Shown: piece after piece, positions 1-64,000 of the stretch
How the letters are laid out: each line of letters starts with the position of its first letter
How positions within the stretch are numbered: the first letter of the stretch is position 1
Origin: Candidatus Woesearchaeota archaeon
Lineage (GTDB): Archaea; Nanobdellota; Nanobdellia; Woesearchaeales; JACPBO01
Assembly (NCBI GenBank): GCA_016180285.1
Contig: JACPBO010000002.1
Location: forward strand, 15,570-79,569
Direction of reading: 5' to 3'
DNA: 64,000 bases
Notes under the pieces: generated by a model
Told to the model about the DNA's origin: nothing
Seen by the model: the letters and a program-made list of their open reading frames with translations, nothing else
The model's database searches: none
Made by a program: the position numbers and the translations under genes

Positions 1-630
1 GAATCTGGCTATATGATTGCTAAAACCGCCTGCAGGCAAGACATCCTCCTGATTGCCCGTCGAATAATCTTTAATTAACGTACCTTCTAACGGGCAGCCA
101 CTAGATTTGGTTATTGCAAATATTGTTAATTTGTTTTTTTCAGCAACTTTGAAGTCTAATGTAAATAATGCGTCATTTTTTATTATCGCAGGTTCAGCTG
201 CAGCATCTTTTTCTTTAGCGCTAAATCGGCATTTGTCATTCTCATACTTCAACGTAAACTCTACAAGCGATATTTCCACATTTCCGCCATTTTCAGTCAG
301 CTCTATTGCATTTCCTGCAGGCAGCCTGTTTTCCAGAGAAGTCATCTTGCATCTGCATTCTTTAAAAGGGCTGAGCTTGCATTCCCTGTATTCTTTAACA
401 AACGTATTGTAAAAATCATAGTTTGTCAATGGCTCTATCTGCTGGTCTTGGCCCGGAATCTTAAACCCAAGGAATGCTTTGATGCCTGCAAATGCTGTGC
501 TGTTCCATAAGAAAATGACAACAATCACAACTAAAATAACGATGATTGCTCTTATAATCGGGCTGAATTGAAAATCGCCCTTTTTGTTTATCCGCCAAAT
601 ATCTTTTTTATTCCTTCCCATAGCTCCCAT
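1..630 (-). CDS. Hypothetical membrane-anchored protein (partial; C-terminus beyond window start)
   Basis: Hand translation of minus strand from ATG at 630..628 runs to position 1 without a stop (~210 aa). N-terminus MGAMGRNKKDIWRINKKGDFQFSPIIRAIIVILVVIVVIFLW: short basic segment plus TM helix, resembling the N-terminus of ORF 769..1644 (MRNKKAIGKTSDIW...). Not in ORF track as a single ORF; start uncertain (alternative Met at 621). Confidence 0.35.
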   Translation of the reverse strand, partial: MGAMGRNKKDIWRINKKGDFQFSPIIRAIIVILVVIVVIFLWNSTAFAGIKAFLGFKIPGQDQQIEPLTNYDFYNTFVKEYRECKLSPFKECRCKMTSLENRLPAGNAIELTENGGNVEISLVEFTLKYENDKCRFSAKEKDAAAEPAIIKNDALFTLDFKVAEKNKLTIFAITKSSGCPLEGTLIKDYSTGNQEDVLPAGGFSNHIARF

Positions 631-738
631 CCTTTTCCCGAAAGCAGGCTGACTATTATCAGCAATGCAAGAAGAATTGCCAACGTAATCAGCAAGCCGC
701 CAAAAGCATTCCATTCAAGCGCTTTCTTGTTTTTCATC
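588..738 (-). CDS. Small membrane protein (49 aa), pilin-like N-terminus
   Basis: Minus-strand ATG at 738..736; MKNKKALEWNAFGGLLITLAILLALLIIVSLLSGKGWELWEGIKKIFGG; basic N-terminus + hydrophobic helix; stop overlaps start of downstream ORF. Below ORF-track cutoff. Confidence 0.25.
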
Positions 739-768
739 TGAATAAGCTGAATCTTGTTTTATTTAAAC

Positions 769-1644
769 TTAACTGAAATAGCTTTCAAACGGATCAACTC
801 CTAAGTCAACACACTTTATTGATAACGGCATATAATCATAAGGAACTAGCATGACCATTGGCGTATATCCTGCCAAATGCCCTGCGGCAATTATGCCGCC
901 AATCCCTGCGCCGATGGCAGCAGAACCGCCAACAGTAATCAAAATGACATTCAAACCAGGCACAAACATCGCAAGGGTAGCCGCTGTTACCAGTCCGCCT
1001 GCTCCTGCTCCCGCGCCAACTCCTCCGCCAATTCCAAGACCTTTCCAAATCCCCTGCCAGTTAGTTTCTTTAGTGGCGTAAAGCACTGTAGCATATCTGA
1101 CTTTTGTTGAAATCTTGGTTTTATCTTCCCTGTAATACTTAATGACCTCGTCTGTTGCCGGAGCTCCATAAAAATATTCATAGTATTTTTCGTCTTTGCC
1201 AAGAACATTGTGCTCTGTAAGGTAAAGCGCAAATCCATCAATGTCCTCGGAAAACCCTTCAAACGTGTTTATTGAGCAGATAGCGCAGAACTCATATTTA
1301 TCTACAAAAGGGTTTAATGGCGGCTTTTCATTTGCTCCAAACTTGTCCCAGCATCTTTTCATTGTCTGGGCAAGCTGCTCCCTCACAGCATCTTTGTTCT
1401 TGGAGTCTTTTATTGTGATTGGAACTGCTTTGCATTCTTTTAAATCCTTTCCCATGCCTGTTTCTGCAGCGATCTTAACTGCAGTCCTGCATTTCTCGTC
1501 TTCGCCAACTCCGCGGGCGCTATTTGCCCATGCAGTAAGCCAGGGAATTCCAAAGAAAGCAAGAACAGCAATGCCAAGTATTAGGCTTACAAGCACAGCA
1601 TTCCATATATCGCTGGTTTTTCCAATCGCCTTTTTATTTCGCAT
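769..1644 (-). CDS. Membrane-anchored protein with class-III-signal-peptide-like N-terminus and glycine-rich C-terminal segment
   Basis: ORF track 291 aa; N-term MRNKKAIGKTSDIWNAVLVSLILGIAVLAFFG (basic residues then TM); C-terminal region GLGIGGGVGAGAGAGGLVTAATLAMFVPGLNVILITVGGSAAIGAGIGGIIAAG is low-complexity Gly/Ala-rich hydrophobic. Confidence 0.5.
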   Translation of the reverse strand: MRNKKAIGKTSDIWNAVLVSLILGIAVLAFFGIPWLTAWANSARGVGEDEKCRTAVKIAAETGMGKDLKECKAVPITIKDSKNKDAVREQLAQTMKRCWDKFGANEKPPLNPFVDKYEFCAICSINTFEGFSEDIDGFALYLTEHNVLGKDEKYYEYFYGAPATDEVIKYYREDKTKISTKVRYATVLYATKETNWQGIWKGLGIGGGVGAGAGAGGLVTAATLAMFVPGLNVILITVGGSAAIGAGIGGIIAAGHLAGYTPMVMLVPYDYMPLSIKCVDLGVDPFESYFS

Positions 1645-1753
1645 TAAAGACTCCTCCTAATTTCATGCCAACAATCACAAGAAGCAGTATAAAGAAAATT
1701 ACCGCAAGTATTATCACAATCAGCTCCTGAGTCATTGATTTTTTTGATTTCAT
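1634..1753 (-). CDS. Small pilin-like TM peptide (39 aa)
   Basis: Minus-strand ATG 1753..1751; MKSKKSMTQELIVIILAVIFFILLLVIVGMKLGGVFNAK; stop overlaps ATG of 769..1644 gene (A-ATG-CGA-AAT-AA). KKS-MTQE-hydrophobic pattern like other class-III-like N-termini in this window. Below ORF-track cutoff. Confidence 0.3.
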   Translation of the reverse strand: MKSKKSMTQELIVIILAVIFFILLLVIVGMKLGGVFNAK

Positions 1754-1853
1754 GCTGGTCTTTTTATTATATTGGCTTTCAAAACAAATAAATATTTAAA
1801 TCTTTGTTAAAATTTAAGTAAATAGGTTTTAAACATGCAATAGTTAAACCAAA

Positions 1854-3605
1854 ATGCTCGAAAAGCTCGTTAGTTCAAAATGGGGGAAACGATTTATTAG
1901 TCTAGCTGGCGGCTTATTCATAGGCGCTTCTATTCTATCCAGCCCAATAACTGCATCTGCTGAAGAAGCTGTATTGACAGTACTCTGCCATGGAATTAAA
2001 GGCAGCTCTGGTGATATGAATAGGATAGAAGATGTTGTCAAAGACCAATCTTATGTGCTGAATGTTGATTACCCGAGCACAGAAAAAAGAATAAAATTTT
2101 TTTCATATGACTTGGATATTGTGATAAGAGATAGGATAAAGCTGCTTGAAAATAAAAATGTCAATGTAAACCGCATTGTTTTTGTTGGCCACAGCATGGG
2201 CGGCCTTGTTGGAAGACACTATATAGAATGCGGCAATGCTAGCTTTGCGGATGTTGTTTCGAAAGTCAAGGCAATTGTCATGATTGGAACGCCAAATCAT
2301 GGGAGCCCATTAGCTGATATTGTGTGCTATCATGCTGCCTTGGCAGGAGAAAGGTATGATGCAATTCCTCCTTCAATAATCGAACAGACAAAAGGCCCGA
2401 AATCTGACCTCTTAAAGATGCCTTCATTAACAGAGCCTCTTCACGCCAAGGGCATCAAAGGTTTCTTGGATGTGCTTACAAAACCTACAACGCTAATCAA
2501 CTTCGTCGATTCTAGCTGGGGAAGAAGAGCAGTTTATGATTTAAACTCAGCTCCAGACGGCTTTATTGAAAGTGAACTGAATAAATTTGGTTTAAAGCCG
2601 GGCGTTTATTATTGCGTTGTTAGAGGAAGTGATAATAATTTTGCAACAGGCTTTTTGATTAAAGGCCCTAGTGATGGCGTTGTCCCTGCTGAAAGTGCAG
2701 ATTTGATTGATAAAGTGAGCAATAAAGAAAATTACAGATTAGAAACTGTGAATGCAAATCATTTGAATATTACTGAAAACAAGGAAGTCATAAGAGTAGT
2801 TAAAGAAATTGTTGAGAGGGGAGGATCTAAAACTATTGTACTGCCTCCTTATGCAAAAATACCCCCTATCCCCAGGGGTTGGAGTTCAGAGGCACGTAAA
2901 GTTGAAATAATCCATAGCGAAAGAAAAGAGACTATTGATTCATTTGTGCATACGCTTTATAAAAACACAGTCGGGATGGAGTTTGTCCTTATTCCACCTG
3001 GACAATTTATCATGAGCAAACTGGATAACAAAGCTGATCGGAGTAGTGTGCAAATAACAAAACCATTTTATGTCGGTAATGTGTATGTAACGAAAGGTCA
3101 ATACGATGCTGTAACGAATAACAAAAACATTATTGACATCTATGGTGAAAATCCTTTTACCGCAAGCGGACCCGTTGAAGCCACTATAGATGATGCTCTA
3201 AATTTTTGCAGCATACTCTCGAAGAAAGAAAAAATAACATATCGTTTACCAATGGAAGCAGAATGGGAATATGTATTTTTCCCAGGACCTGCTACGAAAT
3301 ACTATTTTGAAGTCAATAATAATTATTTTAAAAACAAGGTCAAGACCAGCATCATAACAACGGCTTTATTTGACGAGTCACTAGCCAAAAGGTTAGGCGT
3401 AGATATAAATTGGATAAAATCTATACCTGTAGTGGGGTGTGGTAATAATGTGCAAGAGCTATGCCAAGACTCTGCAAAAGGAGGATATGTCACACGATAT
3501 TTTATCCAGCCAAGCAATACTGACAAACAATCAACAGGGCGCAATGAAATTGATATTAAAAACGCCGCCAATATATTTTTTCGCGTGGTAGTAGAATCAA
3601 AGTAG
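1854..3605 (+). CDS. Secreted PGAP1-like alpha/beta-hydrolase (lipase-like) fused to FGE-sulfatase (SUMF1-like) domain
   Basis: Signal peptide MLEKLVSSKWGKRFISLAGGLFIGASILSSPITASAEE. N-terminal half has HG...GHSMGG...GTPNHGSP (PGAP1-like/DUF676-type nucleophile elbow GHSMGG and downstream TPNHGS motif). C-terminal half FVLIPPGQFIMS...YVGNVYVTKGQY...YRLPMEAEWEYV matches the FGE-sulfatase/DUF323 signature (RLPTEAEWEYA). Confidence 0.7.
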   Translation: MLEKLVSSKWGKRFISLAGGLFIGASILSSPITASAEEAVLTVLCHGIKGSSGDMNRIEDVVKDQSYVLNVDYPSTEKRIKFFSYDLDIVIRDRIKLLENKNVNVNRIVFVGHSMGGLVGRHYIECGNASFADVVSKVKAIVMIGTPNHGSPLADIVCYHAALAGERYDAIPPSIIEQTKGPKSDLLKMPSLTEPLHAKGIKGFLDVLTKPTTLINFVDSSWGRRAVYDLNSAPDGFIESELNKFGLKPGVYYCVVRGSDNNFATGFLIKGPSDGVVPAESADLIDKVSNKENYRLETVNANHLNITENKEVIRVVKEIVERGGSKTIVLPPYAKIPPIPRGWSSEARKVEIIHSERKETIDSFVHTLYKNTVGMEFVLIPPGQFIMSKLDNKADRSSVQITKPFYVGNVYVTKGQYDAVTNNKNIIDIYGENPFTASGPVEATIDDALNFCSILSKKEKITYRLPMEAEWEYVFFPGPATKYYFEVNNNYFKNKVKTSIITTALFDESLAKRLGVDINWIKSIPVVGCGNNVQELCQDSAKGGYVTRYFIQPSNTDKQSTGRNEIDIKNAANIFFRVVVESK

Positions 3606-3660
3606 AGTCTGTAAGATTACGCAAAGAAAGATGTCACTGGATTAAGTACAAATAAACTAG

Positions 3661-4188
3661 TCATCCCCCGCAAATATCCAATCTAAAATATAATAATCCG
3701 GATGCCGACTGCAGGGGCTGGCTTGCACTGTACCATGTTGTGCATTCGCCTTCAGTTATATTCAGCATTGTTTCTGTGCATTTTATTTCATTTGACATTC
3801 TGTTTGCTGTGCATGCTGTGAACTTAAATGCATTGCGTTTAAATGTTTGTTTTAAGGTTTCATCAAGGATGTCTGTGACAATAAAATTAACATGCTGGCA
3901 TGAATCTTCTGTTGCTGCTCCTCTCAAACAGCTTATATGCGCGCTTGATTTTGCGCAGTCTGCATAAAGCTCCCAGATCTCATAATTATTGCAGTCTGTT
4001 GTTGTTCCAAGCAATGTCGACAGCGTATTTGAAGCAAGCTCTGACTTTATGTATCTTTCCCTTGTTGTTGAAGCCGGCTTTGAAATGATATAAACCAGCG
4101 CAAAAAGCAGCACAAACGATATGAGTACAACTACAATGACCAGGCCAAGAACTTCAGTCTGTGATTTTTTATTCAGTCTGGCTGCCAT
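3661..4188 (-). CDS. Type IV pilin-like protein (class III signal peptide)
   Basis: N-term MAARLNKKSQTEVLGLVIVVVLISFVLLFALVYIISK: basic stretch, small residue, Q-x-E, then ~22 hydrophobic residues; cysteine-containing extracellular domain; last gene of a tight minus-strand array (overlaps upstream gene by 16 nt). Confidence 0.55.
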   Translation of the reverse strand: MAARLNKKSQTEVLGLVIVVVLISFVLLFALVYIISKPASTTRERYIKSELASNTLSTLLGTTTDCNNYEIWELYADCAKSSAHISCLRGAATEDSCQHVNFIVTDILDETLKQTFKRNAFKFTACTANRMSNEIKCTETMLNITEGECTTWYSASQPLQSASGLLYFRLDICGG

Positions 4189-4679
4189 GATTGTATTGTC
4201 AAGACTCCGAAATTTTTTCTGTCGTTTACAGCATCATAAATAATGATAGGGATATACGTGAGATAATATGTTGAGTAGTTGGCTGTTTTGTTGTAAAGAA
4301 CCCACTCGCCATCTGGCAGAGTAAGTGCTGGATAAATCTGGTTGATTTTTATTACGCTAAACCTGAAAAGGTCATAATAGTAGCTGTTATTCAAGTCTGG
4401 AGGATTAGGCGCTATTATTTTATTGAATGCCCCGATCTTATACAAATCAAAGCTTATGTAAGTGATATTTTTGTAAGTTTGCTGCAATTCAGGAAGGAAC
4501 TGTATCAGGTTTGCTATTTCAACTGACTGCTGCCTGAATGCCTCTTTTGTGCTTTCTTTTACTTCGCCAGTATAGAATTTCGCATAAAACACCATGCCGA
4601 TAAAGACCATTATGATAAATATGAAGATCACCATTATCGTTTCCCCCATTTTCATCAGCTGGGCTTTTGTTTTTTTCAT
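4173..4679 (-). CDS. Type IV pilin-like protein (class III signal peptide)
   Basis: N-term MKKTKAQLMKMGETIMVIFIFIIMVFIGMVFYAKF; 168 aa; abuts neighbours (4679/4681). Confidence 0.5.
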   Translation of the reverse strand: MKKTKAQLMKMGETIMVIFIFIIMVFIGMVFYAKFYTGEVKESTKEAFRQQSVEIANLIQFLPELQQTYKNITYISFDLYKIGAFNKIIAPNPPDLNNSYYYDLFRFSVIKINQIYPALTLPDGEWVLYNKTANYSTYYLTYIPIIIYDAVNDRKNFGVLTIQSWQPD

Positions 4680-4680
4680 T

Positions 4681-5757
4681 TTAGTAGATCAGAGGGCAGG
4701 AATTTGATTCTGCGTCTAAACTTTGTCGAATTAATGCAGTTGCATCGGCATTTATTGCATTCATTACACTTGTATCTGCTGAACCAAAACCGCCATCTAA
4801 TTTTGATATCATATCATCCAACGCGGTTGTTGTATAATATGAGCAATGTGTTGCATCTGCACCAATAAGCTCATTTCTGTTCTTGTACAGTTCAGCCATT
4901 ATCTTGTATTTCCTGAATGCTTTTTCCATGTTGCATTTGTAATTCTCGGCATCTTCAGCGAATACTGCTCCAATCAAAGAAGGCACTTCAAGAAAAGGAA
5001 GTGCATTACCCGGTTGTACTCGAAAATATTTTGAATTTGCATCATACTCATAAAATTTTACTTCGTCATCATTTATACTTACTGCAGTAATCTGATTTTT
5101 CATTTTATCAAAAAAAGAAGGTGCGTTTGTTATGTCGATCGTGCCTGTAGCAGCATTAAAAAATATAAATTTTATTTCATAATTATTTTTATCCTCCAGT
5201 TTATCGTCACTTTCAACTGTGAGCTTGCTGATATCAATTATCTCTTTTGATATTTTTTCAGGCAGCATATCATAAAACTCTTTTGCCTTGTCCTCTGTTG
5301 TTGCATCCTTGACTAAAATATACCTCACTTCCGGGCTCGTAATATACAGAAAATTCATAATAAAAAATGGCGATTTCCATTTCATTGTGTAAGTAACCAT
5401 CTCTCTCCCCTTTATGTAATCCGGCGAAAACAATACTGTTGTTGCCAATGACTCTGAAACTCCTGTTTTTTCTATGTTAAAAGAGGATGTTGCTTCTTCA
5501 CAGACAAAATTGATTCTTTTATTTGGGGTTCTTATCAGATTTTCCCTGCTTTCCTCTGTGCCGAGCTTTGAGTGCATTATTATTGTCCTCAAATTGTTCC
5601 TTACATCTTTCGCCAAGTTAGTTTCTGCAAGCCCTCTCTGCCAGTTGACAATTGCAATAAAGAATAGAAGTATAAGCGAGCCTGCAATTAGCACAAAGAT
5701 CCAGTTGAACTGAACCTCGATAACAGCTTTTCTGTTAAGATTCCGAGATTTCAACAT
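4681..5757 (-). CDS. Type IV pilin-like protein (class III signal peptide), 358 aa
   Basis: N-term MLKSRNLNRKAVIEVQFNWIFVLIAGSLILLFFIAIV; overlaps upstream gene by 23 nt. Confidence 0.55.
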   Translation of the reverse strand: MLKSRNLNRKAVIEVQFNWIFVLIAGSLILLFFIAIVNWQRGLAETNLAKDVRNNLRTIIMHSKLGTEESRENLIRTPNKRINFVCEEATSSFNIEKTGVSESLATTVLFSPDYIKGREMVTYTMKWKSPFFIMNFLYITSPEVRYILVKDATTEDKAKEFYDMLPEKISKEIIDISKLTVESDDKLEDKNNYEIKFIFFNAATGTIDITNAPSFFDKMKNQITAVSINDDEVKFYEYDANSKYFRVQPGNALPFLEVPSLIGAVFAEDAENYKCNMEKAFRKYKIMAELYKNRNELIGADATHCSYYTTTALDDMISKLDGGFGSADTSVMNAINADATALIRQSLDAESNSCPLIY

Positions 5758-6262
5758 AGTTGCCCCTGCCTGTTATTCTGAATGTGGCTCTGCCAGAAGA
5801 GGCATCTGCGCATAAAAACAAAGGGTTTGCAGAATCTGTAAGATCTGGGTCCGGAATATTGATTTTTCCCGCATAAAATGATTCAACTGATGCCTTGCTT
5901 TTAACCAGAAATATATTTTTCTTAACGCCTGAGCTGATGCTGTTTTTTATTATGGAGTTCAAGCTAGCAGAAGGTGATGAACTGCCTATCAGGCCATCAT
6001 CAACAAAGCATATCTGATTATAACCCGCAGGAAGCTTTAAATCCAGAAGCTCGGAACTGCCTGCCTCTGTTGTTATTGCGCTTATATCCCTCTCCAAGGA
6101 TGTCTTAAACCTTATAAAGTCCGCCTCTGTCGACTTCACCATTAAATCGCGTATCGCCTTGAATCCAAAAATCATAACTAACGCTATAACTAGCAATGCA
6201 AGTATGAAAACAAACACAAGATTTTGAACTTCTGCTTTTGCCATGTTTTTATTCCGCATCAA
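5735..6262 (-). CDS. Type IV pilin-like protein (class III signal peptide)
   Basis: N-term MMRNKNMAKAEVQNLVFVFILALLVIALVMIFGF; overlaps giant gene end (6249) by 14 nt, indicating co-transcription. Confidence 0.55.
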   Translation of the reverse strand: MMRNKNMAKAEVQNLVFVFILALLVIALVMIFGFKAIRDLMVKSTEADFIRFKTSLERDISAITTEAGSSELLDLKLPAGYNQICFVDDGLIGSSSPSASLNSIIKNSISSGVKKNIFLVKSKASVESFYAGKINIPDPDLTDSANPLFLCADASSGRATFRITGRGNYVEISES

Positions 6263-9200
6263 GATTTGACAGGATTTTCTTTGCTTGGGCTGCTGTTATT
6301 AATTTCTGGTCTGCAAGATTCAACAAAAGAGACCTTGCGTCTGATTTTGCGATTTTATCCAGCTTTATCAGCTGCGATAATATTTCTTCTGCAAGTCCTC
6401 TTGTGATTTTCTTGGTTTTAAGAAGATTGGAGAATGTTCTGCTGAGGTCTTGCTTGGCTATTTTCCTTGATTCTGCCAATGCAATCAATTTCTTTGCATA
6501 ATCCCCTTTCAAATTATTCTTTATAACCCCTTTCAATCTTTTAAATGCCTCATCCTTATCTGTTTCTTTCTTTAATGCAGCTGGTTTTTCTTTTGTTTTA
6601 ATCTCTTTTTTCGGTTTTTCAGCCAATATTCTTAATTTAGCAAAAATATCTCCCTTTACTTCAGGCTTTATTTTTGTTATTCCCGGATTTTCTTCTGCAA
6701 CGTCTATTTGTTCAACCTGCTTTTCTTCAGTTTTTGCTTCGGTTGGCTTTTCAGCTATTTTTTCAGGAGTATTTTCTTCTTCAAAGGCATTGAAAACCTT
6801 TTCCCTTTCTTTTTTCTCTGCTGCCCGCTTTATTTCCATGGATCGATGCGCAGGCCTTTGCATAAATCCCGGTTTTGCTTCCGGTCTTGACAGTGTTATT
6901 GGCTGCTGCATTCTTGGCGAATAGTGGGGCTTTTTCTTCTGCAGATAAGGCTTGTAGTAATATTCATAGAATGCATAGCCTCCTCCGCCGAGTGCTGCAA
7001 TTATCAGAACAGCCAATAATATCGGGAACCAATTGAAGCCCCCTGATTTTTCAGGATTTGGTTCAGTTGTTGAGCCGGTTGTTTTTTCAGTGCACTGGCT
7101 ATTAAGGCAGTAGTTTGTTGCGCAATCTCTTGAAATTAAGCATGTTTTTCCAACATGGCATTTGGGGCAGTTTGATCCGCCGCAGTCCTTGTCAGTTTCA
7201 TCATTGTTTTTTACATTGTCGCTGCATGTCTGGTTTATGCATTTTTTATTCGGGCTGCAATAATTTGTTTTGCAGTCACTGTTGGACAGGCAATTTTTAT
7301 CCGGGCTGCATGGGTCGCACCCTCCGCCGCAGTCTATGTCTGTTTCATCTCCGCTTAATTTAGCATCCTTACAGCTGTCGATGTTTTTTTTGCATATTCC
7401 TGACTTGCACTTTAAATTAGTTGCGCAATCGTTGTCTTGTATGCATTTCTTGCCTTCTGGGCAGTCTGAGCAGCTTCCGCCGCAGTCTATGTCTGTTTCA
7501 TCTCCATTCCTGATATCATCGTTGCATGAAGGATTGGCGCATTTCTTAGTTGAATTTGGGCAATAGCCGCTCAGGCAGTCTGAATTTATCAGGCAATTCT
7601 TGCCGCTAATGCAACCCGCGCATTGTTTGCCGCAGTCCACATCTGTTTCTGTGTCGCTTTCAAATAAAAGATCTATGCAATGGCCTGGTAGCTTTGATAT
7701 ATCGACTGTCACGCCATCGCTGGACATAACGTCGCTTGTCCAGTTCGCATAATCAACTGCCTTTACTTTAAATTTGTATGTTCTTAGGTTTGTTAAGTTC
7801 AGCTTTGTTCCATTGCTCTGCATCCAGTTTGGCTCATTGTCTTTCGTTAACCAATACCATTGGTCATCTATTGAGCTTGTTGTCCAATTCACAACCACAT
7901 TCAAATAGCTGTCTTCCAGTAAATATTGATAGTACCATATCCCCGATCCTGCATCAGTGCCGTGCCATTTTGCCTGCAGTCTGTCAGAGAAATATGAGTA
8001 TTGCGTATTATTAGCTAAATTGCTGGAATCATCAACATAGCTCATATTCGGCTTCTTTGTGTCAACTAAGAAAGTGATTGTTACTGGATCAGACCATAAT
8101 CCTGCAGCGATGCACTTCGCATAATATGTGTTTGAGCCTTCCTGCTGACCGGGGGTGTGCTTGTGGCGGTAGCCTGTTGTTTCTGAGAATAAATAGATCA
8201 TTGAAGAGCTGCTAATTCCCCAAAAACATTCTGCATTTTTATTAGTGCCTATATCTATCTTTGTTTGGTTCATATTGCTGTATGCAAGTGTATAAACTGC
8301 TATTGTGATTGGAGCGCTAAGGTTGACTGCAAAGTTTATGGCGGATGTTGCTGATGCCCAACCGGCGAGATTCTCGCATGCAACGTAATATGTATAGCTT
8401 CTCTCTTCCAGCGGAAGGTAAAATATCTGGCGGTGTATTGTATTGAATTGCTTTTGTGCATAGCTTGAGAAGTTCCCTTCCATCAGGGCATAGTTCTGTG
8501 TTGTATTGCTGTATTTGCAGAGTGTTGCCTCGTTTGTCTGAACATTCAATGTGACATTTGGAGGGAATTCCACCACGGGCGATGGGTTTGCATATGCTGT
8601 TATTATTTGCGGAGGCGATGAATCAACTCTTATGATGAAGGTCACATTCACCAGGCCTCTGATGGTATCATTGCATCTTACGTAAAAGTTATGGTTGTTT
8701 TCGTCTGCTAAGTAGATGTTGTATAATTGATGCGCTGTTGAATTTGAACTATCAAAGCCGGCCATGTTGCTGAATGACTGAACCGATATATCAAGGGTTT
8801 GCCTGCATTGCACAGCCTTGTCTGTTAGCAGCGTTATATTGAACCTTTGTGTCGATGAAACATTGTAAGGTGGCTGTATCATTGTTATCACTAATGGAAT
8901 TGCATCGATTTCGAACAAGGTGCGCGAGGATACTGTGTTGCCAGCATAATCGTGTGCTGTTATTACCAGCGTTTTACTGCCATCTAAAAATTGCTGAGAC
9001 TTTGTAAAAAGCTTGTTAGATGATGATGAAAATGTTGAAATGTTTAATGACGCCCCATTGACAGTTACGTCATCCAAGAAAACTTTTTCACTGAAGTTGA
9101 ATATTATTGCCATTGTTGCTTCTAAAGAATAATTGCCATCTTTCGGGCTCTGCAAAGTCACTGTTGGCGGAGTTGTATCAACAACAAATGCTTTTGCAAA

Positions 9201-11498
9201 TACTGTTGGCATTAAAGTTTCAAGATCATCTTTTGCCCTCACTGAAAAAGTATAGCTGCCCTGGCCTAATGCTGCCGTTGGAATAAATGTATATGTTTTA
9301 CGATCGCCTGATGAATTGGTGCTGAATGTTATGTCTGCTGTTGAGCTGTTTATCTTCGATAATATTATCGTTGCAGGCTCATCAAATATCACAGTTATTG
9401 TTGGCAAGGCATTTTTTGTGTAAATAACATCATTTACTTCGGTGCCTTCTGTTATGATTATGTTAAGTATGTGTGGCGGAGTTGGAACTGGTGTAATAAG
9501 TACGCTTTGCACGATTCCAAGATTATGGCTAGGATCTTCTGTGTAATATTTTATTATATTGTTGTCTGACGTTGCCGGGTCATTGTCGCTTGTAAGATTG
9601 AATAAAAATGTCTGGATTGCGCCATCATAGATAGAAACAGTATAATCATTTACATAAAGCTTTAATTGTGTTGTTGAATTGCTGTAAGGATGGCCTGCCG
9701 CGCCGCATTCCGCCTCTCCAGGGCCATAATGGCAAAGATATGTTCTGTAGCTGCCTGGCGCCAAAACACTCCTGCCATAGTCTGATTTGGATGTTTTATC
9801 GTAAATCTGAATGTCCAGATATTCGTATGAGTTGTCTGTTGCCTTTACCGGCACAATTGTTGTTGTTGGATTGAAGTAGTCTGCTTCACAGCTGTTGTTG
9901 CCATCTGCGCAGTCCTGCGCATTATTGTTGTCTGTGTTTTTATGGCACTTGCCATTTATATATTCGCATACCCCTATCTTGCACGAATCTGCGCCTGATG
10001 TTGTAATTCTATTATTTGAATCCAGGGTTATGTGTTGGGTTCCGCATTCTGTTTGCGTATAATTCACGCAGGTCATTGCATTGCAGCTAATAGCTGCTGT
10101 GCCATTGACATAACAGGGATAATTTGCTGTTGATAGTGCTGTAGCTTTTCCCAAAGTGCATATGTCAAATATCTCATTGTATGACTGAAGATTTGAGGCT
10201 GAGCTTGTTCCCTTAAGATTGCATAACTCGCAATTGCTTCTGTCAAGATCAGCGCATACTCCTATTCCGAGTTCTGCAATTGTCGGTATCCATTTGCAGT
10301 TTCCAACGTTGCAGTTGTTGCTGCTGCATGCTGATTCTGACCTGTAATCATAGCAGAGCATGCTTGGGCTGCACTCATAGCAATAGTTTGTAATTGAAGG
10401 CGACCTGTCATAGAAGCAGTATTTTGGAGAAACTGCCCCTTCACAAAGGCTTTTACTAAAGAAAATCCCATATGGATTTGCGCTTGCATTTGAGCATGCC
10501 CCTGCTTTAAGGCATTGCGCTGTTGCTCCTTCTGCCGCGCATATATCTGCATAAGTTGATGAACAGGATGGATCCGGGCCGACTAGCTTGTTGTTATCAT
10601 TGCAAGTATATGCTTTGTTGAAGCGGCTGCCATAACTTGTTTTTGCATTTAATAAAAAGGCATTTTCATCTGCGCTGAATCCTTTTTTATCAGTCAAATA
10701 AGTTTTAAATTCCAGATAGCTTGAATTATGAAGGCAGAATTTGTCGCTGCTAAGCTTATTCCAGCATTCTACATTGCCTGTTGTAGTGTTTAAGTAGCGC
10801 GGATCTGAAGCTCCAGATAAGGAATATTCTGCAACTATCTTGTAAGTGTAGTTTGTGTCCCATAGCACATCGCCGTCAATGTAGAAATTGTTTAGCGTTG
10901 TTGCAATCTGCGTGTATGAAGCGCAGTTGCCCGTAATGCATTTTGAAATGATGTATTGGCTGACAGTGCATGATGCGTAAAAGTTCAGCTGCACTCCAAG
11001 TTCGCCTTTGGGATATGTTGTTGTTGCATTAGGCGGCTGCTTATATGTTACATCATTGCATGCTCCTGTTGGCGGAGGCGGTGGCGGAGTAGTGGCGCAT
11101 ACATCTGTGCACGTTCTTCCGTTATAGGCTGTGAATGTTGAGGTTGATGTTGTTGGGCATTCTGATTCTATCACATAGCTTGTTCCGCCAGGGCAGCAAC
11201 ATCCCACGTTTGTGCATTTTGATATCGCAGAACAACCTTGTGTGCCGCTGTAATAATTGGCATTGCAGTTTGCATAATCTTGCGGGCCATAGCCAGTTGC
11301 AGCAGAATAATAATCAGAGTATGATGCTTCCGGTGTCGGGCAGCAGTTTGCTAATGCTGAGTCTGTGCAGATCCTTGACCCCGCATTTGGATTGTAGCAG
11401 CATTGCTGCGCCTGTGGAAATGTGAATGTAGCCAGTAATGTGATGAATGCTGCTGCGAAAATTACGAACACCGCTAGTTTTATTTTTTTATTTTTCAT
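6249..11498 (-). CDS. Giant (1749 aa) cysteine-rich, N-glycosylated surface adhesin-like protein with C-terminal TM anchor and K/E-rich cytoplasmic tail
   Basis: Signal peptide MKNKKIKLAVFVIFAAAFITLLATFTF; Cys-rich N-terminal region with poly-Pro (PPPPPPTG). Many N-x-S/T sequons; Ig/FN3-like segments (TPPTVTLQSPKDG). Four tandem ~40-aa Cys repeats (NGDETDIDCGGxCxxC...GKxC...DC...C). TM FNWFPILLAVLIIAALGGGGYAFYEYYY, then ~220-aa charged tail with repeated K-[IL]-[ST]-x-x-x-A-x-x-I-L-S-x-L motifs. Confidence 0.8.
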   Translation of the reverse strand: MKNKKIKLAVFVIFAAAFITLLATFTFPQAQQCCYNPNAGSRICTDSALANCCPTPEASYSDYYSAATGYGPQDYANCNANYYSGTQGCSAISKCTNVGCCCPGGTSYVIESECPTTSTSTFTAYNGRTCTDVCATTPPPPPPTGACNDVTYKQPPNATTTYPKGELGVQLNFYASCTVSQYIISKCITGNCASYTQIATTLNNFYIDGDVLWDTNYTYKIVAEYSLSGASDPRYLNTTTGNVECWNKLSSDKFCLHNSSYLEFKTYLTDKKGFSADENAFLLNAKTSYGSRFNKAYTCNDNNKLVGPDPSCSSTYADICAAEGATAQCLKAGACSNASANPYGIFFSKSLCEGAVSPKYCFYDRSPSITNYCYECSPSMLCYDYRSESACSSNNCNVGNCKWIPTIAELGIGVCADLDRSNCELCNLKGTSSASNLQSYNEIFDICTLGKATALSTANYPCYVNGTAAISCNAMTCVNYTQTECGTQHITLDSNNRITTSGADSCKIGVCEYINGKCHKNTDNNNAQDCADGNNSCEADYFNPTTTIVPVKATDNSYEYLDIQIYDKTSKSDYGRSVLAPGSYRTYLCHYGPGEAECGAAGHPYSNSTTQLKLYVNDYTVSIYDGAIQTFLFNLTSDNDPATSDNNIIKYYTEDPSHNLGIVQSVLITPVPTPPHILNIIITEGTEVNDVIYTKNALPTITVIFDEPATIILSKINSSTADITFSTNSSGDRKTYTFIPTAALGQGSYTFSVRAKDDLETLMPTVFAKAFVVDTTPPTVTLQSPKDGNYSLEATMAIIFNFSEKVFLDDVTVNGASLNISTFSSSSNKLFTKSQQFLDGSKTLVITAHDYAGNTVSSRTLFEIDAIPLVITMIQPPYNVSSTQRFNITLLTDKAVQCRQTLDISVQSFSNMAGFDSSNSTAHQLYNIYLADENNHNFYVRCNDTIRGLVNVTFIIRVDSSPPQIITAYANPSPVVEFPPNVTLNVQTNEATLCKYSNTTQNYALMEGNFSSYAQKQFNTIHRQIFYLPLEERSYTYYVACENLAGWASATSAINFAVNLSAPITIAVYTLAYSNMNQTKIDIGTNKNAECFWGISSSSMIYLFSETTGYRHKHTPGQQEGSNTYYAKCIAAGLWSDPVTITFLVDTKKPNMSYVDDSSNLANNTQYSYFSDRLQAKWHGTDAGSGIWYYQYLLEDSYLNVVVNWTTSSIDDQWYWLTKDNEPNWMQSNGTKLNLTNLRTYKFKVKAVDYANWTSDVMSSDGVTVDISKLPGHCIDLLFESDTETDVDCGKQCAGCISGKNCLINSDCLSGYCPNSTKKCANPSCNDDIRNGDETDIDCGGSCSDCPEGKKCIQDNDCATNLKCKSGICKKNIDSCKDAKLSGDETDIDCGGGCDPCSPDKNCLSNSDCKTNYCSPNKKCINQTCSDNVKNNDETDKDCGGSNCPKCHVGKTCLISRDCATNYCLNSQCTEKTTGSTTEPNPEKSGGFNWFPILLAVLIIAALGGGGYAFYEYYYKPYLQKKKPHYSPRMQQPITLSRPEAKPGFMQRPAHRSMEIKRAAEKKEREKVFNAFEEENTPEKIAEKPTEAKTEEKQVEQIDVAEENPGITKIKPEVKGDIFAKLRILAEKPKKEIKTKEKPAALKKETDKDEAFKRLKGVIKNNLKGDYAKKLIALAESRKIAKQDLSRTFSNLLKTKKITRGLAEEILSQLIKLDKIAKSDARSLLLNLADQKLITAAQAKKILSNLDAE
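6940..7660 (-). repeat. Tandem ~150-bp DNA repeats encoding 4 Cys-rich CGG-type modules within the giant gene
   Basis: Near-identical segments, e.g. ccgccgcagtctatgtctgtttcatctcc at ~7321 and ~7471; spurious plus-strand ORFs 7115..7566 echo the periodicity (PPQSMSVSSP twice). Confidence 0.6.
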
Positions 11499-11500
11499 TT

Positions 11501-12724
11501 TTATGATATCGGGGTCTTTACTTCTTGATAATCTGACAGTTCGCCATCTGTTGCATTAACAATTATTTTTAGGCCATTTATTTTGTCATCATTGGTTATA
11601 TTGTAAGGGAACGTCAAGGTTGCGTGTAAATTATTTTTATTATAAACAAAATCAACTGCATCTTCATCCGGGTCATCTGCAACGGGCTTAAATAACAACA
11701 CATCATTTATTTTGATTTCATTGCTTGTATTTGTGATTAAATCGCCCGCATTAAATGATCCCGCAGGATTGCTAATTTTTTGCAATGCAGGCATTCTGTT
11801 TTTCCTTGCAAACCTCATAATATAAGGCTCATTCCATATTTTTGACTGTGTATCCATGATATTTATCAGGTCATCTTTGTTGTAATACTCTGCTGTGACA
11901 ATAACCTGCATTTCGCTGCTGCTCAATGTTCTTGGGTCAAAGCCAATATCTGTCACATCCTTGTTTATTATGTTTTTAACAAAGTCATATATTGTTTTAA
12001 GCCTTACTTTCTGATTTGAATTGAATTTGCTGATCTTTACTTTCTGGCCCGCTGCTGTTTTTGTTATTTCTAATGGAAATACAAGATTAACTGAAACATC
12101 TTTTTTTCCGATAATAGTTGATGTATTCGGCGCTTCTGCAATAACGCTGAATCCCTGCGGCTGAAAAACGCTGAAATCTGTGCAGTTTCGGATATGGTCA
12201 TTCACATATGACTCAAGCTGCCTTTGCAATGAATGAGAGCCTTGGCTCTTATACAGTGGCGGGAATCTGTCTTCCCCATAAACTCTGAATAATGGCGGGT
12301 TGTTCGGGTAATCCTGCCATGGATAAGCTGGCAGCTCAGCTGATAAAGAAAGTATTGAGATGCTTAACGGCATTATTGCATAAGGCACAATATAACTGCC
12401 GTCTTTCAAATAAAATTTGCCTAATTCCGAAGCATCATATTCTTTTATTGTTCCTCCCTGTGATTTGAAAATCACGCCTCCCTGCTTTCCCAATAATTGC
12501 AAAGCATCTGCTGAGACTTTATCAAGGCAGAATGTTACATAATTCTGTATCGGCTTTATTTCCTGCAGCTGCTCTTCTGTCAATTCTGTTTCCCCTCCGG
12601 ATTCTTTTTTTGCAGCATAGCTTATAACATAAAAAACCAACCCGAAGATGATTAAGATGACTATTCCGATTATCATGAAAACCGTTATCTGCGATTTTTT
12701 GCTTTTAATGTTATTTAGTCTCAT
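11501..12724 (-). CDS. Type IV pilin-like protein (class III signal peptide), 407 aa
   Basis: N-term MRLNNIKSKKSQITVFMIIGIVILIIFGLVFYVISY (KKSQ-ITV like KKSQ-TEV of 3661..4188); 3-nt gap to giant gene downstream; overlaps upstream gene by 14 nt. Confidence 0.55.
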   Translation of the reverse strand: MRLNNIKSKKSQITVFMIIGIVILIIFGLVFYVISYAAKKESGGETELTEEQLQEIKPIQNYVTFCLDKVSADALQLLGKQGGVIFKSQGGTIKEYDASELGKFYLKDGSYIVPYAIMPLSISILSLSAELPAYPWQDYPNNPPLFRVYGEDRFPPLYKSQGSHSLQRQLESYVNDHIRNCTDFSVFQPQGFSVIAEAPNTSTIIGKKDVSVNLVFPLEITKTAAGQKVKISKFNSNQKVRLKTIYDFVKNIINKDVTDIGFDPRTLSSSEMQVIVTAEYYNKDDLINIMDTQSKIWNEPYIMRFARKNRMPALQKISNPAGSFNAGDLITNTSNEIKINDVLLFKPVADDPDEDAVDFVYNKNNLHATLTFPYNITNDDKINGLKIIVNATDGELSDYQEVKTPIS

Positions 12725-13439
12725 TTTTATTTTTTATATTTTCAATGATTTCATCAACCAAATGCTCTGGCCAGCCTAGTTTTATAAGGCCTTTTTCAAT
12801 GTGCTCTGCAGTATAGCCTTTTCTGATTGCATCTTCTATGTAATTTTTCAGCTCTTCGTTTTTACCGAGCTGCTTTTTCTCTTCCAGCTTTTTGAAAAAC
12901 TTGTTTCTCATTCTTTCAATGAAAAATATGATCAATGCTATCGCCATTATTACAGCGGCTATTATGATCGAATAAAGGCCTATTCCTGCAAATTGCTTTT
13001 CTTTTGAAGGGCAGTCTTGAGGGCATGATAATGGACTTTCATCCTGTCCGCATATGTTGTTGCCGCACTTCTTTGCATACCTGCCAACATCAATATCAAG
13101 CGCCCTTATGCCGGTTTGATCAAATATTTCAATTCTCTTTCCATTCTCAAAGTATGGTGTTCTAACAGTTGTTTTATTGCCGAACATTGAAAACTTGAAT
13201 GAATCCAGTATTTGGTTGTCAAAAGATGTTATTTCCAGCCTATAGCCATTTTCAGGCTCTACCCTTGCAGGAGCCTTGCCGCCTATTACATAGACGTGAT
13301 CCAGAACAAGCGCATTGCCTTTCAGCTCAAGCGATATTTCATAATGCTTGACTTGGCTCTGAGGCATTGCAGCTTGGACTAGGAATGTGTTTAATAGAAA
13401 AAATACAAAAACCGAGTAAAGTGTTTTATTTCTGGTCAT
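12711..13439 (-). CDS. Type I membrane protein with Cys-rich stalk (CGNNICGQDESPLSCPQDC), TM and conserved cytoplasmic tail motif
   Basis: Signal peptide MTRNKTLYSVFVFFLLNTFLVQAAMP; stalk motif immediately before TM IGLYSIIIAAVIMAIALIIFFI; tail ends NYIEDAIRKGYTAEHIEKGLIKLGWPEHLVDEIIENI, matching the motif in ORF 19719..20381 N-terminus and the 2364-aa protein C-terminus. Confidence 0.6.
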   Translation of the reverse strand: MTRNKTLYSVFVFFLLNTFLVQAAMPQSQVKHYEISLELKGNALVLDHVYVIGGKAPARVEPENGYRLEITSFDNQILDSFKFSMFGNKTTVRTPYFENGKRIEIFDQTGIRALDIDVGRYAKKCGNNICGQDESPLSCPQDCPSKEKQFAGIGLYSIIIAAVIMAIALIIFFIERMRNKFFKKLEEKKQLGKNEELKNYIEDAIRKGYTAEHIEKGLIKLGWPEHLVDEIIENIKNKNETK

Positions 13440-13487
13440 TTTTTTATTTCATGGTTTGTTTTGCAAATATTATTAATGCATGAGCAA

Positions 13488-14066
13488 TTATTTACAATAA
13501 ACAATTGCTCTTCTTTCAAAGGTCCAGCCATTAATGTCAGGACAACACCCGCAATTTCCACTATAGCGCCAAACAGTGTATAGATTAGCAGGGTCATCCT
13601 TGGCTAGCCCATCTGGGCTAGGAGAACCATAATACCACGTGTCATCATCACAAAACCTAGGTCCTACGTAATACCAGTCCTTATAAAAATACCCGCCACG
13701 GCCTCCACCTAAGTGCGTATAATGGGCTACTGCATCTACTGCGCCATCATAAGTTCTTCCAACCACGTCACATAATCTTGCATAATTGCCATTAATTATC
13801 ACATCCGCCTCCCATTCAACTGATGTTGGTAGAGTGCCTGAGAAAAAAAGCGGTATTCGGCCGCCTCCCAGCTCTTTAGCATCTATCGCCTTTTGTAATG
13901 TTTTCTGCATGCCGCTGATATTAACCATCACTTCCCCTGAGCTGTGTCCGAATGTTTCCGGTGATTCTGTATTAAACGCTATGACTAGCCCAAGGCCAAC
14001 TACAGCCAAAACAAAAGCCATTAAAATATACAAATGTTTCTTTGCTATGTTCAGTTTTATTTCCAT
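13488..14066 (-). CDS. Membrane-anchored hypothetical protein with Gly- and Cys-rich ectodomain
   Basis: N-term MEIKLNIAKKHLYILMAFVLAVVGLGLVIAF (signal anchor); C-term ...YSGNCGCCPDINGW; no recognised domain. Confidence 0.45.
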   Translation of the reverse strand: MEIKLNIAKKHLYILMAFVLAVVGLGLVIAFNTESPETFGHSSGEVMVNISGMQKTLQKAIDAKELGGGRIPLFFSGTLPTSVEWEADVIINGNYARLCDVVGRTYDGAVDAVAHYTHLGGGRGGYFYKDWYYVGPRFCDDDTWYYGSPSPDGLAKDDPANLYTVWRYSGNCGCCPDINGWTFERRAIVYCK

Positions 14067-14111
14067 TTTAGCTCACCCTTTTTAGTTTTTAGTTTATCTT
14101 ATGTTTATTCA

Positions 14112-15077
14112 TTATTTTAATTTTGATTTAATTTCTTGCTCACTTGGAAGCTTGATTTTATATTCGGCAACAAAAATTTCCTTTTTTAAACCACCCAATG
14201 CATAATGCACTGTTTCATCATCTTTAGTTTTGCAGATTATTAAGCCAATCGGCAAACGCTGGCCATTCTTCAATTTATTCTCCTTATACCAGTTAAGATA
14301 AGAGTACATCTGGCTCACATGAGAATGCTTAAACTCCTCAGTTTTTATTTCTACCAAAATATAGCACAATAATCCGGCATGGAACAACTCTAAATCAATT
14401 TTATCATAATTGCCTGCGATCAGTATTGGAACCTCTCTTCTGCCAATAAAGAAATCTGAGCCTAGTTCTTGGAGTAATTTTTCAAATTTATTCAATAGGG
14501 CATCTTTAAACTCCGTTTCTTTAGAATTTTCATCTAAGCTTAAAAAATTAAAATGATAGACCTCTTTGAAAATTTGTTCGGGTTCAATGGTTTTTAGAGG
14601 AAGCCTCTTTTTAATGGCTAATGTGCCTTTTTGGGAGGCCTTTTGGTATAGCTTCTTTTTGATTTCCTGATGAACAATTCTGACACTCCAGCCATTTTGA
14701 ATTATTTGTTGCCCATAAAAATCTCTTTCCTCTTTTTTTGCAAGCTTAATTAATTCAACAATGTGGGACCAGCTTAATTGTGCAGACACTGTCTGCACAA
14801 TTGGATATGTTCTGTAGAATTGGACTATCTCAAACATTAATCTCCTAGAAAAGCCTAAATCGTGCGCTAAGTTATCTAAGAGGTATTGCCCATAATCTGC
14901 CCTTTCTTTATGCTGCAATTCTTCCCTTACTATTCTCTCTCCTATCTGCCAGTATGTTTGCACCCTTACATTATCTACTGCCTTATAGGCCTGTGCTTTG
15001 GCCTTGTCAAGCAAAAATCGTATATCTTTAAGTACCTGATCATATTCTTCAATTTTTGATAAATCGGTTTTTTTCAT
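14112..15077 (-). CDS. DUF1016/YhcG-like PD-(D/E)xK nuclease family protein
   Basis: N-terminal ...KAKAQAYKAVDNVRVQTYWQIGERIV... matches the conserved DUF1016 N-domain (YWxIGxxI); C-terminal ...ELFHAGLLCYILVEIKTEEFKHSHVSQMYSYLNWY contains D...E-x-K nuclease-like core. Predicted cytoplasmic, embedded in the surface-protein array. Confidence 0.6.
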   Translation of the reverse strand: MKKTDLSKIEEYDQVLKDIRFLLDKAKAQAYKAVDNVRVQTYWQIGERIVREELQHKERADYGQYLLDNLAHDLGFSRRLMFEIVQFYRTYPIVQTVSAQLSWSHIVELIKLAKKEERDFYGQQIIQNGWSVRIVHQEIKKKLYQKASQKGTLAIKKRLPLKTIEPEQIFKEVYHFNFLSLDENSKETEFKDALLNKFEKLLQELGSDFFIGRREVPILIAGNYDKIDLELFHAGLLCYILVEIKTEEFKHSHVSQMYSYLNWYKENKLKNGQRLPIGLIICKTKDDETVHYALGGLKKEIFVAEYKIKLPSEQEIKSKLK

Positions 15078-15084
15078 GTTTTAT

Positions 15085-15387
15085 TTATTGCTTGGTTTCG
15101 CTTAATTGCTCATTTGTCCTTAAACAAGCTACATCTATGAAATTAAATGTCTGGTTTCCAGCAAACAAGCTTACGGGCTGGCAGTTTCTGGATTGCTGAA
15201 TTATTGAAATAATGCTGTTCTGCAACCCTATATTATAGCCGCTTTGCTGTGCAGCAAAAATCTGTCTGTTATACCACGAATTCCATAACAATCCTGCAAT
15301 TATAACTATTAAGATTGCTATAATGATGTAAAGGATTTTTGTTTTTTCCATCTTTTTCGCCCCTTTGGTTTCAATTTTGTTTTTCAT
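15085..15387 (-). CDS. Small single-TM protein (100 aa)
   Basis: MKNKIETKGAKKMEKTKILYIIIAILIVIIAGLLWNSWY; basic N-terminus plus TM. Confidence 0.4.
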   Translation of the reverse strand: MKNKIETKGAKKMEKTKILYIIIAILIVIIAGLLWNSWYNRQIFAAQQSGYNIGLQNSIISIIQQSRNCQPVSLFAGNQTFNFIDVACLRTNEQLSETKQ

Positions 15388-15388
15388 T

Positions 15389-16678
15389 TTATTTGCAGCA
15401 TATCTTCAGGCTGTAATAATCGCATTTTGCAACATGAGTGTTGTAAACAGGCGATGCTGTTGCCTGCGCTAAGGAGGCGATGCATGTCTCGTCAGCGTTG
15501 CATGCGCCGTCCCTATTCGCGCATTGTGTTGTGCTTGGCGAAACGCAGATATTTGTTGAATATCCTGCTATTGTTGTTGAAGGCTCTGCTGCATGCGCAT
15601 TTGAAGCTGCATTAAGCTTCAATATGGTTGTTCCGCAGCTGTTGCTTGTGAACTTGCTGCTTGGGCAGCAGACTTTGTATGCTGCATCGCATGACTGCGA
15701 TGCATGTGAATTAGTTTCTGCATTCATTGAAAATATGCAAGTCTGCTCTGCTGTGCATGATGCTGAAACTGCGCATTCTGCTGCACCTTCTTCTATTGAA
15801 AAGGGAGTAGATGCTGTATCTGTCAAAACAGGCGTGTTTGAAGTTGCTGTTATTTCTGCTGTATGATCGCCTGAAGGTGCATTTGCCGAATCCCACTCCG
15901 TCATATATTCGTTTCTGCCTTGGCTTGTAAGCACAAGGTCATCTGCCAATCCTGGGCTGTGTATGTCTGCAGCCACGTTCACGCCGGATTGTGTATTATC
16001 AACAACTGTTGCTGTAATTTCGAACATTGTTCCTGATGATGATGTGATTGGAGTAATGCTGATATCTGAAATTTCAAGCTGGTTATTTGAAGGAGTTATT
16101 GTGATTATAACTTTATCTGGCTGGCTGTGAAGCTCGCCATCATAGACTGTTAATTGAAACTCATAAGTTCCTTGTTGCGTTGCTGTGAATGATGGCTTTT
16201 GAGCAGTTGTTGATGATAAGGTTACAGATGTGCCTGAGATTTGCGCCCAACCATAAGTTAGTTGAGCTCCTTCTGGATCAGAACTGCCAGAGCCATCTAA
16301 TTGTGTTATTGTGCTAACAGCAGATGTTCTATCTAGCCCGGCATTTGCTATTGGAGGGGCATTTGCTGTAGAAACTACTACTGTAACAACATCTATCGCG
16401 GTTTTTCCACTACTATCAGTTATAGTCAAAACTGAGTTGTAAGTTCCTGCTGAAGCATATATGTGAGTTGGATTTTGCTCATTGCTCTTTGTTCCATCGC
16501 CAAAGTCCCAGGAATAAGAAGCCACTGGGTTCGCCGATATTGCAAATCCCTTGAAGTCAACTGTGAATGGCTCTTGTCCATTAACTGTTTTTGTCGGGAT
16601 TGTTATTTTGATTAAAAGCAGCAGCATGATTACTGCAAAAACAATTTTCAGGCTGTTTATTATCTTTTTATTTTCCAT
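15389..16678 (-). CDS. Secreted PKD-domain protein with Ig-like repeats and Cys-rich C-terminus
   Basis: N-terminal hydrophobic signal; canonical PKD signature FAISANPVASYSWDFGDGTKSNEQNPTHIYASAGTYNSVLTITDSSG; further beta-rich repeats; C-terminal Cys cluster (CAVSASCTAEQTC...KVCCPSS...KICCK). Confidence 0.8.
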   Translation of the reverse strand: MENKKIINSLKIVFAVIMLLLLIKITIPTKTVNGQEPFTVDFKGFAISANPVASYSWDFGDGTKSNEQNPTHIYASAGTYNSVLTITDSSGKTAIDVVTVVVSTANAPPIANAGLDRTSAVSTITQLDGSGSSDPEGAQLTYGWAQISGTSVTLSSTTAQKPSFTATQQGTYEFQLTVYDGELHSQPDKVIITITPSNNQLEISDISITPITSSSGTMFEITATVVDNTQSGVNVAADIHSPGLADDLVLTSQGRNEYMTEWDSANAPSGDHTAEITATSNTPVLTDTASTPFSIEEGAAECAVSASCTAEQTCIFSMNAETNSHASQSCDAAYKVCCPSSKFTSNSCGTTILKLNAASNAHAAEPSTTIAGYSTNICVSPSTTQCANRDGACNADETCIASLAQATASPVYNTHVAKCDYYSLKICCK

Positions 16679-16679
16679 T

Positions 16680-19600
16680 TCAACCAGTATCCGCTATTGC
16701 GTATAGCATGTCAATTGATCCGCCTGTTCCGGCAATCCTTAATTTTGAAGTGAAGTCCCGCCATAGGTTGAATACTGCATCAGTTACTTTGTCTGCAAAT
16801 GGCTTTGCTGCAATGTAAAATTTGTTATTATCTTTATAGCATATGTACTTATTTGTTTTGTTAACATAATCATCGCATATATTTGTGCCAAATCCGGTGT
16901 AATTTATCACAAGGTATTTTGTTGAAACTCCGGTAGCATCGAGGATGTTTTCTTCTATTAATGCGAAAATTGACTTGTCAGTTGTTTTTAGCATATACAA
17001 ATGGCTGAAATCTTTTGTTTGGTTGATAAATGAGTAGTCAAATGATACCAGATTGCCTCCAAAGTCAAATGACGGCAATATAATGCTATTAATGAGTTGA
17101 TGCAGCGCCAGTATTGGGTTTCCTAATAAGATAAGCGATAATGTTTTAAGATATGCCTGAGTAAGTGTTGTCGGCATTGAAAACGCCGCATTGCTGTAAA
17201 TTAATGTTTTTGATGCATTATTGTACCATATTTTATTGCTGGCGTCGCATGAATGGAATTGGCCGTCATTTGTGGCTGTACAGCCTGATAAACTCAGCAC
17301 ATCAAGGAATTTATAATTTGGAGCATTCAGTTCCTGATTCACTGTTAAGCCAAATAATATGTTATTGTTGTAATTCAAAATACAAACCTGATTTGCGCAT
17401 GGCTGGTTTACCTGGCTGCCAAAAGTGCATTTATTTGAAATATAATCCTGCGCATTCTTTGTTCCAGATATTATGTAATTGTAATAATTCAGGACATTTG
17501 CGTAATTATCGCAGAATAAAGCATATTCGGAGCTTCCCGCTAAATTAATCATTGTTAATGCCAGCTGCTTTGTTCTTGTTGTCCAGTTTCCATTTTCGCA
17601 GTAATGATCCAAGACATATTGTGTATTGTTTATGCACTGCGGCTGTGTGGATGTGAAATAAGCGTCTGGGTTGTTGTTGCTTGCATAACTCCCAGATGGG
17701 TTTACAAGGCATTGCTGCTTCTCGGGGCAGTATCCTGCTTCATTGTTCCATGTCTTTTTCTGATAATCATCCTTCCATTCTCCGCTTAAGCATCGTTTGT
17801 TTTCATATGCCTGAGCAAGAGGATTTCCTGCTTGGTCATCAACACATGATGTTCCGTTCCAGCACTGTGAATCCTGGCAGCAACCTGCTGAACTGTATGA
17901 TGTTGCAAGCGCGGATAGTCCTGAAGGCGATGCTGAAGTGTGATTTTTCATTTGGCCATTATTGTCCAGCCATTCGCTTGAGTAATCGCAGTAAAATCTT
18001 CCCCTGTTTGTGCAGTAACCGTCATTAATTATTAAGTTGCCGGTATGCTGCGTATCTTGCTTTGTTTGCAAACCAGCAGGAATATTGCAGCCATAGAACT
18101 GGCCGTTGAGTGTCATTATGTTCTCGCCGCCTTTTAGAGAGACATCATCAAAGTATGCTGTCTGGCCTGATGCTGCTGAAAGGAATAGCTTAATGTAATA
18201 GGTTTGTTGTGTCGGTGTATAGGTTGAATTGTACAACGCCCATCCTGTGGCTTGCGTGACAGAATTTTGCAGAGCATCGCTTACAAAATTTTTAGAGGCA
18301 TCATATTGCTTTATTTTTGCGTTTATATTGCCGCTGTAGTAATATATCGATCTATATTCCACGTCTCCACTTACAGGTATGAAGTCGCTTTCTATTGATG
18401 CCCCGCTTATTAGTTTGGCTGCTGTTGAGCGAGTTGCGCCGCCATTGAAGGCTTCGATTTCTCCTGTTCTTAACCAATATTTCAGGTTATCAGCATCTAC
18501 CCACTCTGTGAGGCCGCTGTTTTTAAACAACTCGTTTGAGGACAGAATCGTATTGTTTGTTATCTCTCTTTCATCCCAGCAATTTGTGTTCGGGTTAGGA
18601 TTCATCACATCGTTATAATCTTCATGGGGATCTTCTCCGCAGCATAAGCTTCCCGTGTAGCTGAATCCTGCTGATTCGCAGCTTCCAGAAGAGTCATCAA
18701 GATTATTTGACCATATTTTTTTATCTCCTGTATCTATGCAATAATAAGTTGTTTGATCTATCCTTACAGAATCTCCTGTTTTGTTTCTTACTCCTTCAGA
18801 AGTGCCTCTGCAGATTGGTGCTCCGGTTCCATCAGAGTATGCTTGATCATTTCCTTTGCATTCATAAATGTTATAAGCGCCAGAAGCATTGTTAGAGCAT
18901 ATAAACCCATGCGACTGTGTGGTTGTAGATGGTGTTTTGGATACATCAATGTTAGTAAACCCAGGGCAAGCTGTCCAAACTCCATCTTTTGAAACATACA
19001 TTGTATTTGAAACGTTAATAACATCGCCCCTGCAGTCATCTGCCTTGAGCCATTGCCATGTGCTGTTTGCGCATATTATGCTGTTGTCTGATGTTCTATA
19101 ACCCATATCGCCAGAATCATCGCCGCAGCATGCTGATGCTGTGCTGGACCAAGCTCTGAGTGATGGGTTAGCAGCTTCTCCGCCAATTGGACAATTTAAA
19201 CAAGAGCCTTCATTCAAATCGGGATTGTCTGTTGCATCATCGCCGCAGCATTGATTTTTTGTTGTGTCCCAATAAAAGCCCTGAGATGCGCAACTGGCTG
19301 AGCAATTACCCGCCTCTTGCGGGCATTCTGACCAATCACTCCATGTATAGTTTCCTAGGCAATTTCTAGTTTGATTCCCGCAGGAAGTTGATGGGCATGC
19401 TTTGGTATCTATTACATCTGGCGTGGTGCACCCTATATTAGCGCACGTTATTCTACATGCCTCTTCGCCATAATTTGCAGCTGGACCTTCAAAAGGATGA
19501 CAACCATTGGGGTCTATTTCATCGCAGCCATGATTTGATCCAGAACCAATATCTTCACAGGATAACCTTGTATCGTCTGCATCATTGCAAAATACATCAG

Positions 19601-19706
19601 AGCCAGAATCTATCGTGTAAGTCACGTACTCCGCAGAAACAAACTTATTAATGATTAATAAAAACATTACGATTATCACCACCCTTATTATTGTTTTATT
19701 TTTCAT
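16680..19706 (-). CDS. Large (1008 aa) cysteine-rich secreted protein
   Basis: Signal peptide MKNKTIIRVVIIVMFLLIINKFVSAEY; >60 Cys; many N-x-S/T sequons; no C-terminal TM. Confidence 0.7.
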   Translation of the reverse strand: MKNKTIIRVVIIVMFLLIINKFVSAEYVTYTIDSGSDVFCNDADDTRLSCEDIGSGSNHGCDEIDPNGCHPFEGPAANYGEEACRITCANIGCTTPDVIDTKACPSTSCGNQTRNCLGNYTWSDWSECPQEAGNCSASCASQGFYWDTTKNQCCGDDATDNPDLNEGSCLNCPIGGEAANPSLRAWSSTASACCGDDSGDMGYRTSDNSIICANSTWQWLKADDCRGDVINVSNTMYVSKDGVWTACPGFTNIDVSKTPSTTTQSHGFICSNNASGAYNIYECKGNDQAYSDGTGAPICRGTSEGVRNKTGDSVRIDQTTYYCIDTGDKKIWSNNLDDSSGSCESAGFSYTGSLCCGEDPHEDYNDVMNPNPNTNCWDEREITNNTILSSNELFKNSGLTEWVDADNLKYWLRTGEIEAFNGGATRSTAAKLISGASIESDFIPVSGDVEYRSIYYYSGNINAKIKQYDASKNFVSDALQNSVTQATGWALYNSTYTPTQQTYYIKLFLSAASGQTAYFDDVSLKGGENIMTLNGQFYGCNIPAGLQTKQDTQHTGNLIINDGYCTNRGRFYCDYSSEWLDNNGQMKNHTSASPSGLSALATSYSSAGCCQDSQCWNGTSCVDDQAGNPLAQAYENKRCLSGEWKDDYQKKTWNNEAGYCPEKQQCLVNPSGSYASNNNPDAYFTSTQPQCINNTQYVLDHYCENGNWTTRTKQLALTMINLAGSSEYALFCDNYANVLNYYNYIISGTKNAQDYISNKCTFGSQVNQPCANQVCILNYNNNILFGLTVNQELNAPNYKFLDVLSLSGCTATNDGQFHSCDASNKIWYNNASKTLIYSNAAFSMPTTLTQAYLKTLSLILLGNPILALHQLINSIILPSFDFGGNLVSFDYSFINQTKDFSHLYMLKTTDKSIFALIEENILDATGVSTKYLVINYTGFGTNICDDYVNKTNKYICYKDNNKFYIAAKPFADKVTDAVFNLWRDFTSKLRIAGTGGSIDMLYAIADTG

Positions 19707-19718
19707 TTCATTGGTCCA

Positions 19719-20381
19719 CTAATAATTAAAATTTTTCAACAAACACGCGTCTCCTTTTTTAATCAAAAAAATATCAGCACGATCAATCAAGTTGTCTGGC
19801 TTTGCTTCTTTTCTGACTGCATTTTCATAATTCTTGCCTAATTTTGTAAAATCGACTGCCCCATTGCAATACATGTTGATTTTTGCATTAAATTCATCTT
19901 TGGCAATAACAGTTACATTGATTATTCTAAAACTTATGTTGCCTTCGCAAACCGTTCTTAAAATGCCGAATGCTAACTCTTTAAAATCTTTGATCTTATT
20001 AGAATCATCGGGGTTAAAATAGATCTCTCTGAAGCCATCATCGCTCCAAACATCGGCAATATTCTCCAATTTGTTTATGCAGTCTGAAAAATCCTTTTCA
20101 TCAGCCATAATTGAGCTTTCGGGTTTTTTTTGTATGTTTTGGCTGCTGATTATTAAAATAATGGCAAGCAGGATTGTTGTCACAGCAATCGCGCCTACGA
20201 AAGGGATTTTTTTAATGTTTGAAGGTCTTCCTGCTATTTTACCAGATCCTGTTTTATTTAGTGCTTCTTTAACATCTTCCATCTTGTACCCTGTTTTCAA
20301 TAAAGCAGTTTTAATTTGGTCCAAAGAGAATCCTCTGGTCAGCTGCTTTTTTATGTAATTCGCAAGTTTGTCATCAGCCAT
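19719..20381 (-). CDS. Type II membrane protein with N-terminal cytoplasmic conserved motif
   Basis: N-term ANYIKKQLTRGFSLDQIKTALLKTGYKMEDVKEAL (same ~35-aa motif as tails of 12711..13439 and 48231..55325 products), then TM IPFVGAIAVTTILLAIILIISS and ~130-aa ectodomain with Cys. Confidence 0.55.
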   Translation of the reverse strand: MADDKLANYIKKQLTRGFSLDQIKTALLKTGYKMEDVKEALNKTGSGKIAGRPSNIKKIPFVGAIAVTTILLAIILIISSQNIQKKPESSIMADEKDFSDCINKLENIADVWSDDGFREIYFNPDDSNKIKDFKELAFGILRTVCEGNISFRIINVTVIAKDEFNAKINMYCNGAVDFTKLGKNYENAVRKEAKPDNLIDRADIFLIKKGDACLLKNFNY

Positions 20382-20382
20382 T

Positions 20383-20529
20383 TTATACTTTTTTGCCCTT
20401 TTCCTCTTTCTTCAGCTTTTCTTCTATTGCTTCATGGATGAATTGGATAAGCGTCTTGTTCTGTAGAACAGAGTTTAGCTTGGCCTTTTTGTGCAGCTCG
20501 CCATCAATCTCTATATTTATCCTTGTCAT
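20383..20529 (-). CDS. Ribbon-helix-helix (CopG/Arc/MetJ-like) small DNA-binding protein, 48 aa
   Basis: Hand translation: MTRINIEIDGELHKKAKLNSVLQNKTLIQFIHEAIEEKLKKEEKGKKV; MxRINIxIDxELHxKAK is a typical RHH beta-strand/helix-A start. Stop lies 1 nt upstream of the ATG of 19719..20381. Absent from ORF track (short). Confidence 0.5.
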   Translation of the reverse strand: MTRINIEIDGELHKKAKLNSVLQNKTLIQFIHEAIEEKLKKEEKGKKV

Positions 20530-20625
20530 TTGAAATAACTTATTTAACTTAGTTTACTTATTTTAAATAATTAAGTTACTGATAAACGATAATCTGGAAG
20601 TTCTTGTATTTAAATATTGCGGAAA

Positions 20626-21186
20626 TCAACTGAGAAGTTCAAAAAAAGACTTTAAATCGTGCCATCCCCTCATCTCGTAAGGAGATGCAGCAAAAGAAGC
20701 AATCATTGTGCTGACCTTGTACTTCCTGCACAGCTCAATGTTCTGCATCATCCTTCCAATAATCTGCGCCCTAAGCATTCCTTCTGACCTGAGGATTGAA
20801 GTAAATGAAAACCCTATTGTCTTGCCTTTTTCTTTCGCTATTGCGCACAATATGTGGTTTAAGCCTGAATCCCTGTGGTGAATGAAATCCCTTCTGCCAG
20901 TCTCTTCAAATGCGAACACAATGTCTGCTTTTGTTTTTTCAAGAACATATCTGTTGTCCTCTGCTGCCTTGACTAAGATCGTTGCGCCATCTTCTTTTTT
21001 TACTCTTTTGGAATGCTGTATCAGCGCAATATTCAGCTTTATTTTTGTATTTTTCTGTAATTCTTCTAAATTAGCAGCATCTTTTTGATTTTTATAAGTA
21101 AAATACAGCTCATCATAATCCAGCTTTTCAGCTATCTCGATAAATTCTTTTTCATTGTTTGATGGAAAAACAAAATCGATTTTCAT
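20626..21186 (-). CDS. rnp3: RNase P protein component 3 (Rpp30)
   Basis: ~187 aa from MKIDFVF (internal Met of the track ORF; start 2 nt after stop of upstream gene). Motifs IVFAFEETGRRDFIHHRDSGLNHILC...GFSFTSIL...ASPYEMRGWHDL fit the archaeal Rpp30 PHP-like fold. Confidence 0.7.
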   Translation of the reverse strand: MKIDFVFPSNNEKEFIEIAEKLDYDELYFTYKNQKDAANLEELQKNTKIKLNIALIQHSKRVKKEDGATILVKAAEDNRYVLEKTKADIVFAFEETGRRDFIHHRDSGLNHILCAIAKEKGKTIGFSFTSILRSEGMLRAQIIGRMMQNIELCRKYKVSTMIASFAASPYEMRGWHDLKSFFELLS

Positions 21187-21188
21187 TT

Positions 21189-22052
21189 TTATTCCTTGAT
21201 TTTTGACAGCAAATTGCACGTCTGGCATATTGTTCCCTTAGCAGGTTCTCCGCAATTATTGCAGTAATTTATTGCTTTATTTATTTTATTGTTTTTTGTA
21301 TTTTTAATGTCTCTTAAAAAATATAAAACAATGTTTTCCTTTATTTTCGGATTTTTTTCTTCAGATTCATTCAACAAGCCCCTTATAAAATTACGATAAG
21401 CATCATGGCAGCATGGGCATTTCCCGTAATCGACATCAAAGTCCAGTATTTTTGAATATTTAACTATATCTTTTTCTGCTGTTAAGTAGAGTGGTTTAAT
21501 CCTGGGGATGAACTTTTTATCCTTAACAACGCCTGAAATCGGACCAAGCCTTGAATTTAGATCTAATCTATTCCTCAAAAAATTCATCAAGATCGCCTGG
21601 GCTTCATCATCCAGATTATGGCCTGTAACTATCTTGTCAGCTTTCAATTTTCTTGCATATTTATTGATCAGGTAGCGCCTTAGAACACCGCAGATTGTGC
21701 AAGATTTGAGATCAAGTCCTTTTGAATTTAAAACTGATCTTATGTAGCACAGAGAATAGCCGAATTTCTCCCTGAAGGATATGACATGCAGCTCGATATT
21801 TATCTTTTTGCAGAAGCCCCTTATTTTCTCCAGGTTCTGCTTCGTATATTTTCCGATCAATACATCTACGGTTATCGCTTCAACATTATAGCCCAGTTTT
21901 TTTAGCAAATAAAGGATGGCTGTTGAATCCTTGCCTCCGGATACTGCTACAAAGATCTCCTCTTTTTTATTCAGCAGATTGAATTTTTTTATTGTTTTTT
22001 TTATTTTATTCTCAAAATTTTTAATAAAGTTTTTTTCTTTATTGTTTTTCAT
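21189..22052 (-). CDS. tRNA-thiolation PP-loop ATPase (TtcA/NcsA/TtuA family) with Cys cluster / Zn-ribbon
   Basis: PP-loop VAVSGGKDS; conserved Cys (CPCCHDA; C-terminal CNNCGEPAKGTICQTC). Start assigned to internal Met MKNNKEKNF (track ORF extends upstream into AT-rich non-coding sequence). Lies next to the iscS/iscU operon. Confidence 0.8.
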   Translation of the reverse strand: MKNNKEKNFIKNFENKIKKTIKKFNLLNKKEEIFVAVSGGKDSTAILYLLKKLGYNVEAITVDVLIGKYTKQNLEKIRGFCKKINIELHVISFREKFGYSLCYIRSVLNSKGLDLKSCTICGVLRRYLINKYARKLKADKIVTGHNLDDEAQAILMNFLRNRLDLNSRLGPISGVVKDKKFIPRIKPLYLTAEKDIVKYSKILDFDVDYGKCPCCHDAYRNFIRGLLNESEEKNPKIKENIVLYFLRDIKNTKNNKINKAINYCNNCGEPAKGTICQTCNLLSKIKE

Positions 22053-22330
22053 ATTGTGAGTTAAAAATGCATTTTTCTTTATAAAAGTATTTAAAAAATG
22101 AAATATGAACTGCAAAACAATAAAACTTAAATAATAGCTCAACTTTTATCTGCTTATGGGCCATATTTTGCATATTTCGATGAGATGGGTTCTTAATAGA
22201 TGTGGCTCTTTTATGTATACAGCCACTACAACAGGTTGTTAAGAGCCCGATTAAATCCGGGTTCTTGCAGCTTTTTTTGGGCGTTAAAATTCCATTCTTT
22301 TTCTGCAAACCTGGAACAAGAGGTGAAAAT

Positions 22331-22657
22331 GTGAAACCGCAAATAAGCGAAGGTTGTATTTTATGCAGTGAGCAGATAACCCAGCCAGTTTGCTTCAATT
22401 GCCTGGCCAAGGAGATGGCATGCTGGTTAGATGAAAGAAACAAGGCATTAGTGCCATTGCTGATCAGCAGATCCAATATATTTAAAGTTTACAATCACAA
22501 AGCAGCAAGATGCATTATTTGCGGCGGAAATATGAATGTATGCGCGCATTGCTTCAGCAGGGAGATTCATGAATGGCTGAGTGAAGGCTATCCGGATATT
22601 GCTGAAGAATTCAAAGAATATTTTAATTTTGATCTGAGAAATGAATGTTGCCGCTAG
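22331..22657 (+). CDS. Small double zinc-ribbon protein
   Basis: Putative GTG start preceded by aGGTGA; CxxC...CxxC pairs (CILC...CFNC; CIIC...CAHC) plus terminal CC. Start codon uncertain. Confidence 0.4.
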   Translation: MKPQISEGCILCSEQITQPVCFNCLAKEMACWLDERNKALVPLLISRSNIFKVYNHKAARCIICGGNMNVCAHCFSREIHEWLSEGYPDIAEEFKEYFNFDLRNECCR

Positions 22658-23049
22658 CTTTTTCTTTTCCTTTTCTCATAATCCTTTATTGCATTCAAAA
22701 GAGCTTCCTCGCCAAGAAGGCTGCAGTGATATTTTATCTTAGGAAGCCCTTTCAGCGCATCTGCGATTCTTTTATTGGTGATTTTTTTGGCTTCTTCTAT
22801 TGTCTTGCCTTTTGCAAGATCGGCGAGCATATCAGAGACAGCTAGAGCTGCTGTGCAACCCAAAGTTTTGAACTTTATATCCTTAATTATTTCCTGGCCT
22901 TTTTTATTTTTTTCTACTTTGATGTAAAGCATTAGAATATCCCCGCAGGTGGGATTGCCTACTTTTCCGATTCCGTCTGCATTTTTAATTTCACCCACAT
23001 TCTTCGGATGCAGGAAATGTTTCATGACTTCCTTCGAATATTCAAACAT
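22654..23049 (-). CDS. iscU: Fe-S cluster assembly scaffold IscU/NifU-like
   Basis: HFLHPKNVGEIKNADGIGKVGNPTCGDILMLYIKV... with the three conserved Cys and LGCTAALAVS; 131 aa. Confidence 0.9.
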   Translation of the reverse strand: MFEYSKEVMKHFLHPKNVGEIKNADGIGKVGNPTCGDILMLYIKVEKNKKGQEIIKDIKFKTLGCTAALAVSDMLADLAKGKTIEEAKKITNKRIADALKGLPKIKYHCSLLGEEALLNAIKDYEKRKRKS

Positions 23050-23050
23050 C

Positions 23051-24211
23051 TTATCCTCTCCAGAAAGGGCTTGCCTTTCTTAATTCTTCAACTGCTTTTG
23101 GCAAAACTTCCAAAACATGTTCAATCTCTTTTTCTGTGTTGTCTTTTCCCAAAGTCAATCTTAATGACCCGTGGGCATCCTCTTGCCTTAAGCCAAGAGC
23201 CAGCAAAACATGGCTTGGCTTCAGCGATTTCGAAGAGCATGCGCTTCCGGTGGATGCAGCAACTCCCTTATCATCCAGTTTCATGACAATGCCCTCCCCT
23301 TCAACATATTTGAAAATAAAGTTCGCATTGTTGCTCAGCCTTTTTGCAGGATGACCATTCAGGAATGTTTCGGGGATTTTTAAAACTCCTTTGATTAGCT
23401 CATCCCTCAGCGTCCTGATTTTTTTGTTATTTTTCTCAAAATCCTTCTGCGCAATCTCAACAGCCTTTGCGAATCCAACGATGCCTGCAATGTTTTCTGT
23501 GCCGGATCTTAATCCGAACTCGTGGCCTCCGCCGTGCAGGAAAGTCCCTATTTTTTTCTTATGGTCTTTTTTAACATACAATGCCCCCACGCCTTTAGGC
23601 CCGTATATCTTATGTGCGCTCAATGACATCATATCAATATTTTGCTTTTTTACATCAATTCTTTCCTTGCAATAGCTCTGGACAGCATCCGTATGAAACA
23701 ACACATTTTTTTCTCTGCAGATTTTCCCTATTTTTCCGATGTCCTGCACTGTGCCGATTTCATTGTTCGCGTGCATTATCGTAACAAGCAAAGTTTTTTC
23801 ATTTATTGAGTCTTTTAACTGGTCAAAATTTATAAGGCCGTATTTGTCAACATCGAGGTAAGTTACTTTCGCCCCAGTTTTTTCAAGAAATTTACATGTG
23901 TTTATAACAGCATCATGCTCTATTTTGCTCGTTATTATGTGGTTTTTCTCTCTGTTAGTAAAAAACAGCTCTTTGATTGCTATGTTGTCGCTTTCTGTTC
24001 CTCCTGATGTAAAAATAATTTCTTCAGGCAGCGCATTTATTGACTTTGCTATTGTTTCCCTGCTTTTCTCCAGAGCTTGTTTCGCTTCTCTCCCGAAAGA
24101 ATGCAGTGAATTTGCATTTCCGTATTTCTCGCTAAAATACGGCAGCATGGCTGCTAAAACTTCCTTTGCTACAGGCGTTGTAGCTGCATGGTCTAAATAT
24201 GTTCTTTTCAT
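23051..24211 (-). CDS. iscS: Cysteine desulfurase (IscS/NifS, class V aminotransferase)
   Basis: YLDHAATTP...; PLP-lysine motif SLSAHKIYGPKGVGALYV; active-site GSACSS. Start taken at MKRTYLD (4-nt overlap with arsR stop). Confidence 0.9.
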   Translation of the reverse strand: MKRTYLDHAATTPVAKEVLAAMLPYFSEKYGNANSLHSFGREAKQALEKSRETIAKSINALPEEIIFTSGGTESDNIAIKELFFTNREKNHIITSKIEHDAVINTCKFLEKTGAKVTYLDVDKYGLINFDQLKDSINEKTLLVTIMHANNEIGTVQDIGKIGKICREKNVLFHTDAVQSYCKERIDVKKQNIDMMSLSAHKIYGPKGVGALYVKKDHKKKIGTFLHGGGHEFGLRSGTENIAGIVGFAKAVEIAQKDFEKNNKKIRTLRDELIKGVLKIPETFLNGHPAKRLSNNANFIFKYVEGEGIVMKLDDKGVAASTGSACSSKSLKPSHVLLALGLRQEDAHGSLRLTLGKDNTEKEIEHVLEVLPKAVEELRKASPFWRG

Positions 24212-24510
24212 TTTTTCTTTATGCAAACCTTGCCGCAATATTCGCTTGCATGCTTTTCAACTAGCTCAAGCAGCGGAAGCATTGTTTTTTTATTTAGCGA
24301 GTATATCTTGTTTTTTCCCTTTCTTACTGATTCTACAAAATGGCACTCTATTAATTTTCTTAAGTTGTGGCTTACTTTGCTTTGCTCTTCTTTTATTGCG
24401 CCGCATATCTCATTAACGCTAAGGTCCTTGATCCTCAATGCTTCAAGTATTCTCCACCTTGTTTTATTTGAGAATGCATCAAAAAACAAAGCGTATGAAC
24501 TGCATTTCAT
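24208..24510 (-). CDS. ArsR/SmtB-family HTH transcriptional regulator
   Basis: FDAFSNKTRWRILEALRIKDLSVNEICGAIKEEQSKVSHNLRKL is a typical ArsR wHTH; first gene of the arsR-iscS-iscU operon. Confidence 0.8.
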   Translation of the reverse strand: MKCSSYALFFDAFSNKTRWRILEALRIKDLSVNEICGAIKEEQSKVSHNLRKLIECHFVESVRKGKNKIYSLNKKTMLPLLELVEKHASEYCGKVCIKKK

Positions 24511-24524
24511 ATGAAATGTACATC

Positions 24525-24550
24525 ATATGTTATATATAAAGGTTGTGGAT
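24525..24550 (-). promoter_or_regulatory. TATA/BRE-like promoter of arsR-iscS-iscU operon
   Basis: Minus-strand reading cctTTATATATAacatatg ~20-30 nt upstream of the arsR ATG at 24510. Confidence 0.4.
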
Positions 24551-24641
24551 TTAAACAACCCAAGCAATAAAGAATCAGAATATTCCGGCATAGTGTGTCT
24601 TCCGCTTTTTGATTCCCTTATTTATGTAAACTAAACCTGCT

Positions 24642-25382
24642 TTATCGGATCATATCAATACTTCTAACAGCATCATCAAAAAGGATACTATCCGTCTTAA
24701 CATATAACGTTACTGGTTTGTTGCCCCTCCCTTCTCTTTTGGCAGCTAAAAAACTGATAACATTGTTTTCAAGGCTTTTATCTCTATCACATATAGGTAA
24801 AAGAGTTAAATGTGTTAATCCGGTTTCTTTTGCAACCTGCGGTATTCTAATAAACAAATTCTGAAAAATGCTAGGTTCCTTCTCTTCCCCAGCATCATAG
24901 CTATACCCTTGGCTCATCATACAATCAATTGCAGCCTCAGAAGTAAAATTATATTTCTCTTGAAGATAGTTAAAAAGATCTTCAAATTTTTGTCTATCCT
25001 TTCCTACAGCTTCCGTTCTTTTTATAATATCCTCACTCATATCACGCAACTTTTGAGCTTCTCCGTTCCTTTCTAAAATAGCTTTTAATTCACCATTAAA
25101 CCTAAGCCCGCTACCATGCAATATTCCAGCAGTTATCCCCTCTTTTGCCATTATGCTCGTTCTACTCTCTCCATAAACACTACCAGAACTATGGAAATTA
25201 TCAAAAATGTTCACAATCTCGCCCTTCATCATCCTATTAGTATAATCACCTGTCTTTCTTATTATTTCAATTAATTGATTTTTATTGCTGAATTTATTGT
25301 CATAAAAACCGAATATTATTTGATAATCATCTTTAAGGTAAGTCTCTCCATAAATTATTCCTTTCGTTATCTCGGTTTTCAT
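24642..25382 (-). CDS. Hypothetical protein (246 aa), no recognisable domain
   Basis: Long ORF with normal composition; no signal peptide or TM. Confidence 0.45.
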   Translation of the reverse strand: MKTEITKGIIYGETYLKDDYQIIFGFYDNKFSNKNQLIEIIRKTGDYTNRMMKGEIVNIFDNFHSSGSVYGESRTSIMAKEGITAGILHGSGLRFNGELKAILERNGEAQKLRDMSEDIIKRTEAVGKDRQKFEDLFNYLQEKYNFTSEAAIDCMMSQGYSYDAGEEKEPSIFQNLFIRIPQVAKETGLTHLTLLPICDRDKSLENNVISFLAAKREGRGNKPVTLYVKTDSILFDDAVRSIDMIR

Positions 25383-25569
25383 TTTTTAATCCCCCTTAAG
25401 TTCCAGACTGTCTGGAGTGGTTTATTCTAAACCAATTCCTTTTTTAAATATAATTACTCAATACTTTATAAACATTGTTGCCATATGATGTATCTATTAC
25501 ATCCTATGTTTTCCACCAGAAACCAAGGGGGTTTATGAACTGTAATATAGCCATTTAAAAACAAAAGTA

Positions 25570-25604
25570 TTTATAAACTAGTGCCATTTATAAACTTTAT
25601 AAAC
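25570..25604 (+). promoter_or_regulatory. Three direct TTTATAAAC TATA-like boxes upstream of the TBP gene
   Basis: TTTATAAAC at 25570, 25587 and 25596; the last is ~27 nt from the ATG at 25631. Confidence 0.45.
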
Positions 25605-25630
25605 AATATTAACGTAATGGGGGTGTTTTT

Positions 25631-26206
25631 ATGGCTAAAAAAGCTAAAAAGATCGAAAAAAAGGTAGAAAGAGACATAAAAGTGGTGAATATAGTGGTTT
25701 CTACATCTTTAGAGCACGATATTCCGCTTGAAAAGATGGCTGCAACACTTGCCAATACGGAATACAATCCTGAGCAGTTTCCTGGGCTTGTAATAAGGAT
25801 AAAAGACCCTAAAACCTCTGCTTTGATCTTTAGCTCTGGAAAAGTTGTTTGCACCGGCGCAAGAAGCATGGATAAGGTAGATGAAAGCATTAAAAAGATA
25901 ATAAAAAGCCTTGAAAAAATCAATATCAAGATAACAATCCAGCCAAAAGTGAATATACAAAACATTGTTGCTTCCGGCAGCGTTGGTATGGATCTTAACT
26001 TAAATGTGCTTGCAATGAAGCTGGACAACACTGAGTATGAGCCAGAGCAATTTCCAGGATTGGTTTACAAGCTGGCTGCTGCAAAGGCAACATTTTTGCT
26101 TTTCAGCAATGGAAAGGTTGTTTGCACAGGAACCAAAAGCGAGGAAGAAGTTCACAACGCTCTTGACAAATTAATAGCAACGCTAAAGAAAGTCATGAAA
26201 AAATAA
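25631..26206 (+). CDS. tbp: TATA-box binding protein
   Basis: Two TBP direct repeats (NIVVSTSLEHDIPLEKMA...FPGLVIRIKDPKTSALIFSSGKVVCTGA and NIVASGSVGMDLNLNVLAM...FPGLVYKLAAAKATFLLFSNGKVVCTGT). Confidence 0.95.
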   Translation: MAKKAKKIEKKVERDIKVVNIVVSTSLEHDIPLEKMAATLANTEYNPEQFPGLVIRIKDPKTSALIFSSGKVVCTGARSMDKVDESIKKIIKSLEKINIKITIQPKVNIQNIVASGSVGMDLNLNVLAMKLDNTEYEPEQFPGLVYKLAAAKATFLLFSNGKVVCTGTKSEEEVHNALDKLIATLKKVMKK

Positions 26207-26212
26207 TTTGAA

Positions 26213-29200
26213 ATGGAAGCAAGCGAACAGATAAGAAGATTTGGTGAATTTTTTGATTTGATTTATGGGGCGGCAATAGTTGAAAACCTAAGAAAAGGCA
26301 ATAAATTCTTGATTGTTGACTTTGCAGAGCTGATAAAATTTGATCCAGAGCTTGCAGAGCAGCTTTTGGAAGAGCCCGATGAAGTGGTAAGGGCTGCTGA
26401 GCTTGCTATTGAAGAGTCGGGTCGTGAAGGTGATCTGAAAAAATTCAAGGTGCGTTTCAGAAATCTGCCTAAAACCCAGCAGATCATGATCAGAAACATA
26501 AGAAGCAACCACATAGGAAAACTGTTTTGGACAGAGGGCATTGTGAGGCAGAAATCTGATGTAAGGCCCCAGGCAGTTGTTGCGAAATTTGAATGCCCCG
26601 CTTGCGGAAATACTATTTCGGTTCCACAGCTCGATAAAAAATTTCGCGAGCCAAGCAGGTGCGGCTGCGGAAAAAAAGGAAGATTTAAGCTGTTAAGCAA
26701 GGAGCTTGTTGATGTGCAGGGTATTGTTTTGGAAGAAGCACCGGAAGATTTGGAAGGTGGGGACCAGCCAAAAAGGATGCAGATTTTTCTGCAGTGTGAT
26801 TTGGTCAGCCCTTTAAGCGAGAAGAGAACAAGCCCCGGAAGCAAAATACGCATTGGCGGCATTATAAAAGAAGTGCCCATAACATTGCAGACAGGCGGCC
26901 AATCCACAAGGTTTGATTTGCTGATTGAAGCCAATTGCATTGAAGGTGTAGAAGAGAATTTCTCCGACATCACAATAAGCCATGAAGAATTAAAGGCAAT
27001 CAAAGAACTTGCAGAAGACCCAAAAATCTATGCAAGGCTTATAAACTCGATTGCGCCAAGCATATATGGTCATGATAGAATAAAAGAGGCCCTTATTCTG
27101 CAGTTAATGGGAGGATTAAAGAAGGAAAGAAAAGACGGCGTATCAATAAGAGGCGATATCCACATTTTACTTATTGGAGATCCTGGGAGCGGAAAAAGCC
27201 AATTGCTCAAGAGGGTTTCAAAAATCTCTCCTAAAGGAAGGTATGTCAGCGGCAAGGGAGTCAGCGGAGCCGGTTTGACCGCAACTGTTGTGAAAGACGA
27301 ATTCCTGCGCGGCTGGAGCCTTGAAGCTGGCGCGCTTGTTTTGGCAAATAAGGGATTGTGTGTTACTGGCGATACAGCTATTCTACTCGCCAACGGAAGT
27401 GTTATTCCGATGAAACAAGTTTATGAAGAGCACCTTAAAGGAAAAGAGGTCTGTGTTCAATCCTTGGATGCAAAAACATTCAAAATATGCGAACAAAAAG
27501 TTTTAGGTGTTTCGCGCAGAATTGCAGAGAAACTTTTTGAAATTAAGTTTGACACTGGAGATAAACTGCATATAACGCCAGAGCACCCTCTTCCTGTTTG
27601 GGACAACGGCCTTCGTTGGGTGCCTTGCGGAAGATTAAAATCCGGTGCTTCAGTGGTTTTGCCTACGGAATTTATTTCAAAAAAAGATGTTAAAAATATC
27701 CTTCTTCTTGAACTTTGCGGCATGATTGCAACAGATGGGCATTTAACAAAGAAAAAATATGGCATAAGCTTTTATTCAACTAAAGAGTGGATGATTGAAA
27801 GAATAAAATATCTTGTTAACGCCTGTTTTGGAAAAGAGATGCATGTTCATAAAAATAACCGCGGGTCTCTGCATGCGCATATAGGTTCTAAAGAGATTCA
27901 TGAGAAAATAAAAAATTTTGGGATACCTGTTGGCAAGAAAAATGGTTTGACAGATAATGTTCTGTTAAATCTTTCACATGATGACATCAAGGCATTCATT
28001 ATCGGTGCGGTAAATGGAGATGGATCAATTTCAAATAGAAAAGGCGGCGGAATCGTTTCTCTAATAACGCAGAATTTCCAAACCGCTGAAACTTACAGAA
28101 AACTATTGCGCAAGATTGGCCTGATTGGCAGAATAAGAAAAATAAATTCAAGGGGCGGTGGAATAGTAAAAGAAGGCACATACACCATATTCCATGTTTG
28201 CATTACCGGCAGAGAAAATATTGCGAGGTTATGGGACTCGCGCCTTGAGCCAGCAAAACTTGCTGCGCTGAATAAGATTCTTAAACGCAGATCCATGGAC
28301 GGAAGAATTCCTCATGTTAATGATCTGATTGAGAGTGTAAGAGTTGAACTAAAACACGGTCAAAAACAAGCATTGTATATGAACAGCATAAAACAAAGTC
28401 AGCTTGATGGCGGATATGGTGTTAGAAGAGGAACTTTGCAAAGAGCATTGGGGGCATTGGCTGCTTTGCTGATATTGCCTGCAAATTCTTTGCAAACGTT
28501 GAAAAATGTGGCGCAGGATAGCGTACACATAGGCAAAATAACAGGCATAAGTGATATTCCTCCTGCAGAAGTATTTAACCTGCAAACCGATGCAAAAGAA
28601 GGCCCCAATTATATTGCAAATTTTATACCTGTTCATAACTGTATGATCGACGAGCTCGACAAGATGTCTACGGAAGACAGAAGCGCGATGCACGAGGCAT
28701 TGGAGCAGCAATCAGTGAGCATCTCAAAAGCAAATATACAGGCAACATTAAGGGCTGAAACAACTGTTTTGGCTGCTGCTAATCCTAAATTCGGAAGGTT
28801 TGACCCTTATGGCGAGCCTATTTCCAAACAAATCAATTTGCCCACTACATTGATCAACAGGTTTGATTTGATTTTTGCAATAAAGGATCTTCCGCATCCT
28901 GACAGAGATGAAAAAATGGCGAAGTTCATTCTAGGGATGCATCAAAATCCTGATGTTGAGAATGTTGAATTGGATACAAAACTTTTGAGAAAATATATTG
29001 CTTATGCTAGGCAGAATGTGCATCCTAAGCTTTCTGATGGCGCAAGCGATGAAATACAAAGCTACTATCTCAAGATGAGGGCTTCCGGCACTGTTGAAGG
29101 TGAGATGAAATCAATACCGATATCCGCAAGGCAGCTGGAAGCGTTAGTCAGGCTATCTGAAGCTTCAGCAAAAGTAAGGCTGAGCGATGCAGTAACAAAA

Positions 29201-29512
29201 AAGGATGCGAAAAGGGCGATTGACATACTGCATTATTGCCTGAGCGAGATTGCGCTTGATAAAGAAACCGGCCAGATCGACATCGATAGAATCTCCACAG
29301 GCATTCCAAGTTCAGAGAGAAGCAAAATAACAATAATAAAAGAACTAATAGACAGGTTAAGTGAAAGGTCAAAGCAGATTGCTGTTCAGGATTTGGTTGA
29401 CATGGCTAAAGAGAAGAATATTGATGAAAGTGATGTGGATGAAGTCATTGAAAGGCTGAAACGTTCTGGCGACATCTTCGAACCTAAGCCTAGTTTAATC
29501 CAAAAGATTTAG
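26213..29512 (+). CDS. mcm: MCM replicative helicase (intein-containing precursor, 1099 aa)
   Basis: N-terminal Zn finger CPACGN...CGCG; Walker A LLIGDPGSGKSQLLK; Walker B region interrupted (ALVLANKGL | intein | CMIDELDKM); arginine-finger/sensor region downstream; exteins ~672 aa. Confidence 0.95.
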   Translation: MEASEQIRRFGEFFDLIYGAAIVENLRKGNKFLIVDFAELIKFDPELAEQLLEEPDEVVRAAELAIEESGREGDLKKFKVRFRNLPKTQQIMIRNIRSNHIGKLFWTEGIVRQKSDVRPQAVVAKFECPACGNTISVPQLDKKFREPSRCGCGKKGRFKLLSKELVDVQGIVLEEAPEDLEGGDQPKRMQIFLQCDLVSPLSEKRTSPGSKIRIGGIIKEVPITLQTGGQSTRFDLLIEANCIEGVEENFSDITISHEELKAIKELAEDPKIYARLINSIAPSIYGHDRIKEALILQLMGGLKKERKDGVSIRGDIHILLIGDPGSGKSQLLKRVSKISPKGRYVSGKGVSGAGLTATVVKDEFLRGWSLEAGALVLANKGLCVTGDTAILLANGSVIPMKQVYEEHLKGKEVCVQSLDAKTFKICEQKVLGVSRRIAEKLFEIKFDTGDKLHITPEHPLPVWDNGLRWVPCGRLKSGASVVLPTEFISKKDVKNILLLELCGMIATDGHLTKKKYGISFYSTKEWMIERIKYLVNACFGKEMHVHKNNRGSLHAHIGSKEIHEKIKNFGIPVGKKNGLTDNVLLNLSHDDIKAFIIGAVNGDGSISNRKGGGIVSLITQNFQTAETYRKLLRKIGLIGRIRKINSRGGGIVKEGTYTIFHVCITGRENIARLWDSRLEPAKLAALNKILKRRSMDGRIPHVNDLIESVRVELKHGQKQALYMNSIKQSQLDGGYGVRRGTLQRALGALAALLILPANSLQTLKNVAQDSVHIGKITGISDIPPAEVFNLQTDAKEGPNYIANFIPVHNCMIDELDKMSTEDRSAMHEALEQQSVSISKANIQATLRAETTVLAAANPKFGRFDPYGEPISKQINLPTTLINRFDLIFAIKDLPHPDRDEKMAKFILGMHQNPDVENVELDTKLLRKYIAYARQNVHPKLSDGASDEIQSYYLKMRASGTVEGEMKSIPISARQLEALVRLSEASAKVRLSDAVTKKDAKRAIDILHYCLSEIALDKETGQIDIDRISTGIPSSERSKITIIKELIDRLSERSKQIAVQDLVDMAKEKNIDESDVDEVIERLKRSGDIFEPKPSLIQKI
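27359..28639 (+). mobile_element. Intein (427 aa) with LAGLIDADG homing-endonuclease domain inside mcm
   Basis: Begins CVTGDTAILLANG (Cys1, block A) and ends ...FIPVHN followed by extein Cys (CMIDELDKM); two LAGLIDADG-like blocks LLELCGMIATDGHL and FIIGAVNGDGSIS. Coordinates derived by frame counting from 26213. Confidence 0.85.
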
Positions 29513-29513
29513 C

Positions 29514-30161
29514 ATGGCAAATGAAATAAAAAGGTTGGTGGCATACAAGGCAAAAATTTCTAGTTTGATCAATGGAAAATACTTCAAGGAAGAGGGCTGG
29601 GCATCTAATTATGTCCTTGCAGAAGATGGCAGGAAACTATCAAGAGTTAATATCATAGGGATTGTTGTTGCAAAAAATCTTGACCAGAATGCAAATCAAG
29701 GTGAAATCTTGGTTGATGATGGCTCTGCAAAGATCGGCCTGAGAAGTTTTGAAAAGAGCGAAGCTTTGGAAAATGCAAAGATTGGCGATATTATATTGGT
29801 TATTGGGCGGCCAAGGGAGTTTGGAAATGAAAAATACATCCTTGCTGAAATATTGAAAACATTGAATAACAAGGATTGGCTGGAATTAAGAAGGTTAGAA
29901 TTGGGCATCGAAGAAAAATCAAAAGAAATTTCAGATGATGATGTTGAGGAGATTATCGCGGATGTTATTGAAAACGTGCCTGGCGATTCTCAAACACAGG
30001 TGATCAGCATTATAAAGAAGCTTGACAAAGGCAATGGAGCAGACTATGATGAAGTTGTTCTTAATTCAAAAAACAGCTCTTGTGAGGAGATCATAACTCG
30101 CCTCTTGAAGCAAGGCGACATCTTTGAAATAAGAGCCGGCAAGCTGAAAGTTCTAGAATAG
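29514..30161 (+). CDS. RPA32-like OB-fold protein with C-terminal winged-helix-like region
   Basis: RVNIIGIVVAKNLDQNANQGEILVDDGSAKIGLRSFEK...IGDIILVIGRPREF resembles an RPA/SSB-type OB-fold; acidic C-terminal helical region; immediately downstream of mcm. Assignment tentative (a GINS-type subunit not excluded). Confidence 0.4.
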   Translation: MANEIKRLVAYKAKISSLINGKYFKEEGWASNYVLAEDGRKLSRVNIIGIVVAKNLDQNANQGEILVDDGSAKIGLRSFEKSEALENAKIGDIILVIGRPREFGNEKYILAEILKTLNNKDWLELRRLELGIEEKSKEISDDDVEEIIADVIENVPGDSQTQVISIIKKLDKGNGADYDEVVLNSKNSSCEEIITRLLKQGDIFEIRAGKLKVLE

Positions 30162-31004
30162 TTTTGGCGTCAGATAAATCTCAATGAAGGCTGCTAGAAT
30201 TAGAAATCCTACTGCAAGCAGCAGCAGGTCTGACACATCCATAAGTATGCTGAAAAACTTCTTTGTCTGAAAATGGCGCCTTATGACTGCTACAGATATT
30301 ATCCCGCCAGCCAGAGCGCCGTATATGTATGCTATTATTTCAGGCAGTCCATGTATAAAATACCGAAGCAAGCCCAAGGAAATTATTTGAAAATATGCGA
30401 ATGCATTTGCAGATCCTAATGTTAATGCATAATGCGCAACATTCGTTCTTATGAAATTTCCTATTGCAGTTGCTATTACTGAAGCATTCCATGTTAAGAT
30501 GAATATTGCCCCGGAGCCATAAATAAACGAGAATAATATGCAAAAAGCCAGCACTTTCAGGTTATTCATAAGTATTTTTGAGAATAAAGTAATTTGTGCA
30601 ACAGCATTTCCTGCTATCTGGTTATTGACGCTGGTTATTGTCTGCGCTTGTTTTTGAAATAAGAACGCCACTGTAGAAGATGGCAGGACAGTATACCAAA
30701 AAACGAATGCAACAGTCATTCCTAAAAAAAGAAACAAAAAAATCAATATTGCCTTTGAATGCTGCTTTAGGCGCTGTTTTTCATTCGCCAAATCAATATC
30801 TTTGAATTCCTCCAGTTTCAGAGTATTGTAAATTATCGGCAATGCTGCCATCACCGCAAAAAATACCATGACCATGCTTGCTTCTTTTTCAAAAATCCAC
30901 AATGAAAGAAATATTGCCGCAGATGTATAAACTAAGCCAACAAAAAACATCTCCCAGGGCTGCTTTTCTGCCTTCATTGGGAATATTATTGATTCCAGTA
31001 CCAT
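30153..31004 (-). CDS. Polytopic membrane protein, SpoIIM/DUF95-like
   Basis: Six or more predicted TM helices; NNLKVLAFCILFSFIYGSGAIFILTWNASVI and FIHGLPEIIAYIYGALAGGIIS are reminiscent of the DUF95 family. Confidence 0.4.
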   Translation of the reverse strand: MVLESIIFPMKAEKQPWEMFFVGLVYTSAAIFLSLWIFEKEASMVMVFFAVMAALPIIYNTLKLEEFKDIDLANEKQRLKQHSKAILIFLFLFLGMTVAFVFWYTVLPSSTVAFLFQKQAQTITSVNNQIAGNAVAQITLFSKILMNNLKVLAFCILFSFIYGSGAIFILTWNASVIATAIGNFIRTNVAHYALTLGSANAFAYFQIISLGLLRYFIHGLPEIIAYIYGALAGGIISVAVIRRHFQTKKFFSILMDVSDLLLLAVGFLILAAFIEIYLTPKLF

Positions 31005-31101
31005 GAACTGTTTAACTAATCGGAATTATTTAAATATCTTTTGATTGAAAAAGGGCAAATAAACATTACATTTAAAAAAAGGACTAGATTTCTCTTGTTT
31101 C

Positions 31102-31509
31102 ATGGACTATGAAGAACTGCTTGACAAGGCCAGGAAAGAAATGCCTAGCGCTGTATTCGAGAAGGAACGATTTGAACTGCCCAAGGTTGTCGGCCATATA
31201 CAGGGCAATAGGACTGTAATCGGCAATTTTTATCAGATTGCAGACATATTGAGAAGGGATGCTGCGCATCTGGTAAAATACATTCTGAAAGAGCTGGCTA
31301 CTCCCGGTGAACTGACTAAAACAGCTTTGATAATAGGCACAAAGATCAGTGCTTCTAGGATCAATGAAAAAATCAGGCAGTATGCTTACGAGTATGTCTT
31401 GTGCGGTGAATGCGGAAAACCAGACACGCAGATCATCAAAGAAGGCAATGTTCCGTTCCTGAAATGCACTGCCTGCGGCGCAAAGCACGCTTTAAAAGGA
31501 AGAGTATGA
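31102..31509 (+). CDS. eif2b: Translation initiation factor 2 subunit beta (aIF2-beta)
   Basis: Core domain plus C-terminal C4 zinc ribbon VLCGECGKPDTQIIKEGNVPFLKCTACGA; 135 aa. Confidence 0.9.
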   Translation: MDYEELLDKARKEMPSAVFEKERFELPKVVGHIQGNRTVIGNFYQIADILRRDAAHLVKYILKELATPGELTKTALIIGTKISASRINEKIRQYAYEYVLCGECGKPDTQIIKEGNVPFLKCTACGAKHALKGRV

Positions 31510-31510
31510 T

Positions 31511-31804
31511 ATGATAACAAAGCAGCATAAGGCCAAAGACGGCAGATTAATCTTAAGTTTGTGCGATTCTGGTCTTATCGGACATGTATTCGAAGAAGGG
31601 GATCTGCAGCTCGATCTTGCATCTGATTTTTACAAAGGTGAAGAGCTTGACGAAAGTAAAATTTGCATCTTGATTAGAAAAGCCAACACACTCATCTTTA
31701 TTGGTAATGATGCTGTCAAGTTCGGATTGGATCATAACTTGGTCCTTGAAAAAAACGTTAGGCGCATATGCAATGTGCCTTATGCAGAAACGATAATAGC
31801 GTGA
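31511..31804 (+). CDS. Small conserved hypothetical protein (97 aa) co-transcribed with aIF2-beta
   Basis: Starts 2 nt after the eif2b stop; possibly DUF424-like (not verified). Confidence 0.35.
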   Translation: MITKQHKAKDGRLILSLCDSGLIGHVFEEGDLQLDLASDFYKGEELDESKICILIRKANTLIFIGNDAVKFGLDHNLVLEKNVRRICNVPYAETIIA

Positions 31805-34800
31805 TCAGCCAAACCATTTTCCTAATCCTGTTTGCTTGTCTTTCTGCTTTCCAAACACGCCCTCTATCATCCTTTTTGTAAGCTCCAATGTTTGTTTTAG
31901 ATATGGAGGGAGGTTGTATTTTTCAGCTAATGAAAGTGTTGGCTCCAGATACTTTACAACGCTCCCTTCAGATACCGTGAATATTATTTTACCGCCGCAT
32001 TTTGTGCACTTGCCTATTAATGGCGGCCTTCTGAATTTTTCATTGCACTTTACACACCTAAATTGCTGTGTTGAAAATTTTCTAAGGTTGCCCCTTATGT
32101 CCCTTAGCAAATGCTTTTCTATAACAAGACGTGCAACGTCTACAGCATTAACTGCCCTTATCCTTTCAGCCAGGTCCATTTGGCCCTTAAGCTTTTCCTC
32201 CATTGAAGGGAGTGTTTTATATGCGGAGCACATCACTCCCGAATTTATGCTCGAAACATCATGCGTAAAGCCTAAGCCTTCGTACTGCGCTGCTGTTCCA
32301 AGCCGCTTGCCTAATTTCTCTATTTCCACTTCCCAGGGATATTTGTATTTTGATGCTGCATCATAAAGCTCTAAAGGATATTTCCGGGCAACATCCATTC
32401 CATGCACCATGTCATCAACTTCGCCAGGTATAAGCTTGGTTGTCAAAACAAGCGGGCTGTCCATCGTCCTGCCGCCGCGCTTATCTGGCAAAAACTGTCT
32501 TGAGAAATTAAGCAAAGCATCCATCAGCAGCATTATGCAGCATTCATCGCCATCGCAGTCGCGGCGCAAAGCTGCATGCCAAAGCGGATGCGCATAGCAT
32601 CCCTGGGTTTCTGAGAATCCTATTACGCGGCCAATCATCCCTGCCGAAATATGCGGCGCGAGCCCGATAACAATGCTGCCGATCAAATCTTCCTTGTTTT
32701 TAAAATTATAAAAAGGCTGCTGGCCATACATTACAGCTAAAAGCTCATCAACAAAATTTGCCATTCTCATCAAAACAATGTCTGCGGTTTCATCAAGCGC
32801 TTCCTGCCCCGAAGGAAGGATAATGTCCTGAGGCCTGAGCTCAATTATCTGGTTTCCTGATTCCAATTCTTTTCCAAAAATATCTTTTTCATACCCAAGC
32901 TCTTTCAGCTTCTTCAGCGATGTTTTGATCTCTCTCTGCTTAAAATGAGTTATTGGCAATTCAGTCATGTCATACCTTATCGTGCCGTCCTTGTTTACAT
33001 AAACATCGTGCTTTGCCCTGATGATTCCTTTCAGTATGTTCTCAGGAATATGATCTTTATTTGACGTTCCTCTGACGCCTTTGATGAGATCAGGCGTGGT
33101 CTTTGTTTTCAGCTTGTTGTTCAAAACAGCATCAAAAAGCTCGTTTATGTTTACATCCTGTGTTTTGAATGTTGATGCGGGGCCGTGTTTCTTGCATACT
33201 TGCTCTTCTATGTTTCCGCATATTCTGCAGAAAAATTTTTTCTTCGTTTTTTTGTCGCACGTCTCGCAGACCGACAGAACTGTCTCTTTGTTGCAATGGC
33301 CGCAATAATAGATTGGAAGATCCGCCCTTACCTTTCCGATTTCTGACGCTGACTGGAACGACCGCAATCTCCCGCCTTCTTCCCCGACGGGAAATAACAC
33401 CTGCGGGCTGCCAGTGAGCTTCCTCATTTTTGATTTTTCAGGCCTGCCCATTCTTGCGCCAATGAATGTTCCTGCCTTATCCCTCAGATTTATACTGGAT
33501 ATTGAGTTTATTATCTCTAAAGGGTTTTTTTCTTTATTTTTTTTTGTGAATTCCTCTAATTCTGAAATTTTATCATTTGAAGTTATGTTTAAGCTGGCTA
33601 AGATGGATTCTGCTTCTTCTTTTTCAATAACAACAAATTCTTCATTAACTGATAGGTGTGGCGCGCCAACCAGCTCGAGTATCCTTTTCGCATCTTCCTT
33701 GAAAGGCAGAACTATCTTTATTATTTTTTCTTCCTTAATAATGCTGGCTTTCTTGAACCATTCTAAAAATAGAAGAAATTGGTCTGTTGATATCGCAGTC
33801 CAATAATAACTGAAGCTGGGGTGAAGGGGGATGTTTAATTTTCTTGATATGTTTATCGCATCTGATGCTGAAATTTTTTCCGAAGGGTTTTTTAATATCT
33901 TGGCCAATATTGCTGATGGCACTTCTGCAAGATCGGATAGTTTTTCAACATCCAGCGAGCCGAATAAATCTACAGTTGCTTTTTCAAGCTCTTGCGCATA
34001 CCATTCCTCGCAATATCCTGCAGGAACAAGTGCATGCCCATTCTCAGAAAAATCTCCATAATTTATCAATATATCACCTAAAAAAAGTATCTCTCCTATG
34101 TTTCCTAAATTGTCTTTTGCTTCCTCTTCAGTATTTATTTTTATAACGTTGCCGTTGGTTAATTTCACTATCGGCCCGTCTATTGCATCGCAGCTGGTTA
34201 CTGCAGTTGCTTTTCCTGGCCGCTCTATTTTCAGTTGCGTGCCTACGGCCACATATTTGTTCAGAATGCGCATCGTTGCAGGATGAATTGCCGCTGCGCT
34301 GAACCCGGATGTTCTTGATCGCCCATAACGCAGACGAAATCCTCCTGCTGCTGAAGGGTGGGACAGCACAGGCCTGCCGGCAACTAAATCCGCGATATAT
34401 GTGTAATTCGGAGTGACTTTTAATGTCTTTTCCTTCTCCTCTGTTCCTGCTTTCTTCTTCTTTTGCAGCTCCAAAAATTTTTCTAGGAATGACCAGTCTA
34501 TGCCGAACTCTTTTTGGAATTTTTGCAGTTTCTTCCATAATTTTGGGGCTTTTAACGTCAGCATAGACACAACAAGGCAGACGCCGCTGCGAATTTTGTT
34601 TGTCGAGATTCTGTCCAGGTCTTTATAATTGCTGACTTCGATTTTTTCTGTGGGGTCGCCATCAACTTCGACTGTAAGATTTTTCACCAAAAGGGCAATT
34701 TCCTCTTTGCTCGGCTTATATTGGAGGTTTGTTACAAATTCGTGATAGTCGTAGAGCTCAGTTATTGTCCTGTTTATTTCTTTTTCATCCGGGTCATACA

Positions 34801-35356
34801 CATCATAACCCATTTTTTTTCTTACATAATCTGCTATCACAACGGAAACTGATGCTCCTGTTCCCCCTGCCCCTCTTACTGGCCCAGCGTAACTAACCGC
34901 AAGATAATCCTTGCCATCTCTTCTCTTTTTTATTTTTAATTCCACAAAACCCTCTAAAGGAGCGGAAACTATGCCGAGGGTGTGGTATGCGAACCCCACT
35001 CTTATCCCGGTCTCCATTGCCTCTTTCCTATCGCCGAATTTACAGAATTTTTCCTGCGCAACTTCTTCTGCTATTTTTAATGCAACCTCCCATGCAAGAG
35101 CGCCATGCTCTCTTTCCAGCTCCCGTATCCGTTTTATCATTCCGGAACCCAGAAGCTTTGGAGTAACTGCGGATATGAGGCCTTCTACACGCTCAGCCAT
35201 ATCATGAGCCAAGGGAATGTCTACTTTTTCTTCAGGGTCATATCCTTTTTTCCTCGCTTCATTGGCCACCTTATAGGCTGCGCTTAATTGATTCTCTATT
35301 GCCTCAAAGTATTCCTGCATTTCTTTGCTTTCTGATTCCTTAGTCATCTTAACCAA
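31805..35356 (-). CDS. polC: DNA polymerase II (PolD) large subunit DP2
   Basis: 1183 aa; N-terminal MVKMTKESESKEMQEYFEAIENQLSAAYKVANEARKKGYDPEEKVDIPLAHDMAERVEGL...; Zn-finger cluster CGHCNKETVLSVCETCDKKTKKKFFCRICG; C-terminal Cys module CVKCNEKFRRPPLIGKCTKCGGK; no intein (length typical). Confidence 0.95.
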   Translation of the reverse strand: MVKMTKESESKEMQEYFEAIENQLSAAYKVANEARKKGYDPEEKVDIPLAHDMAERVEGLISAVTPKLLGSGMIKRIRELEREHGALAWEVALKIAEEVAQEKFCKFGDRKEAMETGIRVGFAYHTLGIVSAPLEGFVELKIKKRRDGKDYLAVSYAGPVRGAGGTGASVSVVIADYVRKKMGYDVYDPDEKEINRTITELYDYHEFVTNLQYKPSKEEIALLVKNLTVEVDGDPTEKIEVSNYKDLDRISTNKIRSGVCLVVSMLTLKAPKLWKKLQKFQKEFGIDWSFLEKFLELQKKKKAGTEEKEKTLKVTPNYTYIADLVAGRPVLSHPSAAGGFRLRYGRSRTSGFSAAAIHPATMRILNKYVAVGTQLKIERPGKATAVTSCDAIDGPIVKLTNGNVIKINTEEEAKDNLGNIGEILFLGDILINYGDFSENGHALVPAGYCEEWYAQELEKATVDLFGSLDVEKLSDLAEVPSAILAKILKNPSEKISASDAINISRKLNIPLHPSFSYYWTAISTDQFLLFLEWFKKASIIKEEKIIKIVLPFKEDAKRILELVGAPHLSVNEEFVVIEKEEAESILASLNITSNDKISELEEFTKKNKEKNPLEIINSISSINLRDKAGTFIGARMGRPEKSKMRKLTGSPQVLFPVGEEGGRLRSFQSASEIGKVRADLPIYYCGHCNKETVLSVCETCDKKTKKKFFCRICGNIEEQVCKKHGPASTFKTQDVNINELFDAVLNNKLKTKTTPDLIKGVRGTSNKDHIPENILKGIIRAKHDVYVNKDGTIRYDMTELPITHFKQREIKTSLKKLKELGYEKDIFGKELESGNQIIELRPQDIILPSGQEALDETADIVLMRMANFVDELLAVMYGQQPFYNFKNKEDLIGSIVIGLAPHISAGMIGRVIGFSETQGCYAHPLWHAALRRDCDGDECCIMLLMDALLNFSRQFLPDKRGGRTMDSPLVLTTKLIPGEVDDMVHGMDVARKYPLELYDAASKYKYPWEVEIEKLGKRLGTAAQYEGLGFTHDVSSINSGVMCSAYKTLPSMEEKLKGQMDLAERIRAVNAVDVARLVIEKHLLRDIRGNLRKFSTQQFRCVKCNEKFRRPPLIGKCTKCGGKIIFTVSEGSVVKYLEPTLSLAEKYNLPPYLKQTLELTKRMIEGVFGKQKDKQTGLGKWFG

Positions 35357-36947
35357 ATCTCAATATCTTGATTTTTCTTGTTTGCAAATTTACTATAGGA
35401 ACCCTTGCCGGCTCCGGGTGGTGCCCCACCTTTTCCTGAAATGATGTTTTTGACTGCCAGCAAGAGCCGCAGATCATAGTTATATTTTTGTAAGCTGCCA
35501 CGCAGGTTTTATGAATATGGCCTGTGGCGAAAAAATCAGGTATCATCTCAATCACAAGGGAATCTTTATTTGCATCGGGCATGTAGAGTGTTGACGTGTG
35601 CGTTGGCGCAAGATGCCTTCTTCTTAATAGGAAGGACATTATAAGGTCTGCCCTGTCATAGCCTCCGTTTCTCCTTATTGAATCAACATGGGCAACATAA
35701 TAATCGAAAGAATAACCATGATAAAGCAGCACATCAAATCCTGAAAAGTCTTTTGTCTCGTGTATCCTTACAACAGAGGGGTTTGATACCATAGTTACAT
35801 TTGGCAATTGCCAAATTGCTCCTGCGAAATCCTTGTAAAGCTGCGGCTGCGGTTCAGCAATGCGCATTGCATCATGATTCCCCGGGCAAATAATAATTTG
35901 GATGTTTTTGGGGATTTGCTGAAGCAATTCTGCGCATTTATTGTACTGAGCATAAATGTCCTTGATTTCAAGTTCAGAATCTTGCTCCGGATAAACGCCT
36001 ACGCCATCAACAAGATCGCCGATAATGAAGAGATATTTTATTTTTCTGGCTATCTCTTGCTGCGCTTCGTCGCCAAGGCCTCCATTGATCCAGTTTAGGA
36101 ACTTGTTGAATTCTTCAGGAAGAAACTGTTTTGAGCCAACATGCAGATCTGATAAAAAGATGGCATATGCCTCATCTGGAGATTTTTTAAGTTCTCTTGT
36201 GAGGGGCACCTCCGGCCAAATGATATCGTCTGCAAACACTATTCTGTTGCCATTGACGCCAACTATGCCAATAATCTCATCCAGAACAATATTTAGCGCT
36301 TCAGCATATAATTCTGGCTTGTTTTTATTCACAAGCACTTTTATTTCACCTGTCGGGTCTTCAACAGCAAGCACGAGGTTTTTGTTTTTTGTCTGCGCTA
36401 TTTCTTTAACTATGCCTATCAATGATATCTCGCTTCTGTCTTTTTTTGACACTATCTTGCTAATAGAAGTGAGGTTTTTGATCTCTTGTCTGTTTCGAAG
36501 TATTTTTTCAAGCGCTTTGTGCCTCGCATTAAAAAATGATGCAAAATCCTGTGCTTCTCTTTGTTTTAGGTCATCAACATACGAAAAGAGCACCTTAACG
36601 CCGTTGTTTGGGGGTGCGATTTCTTCCTCTCTTTTTTCTTTTGACAAAAACTCCAGGAATTGCCCGTATATTTTTGCATTTTCGTTTTTTTCAAATTTAG
36701 TTGCTGCTTTTTCGAATTCCTTCCAGTTGAGCTCTATGCCTTTGTTTTCATCCAGTATTTTGGTTATGTCTCTGTTCAGAATAAGAATTTCTTCAAAAAA
36801 TTCTTTATTTTTTAGGTTTTCATGGAACTTGTTCAGGTCTATGTCCTTTATCGCCCCGAATATATCTGGGTTTAACAGAATGCCTTTATCGTAAAAAAAT
36901 CTGACAATTCTCTTTTTATTTTCCAGTTCGTTATCCATTTTAGGCAA
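35349..36947 (-). CDS. polB: DNA polymerase II (PolD) small subunit DP1 (calcineurin-like phosphoesterase)
   Basis: Metallophosphatase motifs DLHVGS, GDLVDG, GNHD, GH; N-terminal DP1 domain; overlaps DP2 start by 8 nt. Confidence 0.9.
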   Translation of the reverse strand: MPKMDNELENKKRIVRFFYDKGILLNPDIFGAIKDIDLNKFHENLKNKEFFEEILILNRDITKILDENKGIELNWKEFEKAATKFEKNENAKIYGQFLEFLSKEKREEEIAPPNNGVKVLFSYVDDLKQREAQDFASFFNARHKALEKILRNRQEIKNLTSISKIVSKKDRSEISLIGIVKEIAQTKNKNLVLAVEDPTGEIKVLVNKNKPELYAEALNIVLDEIIGIVGVNGNRIVFADDIIWPEVPLTRELKKSPDEAYAIFLSDLHVGSKQFLPEEFNKFLNWINGGLGDEAQQEIARKIKYLFIIGDLVDGVGVYPEQDSELEIKDIYAQYNKCAELLQQIPKNIQIIICPGNHDAMRIAEPQPQLYKDFAGAIWQLPNVTMVSNPSVVRIHETKDFSGFDVLLYHGYSFDYYVAHVDSIRRNGGYDRADLIMSFLLRRRHLAPTHTSTLYMPDANKDSLVIEMIPDFFATGHIHKTCVAAYKNITMICGSCWQSKTSFQEKVGHHPEPARVPIVNLQTRKIKILRFG

Positions 36948-36966
36948 GAAGAGCTATTCTTGGGTA

Positions 36967-38190
36967 TCAAGATAAGTCTAACTCTTCCTCTAATATCTTT
37001 CTTATTTTTGGCTGTGTTGTTGGGGGTATTGAGAGGGATATTTCTCTTGTCCTCCCATAACGGCCCTTTGATATTATCTTTGTACTTATAACGCCAAGCA
37101 TATCCAATTCAGCTATAATATCTGACATCCTTCTTTGCGTTAATGGCCTCAACCCAATCTTTGAGCACATTTTTTTATAAAGGTCATAAACTTCTCCTGT
37201 AAAAACAAGCTCCTTCCTATTTGAGCAGACAGCAACTATTGAATAAAGCGAGAGTTGGAATTGCTTGGGCTGTGTTTTCACGATATCAATTACCCTGTCA
37301 TGGTCTATCTTGTCTTGCGCTTCATCAATGTGCTCGATTTTTAATATTGTTTCGTCTTTTCTCTCAGCTATTTCGCCAGCCACCCTCAGCAACTCAACTG
37401 CCCTTCTTGCATCTCCGTGCTCTCCTGCAGCGTATGCAGCGCATTTTTCAATTACTCCTATCCCTATTGCTCCCTGCCTGAATGCCTTTTTTGCCCTCTC
37501 TCTCAATATATCCTGCAGCTGCAGCGCATTATATGATGGGAAAAATATTTCCTCCTCGCTTAAAGAGCTTTTGATCCTGGGGTCAAGGTTGTCTGTAAAA
37601 AGCAGGTCATTGGATATGCCGATAAGTGAAATCTGGGATTTTTTAAGCTCTGTGTTTATTCTGGTTAGATTATACAGGATTTCGTCCCCTGCTTTTTTAA
37701 CTAACTGGTCTATTTCATCCAAAACAAGCAGCAGCATCTGATCTTTTTGTTCCATTATGTTAAAAAATATTTTATAAATTTCATCTGTCGGCAATCCCGT
37801 AGATGGCACTTCTTTGCCTAAAGCTCTGATCAGCTGGGCAACAAGTCTGTATTCTGTATCGGCCACTTTTTTCAGCTTGCAGTTGATGAAAACGGGGGTT
37901 ATTGGTATTTTTTCCCGGTTAGCTATGCTTGATAAGTGGTTGATTATATTTATTGTTGAAAGTGTTTTTCCGCTTCCGGTTTTTCCATACAAAAAAAGAT
38001 TTGATGGTTTTTCTAATTTAAGCGCCGGAGCAAGGATTTCTGCCATCTGGCTTATCTGTTCTTCTCTGTGCTGTACTGTGTCTGGCGCATATGTCGGCTG
38101 CAAAAAACTTTTTTGAGAAAAAATTTTAGATTCTTTTTTCAAAAATCTTTCAAAAAAAATATTTATGTTGTTGTTGCTCTTTTTTGCCAT
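36967..38190 (-). CDS. cdc6: Orc1/Cdc6 replication initiator (AAA+ plus winged helix)
   Basis: Walker A LFLYGKTGSGKTLS; Walker B LLVLDEIDQL; sensor/wH C-terminus. Start placed at MAKKSNNN (internal Met of track ORF) with TATA-like box ~30 nt upstream. Confidence 0.9.
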   Translation of the reverse strand: MAKKSNNNINIFFERFLKKESKIFSQKSFLQPTYAPDTVQHREEQISQMAEILAPALKLEKPSNLFLYGKTGSGKTLSTINIINHLSSIANREKIPITPVFINCKLKKVADTEYRLVAQLIRALGKEVPSTGLPTDEIYKIFFNIMEQKDQMLLLVLDEIDQLVKKAGDEILYNLTRINTELKKSQISLIGISNDLLFTDNLDPRIKSSLSEEEIFFPSYNALQLQDILRERAKKAFRQGAIGIGVIEKCAAYAAGEHGDARRAVELLRVAGEIAERKDETILKIEHIDEAQDKIDHDRVIDIVKTQPKQFQLSLYSIVAVCSNRKELVFTGEVYDLYKKMCSKIGLRPLTQRRMSDIIAELDMLGVISTKIISKGRYGRTREISLSIPPTTQPKIRKILEEELDLS

Positions 38191-38244
38191 TTTACGTATT
38201 TCCAAAAGAAGTGTAGCTTTAAATATTTTTTCATAATTAAAAAT

Positions 38245-38392
38245 ACACACCCCCTTATTTCTATTGGAAACTATAGTTTTATTTTTTAGTTTTTTATTGT
38301 TATTTTATTATTTACTATATTGAAAATAAATATAAATATAATATAAAAACAAAAAAACATAAAAACAAACTCCATAAGAAATAAAGGGGTCC
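38245..38392. promoter_or_regulatory. Predicted replication origin (oriC): two inverted ORB-like elements flanking an AT-only DUE
   Basis: ORB-like 1 (bottom strand) at ~38247..38271: GTTTCCAATAGAAATAAGGGGGTGTG. ORB-like 2 (top strand) at ~38370..38391: CTCCATAAGAAATAAAGGGGT. Both fit the archaeal ORB pattern TCCA-N-GAAA-N-GGGG(T) and are in inverted orientation around a ~90-bp 100% A/T segment (38281..38369). Confidence 0.55.
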
Positions 38393-38488
38393 CACCAAAC
38401 ATTTCATTACTATATGATAGTCAAAAATAGAAACATTTAAATATATGTGTTGCTTTCTAAAGGAAATAAGGTGATGGGGAGTTGAAAA

Positions 38489-39307
38489 ATGATAGTTCAA
38501 AAAAGTTTTTTGAATAAGTTGAAGGATTTTGGTTTGAATAGTTATGAAGCTAAGTTATGGACGGCGTTGCTTTCTCGCGGCGTTTCTACTGCTGGCGAGT
38601 TAAGCGATATTGCCGGCGTTCCAAGAAGCAGAAGCTACGATGTTCTTGAAAGTTTAGAGAAAAAAGGATTTATAATTATGAAGGTGGGGAAACCAATCAA
38701 ATACCTCGCTGTAAAGCCGGAAGAAGTCGTTGATCGCGTTAAAAAAAGAATAAGGGAAGATGCAGTTAAGGAAGAGGAAATTCTCGAGGAGATCAAAAAA
38801 ACAAACACACTTAGTGAATTGAATCTATTGCACAAGCAGGGCATTGAGCTTGTCGATCCGACTGATTTAAGCGGCAGTATAAGAGGCAGAGACAATATCT
38901 ACAACCACCTCGATTTTATGATAAAGGGCGCTGAAAAATCCGTTGTTTTGGTGACAAGTGCAGATGGCCTTGTTAGAAAATCAAAAGAGCTGAGAAAAAC
39001 ACTGGAAAAAGCAAAAGAAAGGGGAGTTAAGATAAAGATAGCTGCGCCTTTGGGCAAAGAAGCGCAGGAAGCTTATAAAAATTTAAAAGGAATCGCAGAG
39101 CTTAAGCACATAAACGATCCGCAGGCAAGATTTGCTATTGTCGACGGCAAGAGCCTTTTGTTTATGTTGATGGATGACAAAAATGTCCACCCAAGCTACG
39201 ATGTTGCTGTTTGGGTTGCAACACCTTATTTTGCATCTGCATTTGAAAGCTTCTTCAACAATAGCTGGCAGAAACTGGATGCGGCTGAAAAGGCGCTTAA
39301 CAAATAA
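38489..39307 (+). CDS. TrmB-family transcriptional regulator
   Basis: N-terminal FGLNSYEAKLWTALLSRGVSTAGELSDIAGVPRSRSYDVLESLEKKGFI matches the TrmB HTH domain; SD aaGGTGAtgg upstream. Confidence 0.85.
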   Translation: MIVQKSFLNKLKDFGLNSYEAKLWTALLSRGVSTAGELSDIAGVPRSRSYDVLESLEKKGFIIMKVGKPIKYLAVKPEEVVDRVKKRIREDAVKEEEILEEIKKTNTLSELNLLHKQGIELVDPTDLSGSIRGRDNIYNHLDFMIKGAEKSVVLVTSADGLVRKSKELRKTLEKAKERGVKIKIAAPLGKEAQEAYKNLKGIAELKHINDPQARFAIVDGKSLLFMLMDDKNVHPSYDVAVWVATPYFASAFESFFNNSWQKLDAAEKALNK

Positions 39308-39368
39308 TTTTAGAGATAAATATGCGCGCCTTCACAGGCAGATATTGCTTATTTGCTTAAGAGGACTG

Positions 39369-40157
39369 ATGAGCATAACACAAACAGCATTTGATCTGAC
39401 AAATTATCTGGCAGGAAAGAATCCTAAAAATCTAAGCAGTGAAGACATCAGTGGGCTGCGAATTCAATTAAGTCAGTTAGAAGAAACATGCATTGGATCT
39501 GACAAACCACTCAGAGAAAATTTAAAAGGACAAATAGTTCTGGTGGATTACCCGCAATTAAACCTTAGCTTTTTAGAAATGTCGCAAGAAACAGAATTTG
39601 ATGGAAAAAAAGCACGCATACCGAAATTCGGAGTTTACGAGATTGACGTTTCAACTATGCAAGTATATGATGCACAACTATATATCGGTCGCAATCATCT
39701 TCCCAAATGTTTTGGTGGCGGGTGGGAATGCAGTTTAAACGACACAAATGAAATACCCGGTTCTTTTTTCGTGTATATTATAAGAAGCATTTTTGGCCCT
39801 TTTGATGAAGCAAGACTGGGCATCGAATCATCAGGAGAATATTGGTGGGTGGGAGGGATAGTTCCTGAAAAAGAATTTAAAACAAAATATGGCAAGGGGC
39901 TGCGCGGCAAAACAATAAAGAGCGGATTTTATGGAAGCATTCCAACAGAAACGCAAGAAAAGATAAGCGAAGCTGAGAAAACCAACTATTTTGACGGGTT
40001 TTTTATTATTGCAGAAACAAGCCCAGAAGATTGGACCGATGAGCCCGCATCAGAAAACAAAAACACAGCCGCATCTAAGAACGCAATAGCTGTTGGAACT
40101 CAGGGTGAAAATGCATTTTATTTAGATAAGTTTAACCCGGATCTTAAAACATCATAG
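39369..40157 (+). CDS. Hypothetical protein
   Basis: Start set at MSITQTAFDL (first Met after the trmB stop; track ORF begins inside trmB in another frame); no recognised motif. Confidence 0.4.
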   Translation: MSITQTAFDLTNYLAGKNPKNLSSEDISGLRIQLSQLEETCIGSDKPLRENLKGQIVLVDYPQLNLSFLEMSQETEFDGKKARIPKFGVYEIDVSTMQVYDAQLYIGRNHLPKCFGGGWECSLNDTNEIPGSFFVYIIRSIFGPFDEARLGIESSGEYWWVGGIVPEKEFKTKYGKGLRGKTIKSGFYGSIPTETQEKISEAEKTNYFDGFFIIAETSPEDWTDEPASENKNTAASKNAIAVGTQGENAFYLDKFNPDLKTS

Positions 40158-40287
40158 GATTTCTCAGCATTACCTGATGCAACGAAACTTAGCTAATACA
40201 TGCCCTCCATGGTTGAAGGGATTCGGCGCTTTCAAACGCCGCGCATAAACCACAATCTTTTTATATTTACTTCTGTTTCTCCAATAA

Positions 40288-41445
40288 ATGGAAGATCAAA
40301 AAACCAACGGCGAAGTCAAAAAGATAGATTCTATCATATATGGATATACAACCAACACAAATGCGCTTGAGGATGAAAATAAATTATTGAAAGAAACAGT
40401 TTCAAAGTTTAAGGAAGAGCTGGAAACATTCAAGAAAATTCCTTTTTTGGTTGCTGAAGTAAAGGATATGGTAGAGAAGAATGCTATAATAAGGCTGCAG
40501 AACGGCAACGAGTTCTTTGTCAACATTTCAAGAGAATGCGGTGAAATTTTTCCTGGCGATTCTGTTCTTATGGAGCAGAAGAATCTCACAATATTGAAGA
40601 AAGTTCCGGTTTCAAAGGTTTTTAATGTTGAAAAATTTGTCATAATTGAGAAGCCCACCATCACATGGAAAGATGTTGGCGGCTTAGAAGCTCAGGCAAG
40701 AGAGATACAGGAAGTGATTGAATTGCCTCTTAAAAATCCTGAACTGTTCAAGAAAGTAGGGATACAGCCGCCCAAAGGGATGTTGTTTTACGGACCGCCT
40801 GGAACAGGCAAGACATTATTGGCGAAGGCAGTTGCATCTTCAACAAATTCAACTTTTATAGAAGTTGTCGGGTCTGAGTTAGTCCAGAAATTCATCGGAG
40901 AAGGAGCAAAGCTGGTTAAGGAGATTTTTCAGTTAGCCCGGGAAAAAGCGCCATCTGTGATTTTTATAGATGAGCTTGATGCGCTGGCTGCAACAAGGAT
41001 CGATATCGGAACATCCGGCGAGAGAGAAGTGCAAAGAACATTTATGCAGCTTCTTTCCGAAATAGATGGCTTTAAGCCTCTGGGCAATGTTAAAGTTATA
41101 GGGTGCACAAACAGGAAAGATATTTTAGACCCTGCGATTACAAGGCCCGGAAGGCTTGACAGATTGATCAAAATCCCGATTCCAAATAAAGAAGCAAGGA
41201 CTGAGATCTTTAAAATACATACGAGAGAAATGACACTTGACAAAGGAATAGATGTCGGCTTGATTGTTAAAGGCATGGATGGATTTTCAGGGGCAGAAAT
41301 AAAGGCATCCTGCACAGAAGCAGGGTATTTTGCAATAAGGGACAAAAGAACAAAGGTTGTTAAAGAAGATTTTGCAAAGGCGGTCGCAAAAGTGAAGGCA
41401 GAAGAGAAGCTCGAAGGCGAAGATTATATGAAGATGTTCGGGTAG
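40288..41445 (+). CDS. pan: Proteasome-activating nucleotidase PAN (AAA+ ATPase)
   Basis: N-terminal coiled coil, OB segment, Walker A GPPGTGKTLLAKAVA, Walker B VIFIDELDA, second region of homology; C-terminal ...MKMFG. Confidence 0.9.
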   Translation: MEDQKTNGEVKKIDSIIYGYTTNTNALEDENKLLKETVSKFKEELETFKKIPFLVAEVKDMVEKNAIIRLQNGNEFFVNISRECGEIFPGDSVLMEQKNLTILKKVPVSKVFNVEKFVIIEKPTITWKDVGGLEAQAREIQEVIELPLKNPELFKKVGIQPPKGMLFYGPPGTGKTLLAKAVASSTNSTFIEVVGSELVQKFIGEGAKLVKEIFQLAREKAPSVIFIDELDALAATRIDIGTSGEREVQRTFMQLLSEIDGFKPLGNVKVIGCTNRKDILDPAITRPGRLDRLIKIPIPNKEARTEIFKIHTREMTLDKGIDVGLIVKGMDGFSGAEIKASCTEAGYFAIRDKRTKVVKEDFAKAVAKVKAEEKLEGEDYMKMFG

Positions 41446-41601
41446 AAAATTTGTAAAATGTTGGAATTTTCCATCCAGTCTGTGACTGGTGGCGCATTTC
41501 GTGTACTTGCATCAGGAAAATTCCGAGCATGCTCAAAAACCACCCGATGCGACATATTACGGTCACATTCCACCGATCTTTGATTGGTGGTTTTTGAAAT
41601 T

Positions 41602-42033
41602 TTATTTTTGTTTTTTTATGATTTCTTGTAAAGTGTGACTGGCTTCTGAAATAATCCTTGGCTCCTCCATCTTATTTGGGAGTTTGACTATTATGCAATC
41701 AGGTAGTTTGCCTTTTAAAATGAAAATAATACTTCTATTAGAACCCATAAATAAAATATGTTTTTTTCTAAATTCTAAAACCGTGATGGGTGCTGGAAAA
41801 AGATTCTGATATTTTTGTTTCATTGCCATTTTTGCATCTTCCACATTGCATTCTTCAATAGCGGCGACATAGATTTCTGATGGATGAAGTTCTTCTCTGA
41901 TTATAAAAACATCACTTGGTTTAAGACCATACATCTTAAGAACAGTATAAACTGATTTTTTAACCCTTTCTTTGTCAATTTTTACATCTTTCAATAAATC
42001 ATCCAGTTGTTCTTCATTCATACATCTCACCAA
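41602..42033 (-). CDS. Hypothetical protein (143 aa)
   Basis: Clean ORF; no recognisable motif. Confidence 0.4.
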   Translation of the reverse strand: MVRCMNEEQLDDLLKDVKIDKERVKKSVYTVLKMYGLKPSDVFIIREELHPSEIYVAAIEECNVEDAKMAMKQKYQNLFPAPITVLEFRKKHILFMGSNRSIIFILKGKLPDCIIVKLPNKMEEPRIISEASHTLQEIIKKQK

Positions 42034-42144
42034 ATTAATGATTAATTGGCGCGTACTCTCAAGTTACATCCGTCAGCCATCTCCTTTCGGTAAGCTTGGG
42101 TGTTCACACGGTCATCATACACGCCAAAGACAACAGAATATGGT

Positions 42145-43242
42145 TCAATTTATAAGTTTACCCCTCTTCAAAAGTGCCTCTAACACTTCCTGCTTTTCTG
42201 AAGCATATGCAAACCCTATTTTATTATAGAATTTTAAGAGGTTTTCTTTTCCTTTGATATAAAATCTTCCACAAAATTCTCTGCCTTTCTGTTTGCGTAA
42301 TTGGATATGTGAAGTTGCAATGCCAAAATGAGCCAACATAGCTCTTATTTGATTTAGAAACTCAAGCAAGTTGGTCACATGGTTTTTGTTTTTGGATAAT
42401 ACAAACTGGATTCTCCATACGTTGTTTTGCGGTTTTGAACCTTCATTTCCATAAATTATCGACAAGAATGTTTTCTTAATTTTATCAGGGCCATTATAAA
42501 TCCAGTCCGGAATTAAAAATGGAGTGAATACCTTATTGCCGCATGGCACACCCAAATAAATAAGCAATTCAGCAAAACCTTTGCTGCAAAAAACAATTCT
42601 AAAGCAAAATTGGTTGTATTTTAGAGATAGATATTCTCCTTTAAAAATAGAATTGAAATACAATCTAAATTCAACAGCATCTTTATTTTGATTAAAATCA
42701 TACTCTGCTTGCTGTAAGTTTTTTCTTACATGGCCATCACCCATTAAGAAACCAATGTTGGTAACTAAAAAATTTAGAACATGTTCATCATAGAACAGAG
42801 TTAAACCATATTTCTTAACAAAACCAAACTCCCCTATTTCATCAAAATTTAGCTTATGGTTTATTTCTAGATTCTCAAATGTATCCTCAAGTATTAACTC
42901 TTTAATATTCTCTTTATGCTCTAGGTCTGAAGGGACCAAGTAATCATCGTATATTCTTCTCAGTTTTACTCTATTAGAGACGCTGTAAAAATATCCAGAC
43001 TTTAGTTGTGTTGGTGTTCTTATTATTTTATTTTTTGCGTAAAGCCTCGTCATTATTGTAGAAATTGCACTATTGCAAGTGTTGTCTTTATAAATTTCGT
43101 TATAGATATTAGCCATACTCTTAATACCAAAAACCATATCAGGATGTAGCATTAAAATATCATAAACTCTTTTGGATTTTGAACCAATTAACTCTAAATT
43201 CTTAATCTGCATTTTCTGATTGTTGGAGTTCATCTTACGCAC
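42145..43242 (-). CDS. HTH-containing protein with LAGLIDADG-like motifs (possible free-standing homing-endonuclease-like/DNA-binding protein)
   Basis: N-terminal wHTH-like KRVYDILMLHPDMVFGIKSMANIYNEI; central NIGFLMGDGHV and LSIIYGNEGSK resemble LAGLIDADG blocks; divergent from the palindrome-bearing intergenic region. Confidence 0.35.
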   Translation of the reverse strand: MRKMNSNNQKMQIKNLELIGSKSKRVYDILMLHPDMVFGIKSMANIYNEIYKDNTCNSAISTIMTRLYAKNKIIRTPTQLKSGYFYSVSNRVKLRRIYDDYLVPSDLEHKENIKELILEDTFENLEINHKLNFDEIGEFGFVKKYGLTLFYDEHVLNFLVTNIGFLMGDGHVRKNLQQAEYDFNQNKDAVEFRLYFNSIFKGEYLSLKYNQFCFRIVFCSKGFAELLIYLGVPCGNKVFTPFLIPDWIYNGPDKIKKTFLSIIYGNEGSKPQNNVWRIQFVLSKNKNHVTNLLEFLNQIRAMLAHFGIATSHIQLRKQKGREFCGRFYIKGKENLLKFYNKIGFAYASEKQEVLEALLKRGKLIN

Positions 43243-43342
43243 ACTCTTTTCTCCTTTTCATAGCAATTTCTCATTTAAATACCCTCTGTGCGCGCCTGTC
43301 CAGTGGGTTTGCCACCAATAAACCGATATATTTAAATCTTTA

Positions 43343-43440
43343 TACTTACAATGTAAGTAAAACTTAGAAAGATTATTAAACTATACTCACAATGTAAGTA
43401 AAAAACAGCAACATTTTTAATGAAATACTTACATTGACAG
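43343..43440. repeat. Three spaced copies of a 17-bp palindrome TACTTACA-A-TGTAAGTA (putative operator array)
   Basis: Perfect palindrome at 43343..43359; one-mismatch copy TACTCACA-A-TGTAAGTA at 43384..43400; half-site copy TACTTACA-T-TGACAG at 43426..43440. Centres ~41-42 bp apart; TATATATA box follows at 43441..43448, ~50 nt before the ATG at 43498. Confidence 0.6.
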
Positions 43441-43497
43441 TATATATAGGGAAAAATCAAGATTTTTAGTTAATAAAAGTATAGAAACTAAGGCATT

Positions 43498-43782
43498 ATG
43501 CCTTCAAAAAAAGAGAAAGGCCTTATTGAACGAAAAAAAGTCCATTTAAAGCCTAAAGAGTTGAAAGATAGACCTATTTCTTTTAGTCCATACTCTGAAT
43601 TGAAGATTCCTTCAACAATATTTCTTGACCGCGACGTAAGCATTCTTGAAGCGGTTGTTGAATATTTGAAAGATAAAGTCGGCATGACATATCACGAGAT
43701 TGCAGTTCTTCTTGAGCGGGATGATCGCACAATCTGGACCTCCTATAGCCGCGTAAAGAAAAAAAGAGTGAAGAATGTTTGA
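43498..43782 (+). CDS. Small sigma-70 region-4-like/LuxR-like HTH protein (94 aa)
   Basis: C-terminal MTYHEIAVLLERDDRTIWTSYSRVKKKR resembles the sigma-70 r4 HTH (xxEIAxxLgxsxxTVxxxxxRAxKK); paralog at 55315..55548; overlaps giant gene start by 8 nt. Confidence 0.55.
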   Translation: MPSKKEKGLIERKKVHLKPKELKDRPISFSPYSELKIPSTIFLDRDVSILEAVVEYLKDKVGMTYHEIAVLLERDDRTIWTSYSRVKKKRVKNV

Positions 43783-46700
43783 TCTGAAGAGAAAAAAAGA
43801 GGAGCAGAATGAGCTTGAAGATCTTGTTAGCAAGGACTATCATAGAATTGAAGAAGATAAAGTTAAAGAAAAAGCAATAAAGAAATACAAGCCTGAATTT
43901 GTGGTTGCTCTTTTATTGATTGTAGCATCAATGCTTATTTTCAGGGCCGCTTACACTGGCTTGTTTATTTATGGCGAGGCAGGTTATTCTAAAGAGCTTA
44001 ATTTGACATTTAATGAAACAGCAACTTACAATCTATTTTTAAACGCAAGCCCGCTTTCTTTAAAGCTTTCTGGCTCCGTAGTCGGGAATGGTTATGCTAA
44101 GGTTTATTTGTTGGATAATGGAATCAGAAAATTGATTGTTGATAGCTCTCAATTGCAAACTTCTTATGATTTAATAACTGCTTATGCTATTGCTGAAGAA
44201 TTTTTGAACGAAACAAATATTCCGGAGAATATTACAAACACAACTGAAGCAATAAACCAAACAACAAATGCGGCAGAGAACATTGCGGAAATTGCAAATC
44301 AAACAAATTTAACCGAAACAAGCCCGACTTTGCCTGAAAACATAACAGAACCCGCCAATCAAACAGAAAACATCGCAATAAATCGTGCTCCCGTATGGAT
44401 TTTTGATGCCGATTCATTTATTGTGGCTGGAAATTTAACAATAAACCTTTCGCAGTATTTTATTGATCTTGACAATGATTCTATTTCTTACATTGTTTCA
44501 GAGCCTGAAAACGTGCTTATTTTAAAAGAATTTGAAATGATAACCTTGGCGCCAGATGCAAATATCGTCGGGAATAGAACAATTAAGATATTTGCTTCTG
44601 ATCTAAAAAACACAACTGAAAAAGAAGTTACACTGGTTATTAACACAACAAAAGAGGCTGCTGAAACTGCTCCTGAAAACATAACAATTCCCGTAAAAGT
44701 GTTTGACAGCATTTGTGTTGATACGTGTTTCTTAACAGGCGTTGGCAGAAATATAACTTTATTGATCGAAATAGAGAATGCAACACTGAACTTAACAAAA
44801 TTAGAATATGATGCAAAACCTGAAAATATAACTGCCAATAACCCGCCGCAATGCAGCCTGATCCCAAATGTCAATATTTCTAAAAATGAGCTTTCTACAA
44901 TATGGCTGGATAAATACTGCTCAGATGCCAATGATGATACTTTGAGTTATGATGTTTCTCTTAGTTCAAAAGAAGTTGATACAATGATCACAAAAGATAT
45001 GGTTACGTTTATTCCGAGAAAGAATTTTGTCGGAACAACATTCATGTCCTTCGTAGTGAATGATTCTAAGAACATAACTTTCACAAATATAATTGTCATT
45101 AATGTAACAGGCAACATAACTGAGAAAAAAAGAAATGCAACGATTAATCTAAAAAACAATAAAAAAGAAAAAACAGGCAGTTATAGCTTAACAAACAACA
45201 GCGACGAAACATTTGATTTGGAGCTCAGCAATCTGCCTGGCTTTGGAGTTTTAGAGAAGAAAAAGGAATCCAGAATAAATATTAAAAAAATAAAAGAACT
45301 GAAAGACGCCGATGTTTTAATTGATGCAATAGAAGACAACAGAATAGGAACAGATGTATTTGCAATAAATGAAACCCTTGATTTTGAAAGCGCAGCAATA
45401 ACTTTAGCTAAGAATTCTGATGTGAATTCAGTGTTTTACTGCTCTGATTTTGATTTTGAAACCTTGTCTTGCTCAAATTGGCAGAAAACAGACATTCCAT
45501 TTACAGATAATGGAAATACAATAACATTCAATGTAACTCATTTCTCGGCTTATGCTGGCGGTTTGACAATAATAAATGTATACAGCCATCCTTCTTTATA
45601 TGGAAACTGGATAGTTGGCTTTAATACTACAGGAGCCGCTAATTTGACAATAACAGCTACAAGAGAGAGCAATTACACCAACATCTACACGAGATGGAGC
45701 AATGAAAGCGAAGATTCTGGATTGTACGATTTAAGATTTCTCGAAGTAAAGTGCGGCAATCAGACTATGAATTACGAATGGCAAGGAACAAACTGCTTTG
45801 AGCAGGAGTGCAGCGTATTTATTGCCAACTATTCATGTAATGAAACTGCGCAAGAGATAAGCAAAGTTTTGACGGCAAAAAGGCACGTCTTGAAGTTTGA
45901 GTTTGGCGGGCAGATTGCATATGCTTACAATGCCGTTGGAAACGAAAGCTCAGATTCAGGAACAGACGAGTGGAGGATGTTTGGCAGATACCTTAATCAG
46001 ACGCGTTATACAAACTCAGCAGCTCCTACAAATCTGGCTAATGCAAAGATTATAACATTTTCAAGTACAAGTACTATTCAGTCTTCTCCTGCTGTTGCCA
46101 ACGGCTATGTGTATGTTGGCAGTGATGATGCCAAGCTATACCAGCTTAATGCTTCTAATATCAGCCAGCAAGTAGCGAGTTTTTCAGCAGCCGGCGCTAT
46201 TTATTCCTCGCCTGCTGTTGCTGATGGCTATGTTTATATTCTGAATTACAATACAACAATATACCAACTCAATGCCTCAAATGTCAGCCAGAAGATAGCA
46301 AGCTTTTCAACTGGCGGAGGCTTTTATAATACACAATCTTCTCCTGTTGTTTCCAATGGCTTTGTCTATGTTGGAAGCTCGCTAGGAGTGTTATATCAGC
46401 TTAATGCATCCAATGTCAGCCAAAAAATAGCAAATTTCACAGCCGGCGATGGCATGTATACTGTGCCTGCTGTTGCCAATGGCTTCGTGTATGCAGGAAG
46501 CAATGATGCTAAATTATACCAGCTTAATGCATCCAATGTCAGCCAGCAGATAGCAAATTTCTCAGCCGGAGTCTTTTATTCTTCTGCTGCAGTTGCCAAT
46601 GGATTTGTATATGTGGGAAACGATGATGGTAATCTATACCAGCTTAACGCATCAAATGTCAGCCAAAAAATAGCAAATTATTCAACTGGCGGGGCCATTA

Positions 46701-48193
46701 GATCTTCACCTGCAGTTGCTAACGGCTATGTGTATGTTGGAAGCAACGATAACAGAACATATCAGCTTAATGCAACCAATGTTAGTTTGTTAATCGCAAG
46801 CTATACAGCAAATAATAACATCCAATCTTCTCCTGCTGTTACTGACAGTTATGTATTCATTGGCAGCTACGATGATAAGCTATACCAGCTTAATGCAACC
46901 AATATTAGCATATTGGTGTCAAGCTATACAACTAGCGGCGATGTTATCTCTTCTCCTGCAGTTGCTAATGGCTCTGTTTATGTTGGAAGTCTTGATTGGA
47001 AACTATACCAGTTTATATTGGATGTAACTTACCCATCCATCAACTTCACACAGCCGCCAACACCTCCTAATGGCACAACAACAAAAAACACCTCTGTCCA
47101 GATAAACATAAGCATTACAAATGCCTCTGATTTGGCAGAGTTCAAATGGAACTGGAACGGAACAAATTACACTTTCTACAACGCTTCTTTAGTATTGATG
47201 ATGAACTTCGACAATGTTTCTTCAATTGGAGAGAGTGCGACAAATGCCGTTGATGTCAGCAAATACGGAAATAATGGGACTCTTACAAATGGAGCTGTTT
47301 GGAATTGCAGTAGCGGAAAATATGGATGTGCCTTGCAATTCGATGGTATTAATGATTTAGTCAGTATTCCTGACAGCTCTAGTTGGGACTTTGGTAATCG
47401 TGATTTCACAGTGAATCTTTGGGTGAATTTCAAAAATCTTAGTTATGCCTCATTTATTGACCAATTTTGGTCTGTAAGAGCATGGGTTATCGGATATAAT
47501 GCAACTGCGTTATATTTCCGTTATAGTACAGACGGGACTACTGTTAACGGAGATCATACTGTTCCATGGTCCGCAAATAATAATACTTGGTACTACATTA
47601 CTGCTCTCCGCTCTGGATCAAATATTCGGCTTTATGTTGATGGCTCGCAAATTGGTTCTGACTTTAATGCAGGAACTGATGTAATTTATAATTCAAATAA
47701 GGCGCTTTGGGTAGGTTGCGCCCATACAGGGGGCGGTGGCGATACCCCGGGTTTTTGTCTCAACGGTTCAATCGACGAAATCCGCATCTGGAACAGAAGC
47801 CTAAGTGCAGCAGAAATTAACCAATCATACATGTCAAATCTGTACAAATACGACACAGACAAATGGGCGTTCTATACAAATCAGACTAATTTGACAAATG
47901 GAAGTTACACATATTTTGGTTATGTAAAAGATATAACTGGGAATTCAAACCAGACCGAAGTCAGAACATTGACAATAGGAAACACAGCGCCTACAGCTAC
48001 AAACATAATTCTAAATTCAACAGATTCGCTGAACAGGACAAATGGGACTTTACAAGGATTCTGGACTTTTTCAGATGCTGATGGCGACACGCAACAGAAT
48101 AATGAAACAATGTGGTACAACAACAGCGTAGAAATCGTAAGTTTGAGAAATAACAAAGAACGAAAACTGGACTTTCTCTGTAAGGGTCTATGA
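43775..48193 (+). CDS. Giant surface protein, N-terminal segment (1472 aa): signal-anchor, ~12 PQQ-like beta-propeller repeats, LamG/ConA-like lectin domain; likely 5' part of a frameshifted ~3850-aa gene
   Basis: N-terminal TM FVVALLLIVASMLIFRAAYTGLFIYG. Repeated SSPAVANG[YF]VYVGSxDxKLYQLNASNVSQ units (PQQ-like). LamG-like signature ...LYVDGSQIGS...IDEIRIWNRSLSAAEINQSY. Extremely rich in N-x-S/T sequons. Ends abruptly inside an FN3/Ig-like repeat also present in the downstream ORF. Confidence 0.8.
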   Translation: MFDLKRKKEEQNELEDLVSKDYHRIEEDKVKEKAIKKYKPEFVVALLLIVASMLIFRAAYTGLFIYGEAGYSKELNLTFNETATYNLFLNASPLSLKLSGSVVGNGYAKVYLLDNGIRKLIVDSSQLQTSYDLITAYAIAEEFLNETNIPENITNTTEAINQTTNAAENIAEIANQTNLTETSPTLPENITEPANQTENIAINRAPVWIFDADSFIVAGNLTINLSQYFIDLDNDSISYIVSEPENVLILKEFEMITLAPDANIVGNRTIKIFASDLKNTTEKEVTLVINTTKEAAETAPENITIPVKVFDSICVDTCFLTGVGRNITLLIEIENATLNLTKLEYDAKPENITANNPPQCSLIPNVNISKNELSTIWLDKYCSDANDDTLSYDVSLSSKEVDTMITKDMVTFIPRKNFVGTTFMSFVVNDSKNITFTNIIVINVTGNITEKKRNATINLKNNKKEKTGSYSLTNNSDETFDLELSNLPGFGVLEKKKESRINIKKIKELKDADVLIDAIEDNRIGTDVFAINETLDFESAAITLAKNSDVNSVFYCSDFDFETLSCSNWQKTDIPFTDNGNTITFNVTHFSAYAGGLTIINVYSHPSLYGNWIVGFNTTGAANLTITATRESNYTNIYTRWSNESEDSGLYDLRFLEVKCGNQTMNYEWQGTNCFEQECSVFIANYSCNETAQEISKVLTAKRHVLKFEFGGQIAYAYNAVGNESSDSGTDEWRMFGRYLNQTRYTNSAAPTNLANAKIITFSSTSTIQSSPAVANGYVYVGSDDAKLYQLNASNISQQVASFSAAGAIYSSPAVADGYVYILNYNTTIYQLNASNVSQKIASFSTGGGFYNTQSSPVVSNGFVYVGSSLGVLYQLNASNVSQKIANFTAGDGMYTVPAVANGFVYAGSNDAKLYQLNASNVSQQIANFSAGVFYSSAAVANGFVYVGNDDGNLYQLNASNVSQKIANYSTGGAIRSSPAVANGYVYVGSNDNRTYQLNATNVSLLIASYTANNNIQSSPAVTDSYVFIGSYDDKLYQLNATNISILVSSYTTSGDVISSPAVANGSVYVGSLDWKLYQFILDVTYPSINFTQPPTPPNGTTTKNTSVQINISITNASDLAEFKWNWNGTNYTFYNASLVLMMNFDNVSSIGESATNAVDVSKYGNNGTLTNGAVWNCSSGKYGCALQFDGINDLVSIPDSSSWDFGNRDFTVNLWVNFKNLSYASFIDQFWSVRAWVIGYNATALYFRYSTDGTTVNGDHTVPWSANNNTWYYITALRSGSNIRLYVDGSQIGSDFNAGTDVIYNSNKALWVGCAHTGGGGDTPGFCLNGSIDEIRIWNRSLSAAEINQSYMSNLYKYDTDKWAFYTNQTNLTNGSYTYFGYVKDITGNSNQTEVRTLTIGNTAPTATNIILNSTDSLNRTNGTLQGFWTFSDADGDTQQNNETMWYNNSVEIVSLRNNKERKLDFLCKGL
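46060..47000 (+). repeat. Tandem ~120-bp near-identical DNA repeats encoding PQQ-like blades
   Basis: Recurrent strings such as taccagcttaatgcatccaatgtcagcca at ~46390, 46510, 46630. Confidence 0.6.
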
Positions 48194-48230
48194 TGGAACA
48201 GACTGGAGCAGCTGGGTTAATTCCAGCGTT

Positions 48231-51200
48231 TTGGCAATTGCAAACACAATGCCTGTTGCATCAAACATTCAAACAAACAATACCTTGCCAATTACAAATG
48301 AATTTGTTGCATTTAATGCAACATGGACAGATGCCGATCTGAATGATTTAAAGGGCTATATTTTTTCATCCAACTTCAATGGAACTTGGGCGAATGAAAC
48401 ACCAATCTCTTTTGGCGGGACAACGAATTACAGCAATTATTCAAAGCAAGTTCCGTCAACTTATGGAGAATATCAATGGAGGATTTATGCTAATGATTCT
48501 GACGGGGCATGGAATGATACGGAGATACAATACATAACAATTATTTCAAATTCAAGCGAATGGCCAATGTTCCATCACAACATAGTGCATACAGGCCATA
48601 CTTCTTCAGCAAGTCCAACAATAAACAACACAAGATGGATTTTTATAACGCAGGGTTCAGCACAATCGTCGCCAGCTATTGTAAACGGGGTTGTTTACAT
48701 TGGATCTAACGACAACAGAACCTACGCATTAAATGCTTCAACAGGAGCCCATATCTGGAATTTCTCAACAAAAAATAGCGTAATATCTTCTCCTGCTGTT
48801 GCAAACAATATTGTTTATGTTGGATCGTATGATAACAACACTTATGCATTGAACGCTTCTACTGGGGCCCATATCTGGAATTTCTCAACCAATGGCAGCA
48901 TAGACTCTTCTCCAGCAGTTGTTAATGCCATAATGTATGTTGGCTCAAGGGATAAAAAGATTTATGCACTGAATGCGTCTACTGGAGCACATATTTGGAA
49001 CTTTACAACCGGCAATAGCATAATCTATTCTTCGCCAACAATTGCCAAAGGGATTTCATACATTGGCTCAAATGATGGCAAAACTTACGCATTAAATGCT
49101 TCAACAGGCGCTCACATCTGGAACTTTTCACCTTCCAGTACAGGCGTGGTTCCGACAACAATAGTCTTTAATGATGTTGCTTATACTGCAAGCAATAACT
49201 TATATGCATTGAACGCTTCCACTGGAGCGCATATTTGGAATTACTCGGCTGCCAGCGGATCAATTGAATCATCTCCGGCAATTGACAATGGCGTTGTGTA
49301 CCTTGGCGATTTATCTAATATGCTCAACATGGTTAATGCAACCAGCGGTGCATCTATAAGAAATGTAACAGTAGCTGATATGATAGATTTTTCTTCTCCA
49401 GCAATAGCAAATAGCATCATTTATTTCGGGGATATCTCTGGCAAGTTTTACGCAATAAATGCATCCAATGGGGTTAATGTTTGGAACTACACCAGCGGCA
49501 ACCAGCAAATAATATCCTCGCCCGCAATAGCAGATGGTGTTGTTTATGTTGGCGCCGATAACGGGATAATATATGCTTTCGGTTCAAACAGAGCGCCAAC
49601 AGCAACGAACATAATTTTGAATTCAACAGATCCCCAGAACAGGACAAACGGCACTTTAAGCGGCTTCTGGACGTTTTCCGAACAGGATTACAACGATACG
49701 CAGCAATTAAATGAAACAACATGGTATAACAACAGCGTAGAAGTTACGCAATTTAGAAACATAACATCCATAGGCAGAAATGCAACTAAAAATCAGAACT
49801 GGACTTTTTCAGTTAGAGTCTATGACGGAGAAGACTGGAGTAATTGGAGTAACTCTTCAACTATCACAATACAAAATACTGCTCCAACACAATCCACTCC
49901 AATCATAAACTCTTCAATGGGCTTGAATAAGACAAACGAAACATTATACTGCTTCAATCAGTCAACAGCCGACATAGATGGCGATGCAATATCAAACAAG
50001 ATAAGGTGGCTCAATAATTCCGCTGCAATCATCGCATTGGAAAATTTAACATCAATAAGCCATGGCAACACAACAAAGAACGAAAACTGGACTTGTGAAA
50101 TAACGCCTTTTGACGGAACTGCATACGGAACGGCATTAAACTCTTCAATTTTGACAATAGCAAATTTGGCCCCAACAGCAACAAACATAATTTTGAACTC
50201 ATCTATGAAGTTGAATAAGACAAATGAAACGCTTCAAGGATTCTGGACTTTTTCAGATGCTGATGGCGACACGCAACAGAATAATGAAACAATGTGGTAC
50301 AACAACAGCGTAGAAATCGTAAGTTTGAGAAATGACATAGATGGCGATACGATAACAAACAGAATAAGATGGCTCAATAATTCAATCGCTGTTGCATCGC
50401 TGGAAAACCAAACTTCAATTGGTCATGGCAACACAACAAAACTGCAGAACTGGACTTGCGAAGTAACACCTTATGATGGAACTGATCATGGAACAGCATT
50501 GAATTCTTCAATATTAACAATAGCAAACTCAATTTCGGCTACAAGCAATGTTACAACCTACCCAACACTCGCTTACAAAAACAACACTTTGAACTGCTCT
50601 GCTGTTTATAATGATGCAGACAATGATATCGGAACAGTTTATTTCAGCTGGTATAAAAATAATGCAAGGCAAAATAGTTATACAACTTCGCTTGTAGCAG
50701 GCAATGGGGCTGGAGGGTATGCTGAAGGCAATGTTACTAGTGCAATGTTTAATTATCCCGGTCACCTTGCTGTTGACTCAGCAGGAAACACACTTTATCT
50801 GACAGATTACTTCAATGCCAAAGTTAGAAAAGTAAATTTAACAACAAATACAACCTCGCTTATTTCAGGCGGTTTTGTTGGTTCTTGGGGCATTGTTTTG
50901 TTCAATGATACGACACTTTATGTCAGCGACTGGGATAATTGCACAATACAAAAAATAAATTTAGCAATGAATGCGACTTCTACTGTAGCAGGAAATGGCA
51001 CTTGCGGATATGCAGAAGGAACAGGAAGCAGCGCAATGTTTAACAACCCAAGTGGCCTTGCTGTAAATTCAAACGGCACTTTCTTGTATGTTGCAGATTA
51101 CAGCAATAACAGAATAAGAAGAATTGATTTAACCACAAACACAACATCTCTGATCGCAGGCAATGGAACAGCAGGATACACAGAAGGTGTGGGAAATCAA

Positions 51201-54200
51201 ACAAAGTTTAACAATCCTTACGCAGCCACAATTAGTCCGGACAATCATTACTTGTACATCTCAGACTCAGGGAGTCATAGGATCAGACGCATTGATTTAA
51301 CCACAAACACAACATCTCTGATCGCAGGCAATGGAACAAGAGGATATCTGGAAGGAACAGGAATTAATGCAATGCTTAATGGCCCTGATCAAACATCGAT
51401 GAATTCAGAAGGAACAATGCTTTATTTCATTGAACCATCGGGCAATAGAGTCAGGGCAATCAATTTAACCACAAACACAACCTTGCTTGTTGCAGGCAAT
51501 GGAACTCCCGACTATTTGGAAGGCAGTTTTATCAATGTAATGGTTTCTGGGGAGGGTCTTGTTTCAAACCCAAGCGGAACGAAACTTTACATATCTGATA
51601 GCAATAACAACAGAATTCGCGTCATCAATCTAAATAACTCATACGACGCTACAGTTGCCAATGTTACAAGCGGAACATTAGCATGGACAAACATTTTTGT
51701 GCCCTCATCTGCATTAACCAAGAATGACAACTGGACTTGCAGCGCAATAGCATATGATGGAACCATATTTAGCAATTGGGTAAATTCCAGCAGCGTAATG
51801 ATCAACAACTCAGCACCAATCCTGAACTCTTCAATCTCAGCTCAAAACTGGAGTGAAGGCGGATCAGCAACAATCAATCTTTCGCTTTATTTCACAGACA
51901 TAGATAATGACAATCTGATTTATAATTCAACAATGCCGTCCGACATCACAATATCTATAAACCAGACATCAAAGATTGCAGCATTAACAGCAGTCGGCTC
52001 GTGGTATGGTGAAAATTTCATAACATTCAATGCAACAGACGGCTCTTTAAATGCAACAAGCAACAACATAACATTGACCCTCTCAAATATAATAAGATGC
52101 GGTGATGGAATAAAAGAAGGCTCTGAAGAATGCGATGACGGCAATACAGTAAGCGGCGATGGGTGTTCTGCATCATGCGCAATAGAAGGTAGCGGCGGTG
52201 GAGGGTCGGGAGGAGGCGGCGGAGGAGTAACCCCGCCAGCGCAGCCTACTCAGCCGCCGCCTGAACAGCCGCCTCAGCCAACTCCTGAAGAGCAGCCGCC
52301 AGAACTTCCTCCAGAACAGCCGCCGCAAGTGGAATTTCCGGAAACCATAACTCAGCCGCAGACAATAATAATAGCAGGAGCTACATCAACCATCAACACA
52401 GTACCGTGCTTCAACTACACAGAAAACAAAACACTTGCATTAAAGCAAAGCAATATAACTAAAGCGATGAATATCCCAAAAGGCTACTCTGTTTTAATCA
52501 ATCCCTTCAGCCCGGACTGCGCAAAAGGATCTTTAACTTTAACATTCAACATTCCAAATAACTATGTTGATGTAAACGCATTAAAATGCAAAGGCGATGA
52601 ATGCTCCCCGGCAATAATAGAGGAAACAACAAAGCTGAAATGCGGCGGGAAAATAGTGAAGGAATTCAGGCGAAACACATCATACCTGGAGCCAATATTA
52701 ATGCCTATCAACATTACAAAAACTGACATGATTATAAAATATGAAAAAGATACTATTGAAAGCGGAAAATACAAAATAAAATTCTTGAATGAAATCAACC
52801 AGAAAGTCAGCATTTCAATGCCTTCTGAAGCAGTAAGAGAGCCAGAAAACACAAACTTGAAGATTATAGCAACTCCTTTGATTGTAACATTCGAAAACAG
52901 AACAGCAATCAATGCAGTTATCTCGTTGCCTTACATCTTGGGCAAAAACATTGAAAATGACAGCATTGCAATATACATTAAAATAAATGAAACATGGAAC
53001 CATATAGGCGGCGACATAAATTATGAAGAAAACAAAATAACAGCAACAATGAATAATTTGGAAGAATTCTTGGACGAAAACAACCAGGCAACAATAGCCG
53101 TAATGGGGATTATCTGCTTATACTGCGAAAAATCTGAATTAAATAAGGTTTATGATCCTAAAACAAGCAGGGAAGCAGTAATTCTGGTTCATGGCTTTGA
53201 AAGAAGCCCGGAAAGATTCAATGACATAATAAATGACATCAAATTAACAAGGCAGCCATGGCAGACATGGACATTCGCATACCCTTCTTCAAAAACAATA
53301 GAGGAAAATGGAAAGCAATTTGCAGAGCTGCTCGAGCTTAACATCAACGAATATGATAACCTCTACTTTGTTGCGCATTCATTAGGCGGGCTAATAACGC
53401 AGCAGGCGCTTTATTACGGCTATGAGCATAATTACAGCTTTGTAAATAAGGCAAGAAAGGCAGTTTTAATAGCATCGCCGAACAAAGGATCTATCTCAGA
53501 AGGAGTTTACAGAAATTTATATAATTTCCTTATGAACAGCAAGACAGCGGAATTGTTCAACATAAAGGGGGCCGTGGTCAAAGAATTAGTCTACGGCAAA
53601 GCAATCCCAGAAGTTCCGGGTATGGAATACAAGGTAATAGCCGGAACAAAAAGCTACGGCTTTGTAAAAATAACAAAAAGCAATGATGGCTTAGTAACAG
53701 TTGAAAGCGCGCAGACAGTTGGTGGAAAGATAATAAATAACAGCTGCGAGAATTACTGGGCCATCAATGTAACGCATACAGATATTCTGGATAATATTGA
53801 ATCAAAGCAGATCATAGAAAGGATAATCGCAGAGGAAGTTGCCAAAGTTGTCGGAAGCGGAAAATCCCTTTTAGGCAGCAATCAATATATAGAATTGAAT
53901 ATCCCGGAATGCAGTTATGAAGACACATATGTTATTGTCGGCAAAGAAATAAAGGAAGAAAAATTGCCGGACATAACAGGATGCAGCTGCGGAAATGGCT
54001 ATTGCGGCCTGGATGAAACAGCAGCAAGCTGTCCGCAAGACTGCGCAAGAATAATTTCCAAGGAAAACATTGAGCTTATAGCGTTGCTGGCATTGGCTGT
54101 TGTGTTGTTGATGTCTTTAATGGCGGCATTAACAGCGCTTTACAAGAAGATAAGAAGGCACAAGATAGGAAGGCCATTGAGATACACATTACTTACTTTA

Positions 54201-55325
54201 ATAACTGCAGGCGCAGCAATATACCTTGCAAAGAGCTATTTTGTTGACGACAAATATCAGTTTTTAGGCAATGCAGTTGCAATGATTTTGGCTTTGGCTG
54301 TTTTCTTCATTCTGTTCTTCTTCTCATCAAAGTTGCTTAACTTGATTTTAAAGCACACAAGGATAAAGCAGGCTAAAATCCCAATCAAAGCTAAACCGAA
54401 ATTGCAGCATAAACTATTGCCTGATTTCAAAAATCTCATCAAAGTCCTGCACGAAAATCTGGCAATCCGGCTGCGAAACTATGAAAATAAAAGAAAATTA
54501 TTGAAGTCATTAAAAGAAAAGAAGCTTCAGGAATTAAGAGCCAAAAAAGAATTAGAGAGAAAAAGAAGAGCAGCAGAGCAGGAGAAGGTAAGGCTCTTAA
54601 AAGAGCAGGAAAGAATAAGAAAACTGGAAGAGCAGGAAAGACTTAAGAAATTAGAAGAAGAAAGAAAGAAAAGAGAGCTTGAAGAAAAAGAAAGATTAAA
54701 AACATTTAAAGAAATAGAAAAACAAAGAATTCTGGAAGACATAAGAAAATTAAAAGCAATAAAAACCAAGGTTTCTGATGCGGCTATTCTGCTCAAAGAG
54801 AATGTCAATAAGGCAAAACAGCTCTATCTTGAGATTCTTGAGAATTACAAAAAGCTTGCTGCAGGCAAGAGAAAAGATGTTTACAATGAAGTAATCGGCT
54901 TGTATGATAAACTCAAAGAAGCAGCAAGGCTTGAAAAATACATTAAAAATACATTAAACGCAGTTATTGATAAGAAACTTACAATTGATCAGTTAAAATC
55001 TGCATTGAGGCAGAAAGGATGGAATAAAGACGCCATAGAAGCGGCATTGGCAGCAGCAAAGCAGGAATTCTACAGAGAGAGAATAAAAGAAGTAACAGAC
55101 AAGATTGAGGCTGCAAAGAAAGAATACTGCAAGCCAATCTACAACAACATCATAGATGTATATGCATATCTTGGCCTAGATGATCTATTTGAGGCAAAGA
55201 GGCTGTATCTGAGAACTCTAGAACTCTATGCCAGATCGCCGTCTTATGTTCAAGCTGAAGTTTACAATGACTTGCAGAAGCTCTATCGCCTGCTGTTCAA
55301 GAGAGGAATGGGGAATGCCAAATAA
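48231..55325 (+). CDS. Giant surface protein, C-terminal segment (2364 aa): PQQ and NHL beta-propellers, Ig/FN3-like repeats, Cys-rich module, Pro-rich linker, PGAP1-like alpha/beta-hydrolase domain, CGNGYCG stalk, TM, coiled-coil K/E-rich cytoplasmic tail
   Basis: No N-terminal signal peptide (starts at a TTG inside a repeat). PQQ-like SSPAIVNGVVYIGSNDNRTYALNASTGAHIWNF x~8. NHL-like GNGTxGYxEG...FNNPxGLAV...YVADxxNNRIRRIDLTTNTTSLIAGNGT x~5. CGDGIKEGSEECDDGNTVSGDGCSASC. PPAQPTQPPPEQPPQPTPEEQPPELPPEQPP. Lipase-like VILVHGF...FVAHSLGG...IASPNKGS. CSCGNGYCGLDETAASCPQDC then TM IALLALAVVLLMSLMAALTALY. Coiled coil KKLQELRAKKELERKRRAAEQEK... Tail motif LTIDQLKSALRQKGWNKDAIEAAL. Confidence 0.8.
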   Translation: MAIANTMPVASNIQTNNTLPITNEFVAFNATWTDADLNDLKGYIFSSNFNGTWANETPISFGGTTNYSNYSKQVPSTYGEYQWRIYANDSDGAWNDTEIQYITIISNSSEWPMFHHNIVHTGHTSSASPTINNTRWIFITQGSAQSSPAIVNGVVYIGSNDNRTYALNASTGAHIWNFSTKNSVISSPAVANNIVYVGSYDNNTYALNASTGAHIWNFSTNGSIDSSPAVVNAIMYVGSRDKKIYALNASTGAHIWNFTTGNSIIYSSPTIAKGISYIGSNDGKTYALNASTGAHIWNFSPSSTGVVPTTIVFNDVAYTASNNLYALNASTGAHIWNYSAASGSIESSPAIDNGVVYLGDLSNMLNMVNATSGASIRNVTVADMIDFSSPAIANSIIYFGDISGKFYAINASNGVNVWNYTSGNQQIISSPAIADGVVYVGADNGIIYAFGSNRAPTATNIILNSTDPQNRTNGTLSGFWTFSEQDYNDTQQLNETTWYNNSVEVTQFRNITSIGRNATKNQNWTFSVRVYDGEDWSNWSNSSTITIQNTAPTQSTPIINSSMGLNKTNETLYCFNQSTADIDGDAISNKIRWLNNSAAIIALENLTSISHGNTTKNENWTCEITPFDGTAYGTALNSSILTIANLAPTATNIILNSSMKLNKTNETLQGFWTFSDADGDTQQNNETMWYNNSVEIVSLRNDIDGDTITNRIRWLNNSIAVASLENQTSIGHGNTTKLQNWTCEVTPYDGTDHGTALNSSILTIANSISATSNVTTYPTLAYKNNTLNCSAVYNDADNDIGTVYFSWYKNNARQNSYTTSLVAGNGAGGYAEGNVTSAMFNYPGHLAVDSAGNTLYLTDYFNAKVRKVNLTTNTTSLISGGFVGSWGIVLFNDTTLYVSDWDNCTIQKINLAMNATSTVAGNGTCGYAEGTGSSAMFNNPSGLAVNSNGTFLYVADYSNNRIRRIDLTTNTTSLIAGNGTAGYTEGVGNQTKFNNPYAATISPDNHYLYISDSGSHRIRRIDLTTNTTSLIAGNGTRGYLEGTGINAMLNGPDQTSMNSEGTMLYFIEPSGNRVRAINLTTNTTLLVAGNGTPDYLEGSFINVMVSGEGLVSNPSGTKLYISDSNNNRIRVINLNNSYDATVANVTSGTLAWTNIFVPSSALTKNDNWTCSAIAYDGTIFSNWVNSSSVMINNSAPILNSSISAQNWSEGGSATINLSLYFTDIDNDNLIYNSTMPSDITISINQTSKIAALTAVGSWYGENFITFNATDGSLNATSNNITLTLSNIIRCGDGIKEGSEECDDGNTVSGDGCSASCAIEGSGGGGSGGGGGGVTPPAQPTQPPPEQPPQPTPEEQPPELPPEQPPQVEFPETITQPQTIIIAGATSTINTVPCFNYTENKTLALKQSNITKAMNIPKGYSVLINPFSPDCAKGSLTLTFNIPNNYVDVNALKCKGDECSPAIIEETTKLKCGGKIVKEFRRNTSYLEPILMPINITKTDMIIKYEKDTIESGKYKIKFLNEINQKVSISMPSEAVREPENTNLKIIATPLIVTFENRTAINAVISLPYILGKNIENDSIAIYIKINETWNHIGGDINYEENKITATMNNLEEFLDENNQATIAVMGIICLYCEKSELNKVYDPKTSREAVILVHGFERSPERFNDIINDIKLTRQPWQTWTFAYPSSKTIEENGKQFAELLELNINEYDNLYFVAHSLGGLITQQALYYGYEHNYSFVNKARKAVLIASPNKGSISEGVYRNLYNFLMNSKTAELFNIKGAVVKELVYGKAIPEVPGMEYKVIAGTKSYGFVKITKSNDGLVTVESAQTVGGKIINNSCENYWAINVTHTDILDNIESKQIIERIIAEEVAKVVGSGKSLLGSNQYIELNIPECSYEDTYVIVGKEIKEEKLPDITGCSCGNGYCGLDETAASCPQDCARIISKENIELIALLALAVVLLMSLMAALTALYKKIRRHKIGRPLRYTLLTLITAGAAIYLAKSYFVDDKYQFLGNAVAMILALAVFFILFFFSSKLLNLILKHTRIKQAKIPIKAKPKLQHKLLPDFKNLIKVLHENLAIRLRNYENKRKLLKSLKEKKLQELRAKKELERKRRAAEQEKVRLLKEQERIRKLEEQERLKKLEEERKKRELEEKERLKTFKEIEKQRILEDIRKLKAIKTKVSDAAILLKENVNKAKQLYLEILENYKKLAAGKRKDVYNEVIGLYDKLKEAARLEKYIKNTLNAVIDKKLTIDQLKSALRQKGWNKDAIEAALAAAKQEFYRERIKEVTDKIEAAKKEYCKPIYNNIIDVYAYLGLDDLFEAKRLYLRTLELYARSPSYVQAEVYNDLQKLYRLLFKRGMGNAK

Positions 55326-55548
55326 AACAATAAAAACAGAGGAAAGAATGTCCAAAGTAGGCATACCAGTCTCCATATTAAAGGACAGAAAATTAAGCGC
55401 ATTAGAAGCGATAAGCGAATATCTTAAAGAAACCCTTAATATGAACTATCATGAAATTGCTGTTTTGATGAACAGAGATGATAGAACCATCTGGACTGTT
55501 TATAGCAGGGCAAAGAAAAAAAGAAATACAGCATTAGCCAATAATTGA
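55315..55548 (+). CDS. Small sigma-70 region-4-like HTH protein, paralog of 43498..43782
   Basis: MPNKTIKTEERMSKVGIPVSILKDRKLSALEAISEYLKETLNMNYHEIAVLMNRDDRTIWTVYSRAKKKR; ~60% identical to the upstream paralog over the C-terminal 45 aa; ATG 11 nt before the giant-gene stop. Confidence 0.55.
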   Translation: MPNKTIKTEERMSKVGIPVSILKDRKLSALEAISEYLKETLNMNYHEIAVLMNRDDRTIWTVYSRAKKKRNTALANN

Positions 55549-55791
55549 TTTCTCGCGCGAGATATAATCTGATCTTGATATCTTGTTGTTGATGTATTGT
55601 ATCTGTAGGTCTTTTAAGGAATCTCCTGTAGCAGCAGTTTTGCAGATTTCAGCAGCTTGCGTTGGCTGCAGATCTGTTGATATACTTTGTATATAATTCT
55701 TGCCAAGGCTCATAACTATTGCTCCAAGCGCTATTGCAAAAGCTATCAGTAAAACAGTTGCTATCAACGGTGATAATGCCCTCTTGTTCAT
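55534..55791 (-). CDS. Archaeal type IV pilin (DUF361-type class III signal peptide), 85 aa
   Basis: MNKRALSPLIATVLLIAFAIALGAIVM: canonical archaeal prepilin N-terminus (KRA-LSPLIATVLLIA) recognised by PibD/EppA-type peptidases; 3' end overlaps the convergent HTH gene by 15 nt. Confidence 0.75.
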   Translation of the reverse strand: MNKRALSPLIATVLLIAFAIALGAIVMSLGKNYIQSISTDLQPTQAAEICKTAATGDSLKDLQIQYINNKISRSDYISREKSIIG

Positions 55792-56093
55792 TTTTTAAGA
55801 CCTTTTACGTATTCTTTCTGCAAAAGAACCATATAAATAAAAAGAGCGATCATCACCATCTCAAAAATCGGAAAGATAAAAGATGGAAAAGAAAACACAC
55901 CCAAAGATCTTAAAACAGTCATGATCTCTTCCACAACAAATATGAGCACAACTATGAACAGCAATTGCCAGGGCTTTTGAAAAATAAGCTTATTTGGTAT
56001 TCTGAATAAATTATAAAACAAGACAAGCAATATCGTGACAAATGCCAGATTATAAAGCGGCGCCACCAATGCAATCGATTCATATATTCCCAT
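55788..56093 (-). CDS. Small polytopic membrane protein, paralog B
   Basis: 101 aa, 3 predicted TM helices; shares ...LxxxWxxLxxVLIFxVEEIxxxLRSxGxxSxP... with 56095..56394; 4-nt overlap with the pilin gene. Confidence 0.5.
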   Translation of the reverse strand: MGIYESIALVAPLYNLAFVTILLVLFYNLFRIPNKLIFQKPWQLLFIVVLIFVVEEIMTVLRSLGVFSFPSFIFPIFEMVMIALFIYMVLLQKEYVKGLKK

Positions 56094-56094
56094 T

Positions 56095-56394
56095 TTAGAC
56101 CTTTGTTGTGTATTTGCTTACAATTATCTGCTGCGTTAAAGCATAAATCAAAAACCCGAGCATTAGTGACGGAACAACATGAGTTAAGTGCGGAGTTGAG
56201 TAAATGCCGAAAGATCTTAATGCCCCTAAAATCTCTTCAACTGCGAACAAGATCAAAACCATTATCAAAGGACGCCATGCCCTTAAATGTTTCTTGGCCC
56301 CGGATATCTTAAAAAGAGTGCTTGCTGCAATGCCAGCAACAATTATCAAAAAGACATTTGCGATCTGCAGTACGCCTTCAGCATATCCTATCAT
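56095..56394 (-). CDS. Small polytopic membrane protein, paralog A
   Basis: 99 aa; HLRAWRPLIMVLILFAVEEILGALRSFGIYSTP aligns with QKPWQLLFIVVLIFVVEEIMTVLRSLGVFSFP of the downstream paralog. Confidence 0.5.
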   Translation of the reverse strand: MIGYAEGVLQIANVFLIIVAGIAASTLFKISGAKKHLRAWRPLIMVLILFAVEEILGALRSFGIYSTPHLTHVVPSLMLGFLIYALTQQIIVSKYTTKV

Positions 56395-56442
56395 CTATTC
56401 ACCTCTTTTTAATATTGCCTCACCATATATATTTAAATATTG

Positions 56443-57270
56443 CTATTTTGCCTCGAAATCTATGCAAACCCTGAATTCCCTCGGCTTGTACTGCCCGCAT
56501 TTGACGATGTTCATTATTTCATAAGGCCTTTTTAGTTTTTTACAAACCTTATCGATCTTTCCAATGCCTTTCTCAAATTCGCCTTCTTTCAAAAAATCAT
56601 AGAAATGGATTATTGCCCTTTTTTTTGCTGCGGATAATGCAAGATCCAGAAAATTCTCAGCCCCCTTCGGCAATGGCATTAAAATTCTGTCAAATTTTTT
56701 ATTTAGTTCTGGAACAACCTTTTTAGCATCGCCTTTAAAAAGCCTTATGTTTTTTGTCTTGTTCAATAAAATATTTTCCTGCTGGTATTCGCAGGCAATC
56801 GGGTTTATTTCTATCGAGTAAATCTCTTTTGGCTTTGAGTTTTTGGATATAACAACCGGATATGGCCCAACACCCGAGAACATTGCCAGAATCGTCTCGT
56901 TTTCCCTGACTTGCTTGGATATTCTCAGCCTTTCATTGCTTAATCTTGGCGAGAAATAGCATTTTTCAGCATCAAGCCTTAACATGCAGCTGCTTTCCAT
57001 ATGTTCTGTTGTTTTTCTTTTTTCTCCTGCCATGATCTTTAAAGTTGGCGTCCTGTATATTCCGGAGTATTTCTTTGTTTTCTTGCATATGACTTTTATG
57101 TTTTTAAACAAATTCAATAAAGTTTCCCCTATTAGCCTTTCTTTTTTATTCAATTCAATAGGAAAGTCAGCAAATATCAAGATGTCGCCGACTATGTCGA
57201 ATGAGGACGGCAACAAGCCTAGTTGTTTTTTAGTCAGCTTGTTTTTTAACGAGTCTTTCAAGATAGGCAT
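56443..57270 (-). CDS. trm5: tRNA (guanine37-N1)-methyltransferase Trm5/TYW2-family class I SAM methyltransferase
   Basis: N-terminal FDIVGDILIF; SAM-binding AMFSGVGPYPVVIS; C-terminal RVCIDF. Confidence 0.75.
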   Translation of the reverse strand: MPILKDSLKNKLTKKQLGLLPSSFDIVGDILIFADFPIELNKKERLIGETLLNLFKNIKVICKKTKKYSGIYRTPTLKIMAGEKRKTTEHMESSCMLRLDAEKCYFSPRLSNERLRISKQVRENETILAMFSGVGPYPVVISKNSKPKEIYSIEINPIACEYQQENILLNKTKNIRLFKGDAKKVVPELNKKFDRILMPLPKGAENFLDLALSAAKKRAIIHFYDFLKEGEFEKGIGKIDKVCKKLKRPYEIMNIVKCGQYKPREFRVCIDFEAK

Positions 57271-57345
57271 TTCTGTATAGAAAAAACAAAGATTTATATA
57301 TATTATGTATCTCGGAATAAAAATAAGATAAACTGAGGTGAAATA

Positions 57346-58152
57346 ATGAAAAAAAGTCTTGTTTTTGGAATTTTAGCTTTATTGGTCATGATGGTTGTTT
57401 TTGCGGGATGTTCAAAAAAAACAGGAGGAGCATATACATTCGCCAATGGGTATTTAAGAGTCGATAGCACCGCTCCAGTTGCAGGCGATTTTGTAACGAG
57501 CAGCGGAAAAAACATCATAATAGGTGATTACGGAACCGGAGCAGGAATTAATTTTAACAACATAGCACCTGGGCAACAATTTGTATTTGCAACAGCAGGT
57601 GTCCCTAGACTAAACGTAGATAGTAATGGCAATGTTGGAATTGGGACTGCGCCGACAGGAGGAAGACTCGAGATAACCAGCGGCGGCAACCCCTCTCCTA
57701 ACATCCAGATTAACAGCGCTGAGGGCAGAGGCATAAAAATAGACAAGACAGGCGGAGGGGAGACACTTCTTTATCTTACACAGAATGATGTTTATAACAA
57801 TCAGTTTCTTGAAGCATATGGTGGCGGAGAAACTCCATTATTAGCAAGAATTGATGGTAAAGGAGGGGCTTATTTTGCAGGCAATGTCGGCATCGGTACA
57901 ACAGCACCTAATTCTAAGTTAGAAGTTAAAGGTGATAGTAGTGGCAACCATATTTTTAGTGCCGTAACTAATAGCGGGTCTAGTGGGCTTACAGTCTACT
58001 CAAATGGCAACCTATACACAGGTGCAAAGGAGATGCAGTTTGGTGCATATGGGGCTAGATTAAGAATGTATAGCAGCAATAAGACAGAGTGGTGCTGTGG
58101 ACCAAGTAATACTGGAGCATGGACTTGCAGCAAGAGTGAAGGGGAATGTTAA
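57346..58152 (+). CDS. Glycine-rich secreted/lipoprotein-like protein with GNVGIGTxAP repeats
   Basis: Signal peptide with lipobox-like LLVMMVVFAGCSKK; repeats NGNVGIGTAPTGGRLEI / GNVGIGTTAPNSKLEV reminiscent of tail-fibre/collagen-like Gly-rich repeats; C-terminal CCGPS...C. SD GAGGTGA before ATG. Confidence 0.5.
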   Translation: MKKSLVFGILALLVMMVVFAGCSKKTGGAYTFANGYLRVDSTAPVAGDFVTSSGKNIIIGDYGTGAGINFNNIAPGQQFVFATAGVPRLNVDSNGNVGIGTAPTGGRLEITSGGNPSPNIQINSAEGRGIKIDKTGGGETLLYLTQNDVYNNQFLEAYGGGETPLLARIDGKGGAYFAGNVGIGTTAPNSKLEVKGDSSGNHIFSAVTNSGSSGLTVYSNGNLYTGAKEMQFGAYGARLRMYSSNKTEWCCGPSNTGAWTCSKSEGEC

Positions 58153-58158
58153 ATCTTT

Positions 58159-59193
58159 TTAGAGAAACTCACCCAACCCCTTTTGCTTTTTTTCTTCTTT
58201 CTTCTTGATCAAGCTTTTCAAAGAGCTTTCAACCCTCTCTTTAGAGAAATTGTGCTTTTCAGCCAAAATCTCTTTTATCTTTTCTTCATCAACAGCATTC
58301 CATTTCAGCTTATAGTCATCTGTTACAGGCATGTTTTTGAACAAATCGAATATGACTCTCCATTCAACATTGAAGAAATCAGCCCATTTTGAATCTTTGA
58401 ACATCTTGTCAAAATCCTTGCCATATTCTTTTACAAGCTTTAATGCGTTTTTCGGCCCGATTCCCTTGATTCCGCCATTGTTGTAATCAGTTCCGATAAG
58501 CATAGCTAAAGCAATTAACTGCTCCCTATCAATGCCCAATTCATTCAATGTTTCAGCAAGCGTTATCAGCTCAGGCTGTATCGTCACATAACCGAGCTTG
58601 TTCGTTTTCTTCCTTTTCCCGGCAACGCTTAAGCTCCTCACGAGCCTTGTTGCTCCGAACAATAAGCTGTCTGCATCCTGCGATGCCGAGCAGTAAGCAT
58701 TCCCTTTTGCAGCAATGTGCGCTGCCTGGGCTTCTCCTTCTGAAGGCGCATCAACAACAGGCAATCCAAGCGCAGTGATCAGCTCTTTCGCTTCACTGAT
58801 CATCTCGCCTGTCAATCTTGATGTTCTGGAAGCATATTTCTTCATCTCTTCAATATCTTCCTTTTCAACTGCAATATTGTATTTTTTTTCAGCCTCAATT
58901 TTTGCCTGCTTTCTTTTTTCTCTTTCTTCTTCTTTCAGTGCAGGAGCTTTCCCGTCAAAAACATAAACAAGCTTTAGCCCCTCATCCATTAGGTTAGCTG
59001 TTCTTGAGAATAACCCGACAAGATGCGAGGTTATATTGCCGGAAGAATCCATTAAAGGCGTTCCATCTCTTTGCCTTATTGTTGTCAAAAACTGGTAAAG
59101 CCAGTTAGGCGCATCAACTGCAATAATTCTGTTTTTCAGATCTCCTATTTTTATCTCTTTTTTAACCAACAGCTCAGTTATTGCAACGCCCAT
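58159..59193 (-). CDS. fen: Flap endonuclease 1 (FEN-1)
   Basis: N-domain MGVAITELL...IAVDAPNWLYQFLTTIRQRDGTPLMDSSGNITSHL...YVFDGKAPALK; I-domain; H3TH LIGTDYN; C-terminal PIP-like QKGLGEFL. Confidence 0.9.
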   Translation of the reverse strand: MGVAITELLVKKEIKIGDLKNRIIAVDAPNWLYQFLTTIRQRDGTPLMDSSGNITSHLVGLFSRTANLMDEGLKLVYVFDGKAPALKEEEREKRKQAKIEAEKKYNIAVEKEDIEEMKKYASRTSRLTGEMISEAKELITALGLPVVDAPSEGEAQAAHIAAKGNAYCSASQDADSLLFGATRLVRSLSVAGKRKKTNKLGYVTIQPELITLAETLNELGIDREQLIALAMLIGTDYNNGGIKGIGPKNALKLVKEYGKDFDKMFKDSKWADFFNVEWRVIFDLFKNMPVTDDYKLKWNAVDEEKIKEILAEKHNFSKERVESSLKSLIKKKEEKKQKGLGEFL

Positions 59194-59198
59194 TTTAA

Positions 59199-60158
59199 TT
59201 ATAGCTTCTTGACATTCATTCCTTTAAACTCATTCTGCAGCATTAAAGATGCCTTTTTATTCAGGTCGCCGGTTGCCAATATCAAAACAGGCAGTTTTTT
59301 TACTTGGCCCTGAATAAATGCTGTGCTTAAATCAGCCTCGCTAATATTCTTCTTATCTCTTGCCTTGCAGTAGTATTCTAAAGTTCCAACAGCAGATGGA
59401 ACTCTTATAACAAGATCCAGCTCTAATTTTTTCTTTATGATTTTGTATTCAAGAATTTCAATCTTCTTTTCAGCGCAGTATTTTTTGATTTTTTCAAAAA
59501 ATTCGTCCTTTGTTTCTTTTTCAGGCTCTTTCAGCTTCTCAGCTTCCAATTTTCTCTGGATCACATCCTTCCTTTTCATCTCCTCTAATTTTTTCATCTC
59601 AAGATCAATCTTCCTCGCTTTTTCTTCTACAGCTCCTCTTTTTTGCTCAAGATCATGTTCTTCAGCAGATTTTTCTTCTTTGACAATTTTTATTTCTGGC
59701 TTTTCTCTGGCAGGATTTAGAATATTTTTTATTAATTCATCAGCCTCATTCTGCGGGGTTAAATACCATTTCCAGAACACTTTTTGCGCTTCTCCTTCAT
59801 TGACAGCCACGGGAACAGCAAAATCCTTCATCAGCTTTAATGACACCCTTATAACGGGCTCTAAGATTGCTTCATCAAGCACTTTTTTATCCTTGAGCAT
59901 GTCATAGGCAATTTTTTCCTTATCATTAAGCTGGTTATAGTAATTCTGCAATTTGTATTCCTGCCCCGGAGCATAATAAAGCGGCGAGCCTCCGACTTTA
60001 ATGCTAGAGATCTTGATGAGCTTTCTTCCAGCCAAGTCAGACAGTATTGCGGCAGCAAACAGCGTGTTAGAATTGATCTCCTTGGAAATAACAATCGGCA
60101 GCAAAGGGCCTCTCATTCTTACGATCTGCAGCACTTTATCCGGAGTATCTGATGGCAT
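59199..60158 (-). CDS. Winged-helix / coiled-coil protein with PD-(D/E)xK-like C-terminal region (hypothetical)
   Basis: N-terminal wH-like DKVLQIVRMRGPLLPIVISKEI; central K/E coiled coil; C-terminal LDLVIRVPSAVGTLEYYCKARDKK (D...E-x-K). Function unknown. Confidence 0.4.
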   Translation of the reverse strand: MPSDTPDKVLQIVRMRGPLLPIVISKEINSNTLFAAAILSDLAGRKLIKISSIKVGGSPLYYAPGQEYKLQNYYNQLNDKEKIAYDMLKDKKVLDEAILEPVIRVSLKLMKDFAVPVAVNEGEAQKVFWKWYLTPQNEADELIKNILNPAREKPEIKIVKEEKSAEEHDLEQKRGAVEEKARKIDLEMKKLEEMKRKDVIQRKLEAEKLKEPEKETKDEFFEKIKKYCAEKKIEILEYKIIKKKLELDLVIRVPSAVGTLEYYCKARDKKNISEADLSTAFIQGQVKKLPVLILATGDLNKKASLMLQNEFKGMNVKKL

Positions 60159-60193
60159 GAATATAGAAAGTTGTTACGAGTTTATATACTTTT

Positions 60194-60778
60194 TTATGGC
60201 CTTACCCATCTAATCTCCCAATAGCTCACATCTGCCTCGTCATCCACAACTCCGATAAGAAGCCTTTTCTTTGTGGAATGCGCAACCCTGTTCTTGGCGG
60301 CAAACTCATACCATGTCAGGCTTTCGCCTTCATGCACGGGATAAACAATCCATTTTGCATGATCCTCTCCTGGCTTTACACCGCGGTCATAAATGCGGAA
60401 ATCTGCGCCGAACTTTAATGCTGTCTTTATTATGTAGCCTCTGTCCCTTATATCCTTGAAAACGCAGTATCTTATCCAGAAATTAGGCTCTACTTTTTTT
60501 GCTTTTTTAAGAAAGTTATCGAAACTAACTTCTTTGTTCCGGTCATCAGTAACCTTCAACCTTCCTTTCTCCATTAAATAAAGCCCTTCAAGAAGGGAGA
60601 GCTGAACTTTATTGTTTGCGAGAACAACGCCATATCTGCTCTGGTTGTAAAGTTCGCGGCTAGCATCGCTGTCTTCTGTGATGATCCTCTCTCTTGAAAA
60701 AATAGCTGTGACTGCTTCTCTTGGCTTTTTCTCAATTTGCCGTTCCTTGTTCTGATCTTCTTTGCTTTCCTCAGCCAT
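60194..60778 (-). CDS. endA: tRNA-splicing endonuclease EndA
   Basis: Catalytic C-domain DIRDRGYIIKTALKFGADFRIYDRGVKPGEDHAKWIVYPV matches the EndA signature (RGYxVKxGxKFGxDFxVY...H). Confidence 0.85.
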   Translation of the reverse strand: MAEESKEDQNKERQIEKKPREAVTAIFSRERIITEDSDASRELYNQSRYGVVLANNKVQLSLLEGLYLMEKGRLKVTDDRNKEVSFDNFLKKAKKVEPNFWIRYCVFKDIRDRGYIIKTALKFGADFRIYDRGVKPGEDHAKWIVYPVHEGESLTWYEFAAKNRVAHSTKKRLLIGVVDDEADVSYWEIRWVRP

Positions 60779-60888
60779 ATGTTTGTTTATTGTCAGTTCC
60801 TTTAAAAAGATTTCTTTTTTTGTTCAACATTTCCAATAACACACTTTCAGAAAACATAGTTGCCTAATAGAAACGATTTGAAAAAGAG

Positions 60889-62223
60889 TTATCGCTTCAC
60901 AAGGAAACTGCCTTTATGATTTACAGGCAGCGCTATTGGCCCTTCTCCCTCTTCATAGACATAGTCTGAGGCTCCCACAATTGCCACTGGCCTGATTGCA
61001 TTGCCGTTCTTATCGAACTCGTAGGCGATTTTAGAATCTTGCAGAAAAAGGCTCCCGGTTGTTTCATCTCCGTACGCGTTAATATACACTGAAAAAGTAT
61101 CGGTGCAGTCGAATGAGCAAGTGAACTGATTAATGCCGACTCCGAGTTCCTGGAGTTTCTTGCCGCCGATAGACGCGTCGACTGTTGTCACAGGAATATT
61201 GCCACAGGCTGAAGAGGGCTGCCCGAGCTTGAAAGACACAGTACCGCTGCGGCCATCCTTCAGATCAAAGAATCCTTTCCATTCGCTATTCCAGTAAGCG
61301 CTGCAGGGAAGCGGATTCAGGGGTTGTTTTGGCTGCTTGTCATCTTCCTCGCAGAAAACAACTAAATCGTAGCCTCCTTCTTCAAATTCAGGGTGCTTAA
61401 TGCTGATGTTAATTGGGGCATAATACCCGCCAAGCCGTTCCAGCCACTCTGTGTCGCCAGGAAACGAAAGGCCGGAAAGCCAGGCTTCTGGACGGGCAAG
61501 ATCGCTGCTGCTGTAGTAATAAGTGAAAACAACTTTTGTCTTGAAAGGCTGGCCTTCTTCGCGATAGCAGGAAGACAATCTGTAAGTGAGATCTGTCTTG
61601 GACCAAGAGTCGCATGCAAGGCTGCTTTGGAGGAGATCACCGGCTGAGACAGATGTTGATATCATTTCCAAATATGTGCCCACAGGCCCCCACGCCTCGC
61701 CAGTTACTGTAACTTCATACTGCCAATTCGTCCAGTCATCCCCGCCTATTTTCTTGCAAGCTTTAGTTTCTTTGTCCACTTTGATGTCGAGCTCCTCATT
61801 TTCACCGCCACCTTCACCAGCTTCAACGCTCTTGCCAAACAGCTGCCCGCATATGCTAGCATGACTTTCAACATTTTTAAGGGAATCTTCAGCTTGCATA
61901 AGGCGTTTTTTATCATCTTCTATATCAATGCCCGCCTGCATCAGCATGGCTTGTTTATTCTCAATGTAATTCTTTAACTTCAGGATTTCTTCCTTGAGCT
62001 TGTCGCTTAGCAGCTGCCTGTCTTCGCATTCCTTGCGCAGCACAGCCATCTCACTAGAGTCGATGTTATTGTCTTTGATGGCTTCAAGATAGTCATTGCT
62101 GAGCTTGATGGCAGTTTCGTTGGCATTGTCGCTGGCAGTTGCGACAGCATTGATAGTCTCACCATGTTCCTTCAGAAGCTTTTCACCTTGCGCTTTCTGA
62201 TCTGAGCATCCTGCTATAAGCAA
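60889..62223 (-). CDS. Secreted lipoprotein-like hypothetical protein (444 aa from TTG)
   Basis: Track start is TTG (MLIAGCSDQ) sitting on a lipobox; upstream in-frame sequence encodes a full lipoprotein signal peptide (see findings); N-terminal coiled coil, Cys-containing C-terminal domain. Confidence 0.5.
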   Translation of the reverse strand: MLIAGCSDQKAQGEKLLKEHGETINAVATASDNANETAIKLSNDYLEAIKDNNIDSSEMAVLRKECEDRQLLSDKLKEEILKLKNYIENKQAMLMQAGIDIEDDKKRLMQAEDSLKNVESHASICGQLFGKSVEAGEGGGENEELDIKVDKETKACKKIGGDDWTNWQYEVTVTGEAWGPVGTYLEMISTSVSAGDLLQSSLACDSWSKTDLTYRLSSCYREEGQPFKTKVVFTYYYSSSDLARPEAWLSGLSFPGDTEWLERLGGYYAPINISIKHPEFEEGGYDLVVFCEEDDKQPKQPLNPLPCSAYWNSEWKGFFDLKDGRSGTVSFKLGQPSSACGNIPVTTVDASIGGKKLQELGVGINQFTCSFDCTDTFSVYINAYGDETTGSLFLQDSKIAYEFDKNGNAIRPVAIVGASDYVYEEGEGPIALPVNHKGSFLVKR

Positions 62224-62327
62224 AGCTAAGAATAAACAGAAGATTATTATTTTTGCGTTTGCTTTTGGTATTATGTGCTTGATTACGATTTTAATACTTA
62301 TGATTTAAGTCTTTAAAAAGATTTCTT

Positions 62328-63218
62328 ATGGAAATCGTATTTTTAGGGACATCCTGCATGGTGCCGACCAAGGAAAGGAATCACAGCGCGCTTCTGCTTA
62401 CTTACAAGAACGAAGGCATTTTAGTTGACTGCGGAGAGGGAACGCAAAGGCAGCTGAGAATAGCAGACATCAGGCCCACAAGAATTACGAAGATACTGAT
62501 AAGCCACTGGCACGGAGATCATGTTCTTGGTCTTCCGGGCTTACTGCAGACATTGAGCGCAAGCGGGTATCCTGGAACACTGGAGATTTACGGGCCAGCA
62601 GGAACAAAAAAACGATTTAAGGCAATGTTTCAGGCTTTTGTCTTTGACTGCAACATAGACTTAAAAATAAGCGAGATAAAGAAAAGAAAATTCTTTGAAA
62701 ATGAGGACTTTTATCTGGAAGCCCTGGAGTTAGAGCACAAAATCAAATCATTCGGCTTTAATTTCATTGAAAAAGACAGGAGAAAAGTTGACATTGCCGC
62801 AGTAAAGAAGCTTGGCATTCCGCAGGGCCCATTAGTTGGAAAGCTGCAGCAGGGAGAGAATATAATCTTCAAAAACAAAAAAATAACTCCAAAAGAAGCA
62901 ACATTCATTGAAAAGGGAAAGAAGATAACAATAATAAATGACACTGTTCTGTGCAAATCCTGCTATGATCTGGCAAAAGACGCTGATTTGCTGATCTGCG
63001 AAGCTGCTTACACTTCAAAACTTGAAGAAAAAGCTCAGGAATACAAGCACCTTACAGCAAAGCAGGCAGCATTATTGGCGGGCAAGTCAAACGTCAAAAA
63101 ACTGATAATAACGCATTTCAGCCAGAGATACAAAACAACAGAAGAGCTGTTTGAAGATGCGAAAGAAGCTTTTGACAATGTTTTGTGCGCGTATGATTTT
63201 ATGAAAGTAGAGATTTAA
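62328..63218 (+). CDS. rnz: Ribonuclease Z (tRNA 3' processing, metallo-beta-lactamase fold)
   Basis: MEIVFLGTSCMVP...ALLL...ILVDCGEGTQRQL...ILISHWHGDHVLGLPGLL (HxHxDH motif); 296 aa. Confidence 0.9.
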   Translation: MEIVFLGTSCMVPTKERNHSALLLTYKNEGILVDCGEGTQRQLRIADIRPTRITKILISHWHGDHVLGLPGLLQTLSASGYPGTLEIYGPAGTKKRFKAMFQAFVFDCNIDLKISEIKKRKFFENEDFYLEALELEHKIKSFGFNFIEKDRRKVDIAAVKKLGIPQGPLVGKLQQGENIIFKNKKITPKEATFIEKGKKITIINDTVLCKSCYDLAKDADLLICEAAYTSKLEEKAQEYKHLTAKQAALLAGKSNVKKLIITHFSQRYKTTEELFEDAKEAFDNVLCAYDFMKVEI

Positions 63219-63237
63219 TATAAGGCGAAAAAATAAT

Positions 63238-63807
63238 ATGGGTATTACAAAAGAACAAACTGGACAAATAGCGCAATTCTGTTTGGATTTGTATAAGAAA
63301 CTAGACTTTGCCCACAATATCGAACATATGGATAGAACTGTTAAAATCGCAGAATTTATTGCCAAAACAGAAAAAGCAGATCTAGAAATAGTCAGACTAG
63401 GGTCGATGGTGCACCAATTTCATGACAATATAGATGAATTAAAAATTTTTTTAAATAAAATAAATCTAAAGCCGGACATGATAAAAAAATTAGTTGAATG
63501 TGCTGAATTTAGGCCATTTAAAGACACATCAAAGAAACAAGCTTCAATAGAAGCCAAAATCGTATTTGACGCTGACGCACTTCAAGCATTAGGCCCCGAA
63601 GGAATCATCAGGGAAATAACTTGCAATATCAAAACAAAAAACAAACCGCTAAATAAAAGCATCCAAGATGCCAGATACATTGAAAATTTGTTCTATAATG
63701 CCTTGCAAACAAAAACAGCAAAGAAAATGATTAAAGAACCTCATGAATTGATGAAAAAATTCTGGTCGGTTTATGATACCTGGGAAGAAATGTTTGCTCA
63801 AAACTAA
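63238..63807 (+). CDS. HD-domain phosphohydrolase
   Basis: FAHNIEHMDRTVKIAEFIA...GSMVHQFHD (H...H...HD metal-binding pattern); 189 aa. Confidence 0.7.
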   Translation: MGITKEQTGQIAQFCLDLYKKLDFAHNIEHMDRTVKIAEFIAKTEKADLEIVRLGSMVHQFHDNIDELKIFLNKINLKPDMIKKLVECAEFRPFKDTSKKQASIEAKIVFDADALQALGPEGIIREITCNIKTKNKPLNKSIQDARYIENLFYNALQTKTAKKMIKEPHELMKKFWSVYDTWEEMFAQN

Positions 63808-63817
63808 GTTCCCTCAA

Positions 63818-64000
63818 CTAAGATTTTGCAGCCAGCTTTATATCGTCTGCCTTTACTGTCCTTCTTCCTGCATGCATTGAAAACTTGATCGCCTGCTGCG
63901 CAATGTCATCAGCGATCTCTTCCAGAACAGCCTTCATTGCAGCCTTCGCCTTGTCAGAAACTCTTTCTGCGCCTGCATTTTTCAGGATCTTCTCCATTGC
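63818..64000 (-). CDS. Archaeal histone (HMf-like), partial (N-terminus beyond window end)
   Basis: Hand translation of minus strand: ...MEKILKNAGAERVSDKAKAAMKAVLEEIADDIAQQAIKFSMHAGRRTVKADDIKLAAKS*; aligns with HMfB IGRIIKDAGAERVSDDA...KLARHAGRKTIKAEDIELA. Confidence 0.8.
   Translation of the reverse strand, partial: AMEKILKNAGAERVSDKAKAAMKAVLEEIADDIAQQAIKFSMHAGRRTVKADDIKLAAKS

What the first reader, a model, noticed from the sequence alone, without database searches (positions are those of the whole stretch)
1854..3605. Secreted fusion of a PGAP1-like lipase domain with an FGE-sulfatase domain; a paralogous lipase domain is embedded in the giant adhesin (~53160..53560)
The N-terminal half carries GHSMGG and TPNHGS motifs of PGAP1-like/DUF676 alpha/beta hydrolases. 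The C-terminal half carries the FGE-sulfatase (SUMF1/DUF323) signature including RLPMEAEWEY. The same lipase-type domain (VILVHGF…FVAHSLGG…IASPNKGS) sits on the extracellular side of the 2364-aa protein just before its stalk and TM. An extracellular lipid-acyl hydrolase delivered on an adhesin, plus a free secreted copy, is suggestive of host or prey membrane attack or remodelling.
Basis: partly seen in the sequence, partly recalled or inferred. Interest (0 to 1): 0.55.

Follow-up and report, generated by a model that had tools for sequence, protein, structure and literature searches.

The report
Secreted archaeal lipase-like enzyme, lectin tail

Summary
ORF 1854..3605 (+) encodes 583 aa: a Sec-type signal peptide, a PGAP1/DUF676-type alpha/beta hydrolase with an intact Ser114-Asp274-His303 triad, and a C-terminal FGE-sulfatase-type domain. 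A second hydrolase module, 27% identical with the same triad, lies at 53166..53850, about 75 aa before the first C-terminal membrane helix of the giant protein.

The window is from a Woesearchaeota (DPANN) archaeon. NCBI already holds the identical protein, auto-named "SUMF1/EgtB/PvdO family nonheme iron enzyme". That name is probably misleading. The 51%-identical orthologue lacks both catalytic cysteines of real FGEs. In the window copy that whole segment is deleted, and only the N-terminal ~56% of the Pfam model matches. FGE-type C-type-lectin folds are common non-catalytic ligand binders.

Close relatives keep the hydrolase but swap the tail: FGE-like, an unknown 160-aa domain, none, or VWA plus a membrane helix. 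My best reading is a secreted serine esterase/lipase with an exchangeable, here decaying, targeting module.

The substrate is unknown, and the giant's copy sits beside the archaeon's own membrane, not at the adhesin tip. The "2364-aa" protein is the back part of a ~3,830-aa gene split by a frameshift. I rate it a new variant of a known kind, of modest interest.

The parts
1854..3605 (+). Whole gene: 583-aa secreted alpha/beta hydrolase joined to an FGE-like domain. It is identical to an NCBI Woesearchaeota protein.
   Evidence: ORF list; Pfam; exact match P0001 with its NCBI name.
1854..1961 (+). Predicted Sec signal peptide, aa 1-36: K10/K12/R13, hydrophobic aa 14-32, then ASA|EE.
   Evidence: Hydrophobic stretch found. 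The ASAEE site is conserved in P0002-P0004. No signal-peptide predictor was available, so this is an inference from the sequence.
1962..2828 (+). PGAP1/DUF676-type alpha/beta-hydrolase domain, aa 37-325. Features: oxyanion HG (aa 46-47), nucleophile Ser114 in GHSMGG (nt 2193-2195), PNHGS (aa 147-151), Asp274 in SDGVV (nt 2673-2675), His303 in NANHL (nt 2760-2762).
   Evidence: Pfam; invariant columns in A2; AlphaFold core pLDDT 80-93; Foldseek hits are all alpha/beta hydrolases.
2316..2603 (+). Helical cap or lid insertion, aa 155-250, between PNHGS and the next core strand.
   Evidence: Helices in the model, with low pLDDT at aa 182-223. It is 47% identical to the orthologue, against 65-69% for the core.
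2829..2975 (+). Linker, aa 326-374, including a PRGWSSE motif that is also found just before the FGE-like domain of the relatives P0006 and P0007, whose gene neighbourhoods look bacterial.
   Evidence: Alignment A1; low pLDDT; gene neighbourhoods of P0006 and P0007.
2976..3281 (+). Conserved N-terminal half of the FGE-sulfatase (FGE-type C-type-lectin-like) domain, aa 375-476, including RLPMEAEWEY.
   Evidence: Pfam FGE-sulfatase, profile positions 4-146 of 255; 50% identical to the orthologue; pLDDT 60-90.
3282..3602 (+). Eroded C-terminal half of the FGE-like domain, aa 477-583. GNVWEW has become NNVQEL, and about 28 aa including the RGG strand and the active-site position are deleted. Only the final FRVVV remains.
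   Evidence: 20% identity and 41 gap columns against P0003; not matched by Pfam; pLDDT below 50; no other reading frame encodes the missing part.
53166..53850 (+). Distantly paralogous alpha/beta-hydrolase (lipase-like) module of the giant protein, aa 1646-1873 of the 2364-aa ORF. Features: VHGF, Ser1717 in AHSLGG (nt 53379-53381), PNKGS, Asp1819 (nt 53685-53687), His1849 (nt 53775-53777).
   Evidence: triad conserved in P0278, P0018, P0017, P0279 and P0281; AlphaFold pLDDT 82.8, with secreted bacterial lipases as the nearest PDB structures.
53979..54329 (+). Cys-rich knot GCSCGNGYCG..CPQDCA (53979-54047), followed by three hydrophobic helices (54069-54143, 54177-54242, 54261-54329). A K/E-rich tail follows, predicted to be cytoplasmic.
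   Evidence: Translation; hydrophobicity scan; coordinates; the knot is conserved in homologues.
43775..55325 (+). The full giant surface-protein gene of about 3,830 aa: ORF 43775..48193 plus ORF 48231..55325, split by a frameshift at about 48150-48170. The N-terminal signal anchor is aa 38-56 of the first ORF.
   Evidence: Three-frame translation shows a repeat unit continuing across the frame change; repeats D8, D11 and D14; Pfam PQQ/NHL/LamG domains.

Best explanation
The gene encodes a Sec-exported, catalytically competent serine hydrolase of the lipase/esterase type (PGAP1/DUF676-like alpha/beta fold). It would cleave acyl-ester, or possibly thioester, bonds outside the cell using Ser114, Asp274 and His303. 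The C-terminal FGE-sulfatase-type domain is not an enzyme. It is an FGE-type C-type-lectin-like module of the kind that elsewhere binds ligands, acting as an exchangeable targeting tail for the hydrolase. In this genome its ligand-facing C-terminal half has largely decayed, so the tail may be vestigial. A distantly related hydrolase module is held close to the cell's own membrane at the base of a giant surface protein.

Shown: the domain identities, the conserved triad, the loss of the FGE active site, the tail swapping among orthologues, and the topology read from the sequence.

Inferred: secretion, hydrolytic activity, the binding role of the tail, and the substrate. My best guess for the substrate is ester-linked lipids or acylated surface molecules of neighbouring cells or debris.
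For: - Pfam places the N-terminal domain in PGAP1, DUF676 and Palm_thioest, and the C-terminal domain in FGE-sulfatase, all above their curated cut-offs.
- The HG, HSxGG, PNxGS, DGxV and H columns are invariant across five close homologues, the giant's module and a distant bacterial relative.
- The AlphaFold hydrolase core is confident, and all Foldseek hits are alpha/beta hydrolases, including lipases, thioesterases and phospholipase PlaB.
- The giant's module models at pLDDT 82.8. Its nearest PDB structures are secreted lipases: BlEst2 and the Proteus, Acinetobacter, Pseudomonas and Burkholderia lipases.
- In the alignment to Streptomyces FGE 2Q17, the orthologue P0003 has G/gap where the CxxxxC pair lies. 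The window copy deletes that segment.
- No NCBIfam model for FGE, EgtB, OvoA or PvdO comes near its cut-off; for example, PvdO scores 15 bits against 500.
- No sulfatase was found among the window ORFs of at least 150 aa scanned with Pfam.
- A profile of the FGE-like domain hits non-catalytic structures as strongly as real FGEs: TvpA, PorK/GldK, pFGE.
- The best matches among 1.84 billion representatives are proteins with 2-12 tandem FGE domains, or kinase-FGE fusions.
- The literature describes the FGE fold as a subtype of the ligand-binding C-type-lectin fold, used as a C-terminal sensor (PMC5006420; PMC10907252).
- Tail swapping at the same locus: FGE-like in P0001 and P0003, an unknown 160-aa domain in P0002, none in P0004, and VWA plus a membrane helix in P0005.
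- The hydrolase core is 65-69% identical to the orthologue, while the FGE C-half is 20%.
Against: - No substrate or activity evidence exists.
- The closest solved structures share no more than 18% identity and span lipases, thioesterases, esterases and even non-hydrolases, so 'lipase' is only a class guess.
- The PGAP1 and DUF676 matches cover only about a quarter (PGAP1) to half (DUF676) of their profiles.
- The eroded tail still keeps a 107-codon open frame, so it could have a new function rather than none.
- With only 56 sequences in the alignment, the low AlphaFold confidence for aa 476-563 may reflect a thin alignment rather than disorder.
- The binding role of the FGE-like domain is by analogy only.
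- Secretion is inferred without a dedicated predictor.
Confidence: 0.6

Rival explanations
1. Both hydrolases are phospholipase/lipase weapons or harvesting tools that breach or remodel the membrane of a host or prey cell, one secreted freely and one carried on an adhesin. The archaeon's own ether lipids would make it naturally immune.
For: - PGAP1-like domains are used by bacterial type VI secretion Tle4 phospholipase effectors; the literature linking 'PGAP1-like' and Tle4 was found.
- The organism is a DPANN archaeon, a group thought to scavenge lipids from other cells (PMC7242380).
- The giant protein has adhesin-type propellers, NHL and LamG domains.
- The gene lies among surface-protein genes.
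- The variable tail fits target-specific adaptation.
- No adjacent immunity-like gene would be needed if self lipids are ethers (my inference).
Against: - No activity or substrate data exist.
- Known DPANN hosts are archaea with ether lipids that lack acyl esters (background knowledge).
- The giant's module is about 75 aa from the archaeon's own membrane helix, not at the distal tip.
- The targeting tail of the free copy is half eroded.
- One close relative has no tail at all (P0004).
- The synteny with surface genes is seen only between closely related genomes, with neighbours 71-86% identical, and it breaks on one side in L005.
Confidence: 0.2
2. A carbohydrate or polymer esterase. The hydrolase removes acetyl or other acyl groups from polysaccharides, cell-wall polymers or polyesters. 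The lectin-like FGE domain acts as a carbohydrate-binding module, following the usual plan of a catalytic domain plus a binding module.
For: - The C-type-lectin-like fold is a general ligand and sugar binder (PMC5006420).
- Weak Pfam hits include cutinase.
- PDB profile and fold neighbours include cinnamoyl, feruloyl and chlorogenic acid esterases.
- Swapping of modular tails is typical of secreted polymer-degrading enzymes (my inference).
Against: - The top family matches are lipid-related (PGAP1, DUF676, palmitoyl thioesterase, LCAT).
- The giant's module is closest in fold to true lipases.
- There is a long helical cap of about 95 aa, as in interfacial lipases.
- No glycoside hydrolases or sugar transporters lie nearby.
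Confidence: 0.13
3. The database annotation is right: the C-terminal half is a working SUMF1/EgtB/PvdO-type metalloenzyme, a formylglycine-generating or sulfoxide-synthase-like oxidase, fused to a hydrolase.
For: - FGE-sulfatase Pfam hit above its cut-off.
- NCBI's name for the identical protein.
Against: - The catalytic Cys pair is absent in the intact orthologue and the segment is deleted here.
- There is no DinB-like iron-binding domain as in EgtB and OvoA; the N-terminus is a hydrolase.
- NCBIfam equivalog scores are 15-20 bits against cut-offs of 350-500.
- No sulfatase was found in the window.
- Only 56% of the Pfam model is matched.
Confidence: 0.02
4. The odd C-terminal half is a hypervariable region written by a diversity-generating retroelement, as in TvpA-type FGE-fold variable proteins that are common in DPANN.
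For: - A profile of the FGE-like domain hits TvpA 2Y3C at E 2e-49.
- Diversity-generating retroelements are expanded in DPANN.
- The divergence is concentrated at the C-terminus, where the variable regions lie.
Against: - No template-repeat-like copy of 3282..3605 exists anywhere in the 64-kb window, nor one overlapping the orthologous gene in the ±8-10 kb around it in L001 and L004.
- No reverse transcriptase was found among the window ORFs scanned.
- The difference from the orthologue includes 41 gap columns over more than 100 aa, not adenine-specific substitutions.
- The protein is identical on two independent contigs.
Confidence: 0.02

Closest known systems
PGAP1/Bst1 GPI inositol deacylase and the DUF676 putative serine esterases (Pfam PF07819, PF05057)
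   Same: Alpha/beta-hydrolase fold with the GHSMGG nucleophile elbow and a following PNxGS motif. The Pfam scores exceed the curated cut-offs.
   Different: Only the central quarter (PGAP1) to half (DUF676) of the profiles match. This protein is archaeal, small, Sec-secreted and soluble, whereas PGAP1 is a multi-pass eukaryotic ER membrane protein. No GPI substrate is expected, and there is no evidence of orthology.
Type VI secretion Tle4/TplE PGAP1-like phospholipase effectors
   Same: A PGAP1-like serine hydrolase used outside the producer cell. This is the precedent for membrane-attack use of the fold (literature found).
   Different: There is no type VI secretion system, no VgrG/PAAR partner and no immunity gene here. 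Export is by a Sec signal peptide. No significant direct sequence match was seen in the PDB searches. The resemblance is one of possible mechanism only.
Secreted bacterial lipases of family I and the Bacillus type (BlEst2 6WPY, Proteus mirabilis 4HS9, P. aeruginosa 1EX9, B. subtilis LipA 1I6W)
   Same: These are the best structural neighbours of the giant's module (TM about 0.55-0.6) and weak profile hits for the family. They share the AHSxGG/GHSxGG elbow and extracellular location.
   Different: Identity is no more than 18%. There is no lipase chaperone and no calcium-site evidence. The modules here are fused to an FGE-like tail or embedded in a giant membrane-anchored protein.
FGE-type C-type-lectin fold proteins: FGE/SUMF1, pFGE/SUMF2, PvdO, Treponema TvpA, PorK/GldK
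   Same: Pfam FGE-sulfatase domain with the RLPxEAEWEY motif. A profile of the domain family matches all of these at E 1e-30 to 1e-50.
   Different: The Cys pair of true FGEs is lacking. The window copy has also lost the GNVWEW and RGG segments. It most resembles the non-catalytic members (pFGE, TvpA, PorK) in being without an active site. No fusion to an alpha/beta hydrolase was seen in any other listed relative.
Giant membrane-anchored surface proteins of DPANN archaea (e.g. nanohaloarchaeal 'SPEARE' proteins)
   Same: A multi-thousand-residue extracellular protein with adhesion-type repeats, a C-terminal membrane anchor and a cytoplasmic tail, in a DPANN genome. Enzymatic domains in such giants have been proposed and disputed (PMC10266531).
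   Different: The domain content is different (PQQ/NHL propellers, LamG, hydrolase). No VirB4-like ATPase was detected. The hydrolase module here has a conserved triad in five homologues, so it is better supported than the disputed SPEARE protease.

Membership tests
Alpha/beta-hydrolase superfamily, serine hydrolase | Nucleophile elbow G/A-x-S-x-G with a conserved Ser | tested here: met
   GHSMGG (Ser114) and AHSLGG (Ser1717) are invariant in alignments A2 and A4.
Alpha/beta-hydrolase superfamily, serine hydrolase | Acid and His of the triad in the canonical order after the nucleophile | tested here: met
   Asp274 (SDGVV) and His303 (NANHL) in the target; Asp1819 and His1849 in the giant. These are invariant columns and are aligned to each other by BLASTP.
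Alpha/beta-hydrolase superfamily, serine hydrolase | Alpha/beta-hydrolase fold | tested here: met
   AlphaFold core pLDDT is 80-93 for the target and 82.8 overall for the giant's module. The listed top-50 Foldseek PDB hits are almost all alpha/beta hydrolases.
Pfam PGAP1 (PF07819) / DUF676 (PF05057) | Score above the family's gathering cut-off | tested here: met
   Target: PGAP1 36.1 bits against 24.3, and DUF676 35.1 against 20.3. Giant's module scanned alone: DUF676 22.9 against 20.3, with PGAP1 not reported. The matches cover only part of the profiles.
Lipase/phospholipase (function) | Demonstrated hydrolysis of acyl-ester lipids, or orthology to a characterised lipase | not testable with these tools
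   The nearest characterised proteins share no more than 18% identity. No NCBIfam equivalog matches.
Pfam FGE-sulfatase domain (PF03781) | Score above the gathering cut-off over the whole domain | tested here: inconclusive
   The score of 40.4 bits against 23.3 is met, but only profile positions 4-146 of 255 are matched. The C-terminal half is diverged and shortened and is modelled at pLDDT below 50.
Formylglycine-generating enzyme (SUMF1-type) | Pair of catalytic, copper-binding cysteines (CxxxxC) near the C-terminus | tested here: not met
   In the alignment to 2Q17 and 6MUJ, orthologue P0003 has no Cys at either position. In the window protein the segment is deleted.
Formylglycine-generating enzyme (SUMF1-type) | Presence of sulfatase substrates (genes with a CxPxR motif) in the genome or neighbourhood | tested here: not met
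   No sulfatase Pfam hit among the window ORFs of at least 150 aa that were scanned. The rest of the genome was not seen.
EgtB/OvoA sulfoxide synthases | N-terminal DinB-like iron-binding domain preceding the FGE-like domain; NCBIfam equivalog score | tested here: not met
   The N-terminal domain is an alpha/beta hydrolase. The OvoA model scores 14.8 bits against 400 for the window protein; in orthologue P0003, EgtB and OvoA score about 26 against 360-400.
PvdO | NCBIfam equivalog cut-off | tested here: not met
   15.4 bits (window protein) and 69 bits (orthologue) against a cut-off of 500.
DGR (diversity-generating retroelement) variable protein | Template/variable repeat pair with adenine-specific mismatches and a nearby reverse transcriptase | tested here: not met
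   No repeat involves 3282..3605 in the window, and none overlaps the orthologous gene in the ±8-10 kb around it in L001 or L004. No RVT domain was found among the ORFs scanned. The rest of the genome was not seen.
Type VI secretion Tle4 effector | Type VI secretion context (VgrG/PAAR/Hcp) and a cognate immunity gene | tested here: not met
   The window is archaeal (TBP, MCM, PolD, Cdc6). The neighbours have no Pfam hits, and none are type VI secretion components.

The most novel reading that the evidence does not exclude
Woesearchaeota may exploit the 'lipid divide'. Because their own membranes are ether-linked, they could display and secrete acyl-ester lipases without any immunity protein. 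They would use them, with exchangeable lectin-like targeting tails and a giant adhesin, to open or harvest the ester-lipid membranes of bacterial partners. That would imply a bacterial host range for a DPANN archaeon and a self/non-self discrimination built into membrane chemistry.
Probability: 0.1. Interest if true: 0.7.

Novelty: new variant of a known kind. Interest (0 to 1): 0.3.

Why it matters
How DPANN archaea, which generally cannot make their own lipids, get material from other cells is an open question. Extracellular hydrolases with intact active sites are concrete, testable candidates for that interface. This is especially true of one fixed next to the membrane anchor of a giant surface protein.

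The analysis also corrects a database name that probably misleads. The protein is not a plausible 'nonheme iron enzyme'; its FGE-like half is an inactive, partly decayed lectin-like module.

Finally, it shows a small family in which one hydrolase core carries different C-terminal tails at the same chromosomal position. That is a pattern expected for target-specific adaptation. On present evidence, however, the parts are ordinary domain types and the biology is unproven.

Tried and rejected
1. FGE, EgtB or PvdO enzyme function. Rejected: the Cys pair is absent or deleted, NCBIfam scores are far below the cut-offs, and no sulfatase is in the window.

2. DGR (diversity-generating retroelement) hypervariable tail. 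Rejected locally: no template-like repeat and no reverse transcriptase.

3. A frameshift hiding the missing FGE C-half in another reading frame. Rejected: the other frames are full of stops, and tblastn with the orthologue's C-terminus finds only the in-frame N-part.

4. Assigning a precise enzyme subfamily. This failed. The PDB sequence profile gave only weak hits to assorted lipases and esterases. Foldseek gave generic alpha/beta hydrolases at no more than 18% identity. NCBIfam gave nothing for the giant's module.

5. Calling the flanking small ORFs type IV pilin-like. Their basic N-terminus plus one hydrophobic helix looks like an archaeal class III signal by eye, but Pfam gives no support even at E<=5. 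I leave them as uncharacterised small membrane or surface proteins.

6. Taxonomy of the closest FGE-like relatives. The cluster look-up returned no organism names. The gene neighbourhoods of P0006 and P0007 look bacterial but are not conclusive.

It says nothing about archaeal distribution.

8. Literature searches for DPANN or Woesearchaeota lipases found nothing specific.

9. Synteny as functional linkage. I did not rely on it: the genomes compared are close relatives (neighbours 71-86% identical), and the downstream side differs in L005.
Full report

ORF 1854..3605 on the + strand is an intact 583-codon gene with an ATG start. Pfam finds two domains above their curated cut-offs.
- An N-terminal alpha/beta hydrolase: PGAP1 at 36.1 bits (E 7.8e-9), DUF676 at 35.1 bits (E 1.3e-8), and Palm_thioest just above its cut-off.
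- A C-terminal FGE-sulfatase domain at 40.4 bits (E 3.5e-10).

The second lipase-type module in the 2364-aa ORF is also real.
- The motifs VILVHGF, FVAHSLGG and IASPNKGS are present.
- Scanned alone, the module hits DUF676 at 22.9 bits against a cut-off of 20.3.
- BLASTP against the target gives 27% identity at E 4e-8, plus a second aligned piece that lines up the Asp and His regions.
- The AlphaFold model has mean pLDDT 82.8 and pTM 0.85.

The catalytic Asp (nt 53685) and His (nt 53775) lie in that extra stretch.

**Organism and database status**

The window encodes TBP, an intein-containing MCM, PolD DP1/DP2, Orc1/Cdc6, RNase P p30 and a tRNA-splicing endonuclease, so it is archaeal. The identical protein is already in NCBI from a Candidatus Woesearchaeota archaeon (DPANN). 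It is auto-named 'SUMF1/EgtB/PvdO family nonheme iron enzyme'. I found no paper that discusses it.

**The hydrolase half**

An alignment of the five close homologues, the giant's module and a distant bacterial relative has several invariant columns:
- the oxyanion HG;
- H-S-x-G (Ser114);
- P-N-x-G-S;
- D-G-x-V (Asp274);
- the His (His303).

AlphaFold models the core at pLDDT 80-93, with a long, less confident helical cap at aa 155-250. All Foldseek PDB hits are alpha/beta hydrolases, including the lipase MAJ1, thioesterases, FphH and phospholipase PlaB. None exceeds 18% identity. A family profile against PDB sequences gives only weak hits to assorted lipases and esterases. No NCBIfam equivalog matches. 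The fold and the catalytic machinery are well supported. The substrate is not.

A basic N-terminus, a hydrophobic stretch at aa 14-32 and a conserved ASA|EE site indicate Sec export. I infer this from the sequence, as no predictor was available.

**The FGE half**

Only profile positions 4-146 of 255 match. The full-length orthologue P0003 (594 aa, 51% identical) has a complete FGE-like domain. When it is aligned to the Streptomyces FGE structures 2Q17 and 6MUJ, the enzyme's 'LCHDSYC' cysteine pair faces 'GTLDG--G'. In my understanding that pair is the defining catalytic, copper-binding feature of FGEs, and it is absent.

The window copy shows further losses.
- GNVWEW has become NNVQEL.
- About 28 residues are deleted, including the RGG strand and the active-site position.
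- Identity to the orthologue falls from 65-69% in the hydrolase core and 50% in the FGE N-half to 20% in the C-half, with 41 gap columns.

No other reading frame encodes the missing piece. NCBIfam models for PvdO, EgtB, OvoA and GldK score 15-20 bits against cut-offs of 350-500. No sulfatase was found in the window.

A profile of the domain family matches non-catalytic structures as strongly as real FGEs. These include Treponema TvpA, PorK/GldK lipoproteins and pFGE. An exhaustive HMMER scan of 1.84 billion representatives shows that the closest relatives of aa 365-490 are mostly large proteins with 2-12 tandem FGE-sulfatase domains, or kinase-FGE fusions. The literature treats the FGE fold as a subtype of the ligand-binding C-type-lectin fold. 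It is often a C-terminal sensor attached to an effector domain (PMC5006420; PMC10907252). I conclude that the tail is a non-catalytic binding-type module, and that the NCBI name is probably misleading.

**A swappable tail**

Close relatives of the hydrolase are very few. Four clusters were found among 1.84 billion representatives, and five proteins in the 5.8-billion-sequence index. They share the signal peptide and the hydrolase but differ after about aa 325:

| Protein | C-terminal tail |
|---|---|
| P0001, P0003 | FGE-like domain |
| P0002 (88-90% identical core) | unrelated ~160-aa domain with no Pfam hit |
| P0004 | none |
| P0005 | VWA domains plus a membrane helix |

P0001, P0003 and P0002 sit at the same chromosomal position between the same neighbours. 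P0004 shares only the upstream neighbours. P0005 lies in a VWA/FHA/PP2C/kinase cluster. Between the window and L001 the flanking genes are 71-86% identical, while this gene is only 51% identical. So it evolves faster than its surroundings, mostly in the cap, the linker and the tail.

I considered a diversity-generating retroelement as the cause and rejected it locally.
- There is no template-like repeat of 3282..3605 in the window, and none overlaps the orthologous gene within ±8-10 kb of it.
- No reverse transcriptase was found.
- The differences include long indels rather than adenine-site substitutions.

**The giant protein**

ORF 48231..55325 starts with TTG and has no signal peptide. Three-frame translation shows a repeat unit ('...NNETMWYNNSVEIVSLRN' then 'TKNENWTFSVRVYDG...') running from the frame of ORF 43775..48193 into the frame of the 2364-aa ORF at about 48150-48170 (repeats D8, D11 and D14). 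The two ORFs are therefore one gene of about 3,830 aa, with an N-terminal signal anchor at aa 38-56 of the first ORF. The gene is split by a non-triplet deletion, which is either an assembly collapse in repeats or a real lesion.

The gene encodes PQQ-type and NHL propellers, LamG and Ig-like domains. The rest of its layout is as follows.
- The hydrolase module comes near the C-terminal end of the extracellular part.
- About 45 aa later comes a conserved Cys-rich knot, GCSCGNGYCG..CPQDCA.
- Three hydrophobic helices and a K/E-rich tail complete the protein.

The arrangement of module, knot and membrane helix recurs in five DPANN protein fragments at 36-50% identity with the triad conserved. Its best structural neighbours are genuine secreted lipases: BlEst2 and the Proteus, Acinetobacter, Pseudomonas and Burkholderia lipases. 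The module is on the predicted outside, but close to the archaeon's own membrane rather than at the far end of the adhesin.

**Mechanism and rivals**

Most likely (about 0.6): a secreted serine esterase/lipase whose C-terminal FGE-type lectin-like domain is a non-catalytic, exchangeable targeting module that is decaying in this genome, plus a distant paralogue fixed at the base of a giant surface protein.

It remains possible (about 0.2).
- For it: PGAP1-like domains do this job in bacterial Tle4 effectors (literature found), and DPANN cells are thought to take lipids from others (PMC7242380).
- Against it: known DPANN hosts are archaea whose ether lipids lack acyl esters, the giant's module is membrane-proximal, and the free copy's tail is eroded.

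A carbohydrate or polymer esterase with a lectin-like binding module is a reasonable alternative (about 0.13). A working FGE-type metalloenzyme and a retroelement-diversified variable protein are each unlikely (about 0.02).

**Novelty and verdict**

Both domain types are well known, and the protein is already deposited. What is new is the combination.
- No other alpha/beta-hydrolase-FGE fusion appeared among the best 120 hydrolase relatives or the best 150 overall relatives.
- The tail is swapped at a fixed locus.
- A conserved hydrolase module lies next to the membrane anchor in DPANN giant proteins.

I class it as a new variant of a known kind, with modest interest (0.3). The most novel reading not excluded is lipases used against ester-lipid bacterial partners by an archaeon that is intrinsically immune because of its ether lipids. 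I give it about 10%.

Noticed in passing
window 43775..55325 (junction about 48150-48170): The 1472-aa ORF and the 2364-aa ORF are one giant gene of about 3,830 aa, split by a non-triplet deletion or frameshift inside a repeat unit. The N-terminal signal anchor is in the first ORF. This could be an assembly collapse in repeats or a genuine pseudogene.
   Followed up: partly
window 769..1644(-), 1634..1753(-), 3661..6262(-), 6249..11498(-); L001 and L004: The target gene lies between runs of small ORFs, each with a basic N-terminus and a single hydrophobic helix. By eye this looks like an archaeal class III signal, but Pfam gives no hit even at E<=5. Next to them is a 1749-aa Cys-rich membrane-anchored protein. 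Order and sequence (71-86% identity) are conserved in two other Woesearchaeota contigs.
   Followed up: partly
window 26213..29512 (+): The MCM helicase gene carries an intein with a LAGLIDADG homing-endonuclease domain (Pfam Intein_splicing plus LAGLIDADG_3 inside the P-loop domain).
   Followed up: no
window 42145..43242 (-): A free-standing 365-aa ORF with a weak LAGLIDADG_3 match (E 1.6e-5), lying just upstream of the giant surface-protein gene.
   Followed up: no
window 14112..15077 (-): A YhcG/DUF1016 PDDEXK nuclease gene (E 5e-39) sits between the surface-protein cluster and a PKD-domain protein. It may be a mobile or defence-related element.
   Followed up: no
L088 6001..6999 and L087 6001..7038 (relatives of the FGE-like tail): The closest stand-alone relatives of the FGE-like tail share its PxGW(S/T)xE lead-in. 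One sits between two caspase-like Peptidase_C14 genes and the other next to a TIR-WD40 protein. These are contexts typical of bacterial sensor-effector conflict systems.
   Followed up: partly
P0132-P0277 (hits): Many of the best matches to aa 365-490 are very large proteins (up to 4,448 aa) with 2-12 matched stretches. In the eight checked with Pfam these are 2-6 tandem FGE-sulfatase domains, some joined to NHL/PPC or kinase domains. Their taxonomy is unknown because the look-up returned no organism names.
   Followed up: partly
L006 1..10960 (P0005 locus): A relative of the hydrolase, fused to VWA domains and a C-terminal membrane helix, lies at the end of a VWA/FHA/PP2C/Ser-Thr-kinase gene cluster. 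This is a different context from the Woesearchaeota locus.
   Followed up: no
window 6249..11498 (-) and 48231..55325 (+): Both giant surface proteins end with a membrane helix followed by a long K/E-rich, coiled-coil-like tail that is predicted to be cytoplasmic. The shared tail design has no known function.
   Followed up: no

What the first reader, a model, noticed from the sequence alone, without database searches (positions are those of the whole stretch)
3661..20529. 16.7-kb unidirectional array of pilin-like, giant-adhesin and PKD/Cys-rich surface genes headed by an RHH regulator: candidate undescribed cell-surface attachment system
Thirteen consecutive minus-strand genes from 20381 down to 3661 are packed with overlaps or 1-3-nt gaps (12724/12711, 11501/11498, 6262/6249, 5757/5735, 4188/4173), consistent with co-transcription. 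Products: five proteins with class-III-signal-peptide-like N-termini (KKSQTEV/KKSQITV/RKAVIEV/AKAEVQN followed by ~20 hydrophobic residues), a 1749-aa Cys-rich N-glycosylated TM adhesin, a PKD protein, a 1008-aa Cys-rich secreted protein, membrane proteins sharing a cytoplasmic motif, and a DUF1016 nuclease. A 48-aa RHH gene sits just upstream. No pilus ATPase (FlaI/PilB) or platform protein (FlaJ/PilC) is in the window, so this is not a canonical type IV pilus locus. The pairing of minor-pilin-like proteins with a self-anchored giant adhesin resembles an adhesive-filament or host-attachment apparatus, as expected for episymbiotic small-genome archaea.
Basis: partly seen in the sequence, partly recalled or inferred. 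Interest (0 to 1): 0.78.

Follow-up and report, generated by a model that had tools for sequence, protein, structure and literature searches.

The report
Woesearchaeal pilin and adhesin gene cluster
This is the structural half (minor pilin-like proteins plus two big surface proteins) of a type IV pilus-like apparatus that is conserved across Woesearchaeota, tiny groundwater archaea thought to live attached to other cells, and none of its proteins belongs to a described family.

Summary
The 13-gene "system" is composite, though, and it does not end at 3661.

The core is a seven-gene cassette, collinear in about 35 species-level Woesearchaeales genomes:
- a secreted Cys-rich protein X (16680-19706);
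- a 400-aa pilin-like protein (11501-12724);
- a giant type-I membrane protein (6249-11498);
- four more pilin-like proteins (3661-6262).

All five pilin-like families keep a short basic leader, [K/R]-[G/A/S], then Gln (Phe in one family) and about 20 hydrophobic residues. X and the giant protein have ordinary Sec signals instead.

In relatives, 1-3 small (76-94 aa) pilin genes follow the cassette, and in three species an A24 prepilin-peptidase homologue sits next to it. In this genome the array continues past the window start and includes a 98-aa small pilin.

Of the remaining genes, four (PKD, 100, 192 and 242 aa) are a genus-specific insertion, and the DUF1016 nuclease is found only in this genome.

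No ATPase or platform gene lies within about 15 kb on one side and 45 kb on the other. The Methanococcus Epd pilus genes are likewise spread over separate loci. Best reading: an Epd-like type IV pilus structural and adhesin locus, a new variant of a known kind.

The parts
20530..20625 (-). AT-rich 96-nt intergenic region upstream of the RHH gene. It is a candidate archaeal promoter, with TATA-like ATATTTAAATAC and TTATTTAAAATAAG.
   Evidence: Read from the sequence. No promoter model for archaea was available, so this is inference only.
20383..20529 (-). 48-aa RHH-like putative regulator (MTRINIEIDGELHKK...).
   Evidence: Sub-threshold Pfam hits to RHH families (HicB, 56B_RHH; ParD and VapB for the L003 orthologue). 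Orthologues sit directly upstream of, or overlap, the X gene in L003, L022, L030, L037 and L045.
19719..20381 (-). 220-aa membrane protein with an N-terminal cytoplasmic G[YF][ST]..I...L...G[WY] motif and one TM segment. Found only at genus level.
   Evidence: TM at 61-79. Motif. The only homologue is in the 75%-identity relative L045.
16680..19706 (-). Protein X: a 1008-aa secreted Cys-rich protein (50 Cys) with a Sec-type signal. It is the first gene of the conserved 7-gene cassette.
   Evidence: Orthologues (747-2620 aa) lie immediately upstream of the 400-aa gene in almost all loci. Sec-type N-termini, a poly-Pro/Gly linker and no class-III motif in 0 of 26 orthologues. The core has no Pfam domain; single members carry He_PIG, Big_9, LamG, pentaxin, cadherin-like or PKD domains.
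15389..16678 (-). 429-aa secreted PKD-domain protein with a Cys-rich C-terminus. First gene of the genus-specific insertion.
   Evidence: PKD_4 4e-27 and K319L-like_PKD 9e-21. Present in L045 and L046 only.
15085..15387 (-). 100-aa single-TM protein, part of the genus-specific insertion.
   Evidence: TM at 18-36. Homologues only in L045 and L046.
14112..15077 (-). DUF1016/YhcG PDDEXK nuclease. It is a passenger insertion and probably not part of the system.
   Evidence: YhcG_C 5e-39 and DUF1016_N 5e-35. Absent from the same position in both close relatives L045 and L046 and from all other loci.
13488..14066 (-). 192-aa membrane-anchored protein. This is the variable member of the genus-specific insertion.
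   Evidence: Partial homologues of 144 and 259 aa in L045 and L046. The N-terminus has no [GAS] at the -1 position.
12711..13439 (-). 242-aa type-I membrane protein with a cytoplasmic G[YF][ST]..I...L...G[WY] motif. Last gene of the genus-specific insertion; it overlaps the next gene by 14 nt.
   Evidence: Signal plus TM at 156-174. Motif. 76-86% identical in L045 and L046.
11501..12724 (-). 407-aa pilin-like protein (KKS|QITVFMIIG...), the most conserved cassette member.
6249..11498 (-). 1749-aa giant type-I membrane protein. Order of features: Sec signal, GCC..NP motif, Cys-rich N-terminal third, Ig-like middle, four DETD.DCGG.C modules, TM, and a 240-aa K/E-rich cytoplasmic tail.
   Evidence: Orthologues of 1500-2727 aa are always in this position. 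A C-terminal TM plus a 110-240 aa tail is present in nearly all complete orthologues. About 75 invariant columns; TSP3_bac in 20/22 and Big_13/Big_3_3 in 11/22.
5735..6262 (-). 175-aa pilin-like protein (MAKA|EVQNLVFVF...). The start may be the ATG at 6244, giving 169 aa.
   Evidence: Orthologues read K[SAG]|Q(L/I)Y(G/S)QIFIY, with -1 G/A/S in 25/25. Two invariant Cys. A gene caller chose 169 aa.
4681..5757 (-). 358-aa pilin-like protein (NRKA|VIEVQFNWIFVL...).
   Evidence: Orthologues read KK[AG]|FE(I/V)QFNW in 27/28. AF2 pLDDT 90.9 with one continuous N-terminal helix 8-65, then a beta domain and a C-terminal helical bundle. No PDB analogue was found. Four invariant Cys.
4173..4679 (-). 168-aa pilin-like protein (KA|QLMKMGETIMVIF...).
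   Evidence: Orthologues read K[SAG]|QIQ(I/M)GETIAVLF, with -1 A/S/G in 22/22 and +1 Gln in 22/22.
3661..4188 (-). 175-aa pilin-like protein (NKKS|QTEVLGLVIVVV...), the last gene of the conserved cassette.
   Evidence: Orthologues read K[SA]|QMEILGLAIVVVL, with +1 Gln in 17/17. Six invariant Cys.
1634..1753 (-). 39-aa protein (MKSKKS|MTQELIVIILAV...), the first gene of the second block of pilin-like genes.
   Evidence: Called gene in L001, L047 and L049. Sequence.
769..1644 (-). 291-aa protein with the N-terminus MRNKKA|IGKTSDIWNAVLVSLILG.
   Evidence: Homologue of the 271-aa gene that follows the small pilins in L003, and of genes in the same place in other loci.
588..737 (-). 49-aa protein (MKNKKA|LEWNAFGGLLITLAILL...).
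1..630 (-). 5' part of a 334-aa protein (..INKKG|DFQFSPIIRAIIVILVV...) that runs off the window start. The array continues outside the window with a 98-aa small pilin and seven more such genes.

Best explanation
The region is the structural and adhesin gene cluster of a type IV pilus-like (type IV filament) apparatus of a Woesearchaeales (DPANN) archaeon. It most resembles the Epd pilus of Methanococcus.

**Proposed mechanism**
1. The five pilin-like proteins (407, 175, 358, 168 and 175 aa) are inserted into the membrane by their N-terminal hydrophobic helix.
2. An A24 prepilin peptidase cuts them after the [K/R]-[G/A/S] motif.
3. An ATPase and platform encoded elsewhere in the genome assemble them as minor pilins, forming an initiation or tip complex.
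4. Small pilins of about 80-95 aa build the shaft. In relatives their genes follow the cassette; in this genome one lies just outside the window.
5. The conserved secreted Cys-rich protein X, whose relatives carry interchangeable lectin/Ig-type domains, is the most likely pilus-associated adhesin.
6. The giant, strongly conserved type-I membrane protein with a cytoplasmic tail is an envelope-anchored (S-layer-like or stalk) partner.
7. The 48-aa RHH-like protein probably regulates the operon.

**Shown:** conserved synteny, conserved cleavage-type motifs, adjacency of small pilins and of the peptidase, and predicted topologies.

**Inferred:** processing, assembly into a filament, the tip location of the five proteins, the adhesin role of X, and the host-attachment function.
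For: **Conserved gene order**
- The seven-gene order X, 400 aa, giant, ~160, ~340, ~158, ~158 is collinear in every one of 39 GTDB species-level loci as far as each contig reaches. It is complete in 16. The same order is seen in independent ENA and NCBI contigs.

**Class-III-type N-termini**
- All five pilin-like families keep short leaders (mostly 3-9 aa) ending in K/R-[G/A/S], followed by Gln (Phe in the 358 family) and about 20 hydrophobic residues.
- The motif is absent from all 62 orthologues of X and the giant, which have Sec-type signals.
- It is also absent from the other secreted proteins of the window.
- The families share only this N-terminal segment in profile-profile comparison, as pilins do.
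- Each family has conserved paired Cys, consistent with extracellular domains.
- The AF2 model of the 358-aa protein has one continuous N-terminal helix, residues 8-65.

**Linked pilus genes**
- In 15 of 18 loci with a complete 3' end, 1-3 small pilin genes (K[GAS]|Q[SG]ISINTIIIAAIALAVLVVLF, 76-94 aa) follow within 70-450 nt on the same strand.
- The window genome has a 98-aa homologue about 0.45 kb beyond the window start, within a run of further NKK[GAS]-type genes.
- A Peptidase_A24/Arc_PepC homologue with both Asp motifs is the divergent neighbour of the cassette in L003, L035 and L036.

**Precedent**
- M. maripaludis pilins have 5-13 aa leaders, a +1 Gln and a 74-aa major pilin, and the ATPase/platform genes lie at a separate locus (PMC3875500).
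- Published archaeal type IV pilus locus models include at least 5 minor pilins and two large proteins, one with a C-terminal TM segment and one secreted, all Cys-rich (PMC4858521).
Against: - No assembly ATPase, platform or peptidase gene lies in the window or in the flanks that could be read. None appears in the ±10 kb flanks of about 40 related loci (a crude motif scan; precomputed Pfam). Their presence in these genomes was not shown.
- No pilin model of Pfam or NCBIfam matches any of the proteins.
- The strict FlaFind pattern fails on the five window proteins, because -1 is Ser or +2 to +4 are not all hydrophobic.
- The 407-aa model has a flexible break after the TM helix, unlike a classical pilin alpha-1 helix.
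- The giant protein carries its own membrane anchor, so it cannot be a pilus-tip protein.
Confidence: 0.6

Rival explanations
1. The five class-III proteins form a short pseudopilus or membrane-proximal scaffold, like the T2SS pseudopilus or the Sulfolobus bindosome. This scaffold positions or exports X and organises the giant envelope protein. It is not the tip of a long adhesive pilus.
For: - The five proteins are large (158-407 aa) and mutually unrelated outside the N-terminus.
- The 407-aa model has a flexible linker after the TM helix.
- The giant partner is membrane-anchored.
- Class-III signal peptides on non-filament surface proteins are established for Sulfolobus sugar-binding proteins (preprint 10.64898/2026.04.22.720090).
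Against: - Small, highly conserved pilin genes typical of filament shafts directly follow the cassette in 15 of 18 loci.
- Pili connecting ultra-small groundwater cells to hosts have been reported by microscopy, as cited in PMC9938205.
Confidence: 0.15
2. The cassette is chiefly a cell-envelope module. The giant, conserved, sequon-rich type-I membrane protein is the S-layer-like wall protein of Woesearchaeales, and X and the N-terminally anchored proteins are its accessory or anchoring partners. The link to pilins is only that a filament must pass through the wall.
For: - The giant protein is conserved along its whole length: about 75 invariant columns, 33 sequons in the window copy, a Thr/Ser-rich stalk, and a C-terminal TM in nearly all orthologues.
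- Makarova et al. interpret a large protein with a C-terminal TM segment in type IV pilus loci as S-layer-like (PMC4858521).
Against: - A 110-240 aa cytoplasmic tail and more than 80 Cys are unusual for S-layer proteins (my own knowledge).
- The hypothesis does not explain the conserved peptidase-type cleavage motif in five families.
- It also does not explain the adjacent A24 peptidase genes.
Confidence: 0.12
3. The hydrophobic N-termini are uncleaved signal anchors. The genes are simply co-located surface proteins (adhesins, PKD proteins) of an episymbiont surface island, with no filament involved.
For: - No pilin HMM, FlaFind or fold match.
- The window copy contains lineage-specific insertions, which shows that the locus tolerates unrelated surface genes.
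Against: - A plain signal anchor does not require an invariant small residue followed by Gln at a fixed distance before the helix. That pattern is conserved over 5 families and about 130 orthologues.
- Small pilins and A24 peptidase genes are physically linked to the cassette.
Confidence: 0.08
4. One reading: a self-contained, previously undescribed attachment system that works without type IV pilus assembly machinery.
For: - No ATPase or platform gene lies within about 45 kb on one side and 15 kb on the other.
- All core families are unannotated.
Against: - Unlinked ATPase/platform loci are normal for archaeal pili (PMC3875500).
- No known mechanism extracts and polymerises class-III proteins without such a motor (established knowledge of the type IV filament superfamily).
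Confidence: 0.05

Closest known systems
Epd type IV-like pilus gene cluster of Methanococcus maripaludis (archaeal TFF 'system 1': eppA, epdA-C and other genes; PMC3875500, PMC4858521, preprint 10.64898/2026.04.22.720090)
   Same: - Several minor pilin-like proteins of very different sizes lie in one operon with large secreted, adhesin-like proteins.
- Leaders are short and followed by a +1 Gln.
- The major pilin is very small (74 aa there, 76-98 aa here).
- In some genomes the dedicated prepilin peptidase gene is in or next to the cluster.
- The ATPase and platform genes are at another locus.
- System 1 has been reported in DPANN.
   Different: - No sequence or profile similarity to DUF361/Class_IIIsignal, DUF2341 or any Epd family was detected.
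- The -1 residue is often Ser or Ala instead of Gly.
- There is no conserved +5 Glu.
- A giant type-I membrane protein with a cytoplasmic tail is a fixed member of the cassette.
- Membership of system 1 could not be tested, because the ATPase was not found.
Bacterial minor-pilin/adhesin modules: fimU-pilVWXY1E of Pseudomonas type IVa pili and GspH-I-J-K of type II secretion
   Same: - Four to five pilin-like proteins of unequal size are encoded together with a large non-pilin adhesin.
- They are thought to prime assembly and sit at the filament tip.
   Different: - The domain of life and the folds differ.
- Neither a PilY1 beta-propeller nor a GspK-like fold was found.
- The resemblance is functional analogy only.
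Thermoproteales clade 4G type IV pilus loci (Makarova et al. 2016, PMC4858521)
   Same: - Two large proteins: one with a C-terminal TM segment (interpreted as S-layer-like) and one secreted (adhesin or minor pilin).
- Several small minor pilins.
- Nearly all components have conserved cysteines.
   Different: - Those loci contain the ATPase, TadC and a MinD-like ATPase.
- No homology to the families here was tested or detected.
Sulfolobus bindosome (class-III signal peptide sugar-binding proteins assembled by BasEF)
   Same: Large functional proteins carry pilin-type N-termini and may be displayed on a type IV filament-derived scaffold.
   Different: - There are no solute-binding domains or ABC transporter genes here.
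- Small shaft-type pilins are linked to this cassette.

Membership tests
Archaeal type IV pilin-like proteins (class III signal peptide substrates of A24 prepilin peptidases) | Short basic N-terminal leader ending in K/R followed by a small residue (G/A, sometimes S) at -1. | tested here: met
   In all five families -1 is G/A/S in essentially all orthologues and -2 is mostly K/R. Leaders are mostly 3-9 aa.
Archaeal type IV pilin-like proteins (class III signal peptide substrates of A24 prepilin peptidases) | A hydrophobic alpha-helical segment of about 20 residues directly after the cleavage site. | tested here: met
   Hydropathy segments at residues 13-37. AF2 N-terminal helices 9-41 and 8-65.
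Archaeal type IV pilin-like proteins (class III signal peptide substrates of A24 prepilin peptidases) | Match to the FlaFind pattern [KRDE][GA][ALIFQMVED][ILMVTAS]x3. | tested here: inconclusive
   None of the five window proteins matches. Orthologues with G/A at -1, such as KG|QVTL and RG|QLTL, do match. The pattern was re-implemented from memory and is not the original program.
Archaeal type IV pilin-like proteins (class III signal peptide substrates of A24 prepilin peptidases) | Match to curated pilin or class-III models (Pfam Class_IIIsignal/DUF361, Pilin_N; NCBIfam archaeal pilin models). | tested here: not met
   No such hit, even at E<=10 on the N-terminal 50 residues. The only trace is UpsA at E=0.04 for a small pilin.
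Archaeal type IV pilin-like proteins (class III signal peptide substrates of A24 prepilin peptidases) | Actual cleavage by a prepilin peptidase. | not testable with these tools
   There is only contextual support: an A24/Arc_PepC homologue with both Asp motifs lies next to the cassette in 3 species.
Complete archaeal type IV filament (TFF) system | FlaI/PilB/VirB11-family assembly ATPase in the locus. | tested here: not met
   No T2SSE-type domain in the window, in the extension to the contig end, or in six related loci with precomputed Pfam. No Walker-type motif in about 1700 flanking ORFs. The rest of the genome could not be searched.
Complete archaeal type IV filament (TFF) system | FlaJ/TadC-family polytopic platform protein in the locus. 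| tested here: not met
   Same searches as for the ATPase.
Complete archaeal type IV filament (TFF) system | Filament-forming (major) pilin. | tested here: met
   Small pilin genes with K[GAS]|Q[SG]ISINTIII... follow the cassette in 15 of 18 loci. A 98-aa homologue lies in the same genome just outside the window. That it forms a filament is inferred.
PilY1 / DUF2341-type pilus tip adhesins | PilY1 beta-propeller or DUF2341 domain in the large secreted protein. | tested here: not met
   No such Pfam hit in X (26 orthologues) or in the giant protein (22 orthologues). No PDB sequence relative.
Ribbon-helix-helix (CopG/Arc/MetJ) transcription regulators | Significant match to an RHH family model. 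| tested here: inconclusive
   Only sub-threshold hits: HicB 17.9-18.8 bits, ParD 21.7 bits, 56B_RHH 17.6 bits, VapB. The size and the N-terminal strand-like MTRINIE.D.ELHKK motif fit an RHH protein.
Archaeal S-layer glycoproteins | Large secreted protein with many N-glycosylation sequons and a C-terminal membrane anchor, forming the wall lattice. | tested here: inconclusive
   The sequons (33) and the C-terminal TM are present. Lattice formation is not testable. The long cytoplasmic tail and 86 Cys are atypical.

The most novel reading that the evidence does not exclude
The seven-gene cassette, possibly with the further NKK[GAS] genes beside it, builds a DPANN-specific host-attachment organelle. 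Five unrelated minor pilins would form a tip or initiation complex that carries the modular Cys-rich adhesin X. The giant conserved type-I membrane protein would couple the structure, or the contact site, to the cytoplasm through its long tail.

All of these proteins would represent new folds and families. One member alone has about 10^4 cluster representatives in metagenomes and no Pfam entry. On this reading the cassette would be the main genetic determinant of Woesearchaeal episymbiosis.
Probability: 0.2. Interest if true: 0.8.

Novelty: new variant of a known kind. Interest (0 to 1): 0.55.

Why it matters
Woesearchaeales are among the most abundant DPANN archaea in groundwater and sediments. 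None is in pure culture, and how they attach to partner cells is unknown.

This analysis defines a concrete, strongly conserved gene set for them:
- five pilin-like families;
- a modular secreted Cys-rich protein;
- a giant membrane protein with a cytoplasmic tail;
- small shaft pilins;
- an occasional adjacent prepilin peptidase.

All of these are currently annotated as hypothetical. The set gives markers for comparative genomics, targets for metatranscriptomics, metaproteomics and cryo-ET, and two high-confidence structure models that have no solved analogue. It also shows that a missing ATPase gene in a locus should not be read as evidence against a type IV pilus.

Tried and rejected
**Searches that found nothing**
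- Pfam and NCBIfam on all cassette proteins, and Pfam on the N-terminal 50-mers, gave no pilin or class-III model.
- The strict FlaFind-type regex gave no match in the window proteins.
- PDB profile searches with the five pilin-like families and X returned only noise.
- Foldseek against PDB for the 358-aa model gave nothing at E<1e-3.
- The AFDB50 library was unavailable.
- The first attempt at a genome scan with a 44-sequence alignment failed for lack of a conserved stretch. It worked with a 16-sequence alignment.
- Small pilin homologues were searched for in the window. There are none; the copy lies just outside.
- The ATPase search was negative. It used Pfam on all large window ORFs, a Walker-A/B regex on about 1700 flanking ORFs, and extension of the contig past the array.
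- tRNA and Rfam scans of the window were empty.
- Literature searches found no description of this cassette.

**Ideas considered and rejected**
- That the DUF1016 nuclease is part of the system: it is absent in close relatives.
- That the 100-aa and 192-aa proteins are pilins: they have no [GAS] at -1.
- That the 856-aa protein beyond the window is an active M23 peptidase: there are only weak, sub-threshold LytM/SpoIIQ-like hits.

Full report
**Source and setting.** The window is archaeal. It encodes TBP, an intein-containing MCM, PolD DP1/DP2, Cdc6, PAN and RNase P p30. The 407-aa protein of the finding is identical to HYU07_00220 of a Candidatus Woesearchaeota MAG, and the same DNA occurs in Logan assemblies of groundwater runs.

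**Check of the observation.** Fourteen minus-strand ORFs run from 20529 down to 3661. Their junctions are +1, +12, +1, +1, +7, +45, +48, -14, +2, -14, -23, +1 and -16 nt.
- Pfam confirms PKD domains in the 429-aa protein, DUF1016_N plus the YhcG PDDEXK domain in the 321-aa protein, and faint Ig-like domains in the 1749-aa protein.
- The 48-aa protein gives only sub-threshold RHH-type hits.
- The 1749-aa protein has a Sec-type signal, 86 Cys, 33 sequons, four DETD.DCGG.C modules, a TM segment near residue 1500 and a 240-aa Lys/Glu-rich tail.
- Five proteins have a basic leader plus a hydrophobic stretch. None matches a strict FlaFind-type pattern, and no Pfam or NCBIfam pilin model matches them.
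- The rest of the window has no secretion-type ATPase or polytopic platform gene.

**What is conserved.** The 407-aa protein has 131 homologues in the word-indexed search, nearly all labelled Woesearchaeota. A profile of the family finds 9748 cluster representatives at E<=1e-3 and 1164 at E<=1e-30 in the 1.84-billion-protein library. None has a Pfam domain.

A scan of one genome per GTDB species returned 39 loci. BLAST of the window proteins against ORFs of these loci shows one invariant order:
- X, the homologue of 16680-19706 (747-2620 aa);
- a protein of about 400 aa;
- a giant protein of 1500-2727 aa;
- four proteins of about 160, 340, 158 and 158 aa.

All seven are present in order in 16 loci. 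The other loci are cut by contig ends but are collinear as far as they go. The exceptions are L043, which lacks X, and L010 and L026, whose 3' parts deviate; L010 has transposase-like ORFs there. The cassette often lies just after the RNase P p30 gene. Contigs from ENA and NCBI with precomputed annotation show the same order.

**What is not conserved.** In the window, five genes (PKD, 100 aa, DUF1016 nuclease, 192 aa, 242 aa) lie between X and the 400-aa gene.
- Two relatives at 70-75% identity (L045, L046) share the PKD, 100-aa, variable and 243-aa genes but lack the nuclease.
- No other locus has any of these five genes.
- The nuclease is therefore a genome-specific passenger, and the other four are a genus-level insertion of surface or membrane proteins.
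- The 220-aa gene is also genus-level.
- The 48-aa RHH-like gene recurs immediately upstream of X, often overlapping it, in L003, L022, L030, L037 and L045.

**Are the five N-termini class III signals?**

| Family (window protein) | Motif in orthologues | Counts |
|---|---|---|
| 407 aa | K/R-[S/A/G]\|Q-I/V-T | +1 Gln in 39/39 |
| 175 aa (5735-6262) | K[SAG]\|Q(L/I)Y | -1 G/A/S in 25/25 |
| 358 aa | KK[AG]\|FE(I/V)QFNW | 27/28 |
| 168 aa | K[SAG]\|QIQ.GET | -1 A/S/G and +1 Gln in 22/22 |
| 175 aa (3661-4188) | K[SA]\|QMEILGL | +1 Gln in 17/17 |

- Leaders are mostly 3-9 residues.
- None of 62 orthologues of X and the giant protein has the motif. They have Sec-type signals followed by conserved mature N-termini such as GCC.NPGAG.
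- Other secreted proteins of the window also lack the motif.
- The families resemble one another only in this segment, and each has conserved Cys pairs in the rest of the protein.
- This is the pattern of substrates of archaeal prepilin peptidases. In M. maripaludis, pilins have 5-13-residue leaders ending in Gly and a conserved +1 Gln thought to be needed by EppA (PMC3875500).
- The frequent Ser at -1 explains why the strict pattern fails.

**Linked pilus genes.**
- In 15 of 18 loci with a complete cassette end, one to three genes of 76-94 aa follow within 70-450 nt on the same strand. Their N-termini are nearly identical (K[GAS]|Q[SG]ISINTIIIAAIALAVLVVLF) and their C-termini are Cys-rich, which makes them the obvious shaft pilin candidates.
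- The window has none. There, an inverted esterase/FGE-sulfatase gene (1854-3605) follows the cassette.
- Reading the same genome beyond the window start (L047, L049) shows that the array resumes. It runs 39 aa (window 1634-1753), 291 aa (769-1644), 49 aa (588-737) and 334 aa (from about 630, off the window).
- Outside the window it continues with a 98-aa small pilin homologous to those of 14 other loci, then proteins of 128, 166, 254, 320, 165, 206 and 856 aa. Almost all begin with NKK[GAS] plus a hydrophobic stretch.
- An RPA gene, several small ORFs and a NERD-domain gene follow, with no ATPase or platform gene up to the contig end.
- In L003, L035 and L036 the gene divergently adjacent to the cassette is a Peptidase_A24/Arc_PepC homologue. 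In L003 it is fused to a PMT_2 glycosyltransferase. Both aspartate motifs are conserved (D...GKIRN and AGDGKL).

**Structures.**
- AF2 models built with family alignments are confident: 407 aa at pLDDT 93.7 and 358 aa at pLDDT 90.9.
- The 358-aa model has one continuous N-terminal helix (residues 8-65), followed by a beta domain and a helical bundle.
- The 407-aa model has a TM helix, a flexible break and a large globular domain that ends in an Ig/cadherin-like module with a conserved DPDED motif.
- Profile searches of PDB sequences were empty.
- Pilin status therefore rests on the N-termini and on genomic context, not on the globular folds.

**The two large proteins.**
- X has a conserved Cys-rich C-terminal region of about 480 residues and no Pfam domain. 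Individual orthologues carry He_PIG, Big_9, Laminin_G_3, pentaxin, cadherin-like or PKD domains, as expected for a modular adhesin.
- The giant protein is conserved along its whole length, with about 75 invariant columns. It carries TSP3 repeats in 20/22 and Ig-like domains in 11/22 orthologues.
- Nearly all complete giant orthologues have a C-terminal TM segment with a 110-240-residue cytoplasmic tail.
- The giant protein is therefore a fixed envelope-anchored component and not a tip protein.

**Interpretation.** The best-supported reading is the structural and adhesin half of a type IV pilus-like apparatus:
- five minor pilin-like proteins processed by an A24 peptidase;
- small shaft pilins;
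- a secreted modular adhesin (X);
- a giant membrane-anchored partner;
- an RHH-like regulator.

The motor would be encoded elsewhere. This matches published models of archaeal type IV pilus loci, which have at least five minor pilins and two large proteins, one with a C-terminal TM segment and one secreted, all Cys-rich (PMC4858521). It also matches the dispersed organisation of the Methanococcus Epd pilus genes. A recent classification places 'system 1' type IV filaments in DPANN and notes large adhesin-like proteins in such loci (10.64898/2026.04.22.720090). Pili linking ultra-small groundwater cells to hosts have been reported, as cited in PMC9938205.

Processing, assembly, tip location and host attachment are inferences. 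The main gap is that no ATPase, platform or (for this genome) peptidase gene could be shown, because only parts of the genome are accessible here.

**Rivals.**
- A short pseudopilus or bindosome-like scaffold.
- An envelope module in which the giant protein is S-layer-like.
- Uncleaved signal anchors in a mere surface-protein island.

The conserved cleavage-type motif, the linked small pilins and the adjacent peptidase genes argue against the last two.

**Novelty and score.** The kind of locus is known. Its components here belong to no described family and have no solved structural analogue. They are very widespread in metagenomes and define a cassette not described in the literature that was searched. 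I rate it a new variant of a known kind, with interest 0.55.

Noticed in passing
L049:5140-13185 (same genome, about 0.45-10.4 kb beyond the window start) and window 1-1753: A second block of at least 11 genes whose products begin with NKK[GAS] plus a hydrophobic stretch. It includes a 98-aa small pilin and is interrupted by an ankyrin-repeat gene on the opposite strand. With the five pilin-like genes of the finding, the genome has at least 16 such genes in about 31 kb.
   Followed up: partly
L049:10615-13185: The last gene of that block encodes an 856-aa protein with a pilin-type N-terminus (NKKS|IMFFNMFLVF). It gives weak, sub-threshold hits to Peptidase_M23 (20.8 bits), fn3, and the LytM-like domain of SpoIIQ (E=0.009). 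A pilin-tethered cell-wall-binding or lytic domain would be notable, but it is not established.
   Followed up: partly
L003:4592-7255: In one relative the prepilin-peptidase homologue (Peptidase_A24 + Arc_PepC) is fused to a PMT_2 glycosyltransferase domain in an 887-aa protein. This suggests coupled processing and glycosylation of pilins.
   Followed up: partly
window 1854-3605 (+): A secreted 583-aa fusion of an alpha/beta-hydrolase (DUF676/PGAP1-like esterase) and an FGE-sulfatase domain. It is inserted in inverted orientation between the two blocks of pilin-like genes, at the place where relatives have the small pilin genes.
   Followed up: partly
window 14112-15077 (-): The DUF1016/YhcG PDDEXK nuclease gene sits inside the operon-like array but is absent from the same site in relatives at 70-75% identity. 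It is a recent insertion with no obvious mobile-element partner genes.
   Followed up: yes
window 26213-29512 (+): The MCM helicase gene is interrupted by an intein with a LAGLIDADG homing-endonuclease domain. Relatives have intein-free MCM proteins of about 675 aa.
   Followed up: no
window 42145-43242 (-): A free-standing 365-aa ORF with a weak LAGLIDADG_3 hit, in the lowest-GC stretch of the window (0.33).
   Followed up: no
window 43775-55325 (+): Two adjacent giant proteins (1472 and 2364 aa) with PQQ/beta-propeller, NHL and Laminin_G_3 domains. The second has near its C-terminus a sequence (LTIDQLKSALRQKGWNKDAIEAAL) that resembles the cytoplasmic motif of the 220- and 242-aa proteins.
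   Followed up: no
window 31805-38489: PolD large and small subunits and Cdc6/Orc1 are clustered. The 240-nt gap after Cdc6 (38251-38488) may contain the replication origin.
   Followed up: no
L006-L009, L015, L019, L029, L031-L033, L037, L038, L040-L042: Many genome records that carry the cassette are titled 'uncultured Methanosarcinales archaeon'. Their neighbouring genes (RNase P p30, TBP, MCM) and the cassette itself match the Woesearchaeota loci, so the titles look like mislabels.
   Followed up: no
L010:16881-21158: In one species the cassette breaks off after the fourth gene. A 581-aa secreted protein and transposase/integrase-like ORFs follow, which points to disruption by a mobile element or to a misassembly.
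   Followed up: no

What the first reader, a model, noticed from the sequence alone, without database searches (positions are those of the whole stretch)
12714..12830. Conserved ~35-aa cytoplasmic motif shared by three different membrane proteins (also at 20261..20363 and ~54950..55060)
Three proteins share a motif: the C-terminal tail of the 12711..13439 product (NYIEDAIRKGYTAEHIEKGLIKLGWPEHLVDEIIENI), the N-terminal cytoplasmic head of the 19719..20381 product (NYIKKQLTRGFSLDQIKTALLKTGYKMEDVKEAL), and the distal tail of the 2364-aa giant protein (KYIKNTLNAVIDKKLTIDQLKSALRQKGWNKDAIEAAL). Consensus: Y-I-x3-[IL]-x-[KR]-G-[YF]-[ST]-x-[DE]-x-I-x3-L-[IL]-K-x-G-[WY]-x-x-[DE]-x-[VI]-x-E-[AI]-[LI]. 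The tail of the 1749-aa protein carries related K-[IL]-[ST]-x3-A-x2-I-L-S-x-L repeats. A common intracellular docking module on otherwise unrelated surface proteins, in both membrane orientations, suggests shared sorting or anchoring to a cytoplasmic partner.
Basis: seen in the sequence. Interest (0 to 1): 0.62.

Follow-up and report, generated by a model that had tools for sequence, protein, structure and literature searches.

The report
Cytoplasmic three-helix module on archaeal membrane proteins
Three unrelated membrane proteins of this Woesearchaeota (DPANN) archaeon share a real 40-residue three-helix domain on their predicted cytoplasmic side; it belongs to a large family with no model of its own in Pfam or NCBIfam, is distantly related to the repeats of the bacterial RecX protein, and its function is unknown.

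Summary
The motif is real. A profile built only from 209 copies in other proteins scores the three window copies at 60.8, 56.3 and 32.6 bits (E 5e-18 to 3e-9 within the window). 2000 composition-preserving shuffles of each never exceed 12 bits. No fourth copy is in the window.

An exhaustive search of 1.84 billion protein representatives found 2043 proteins at E<=0.001. Many carry 2-12 tandem copies. All hits that carry an organism name come from Woesearchaeota or Nanoarchaeia.

In 127 of the 148 best proteins examined, the copies lie entirely before the first or after the last membrane helix. This fits a cytoplasmic position in both membrane orientations.

AlphaFold2 predicts a three-helix bundle (pLDDT 87). 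Three tandem copies give pLDDT 90 and pTM 0.68.

Pfam and NCBIfam have no dedicated model. The only recurrent weak relative is RecX.

The claimed relation to the repeats in the tail of the 1749-aa protein is not supported.

The function is inferred, not shown. My best guess is a multivalent intracellular docking or clustering module. It is a new variant of a known kind and moderately interesting.

The parts
12711..13439 (-). Protein a (242 aa, NCBI HYU07_00225). Type I layout: signal-peptide-like N-terminus, about 125-aa ectodomain, one membrane helix, basic juxtamembrane stretch, then the domain at the C-terminus.
12735..12854 (-). Domain copy in a, aa 196-235: ELKNYIEDAIRKGYTAEHIEKGLIKLGWPEHLVDEIIENI.
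   Evidence: 56.3 bits, E 1.3e-16 against the independent family profile. Shuffle control. Conserved in 4 orthologs.
12918..12983 (-). Membrane helix of a (aa 153-174), followed by ERMRNKFFKKLEEKK (positive-inside).
   Evidence: hydropathy
13365..13424 (-). Signal-peptide-like hydrophobic N-terminus of a (aa 6-25).
19719..20381 (-). Protein b (220 aa, NCBI HYU07_00255). Type II layout: the domain at the N-terminus, one membrane helix, then a 140-aa ectodomain whose homologs elsewhere are lipobox proteins without the head.
20253..20369 (-). Domain copy in b, aa 5-43: KLANYIKKQLTRGFSLDQIKTALLKTGYKMEDVKEALNK.
   Evidence: 60.8 bits, E 5e-18. AF2 model with helices at residues 3-15, 20-30 and 34-44, pLDDT 87.
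20142..20207 (-). Membrane helix of b (aa 59-80), preceded by RPSNIKK.
48231..55325 (+). Giant protein c (2364 aa as called). It is probably the continuation of ORF 43775..48193 across a frameshift. It ends in a cytoplasmic tail of about 320 aa.
54075..54350 (+). Three hydrophobic segments of c (aa 1949-1971, 1986-2004, 2011-2040). The strongly basic stretches after the first and third put the tail inside only if the weaker middle segment also spans the membrane. This is inferred.
54474..54764 (+). K/E/R-rich, coiled-coil-like linker between the membrane region and the domain in c.
54927..55055 (+). Divergent domain copy in c, aa 2233-2275: RLEKYIKNTLNAVIDKKLTIDQLKSALRQKGWNKDAIEAALAA. It has a 4-residue insertion after helix 1.
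   Evidence: 32.6 bits, E 3.3e-9. 41.0 bits against a shuffle maximum of 9.0.

Best explanation
The shared motif is one copy of a 40-residue, autonomously folding three-helix-bundle domain. The consensus is ELKNYIKKQLKKGYSKEQIKKALLKAGWPKELVDKAIEKI.

The domain defines a large family of membrane proteins. Every hit that carries an organism name comes from DPANN archaea (Woesearchaeota or Nanoarchaeia). It is a remote relative of the tandem three-helix repeats of RecX.

It is fused as a cassette, with an adjacent membrane helix, to many unrelated ectodomains and polytopic membrane domains. It always lies on the cytoplasmic side: before the first helix in N-in proteins, and after the last helix in proteins with a signal peptide. 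Elsewhere it usually occurs as 2-12 tandem copies with a 40-50-residue period, and these are predicted to pack into one continuous helical array.

Proposed mechanism (inferred): the domain is a multivalent protein-protein interaction module. It ties the intracellular ends of surface proteins to each other or to a shared cytoplasmic partner. Copy number sets the avidity. The likely contact points are the two conserved Gly-aromatic turns (G-[YFH] and G-[WYH]) and the basic-front, acidic-back charge pattern.

My confidence in each step:
- It is a real homologous domain family: about 0.95.
- The fold is a three-helix bundle: about 0.85.
- The location is cytoplasmic: about 0.85.
- It is related to RecX: about 0.6.
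- Its function is docking or clustering: about 0.4.
For: Family:
- 2043 representatives at E<=1e-3 and 149 at E<=1e-10 among 1.84e9 proteins. Up to 12 matched stretches per protein.
- The repeats are plain to see in the sequences.

Membership of a, b and c.

Fold:
- AF2 single copy: pLDDT 87, three helices.
- Three tandem copies: pLDDT 90, pTM 0.68.

Topology of the 148 best hits:
- 76 have all copies after the last membrane helix. 45 of these have a signal-peptide-like N-terminus plus exactly one helix.
- 51 have all copies before the first helix.
- 1 is mixed and 20 have no membrane helix. At least three of the 20 (P0039, P0102, P0109) are truncated ORFs.
- The median gap to the membrane helix is 9 residues (N-terminal type) or 29 residues (C-terminal type).

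Modularity.

RecX link:
- Pfam RecX_HTH1 is the only recurrent family: 7 of 93 members, best E 4e-8. P0012 scores 48 bits in sum.
- RecX models are the top NCBIfam hit for all 8 multi-copy members tested, E 1e-11 to 6e-4. Some alignments span two or three repeats in register.
- hhalign of the family against E. coli RecX gives 86% probability.
- PDB 3c1d matches one copy at TM 0.79 and rmsd 1.4 A.
- RecX 3dfg is rank 2 for the three-copy model.

For protein binding rather than DNA binding:
- Net charge is about 0, ranging from -9 to +10.
- The third-helix region is acidic in 65% of copies.
Against: - No partner was identified, and no co-occurring cytoplasmic domain gives a hint.
- The conserved positions are mostly those expected of a helical-bundle core (L4, Y7, I8, L12, I22, L26, I36, A39, I40). 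No clearly conserved binding surface is demonstrated. Model coordinates could not be inspected.
- Structure matches are not statistically significant (Foldseek E >= 0.2).
- The RecX sequence similarity lies below every curated cut-off for a single copy.
- The cytoplasmic location rests on hydropathy and the positive-inside rule, not on experiment. For c it depends on a weak middle membrane segment.
- The taxonomic range rests on only six named hits.
- The list of 150 best hits is biased towards multi-copy proteins.
Confidence: 0.5

Rival explanations
1. Passive structural or topogenic element. On this view the domain is a fast-folding helical plug next to the membrane helix. It fixes that end of the protein in the cytoplasm, stabilises single-pass anchors or acts as a rigid spacer, and has no specific partner.
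For: - Conservation is concentrated at positions expected of a bundle core, and surface positions vary.
- The domain is always close to a membrane helix: median 9 or 29 residues.
- The head plus membrane helix is kept as a unit while ectodomains are swapped.
- The sequence is close to an idealised designed three-helix miniprotein (8skx, E 4.6e-8).
Against: - Arrays of up to 12 copies and tails hundreds of residues long are not needed for topology.
- In c the domain lies about 190 residues from the membrane, behind a coiled-coil-like linker.
- The second turn is W, Y or H in 96% of copies and almost never F. This suggests a functional, partly exposed aromatic.
- Many surface proteins in the same cluster manage without it.
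Confidence: 0.2
2. RecX-like function. On this view the modules bind the archaeal RecA homolog RadA, or nucleic acid, and tether recombination filaments or DNA to the membrane under surface proteins.
For: - RecX is the only natural family recurrently matched by sequence and the best natural structural match.
- The tandem arrangement has a similar period.
- Weak hits to other nucleic-acid-associated helical domains also occur: RepB_primase_C, RuvA_C, and MCM winged helix.
Against: - Scores are far below RecX cut-offs: 17-45 bits against 146-351.
- The overall geometry of the three-copy model differs from RecX (TM 0.38, rmsd 10 A).
- Mean net charge is about 0, and the third-helix region is acidic in 65% of copies.
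- The window shows no link to recombination genes beyond general replication genes 10-20 kb away.
Confidence: 0.12
3. Extracellular wall- or S-layer-binding repeat, like the three-helix CW_7 repeats of the Cpl-7 lysin. This would mean the predicted topology is wrong.
For: - The Cpl-7 repeat (4cvd) appears among weak structural matches, TM 0.61.
- c's tail would be outside if its weak middle hydrophobic segment does not span the membrane.
Against: - 45 proteins have a signal peptide, ectodomain, one membrane helix and then the domains. 51 have the domains at the extreme N-terminus with no signal peptide.
- The stretches flanking the membrane helix on the domain side are K/R-rich.
- Homologs of b's C-terminal domain are lipobox proteins, so that end, not the head, is outside.
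Confidence: 0.04
4. Chance resemblance of K/E-rich amphipathic helices, with no homology.
For: - Within the window c matches a and b only at E 0.08-1.
- The region is lysine- and glutamate-rich.
Against: - The independent family profile gives 33-61 bits with small bias terms.
- Shuffles reach 12 bits at most.
- Thousands of database members share the same invariant Gly, Leu and aromatic positions.
Confidence: 0.01

Closest known systems
RecX recombination regulator. Its tandem three-helix repeats are Pfam RecX_HTH1 PF21982 and RecX_HTH2 PF02631 and the NCBIfam PRK00117 models; structures 3c1d and 3dfg.
   Same: - A repeat of about 40-50 residues made of three helices.
- Shared pattern [FY]-I-x7-G-Y-x4-I-R-x2-L-x3-G. 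E. coli RecX residues 70-106, [37 protein letters not shown], align with the family consensus.
- Tandem arrangement.
- One copy superposes at TM 0.79 and rmsd 1.4 A.
- hhalign gives 86% probability.
- It is the top NCBIfam hit for all 8 multi-copy members tested.
   Different: - RecX is a soluble bacterial protein with exactly three repeats that binds RecA filaments.
- Here 1-12 copies are fused to membrane helices of archaeal surface and polytopic proteins.
- Scores are far below RecX cut-offs.
- The three window copies do not hit RecX models at all on their own.
- The overall curvature of the three-copy model differs (TM 0.38).
- The conserved second-turn Trp and the acidic third helix are not RecX features seen in the aligned segment.
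UBA / TS-N type three-helix domains (Pfam PF00627 and relatives)
   Same: - Size of about 40 residues.
- Three helices, with a conserved Gly-aromatic first turn (compare UBA 'MGF/Y').
- They work as portable protein-protein interaction modules, often in several copies.
   Different: - Only sporadic weak hits: b to UBA_DHX29 at E 0.08, one of 93 members to UBA at 1.4e-5, and the Cbl UBA at E 0.04.
- No ubiquitin-like partner is known or tested here.
- The RecX signal is more consistent.
PEX14 N-terminal domain
   Same: - A small three-helix bundle next to a membrane anchor, acting as a cytosolic docking site for aromatic peptide motifs.
- Structural match at TM 0.76.
   Different: - Eukaryotic peroxisomal protein.
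- No sequence similarity was detected, and the Foldseek E-value is about 4.
- This is an analogy for how the domain might work, not evidence of kinship.

Membership tests
RecX (recombination regulator) | Score at or above the curated cut-offs of the RecX models. | tested here: not met
   - a, b and c give no RecX hit at E<=1.
- Multi-copy family members score 17-45 bits against NCBIfam cut-offs of 146-351.
- Only P0012 exceeds the Pfam RecX_HTH1 whole-protein cut-off (48 against 26 bits). It does so by summing 12 weak copies, and none passes alone.
RecX (recombination regulator) | The repeat unit folds as a three-helix bundle. | tested here: met
   - AF2 pLDDT 87, with helices at residues 3-15, 20-30 and 34-44.
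- Superposes on a 3c1d repeat at TM 0.79 and rmsd 1.4 A, although the Foldseek E-value of 3 is not significant.
RecX (recombination regulator) | A soluble protein of exactly three tandem repeats that forms an elongated molecule. | tested here: not met
   - The window proteins carry one copy each, next to membrane helices.
- Family members carry 1-12 copies.
- The three-copy model matches RecX 3dfg only at TM 0.38.
RecX (recombination regulator) | Binds and inhibits RecA-family filaments. | not testable with these tools
   This needs biochemistry or co-folding with RadA.
UBA-like domains | A significant match to a UBA-family profile. | tested here: not met
   Best results: UBA_DHX29 at E 0.08 for b, and one of 93 family members at 1.4e-5.
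The family delineated here (juxtamembrane three-helix repeat; named hits from Woesearchaeota/Nanoarchaeia) | A match to a profile built from copies in other proteins, with conserved L4, Y7, I8, G16, I22, L26, G30 and an aromatic at 31. | tested here: met
   - b 60.8, a 56.3 and c 32.6 bits. Shuffle control.
- c lacks G16 and the aromatic at 17.
The family delineated here (juxtamembrane three-helix repeat; named hits from Woesearchaeota/Nanoarchaeia) | Lies wholly on one side of the membrane region, the side predicted to be cytoplasmic. | tested here: met
   - a has it after a signal peptide and one membrane helix. b has it before a single helix. c has it after the last helix.
- 127 of the 128 membrane-helix-containing hits behave the same way.
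- The orientation is predicted, not measured.

The most novel reading that the evidence does not exclude
The tandem RecX-like modules on the cytoplasmic tails of giant DPANN surface proteins bind RadA filaments or incoming DNA. This would physically couple host-contact adhesins to DNA uptake and recombination in these genome-reduced symbionts.
Probability: 0.06. Interest if true: 0.85.

Novelty: new variant of a known kind. Interest (0 to 1): 0.5.

Why it matters
DPANN archaea depend on contact with host cells. They encode many giant surface proteins of unknown function, and almost nothing is known about what happens at the cytoplasmic ends of those proteins.

This portable intracellular module is shared by thousands of otherwise unrelated membrane proteins and is often present in high copy number. 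That makes it a concrete handle. A bait for finding an intracellular hub, if one exists, is now defined. The profile could also flag membrane proteins that share this cytoplasmic module.

The family also widens the reach of the RecX-type three-helix repeat from a soluble bacterial recombination regulator to archaeal membrane proteins. It fills a gap in the Pfam and NCBIfam releases searched here.

Tried and rejected
Searches that led nowhere:
- A word-indexed homology search with the three short motifs found only 7 candidates and no hit. The query was too short for that index.
- A scan of genome contigs with protein b found no relative.
- A degenerate DNA pattern for the motif gave 0 matches in genome contigs. 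Taxonomy therefore rests on six named cluster members. A third look-up returned no names.
- The 114-sequence alignment was too divergent for the search for related loci.
- Five literature searches found no description of the domain. One returned paper on archaeal hypothetical proteins was checked by term search and does not mention it.

Ideas rejected:
- Kinship with the tail repeats of the 1749-aa protein.
- A compositional artefact.
- A dedicated Pfam or NCBIfam family.
- A generic DNA-binding helix-turn-helix, because of the neutral mean charge and acidic third helix.
- SHOCT-like identity for the 1749-aa tail. This was recalled from memory, and Pfam gave no such hit at E<=1.
- Informative partner domains in the polytopic fusion proteins. 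None was found.
Full report
**Source and context.** The window comes from a Candidatus Woesearchaeota (DPANN) metagenome-assembled genome. Proteins a and b are identical to NCBI entries HYU07_00225 and HYU07_00255. The surrounding genes are archaeal: MCM with an intein, PolD DP1 and DP2, Cdc6, a proteasome-activating-type AAA ATPase and RNase P p30. No tRNA gene and no Rfam family was found. G+C is 39%.

**The observation.**
- Protein a (12711..13439, -) ends with ELKNYIEDAIRKGYTAEHIEKGLIKLGWPEHLVDEIIENI (aa 196-235, nt 12735..12854).
- Protein b (19719..20381, -) begins with KLANYIKKQLTRGFSLDQIKTALLKTGYKMEDVKEALNK (aa 5-43, nt 20253..20369).
- The 2364-aa ORF c (48231..55325, +) carries RLEKYIKNTLNAVIDKKLTIDQLKSALRQKGWNKDAIEAALAA near its end (aa 2233-2275, nt 54927..55055).

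Inside the window the statistics are only suggestive. a and b find each other as best non-self phmmer hits at E about 0.005 among 1055 six-frame segments. c reaches E 0.08-1.

**Outside evidence.** A 7-sequence profile was made from a, b, c and close orthologs of a and b. It was searched exhaustively against 1.84 billion representative proteins. The search returned 2043 proteins at E<=0.001 and 149 at E<=1e-10, many with several matched stretches, up to 12. The hit sequences show an obvious repeat with the same invariant positions.

I then built a profile from 209 copies taken only from those other proteins. The window proteins and their representatives were excluded.
- It scores b at 60.8 bits, a at 56.3 and c at 32.6 (E 5e-18, 1e-16 and 3e-9 for the six-frame window).
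- The next best segment has E 0.76, so the window holds no fourth copy.
- When the isolated peptides are scored, the real sequences give 60.5 (a), 64.9 (b) and 41.0 (c) bits. 2000 shuffles of each peptide reach at most 11.7 bits.

The profile is not fully independent, because its members were collected with a query that contained a, b and c. c is a divergent member: it has a 4-residue insertion and lacks the first Gly-aromatic pair.

**The side claim.** The tail of the 1749-aa protein (6249..11498, -) does end in four or five 18-residue helical repeats. These are well conserved in the ortholog in locus L001. They have no detectable relation to the domain: hhalign gives 0.2% probability and the HMM scores are about 0 bits.

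**Fold.** AlphaFold2 was run on b's head with a 114-sequence alignment of family copies. It gives a confident three-helix bundle (pLDDT 87; helices at residues 3-15, 20-30 and 34-44). A three-copy array from another family member gives pLDDT 90 and pTM 0.68. This suggests that tightly spaced copies pack into one continuous helical array rather than beads on a string. The commonest start-to-start spacing between copies is 40-50 residues.

**Where it sits.** Topology here is predicted from hydropathy and the positive-inside rule.
- Protein a has a signal-peptide-like N-terminus, an ectodomain, one membrane helix, a basic stretch (ERMRNKFFKK) and then the domain.
- Protein b has the domain first, then RPSNIKK, one membrane helix and a 140-aa C-terminal domain.
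- Homologs of b's C-terminal domain in other organisms lack the head and instead start with lipobox-type signal peptides. That end is therefore outside and the head inside.
- Protein c has three hydrophobic segments. The strongly basic stretches after the first and third put the tail inside if the weaker middle segment spans the membrane.

Among the 148 best database proteins, a crude hydropathy scan gives the following:
- 76 have all copies after the last membrane helix. 45 of these have a signal-peptide-like N-terminus and exactly one helix.
- 51 have all copies before the first helix. 27 of these have one helix and 24 are polytopic.
- 1 is mixed.
- 20 have no membrane helix. At least three of these (P0039, P0102, P0109) are visibly truncated ORFs, beginning inside a hydrophobic stretch or without a start residue.

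**Modularity.** In the syntenic locus of a related Woesearchaeota genome (L001, GCA_030651135.1) the neighbouring 1008-aa protein is 72% identical. The gene at b's position shares only the head and membrane helix (37% identity over aa 1-99) and has an unrelated cysteine-rich ectodomain. Fusion partners recognised by Pfam are extracellular or membrane domains, such as PKD/Ig-like, PASTA, MG2, DsbA-like and Cu-binding. No cytoplasmic enzyme domain was found.

**Comparison with known families.** Neither Pfam-A nor NCBIfam has a model that recognises the domain as such. a, b and c have no relevant hit even at E<=1. The only recurrent relative is RecX:
- Pfam RecX_HTH1 matches 7 of 93 members, best E 4e-8. 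The 12-copy protein P0012 reaches 48 bits in sum.
- RecX equivalog models are the top NCBIfam hit for all eight multi-copy members tested (E 1e-11 to 6e-4). Some alignments run over two or three repeats in register, but the scores are far below the cut-offs of 146-351 bits.
- The family profile aligns to E. coli RecX residues 70-106 (full-sequence E 0.016 against the PDB).
- hhalign against the E. coli RecX sequence gives 86% probability. Its relevant segments agree.
- Structurally, one copy superposes on a RecX repeat at TM 0.79 and rmsd 1.4 A. RecX 3dfg is rank 2, with the highest Foldseek probability (0.80), for the three-copy model. No Foldseek match is significant, and the global TM is only 0.38.

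The best PDB sequence match of all is a de novo designed three-helix miniprotein (8skx, E 4.6e-8). This shows how close the family is to an idealised helical bundle. UBA-type domains and the PEX14 N-terminal domain are weaker look-alikes.

I therefore call it RecX-like in fold and probably in ancestry. It is not a RecX protein.

**Function.** This part is inferred.
- The conserved positions are mainly those expected of a bundle core.
- Two Gly-aromatic turns are also conserved. The second is W, Y or H in 96% of copies and almost never F, which hints at a partly exposed, hydrogen-bonding aromatic.
- Net charge averages zero, ranging from -9 to +10. Helices 1 and 2 are mildly basic, and the third-helix region is acidic in 65% of copies. 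This argues against generic DNA or anionic-lipid binding through the classical recognition-helix position.

The variable copy number, the tight tandem packing, the long tails and the presence on many unrelated surface proteins fit best with a multivalent protein-protein docking or clustering module (about 0.4). The alternatives are a passive topogenic or spacer role (about 0.2), a RecX-like interaction with RadA or nucleic acid (about 0.12), and an extracellular role through mis-predicted topology (about 0.04).

**Distribution.** Every hit that carries an organism name is annotated as a hypothetical protein from Candidatus Woesearchaeota or Candidatus Nanoarchaeia. These are six proteins: three, two, plus the window's own. 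Most hits come from unnamed metagenomic contigs. The range outside these lineages could not be determined, because both genome-collection scans returned nothing.

**Novelty.** Five full-text searches found no description of this module. It is a real and apparently uncatalogued domain family of known fold type, in a new context. I rate it a new variant of a known kind. It is a useful handle on the cell biology of DPANN surface proteins, but no function has been demonstrated.

Noticed in passing
window 48140..48235 (ORFs 43775..48193 and 48231..55325, +): The 1472-aa ORF has an N-terminal membrane anchor. The 2364-aa ORF has no signal peptide. The two overlap in different frames. Upstream of its called start, the second frame reads EITKNENWTFSVRVYDGTDWSSWVNSS, which continues the adhesin-like repeat of the first ORF. 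They are probably one gene of about 3,840 aa, split by a frameshift in an A-rich run. The cause could be an assembly error, a pseudogene or programmed slippage.
   Followed up: partly
window 6252..6506 (-), tail of the 1749-aa protein: A cytoplasmic tail ending in four or five 18-residue helical repeats (K-[IL]-[STA]-x3-A-x2-[IL]-L-x2-L). It is about 80% conserved in the L001 ortholog, while the K/E-rich linker before it varies. It is unrelated to the three-helix domain and appears to be a second, different tail module.
   Followed up: partly
window 54813..54914 and 55194..55295 (+): In protein c the domain is flanked by two copies of a 34-residue motif, AKxLYLxxLExY-(9)-VYN[ED]xxxLYxxL. A partial third copy lies between them.
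   Followed up: no
window 14112..15077 (-): A YhcG/DUF1016 PD-(D/E)XK nuclease gene sits inside the otherwise conserved surface-protein gene cluster. No gene of matching size or Pfam annotation is listed in the syntenic locus L001, so it is probably a mobile insertion.
   Followed up: partly
window 3661..20381 (-) and L001 3759..20735: A long co-directional cluster of secreted and membrane proteins with no Pfam match, plus one PKD-domain protein. It is syntenic between two Woesearchaeota genomes. The 1008-aa protein is 72% identical between them, whereas the gene at b's position has swapped its ectodomain.
   Followed up: partly
window 26213..29512 (+): The MCM helicase gene is interrupted by an intein with a LAGLIDADG homing-endonuclease domain.
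   Followed up: no
family profile A5 against the PDB: The strongest PDB sequence matches of this natural family are computationally designed helical miniproteins (8skx at E 4.6e-8, 8vl3 at E 1e-5). They rank ahead of every natural protein.
   Followed up: no
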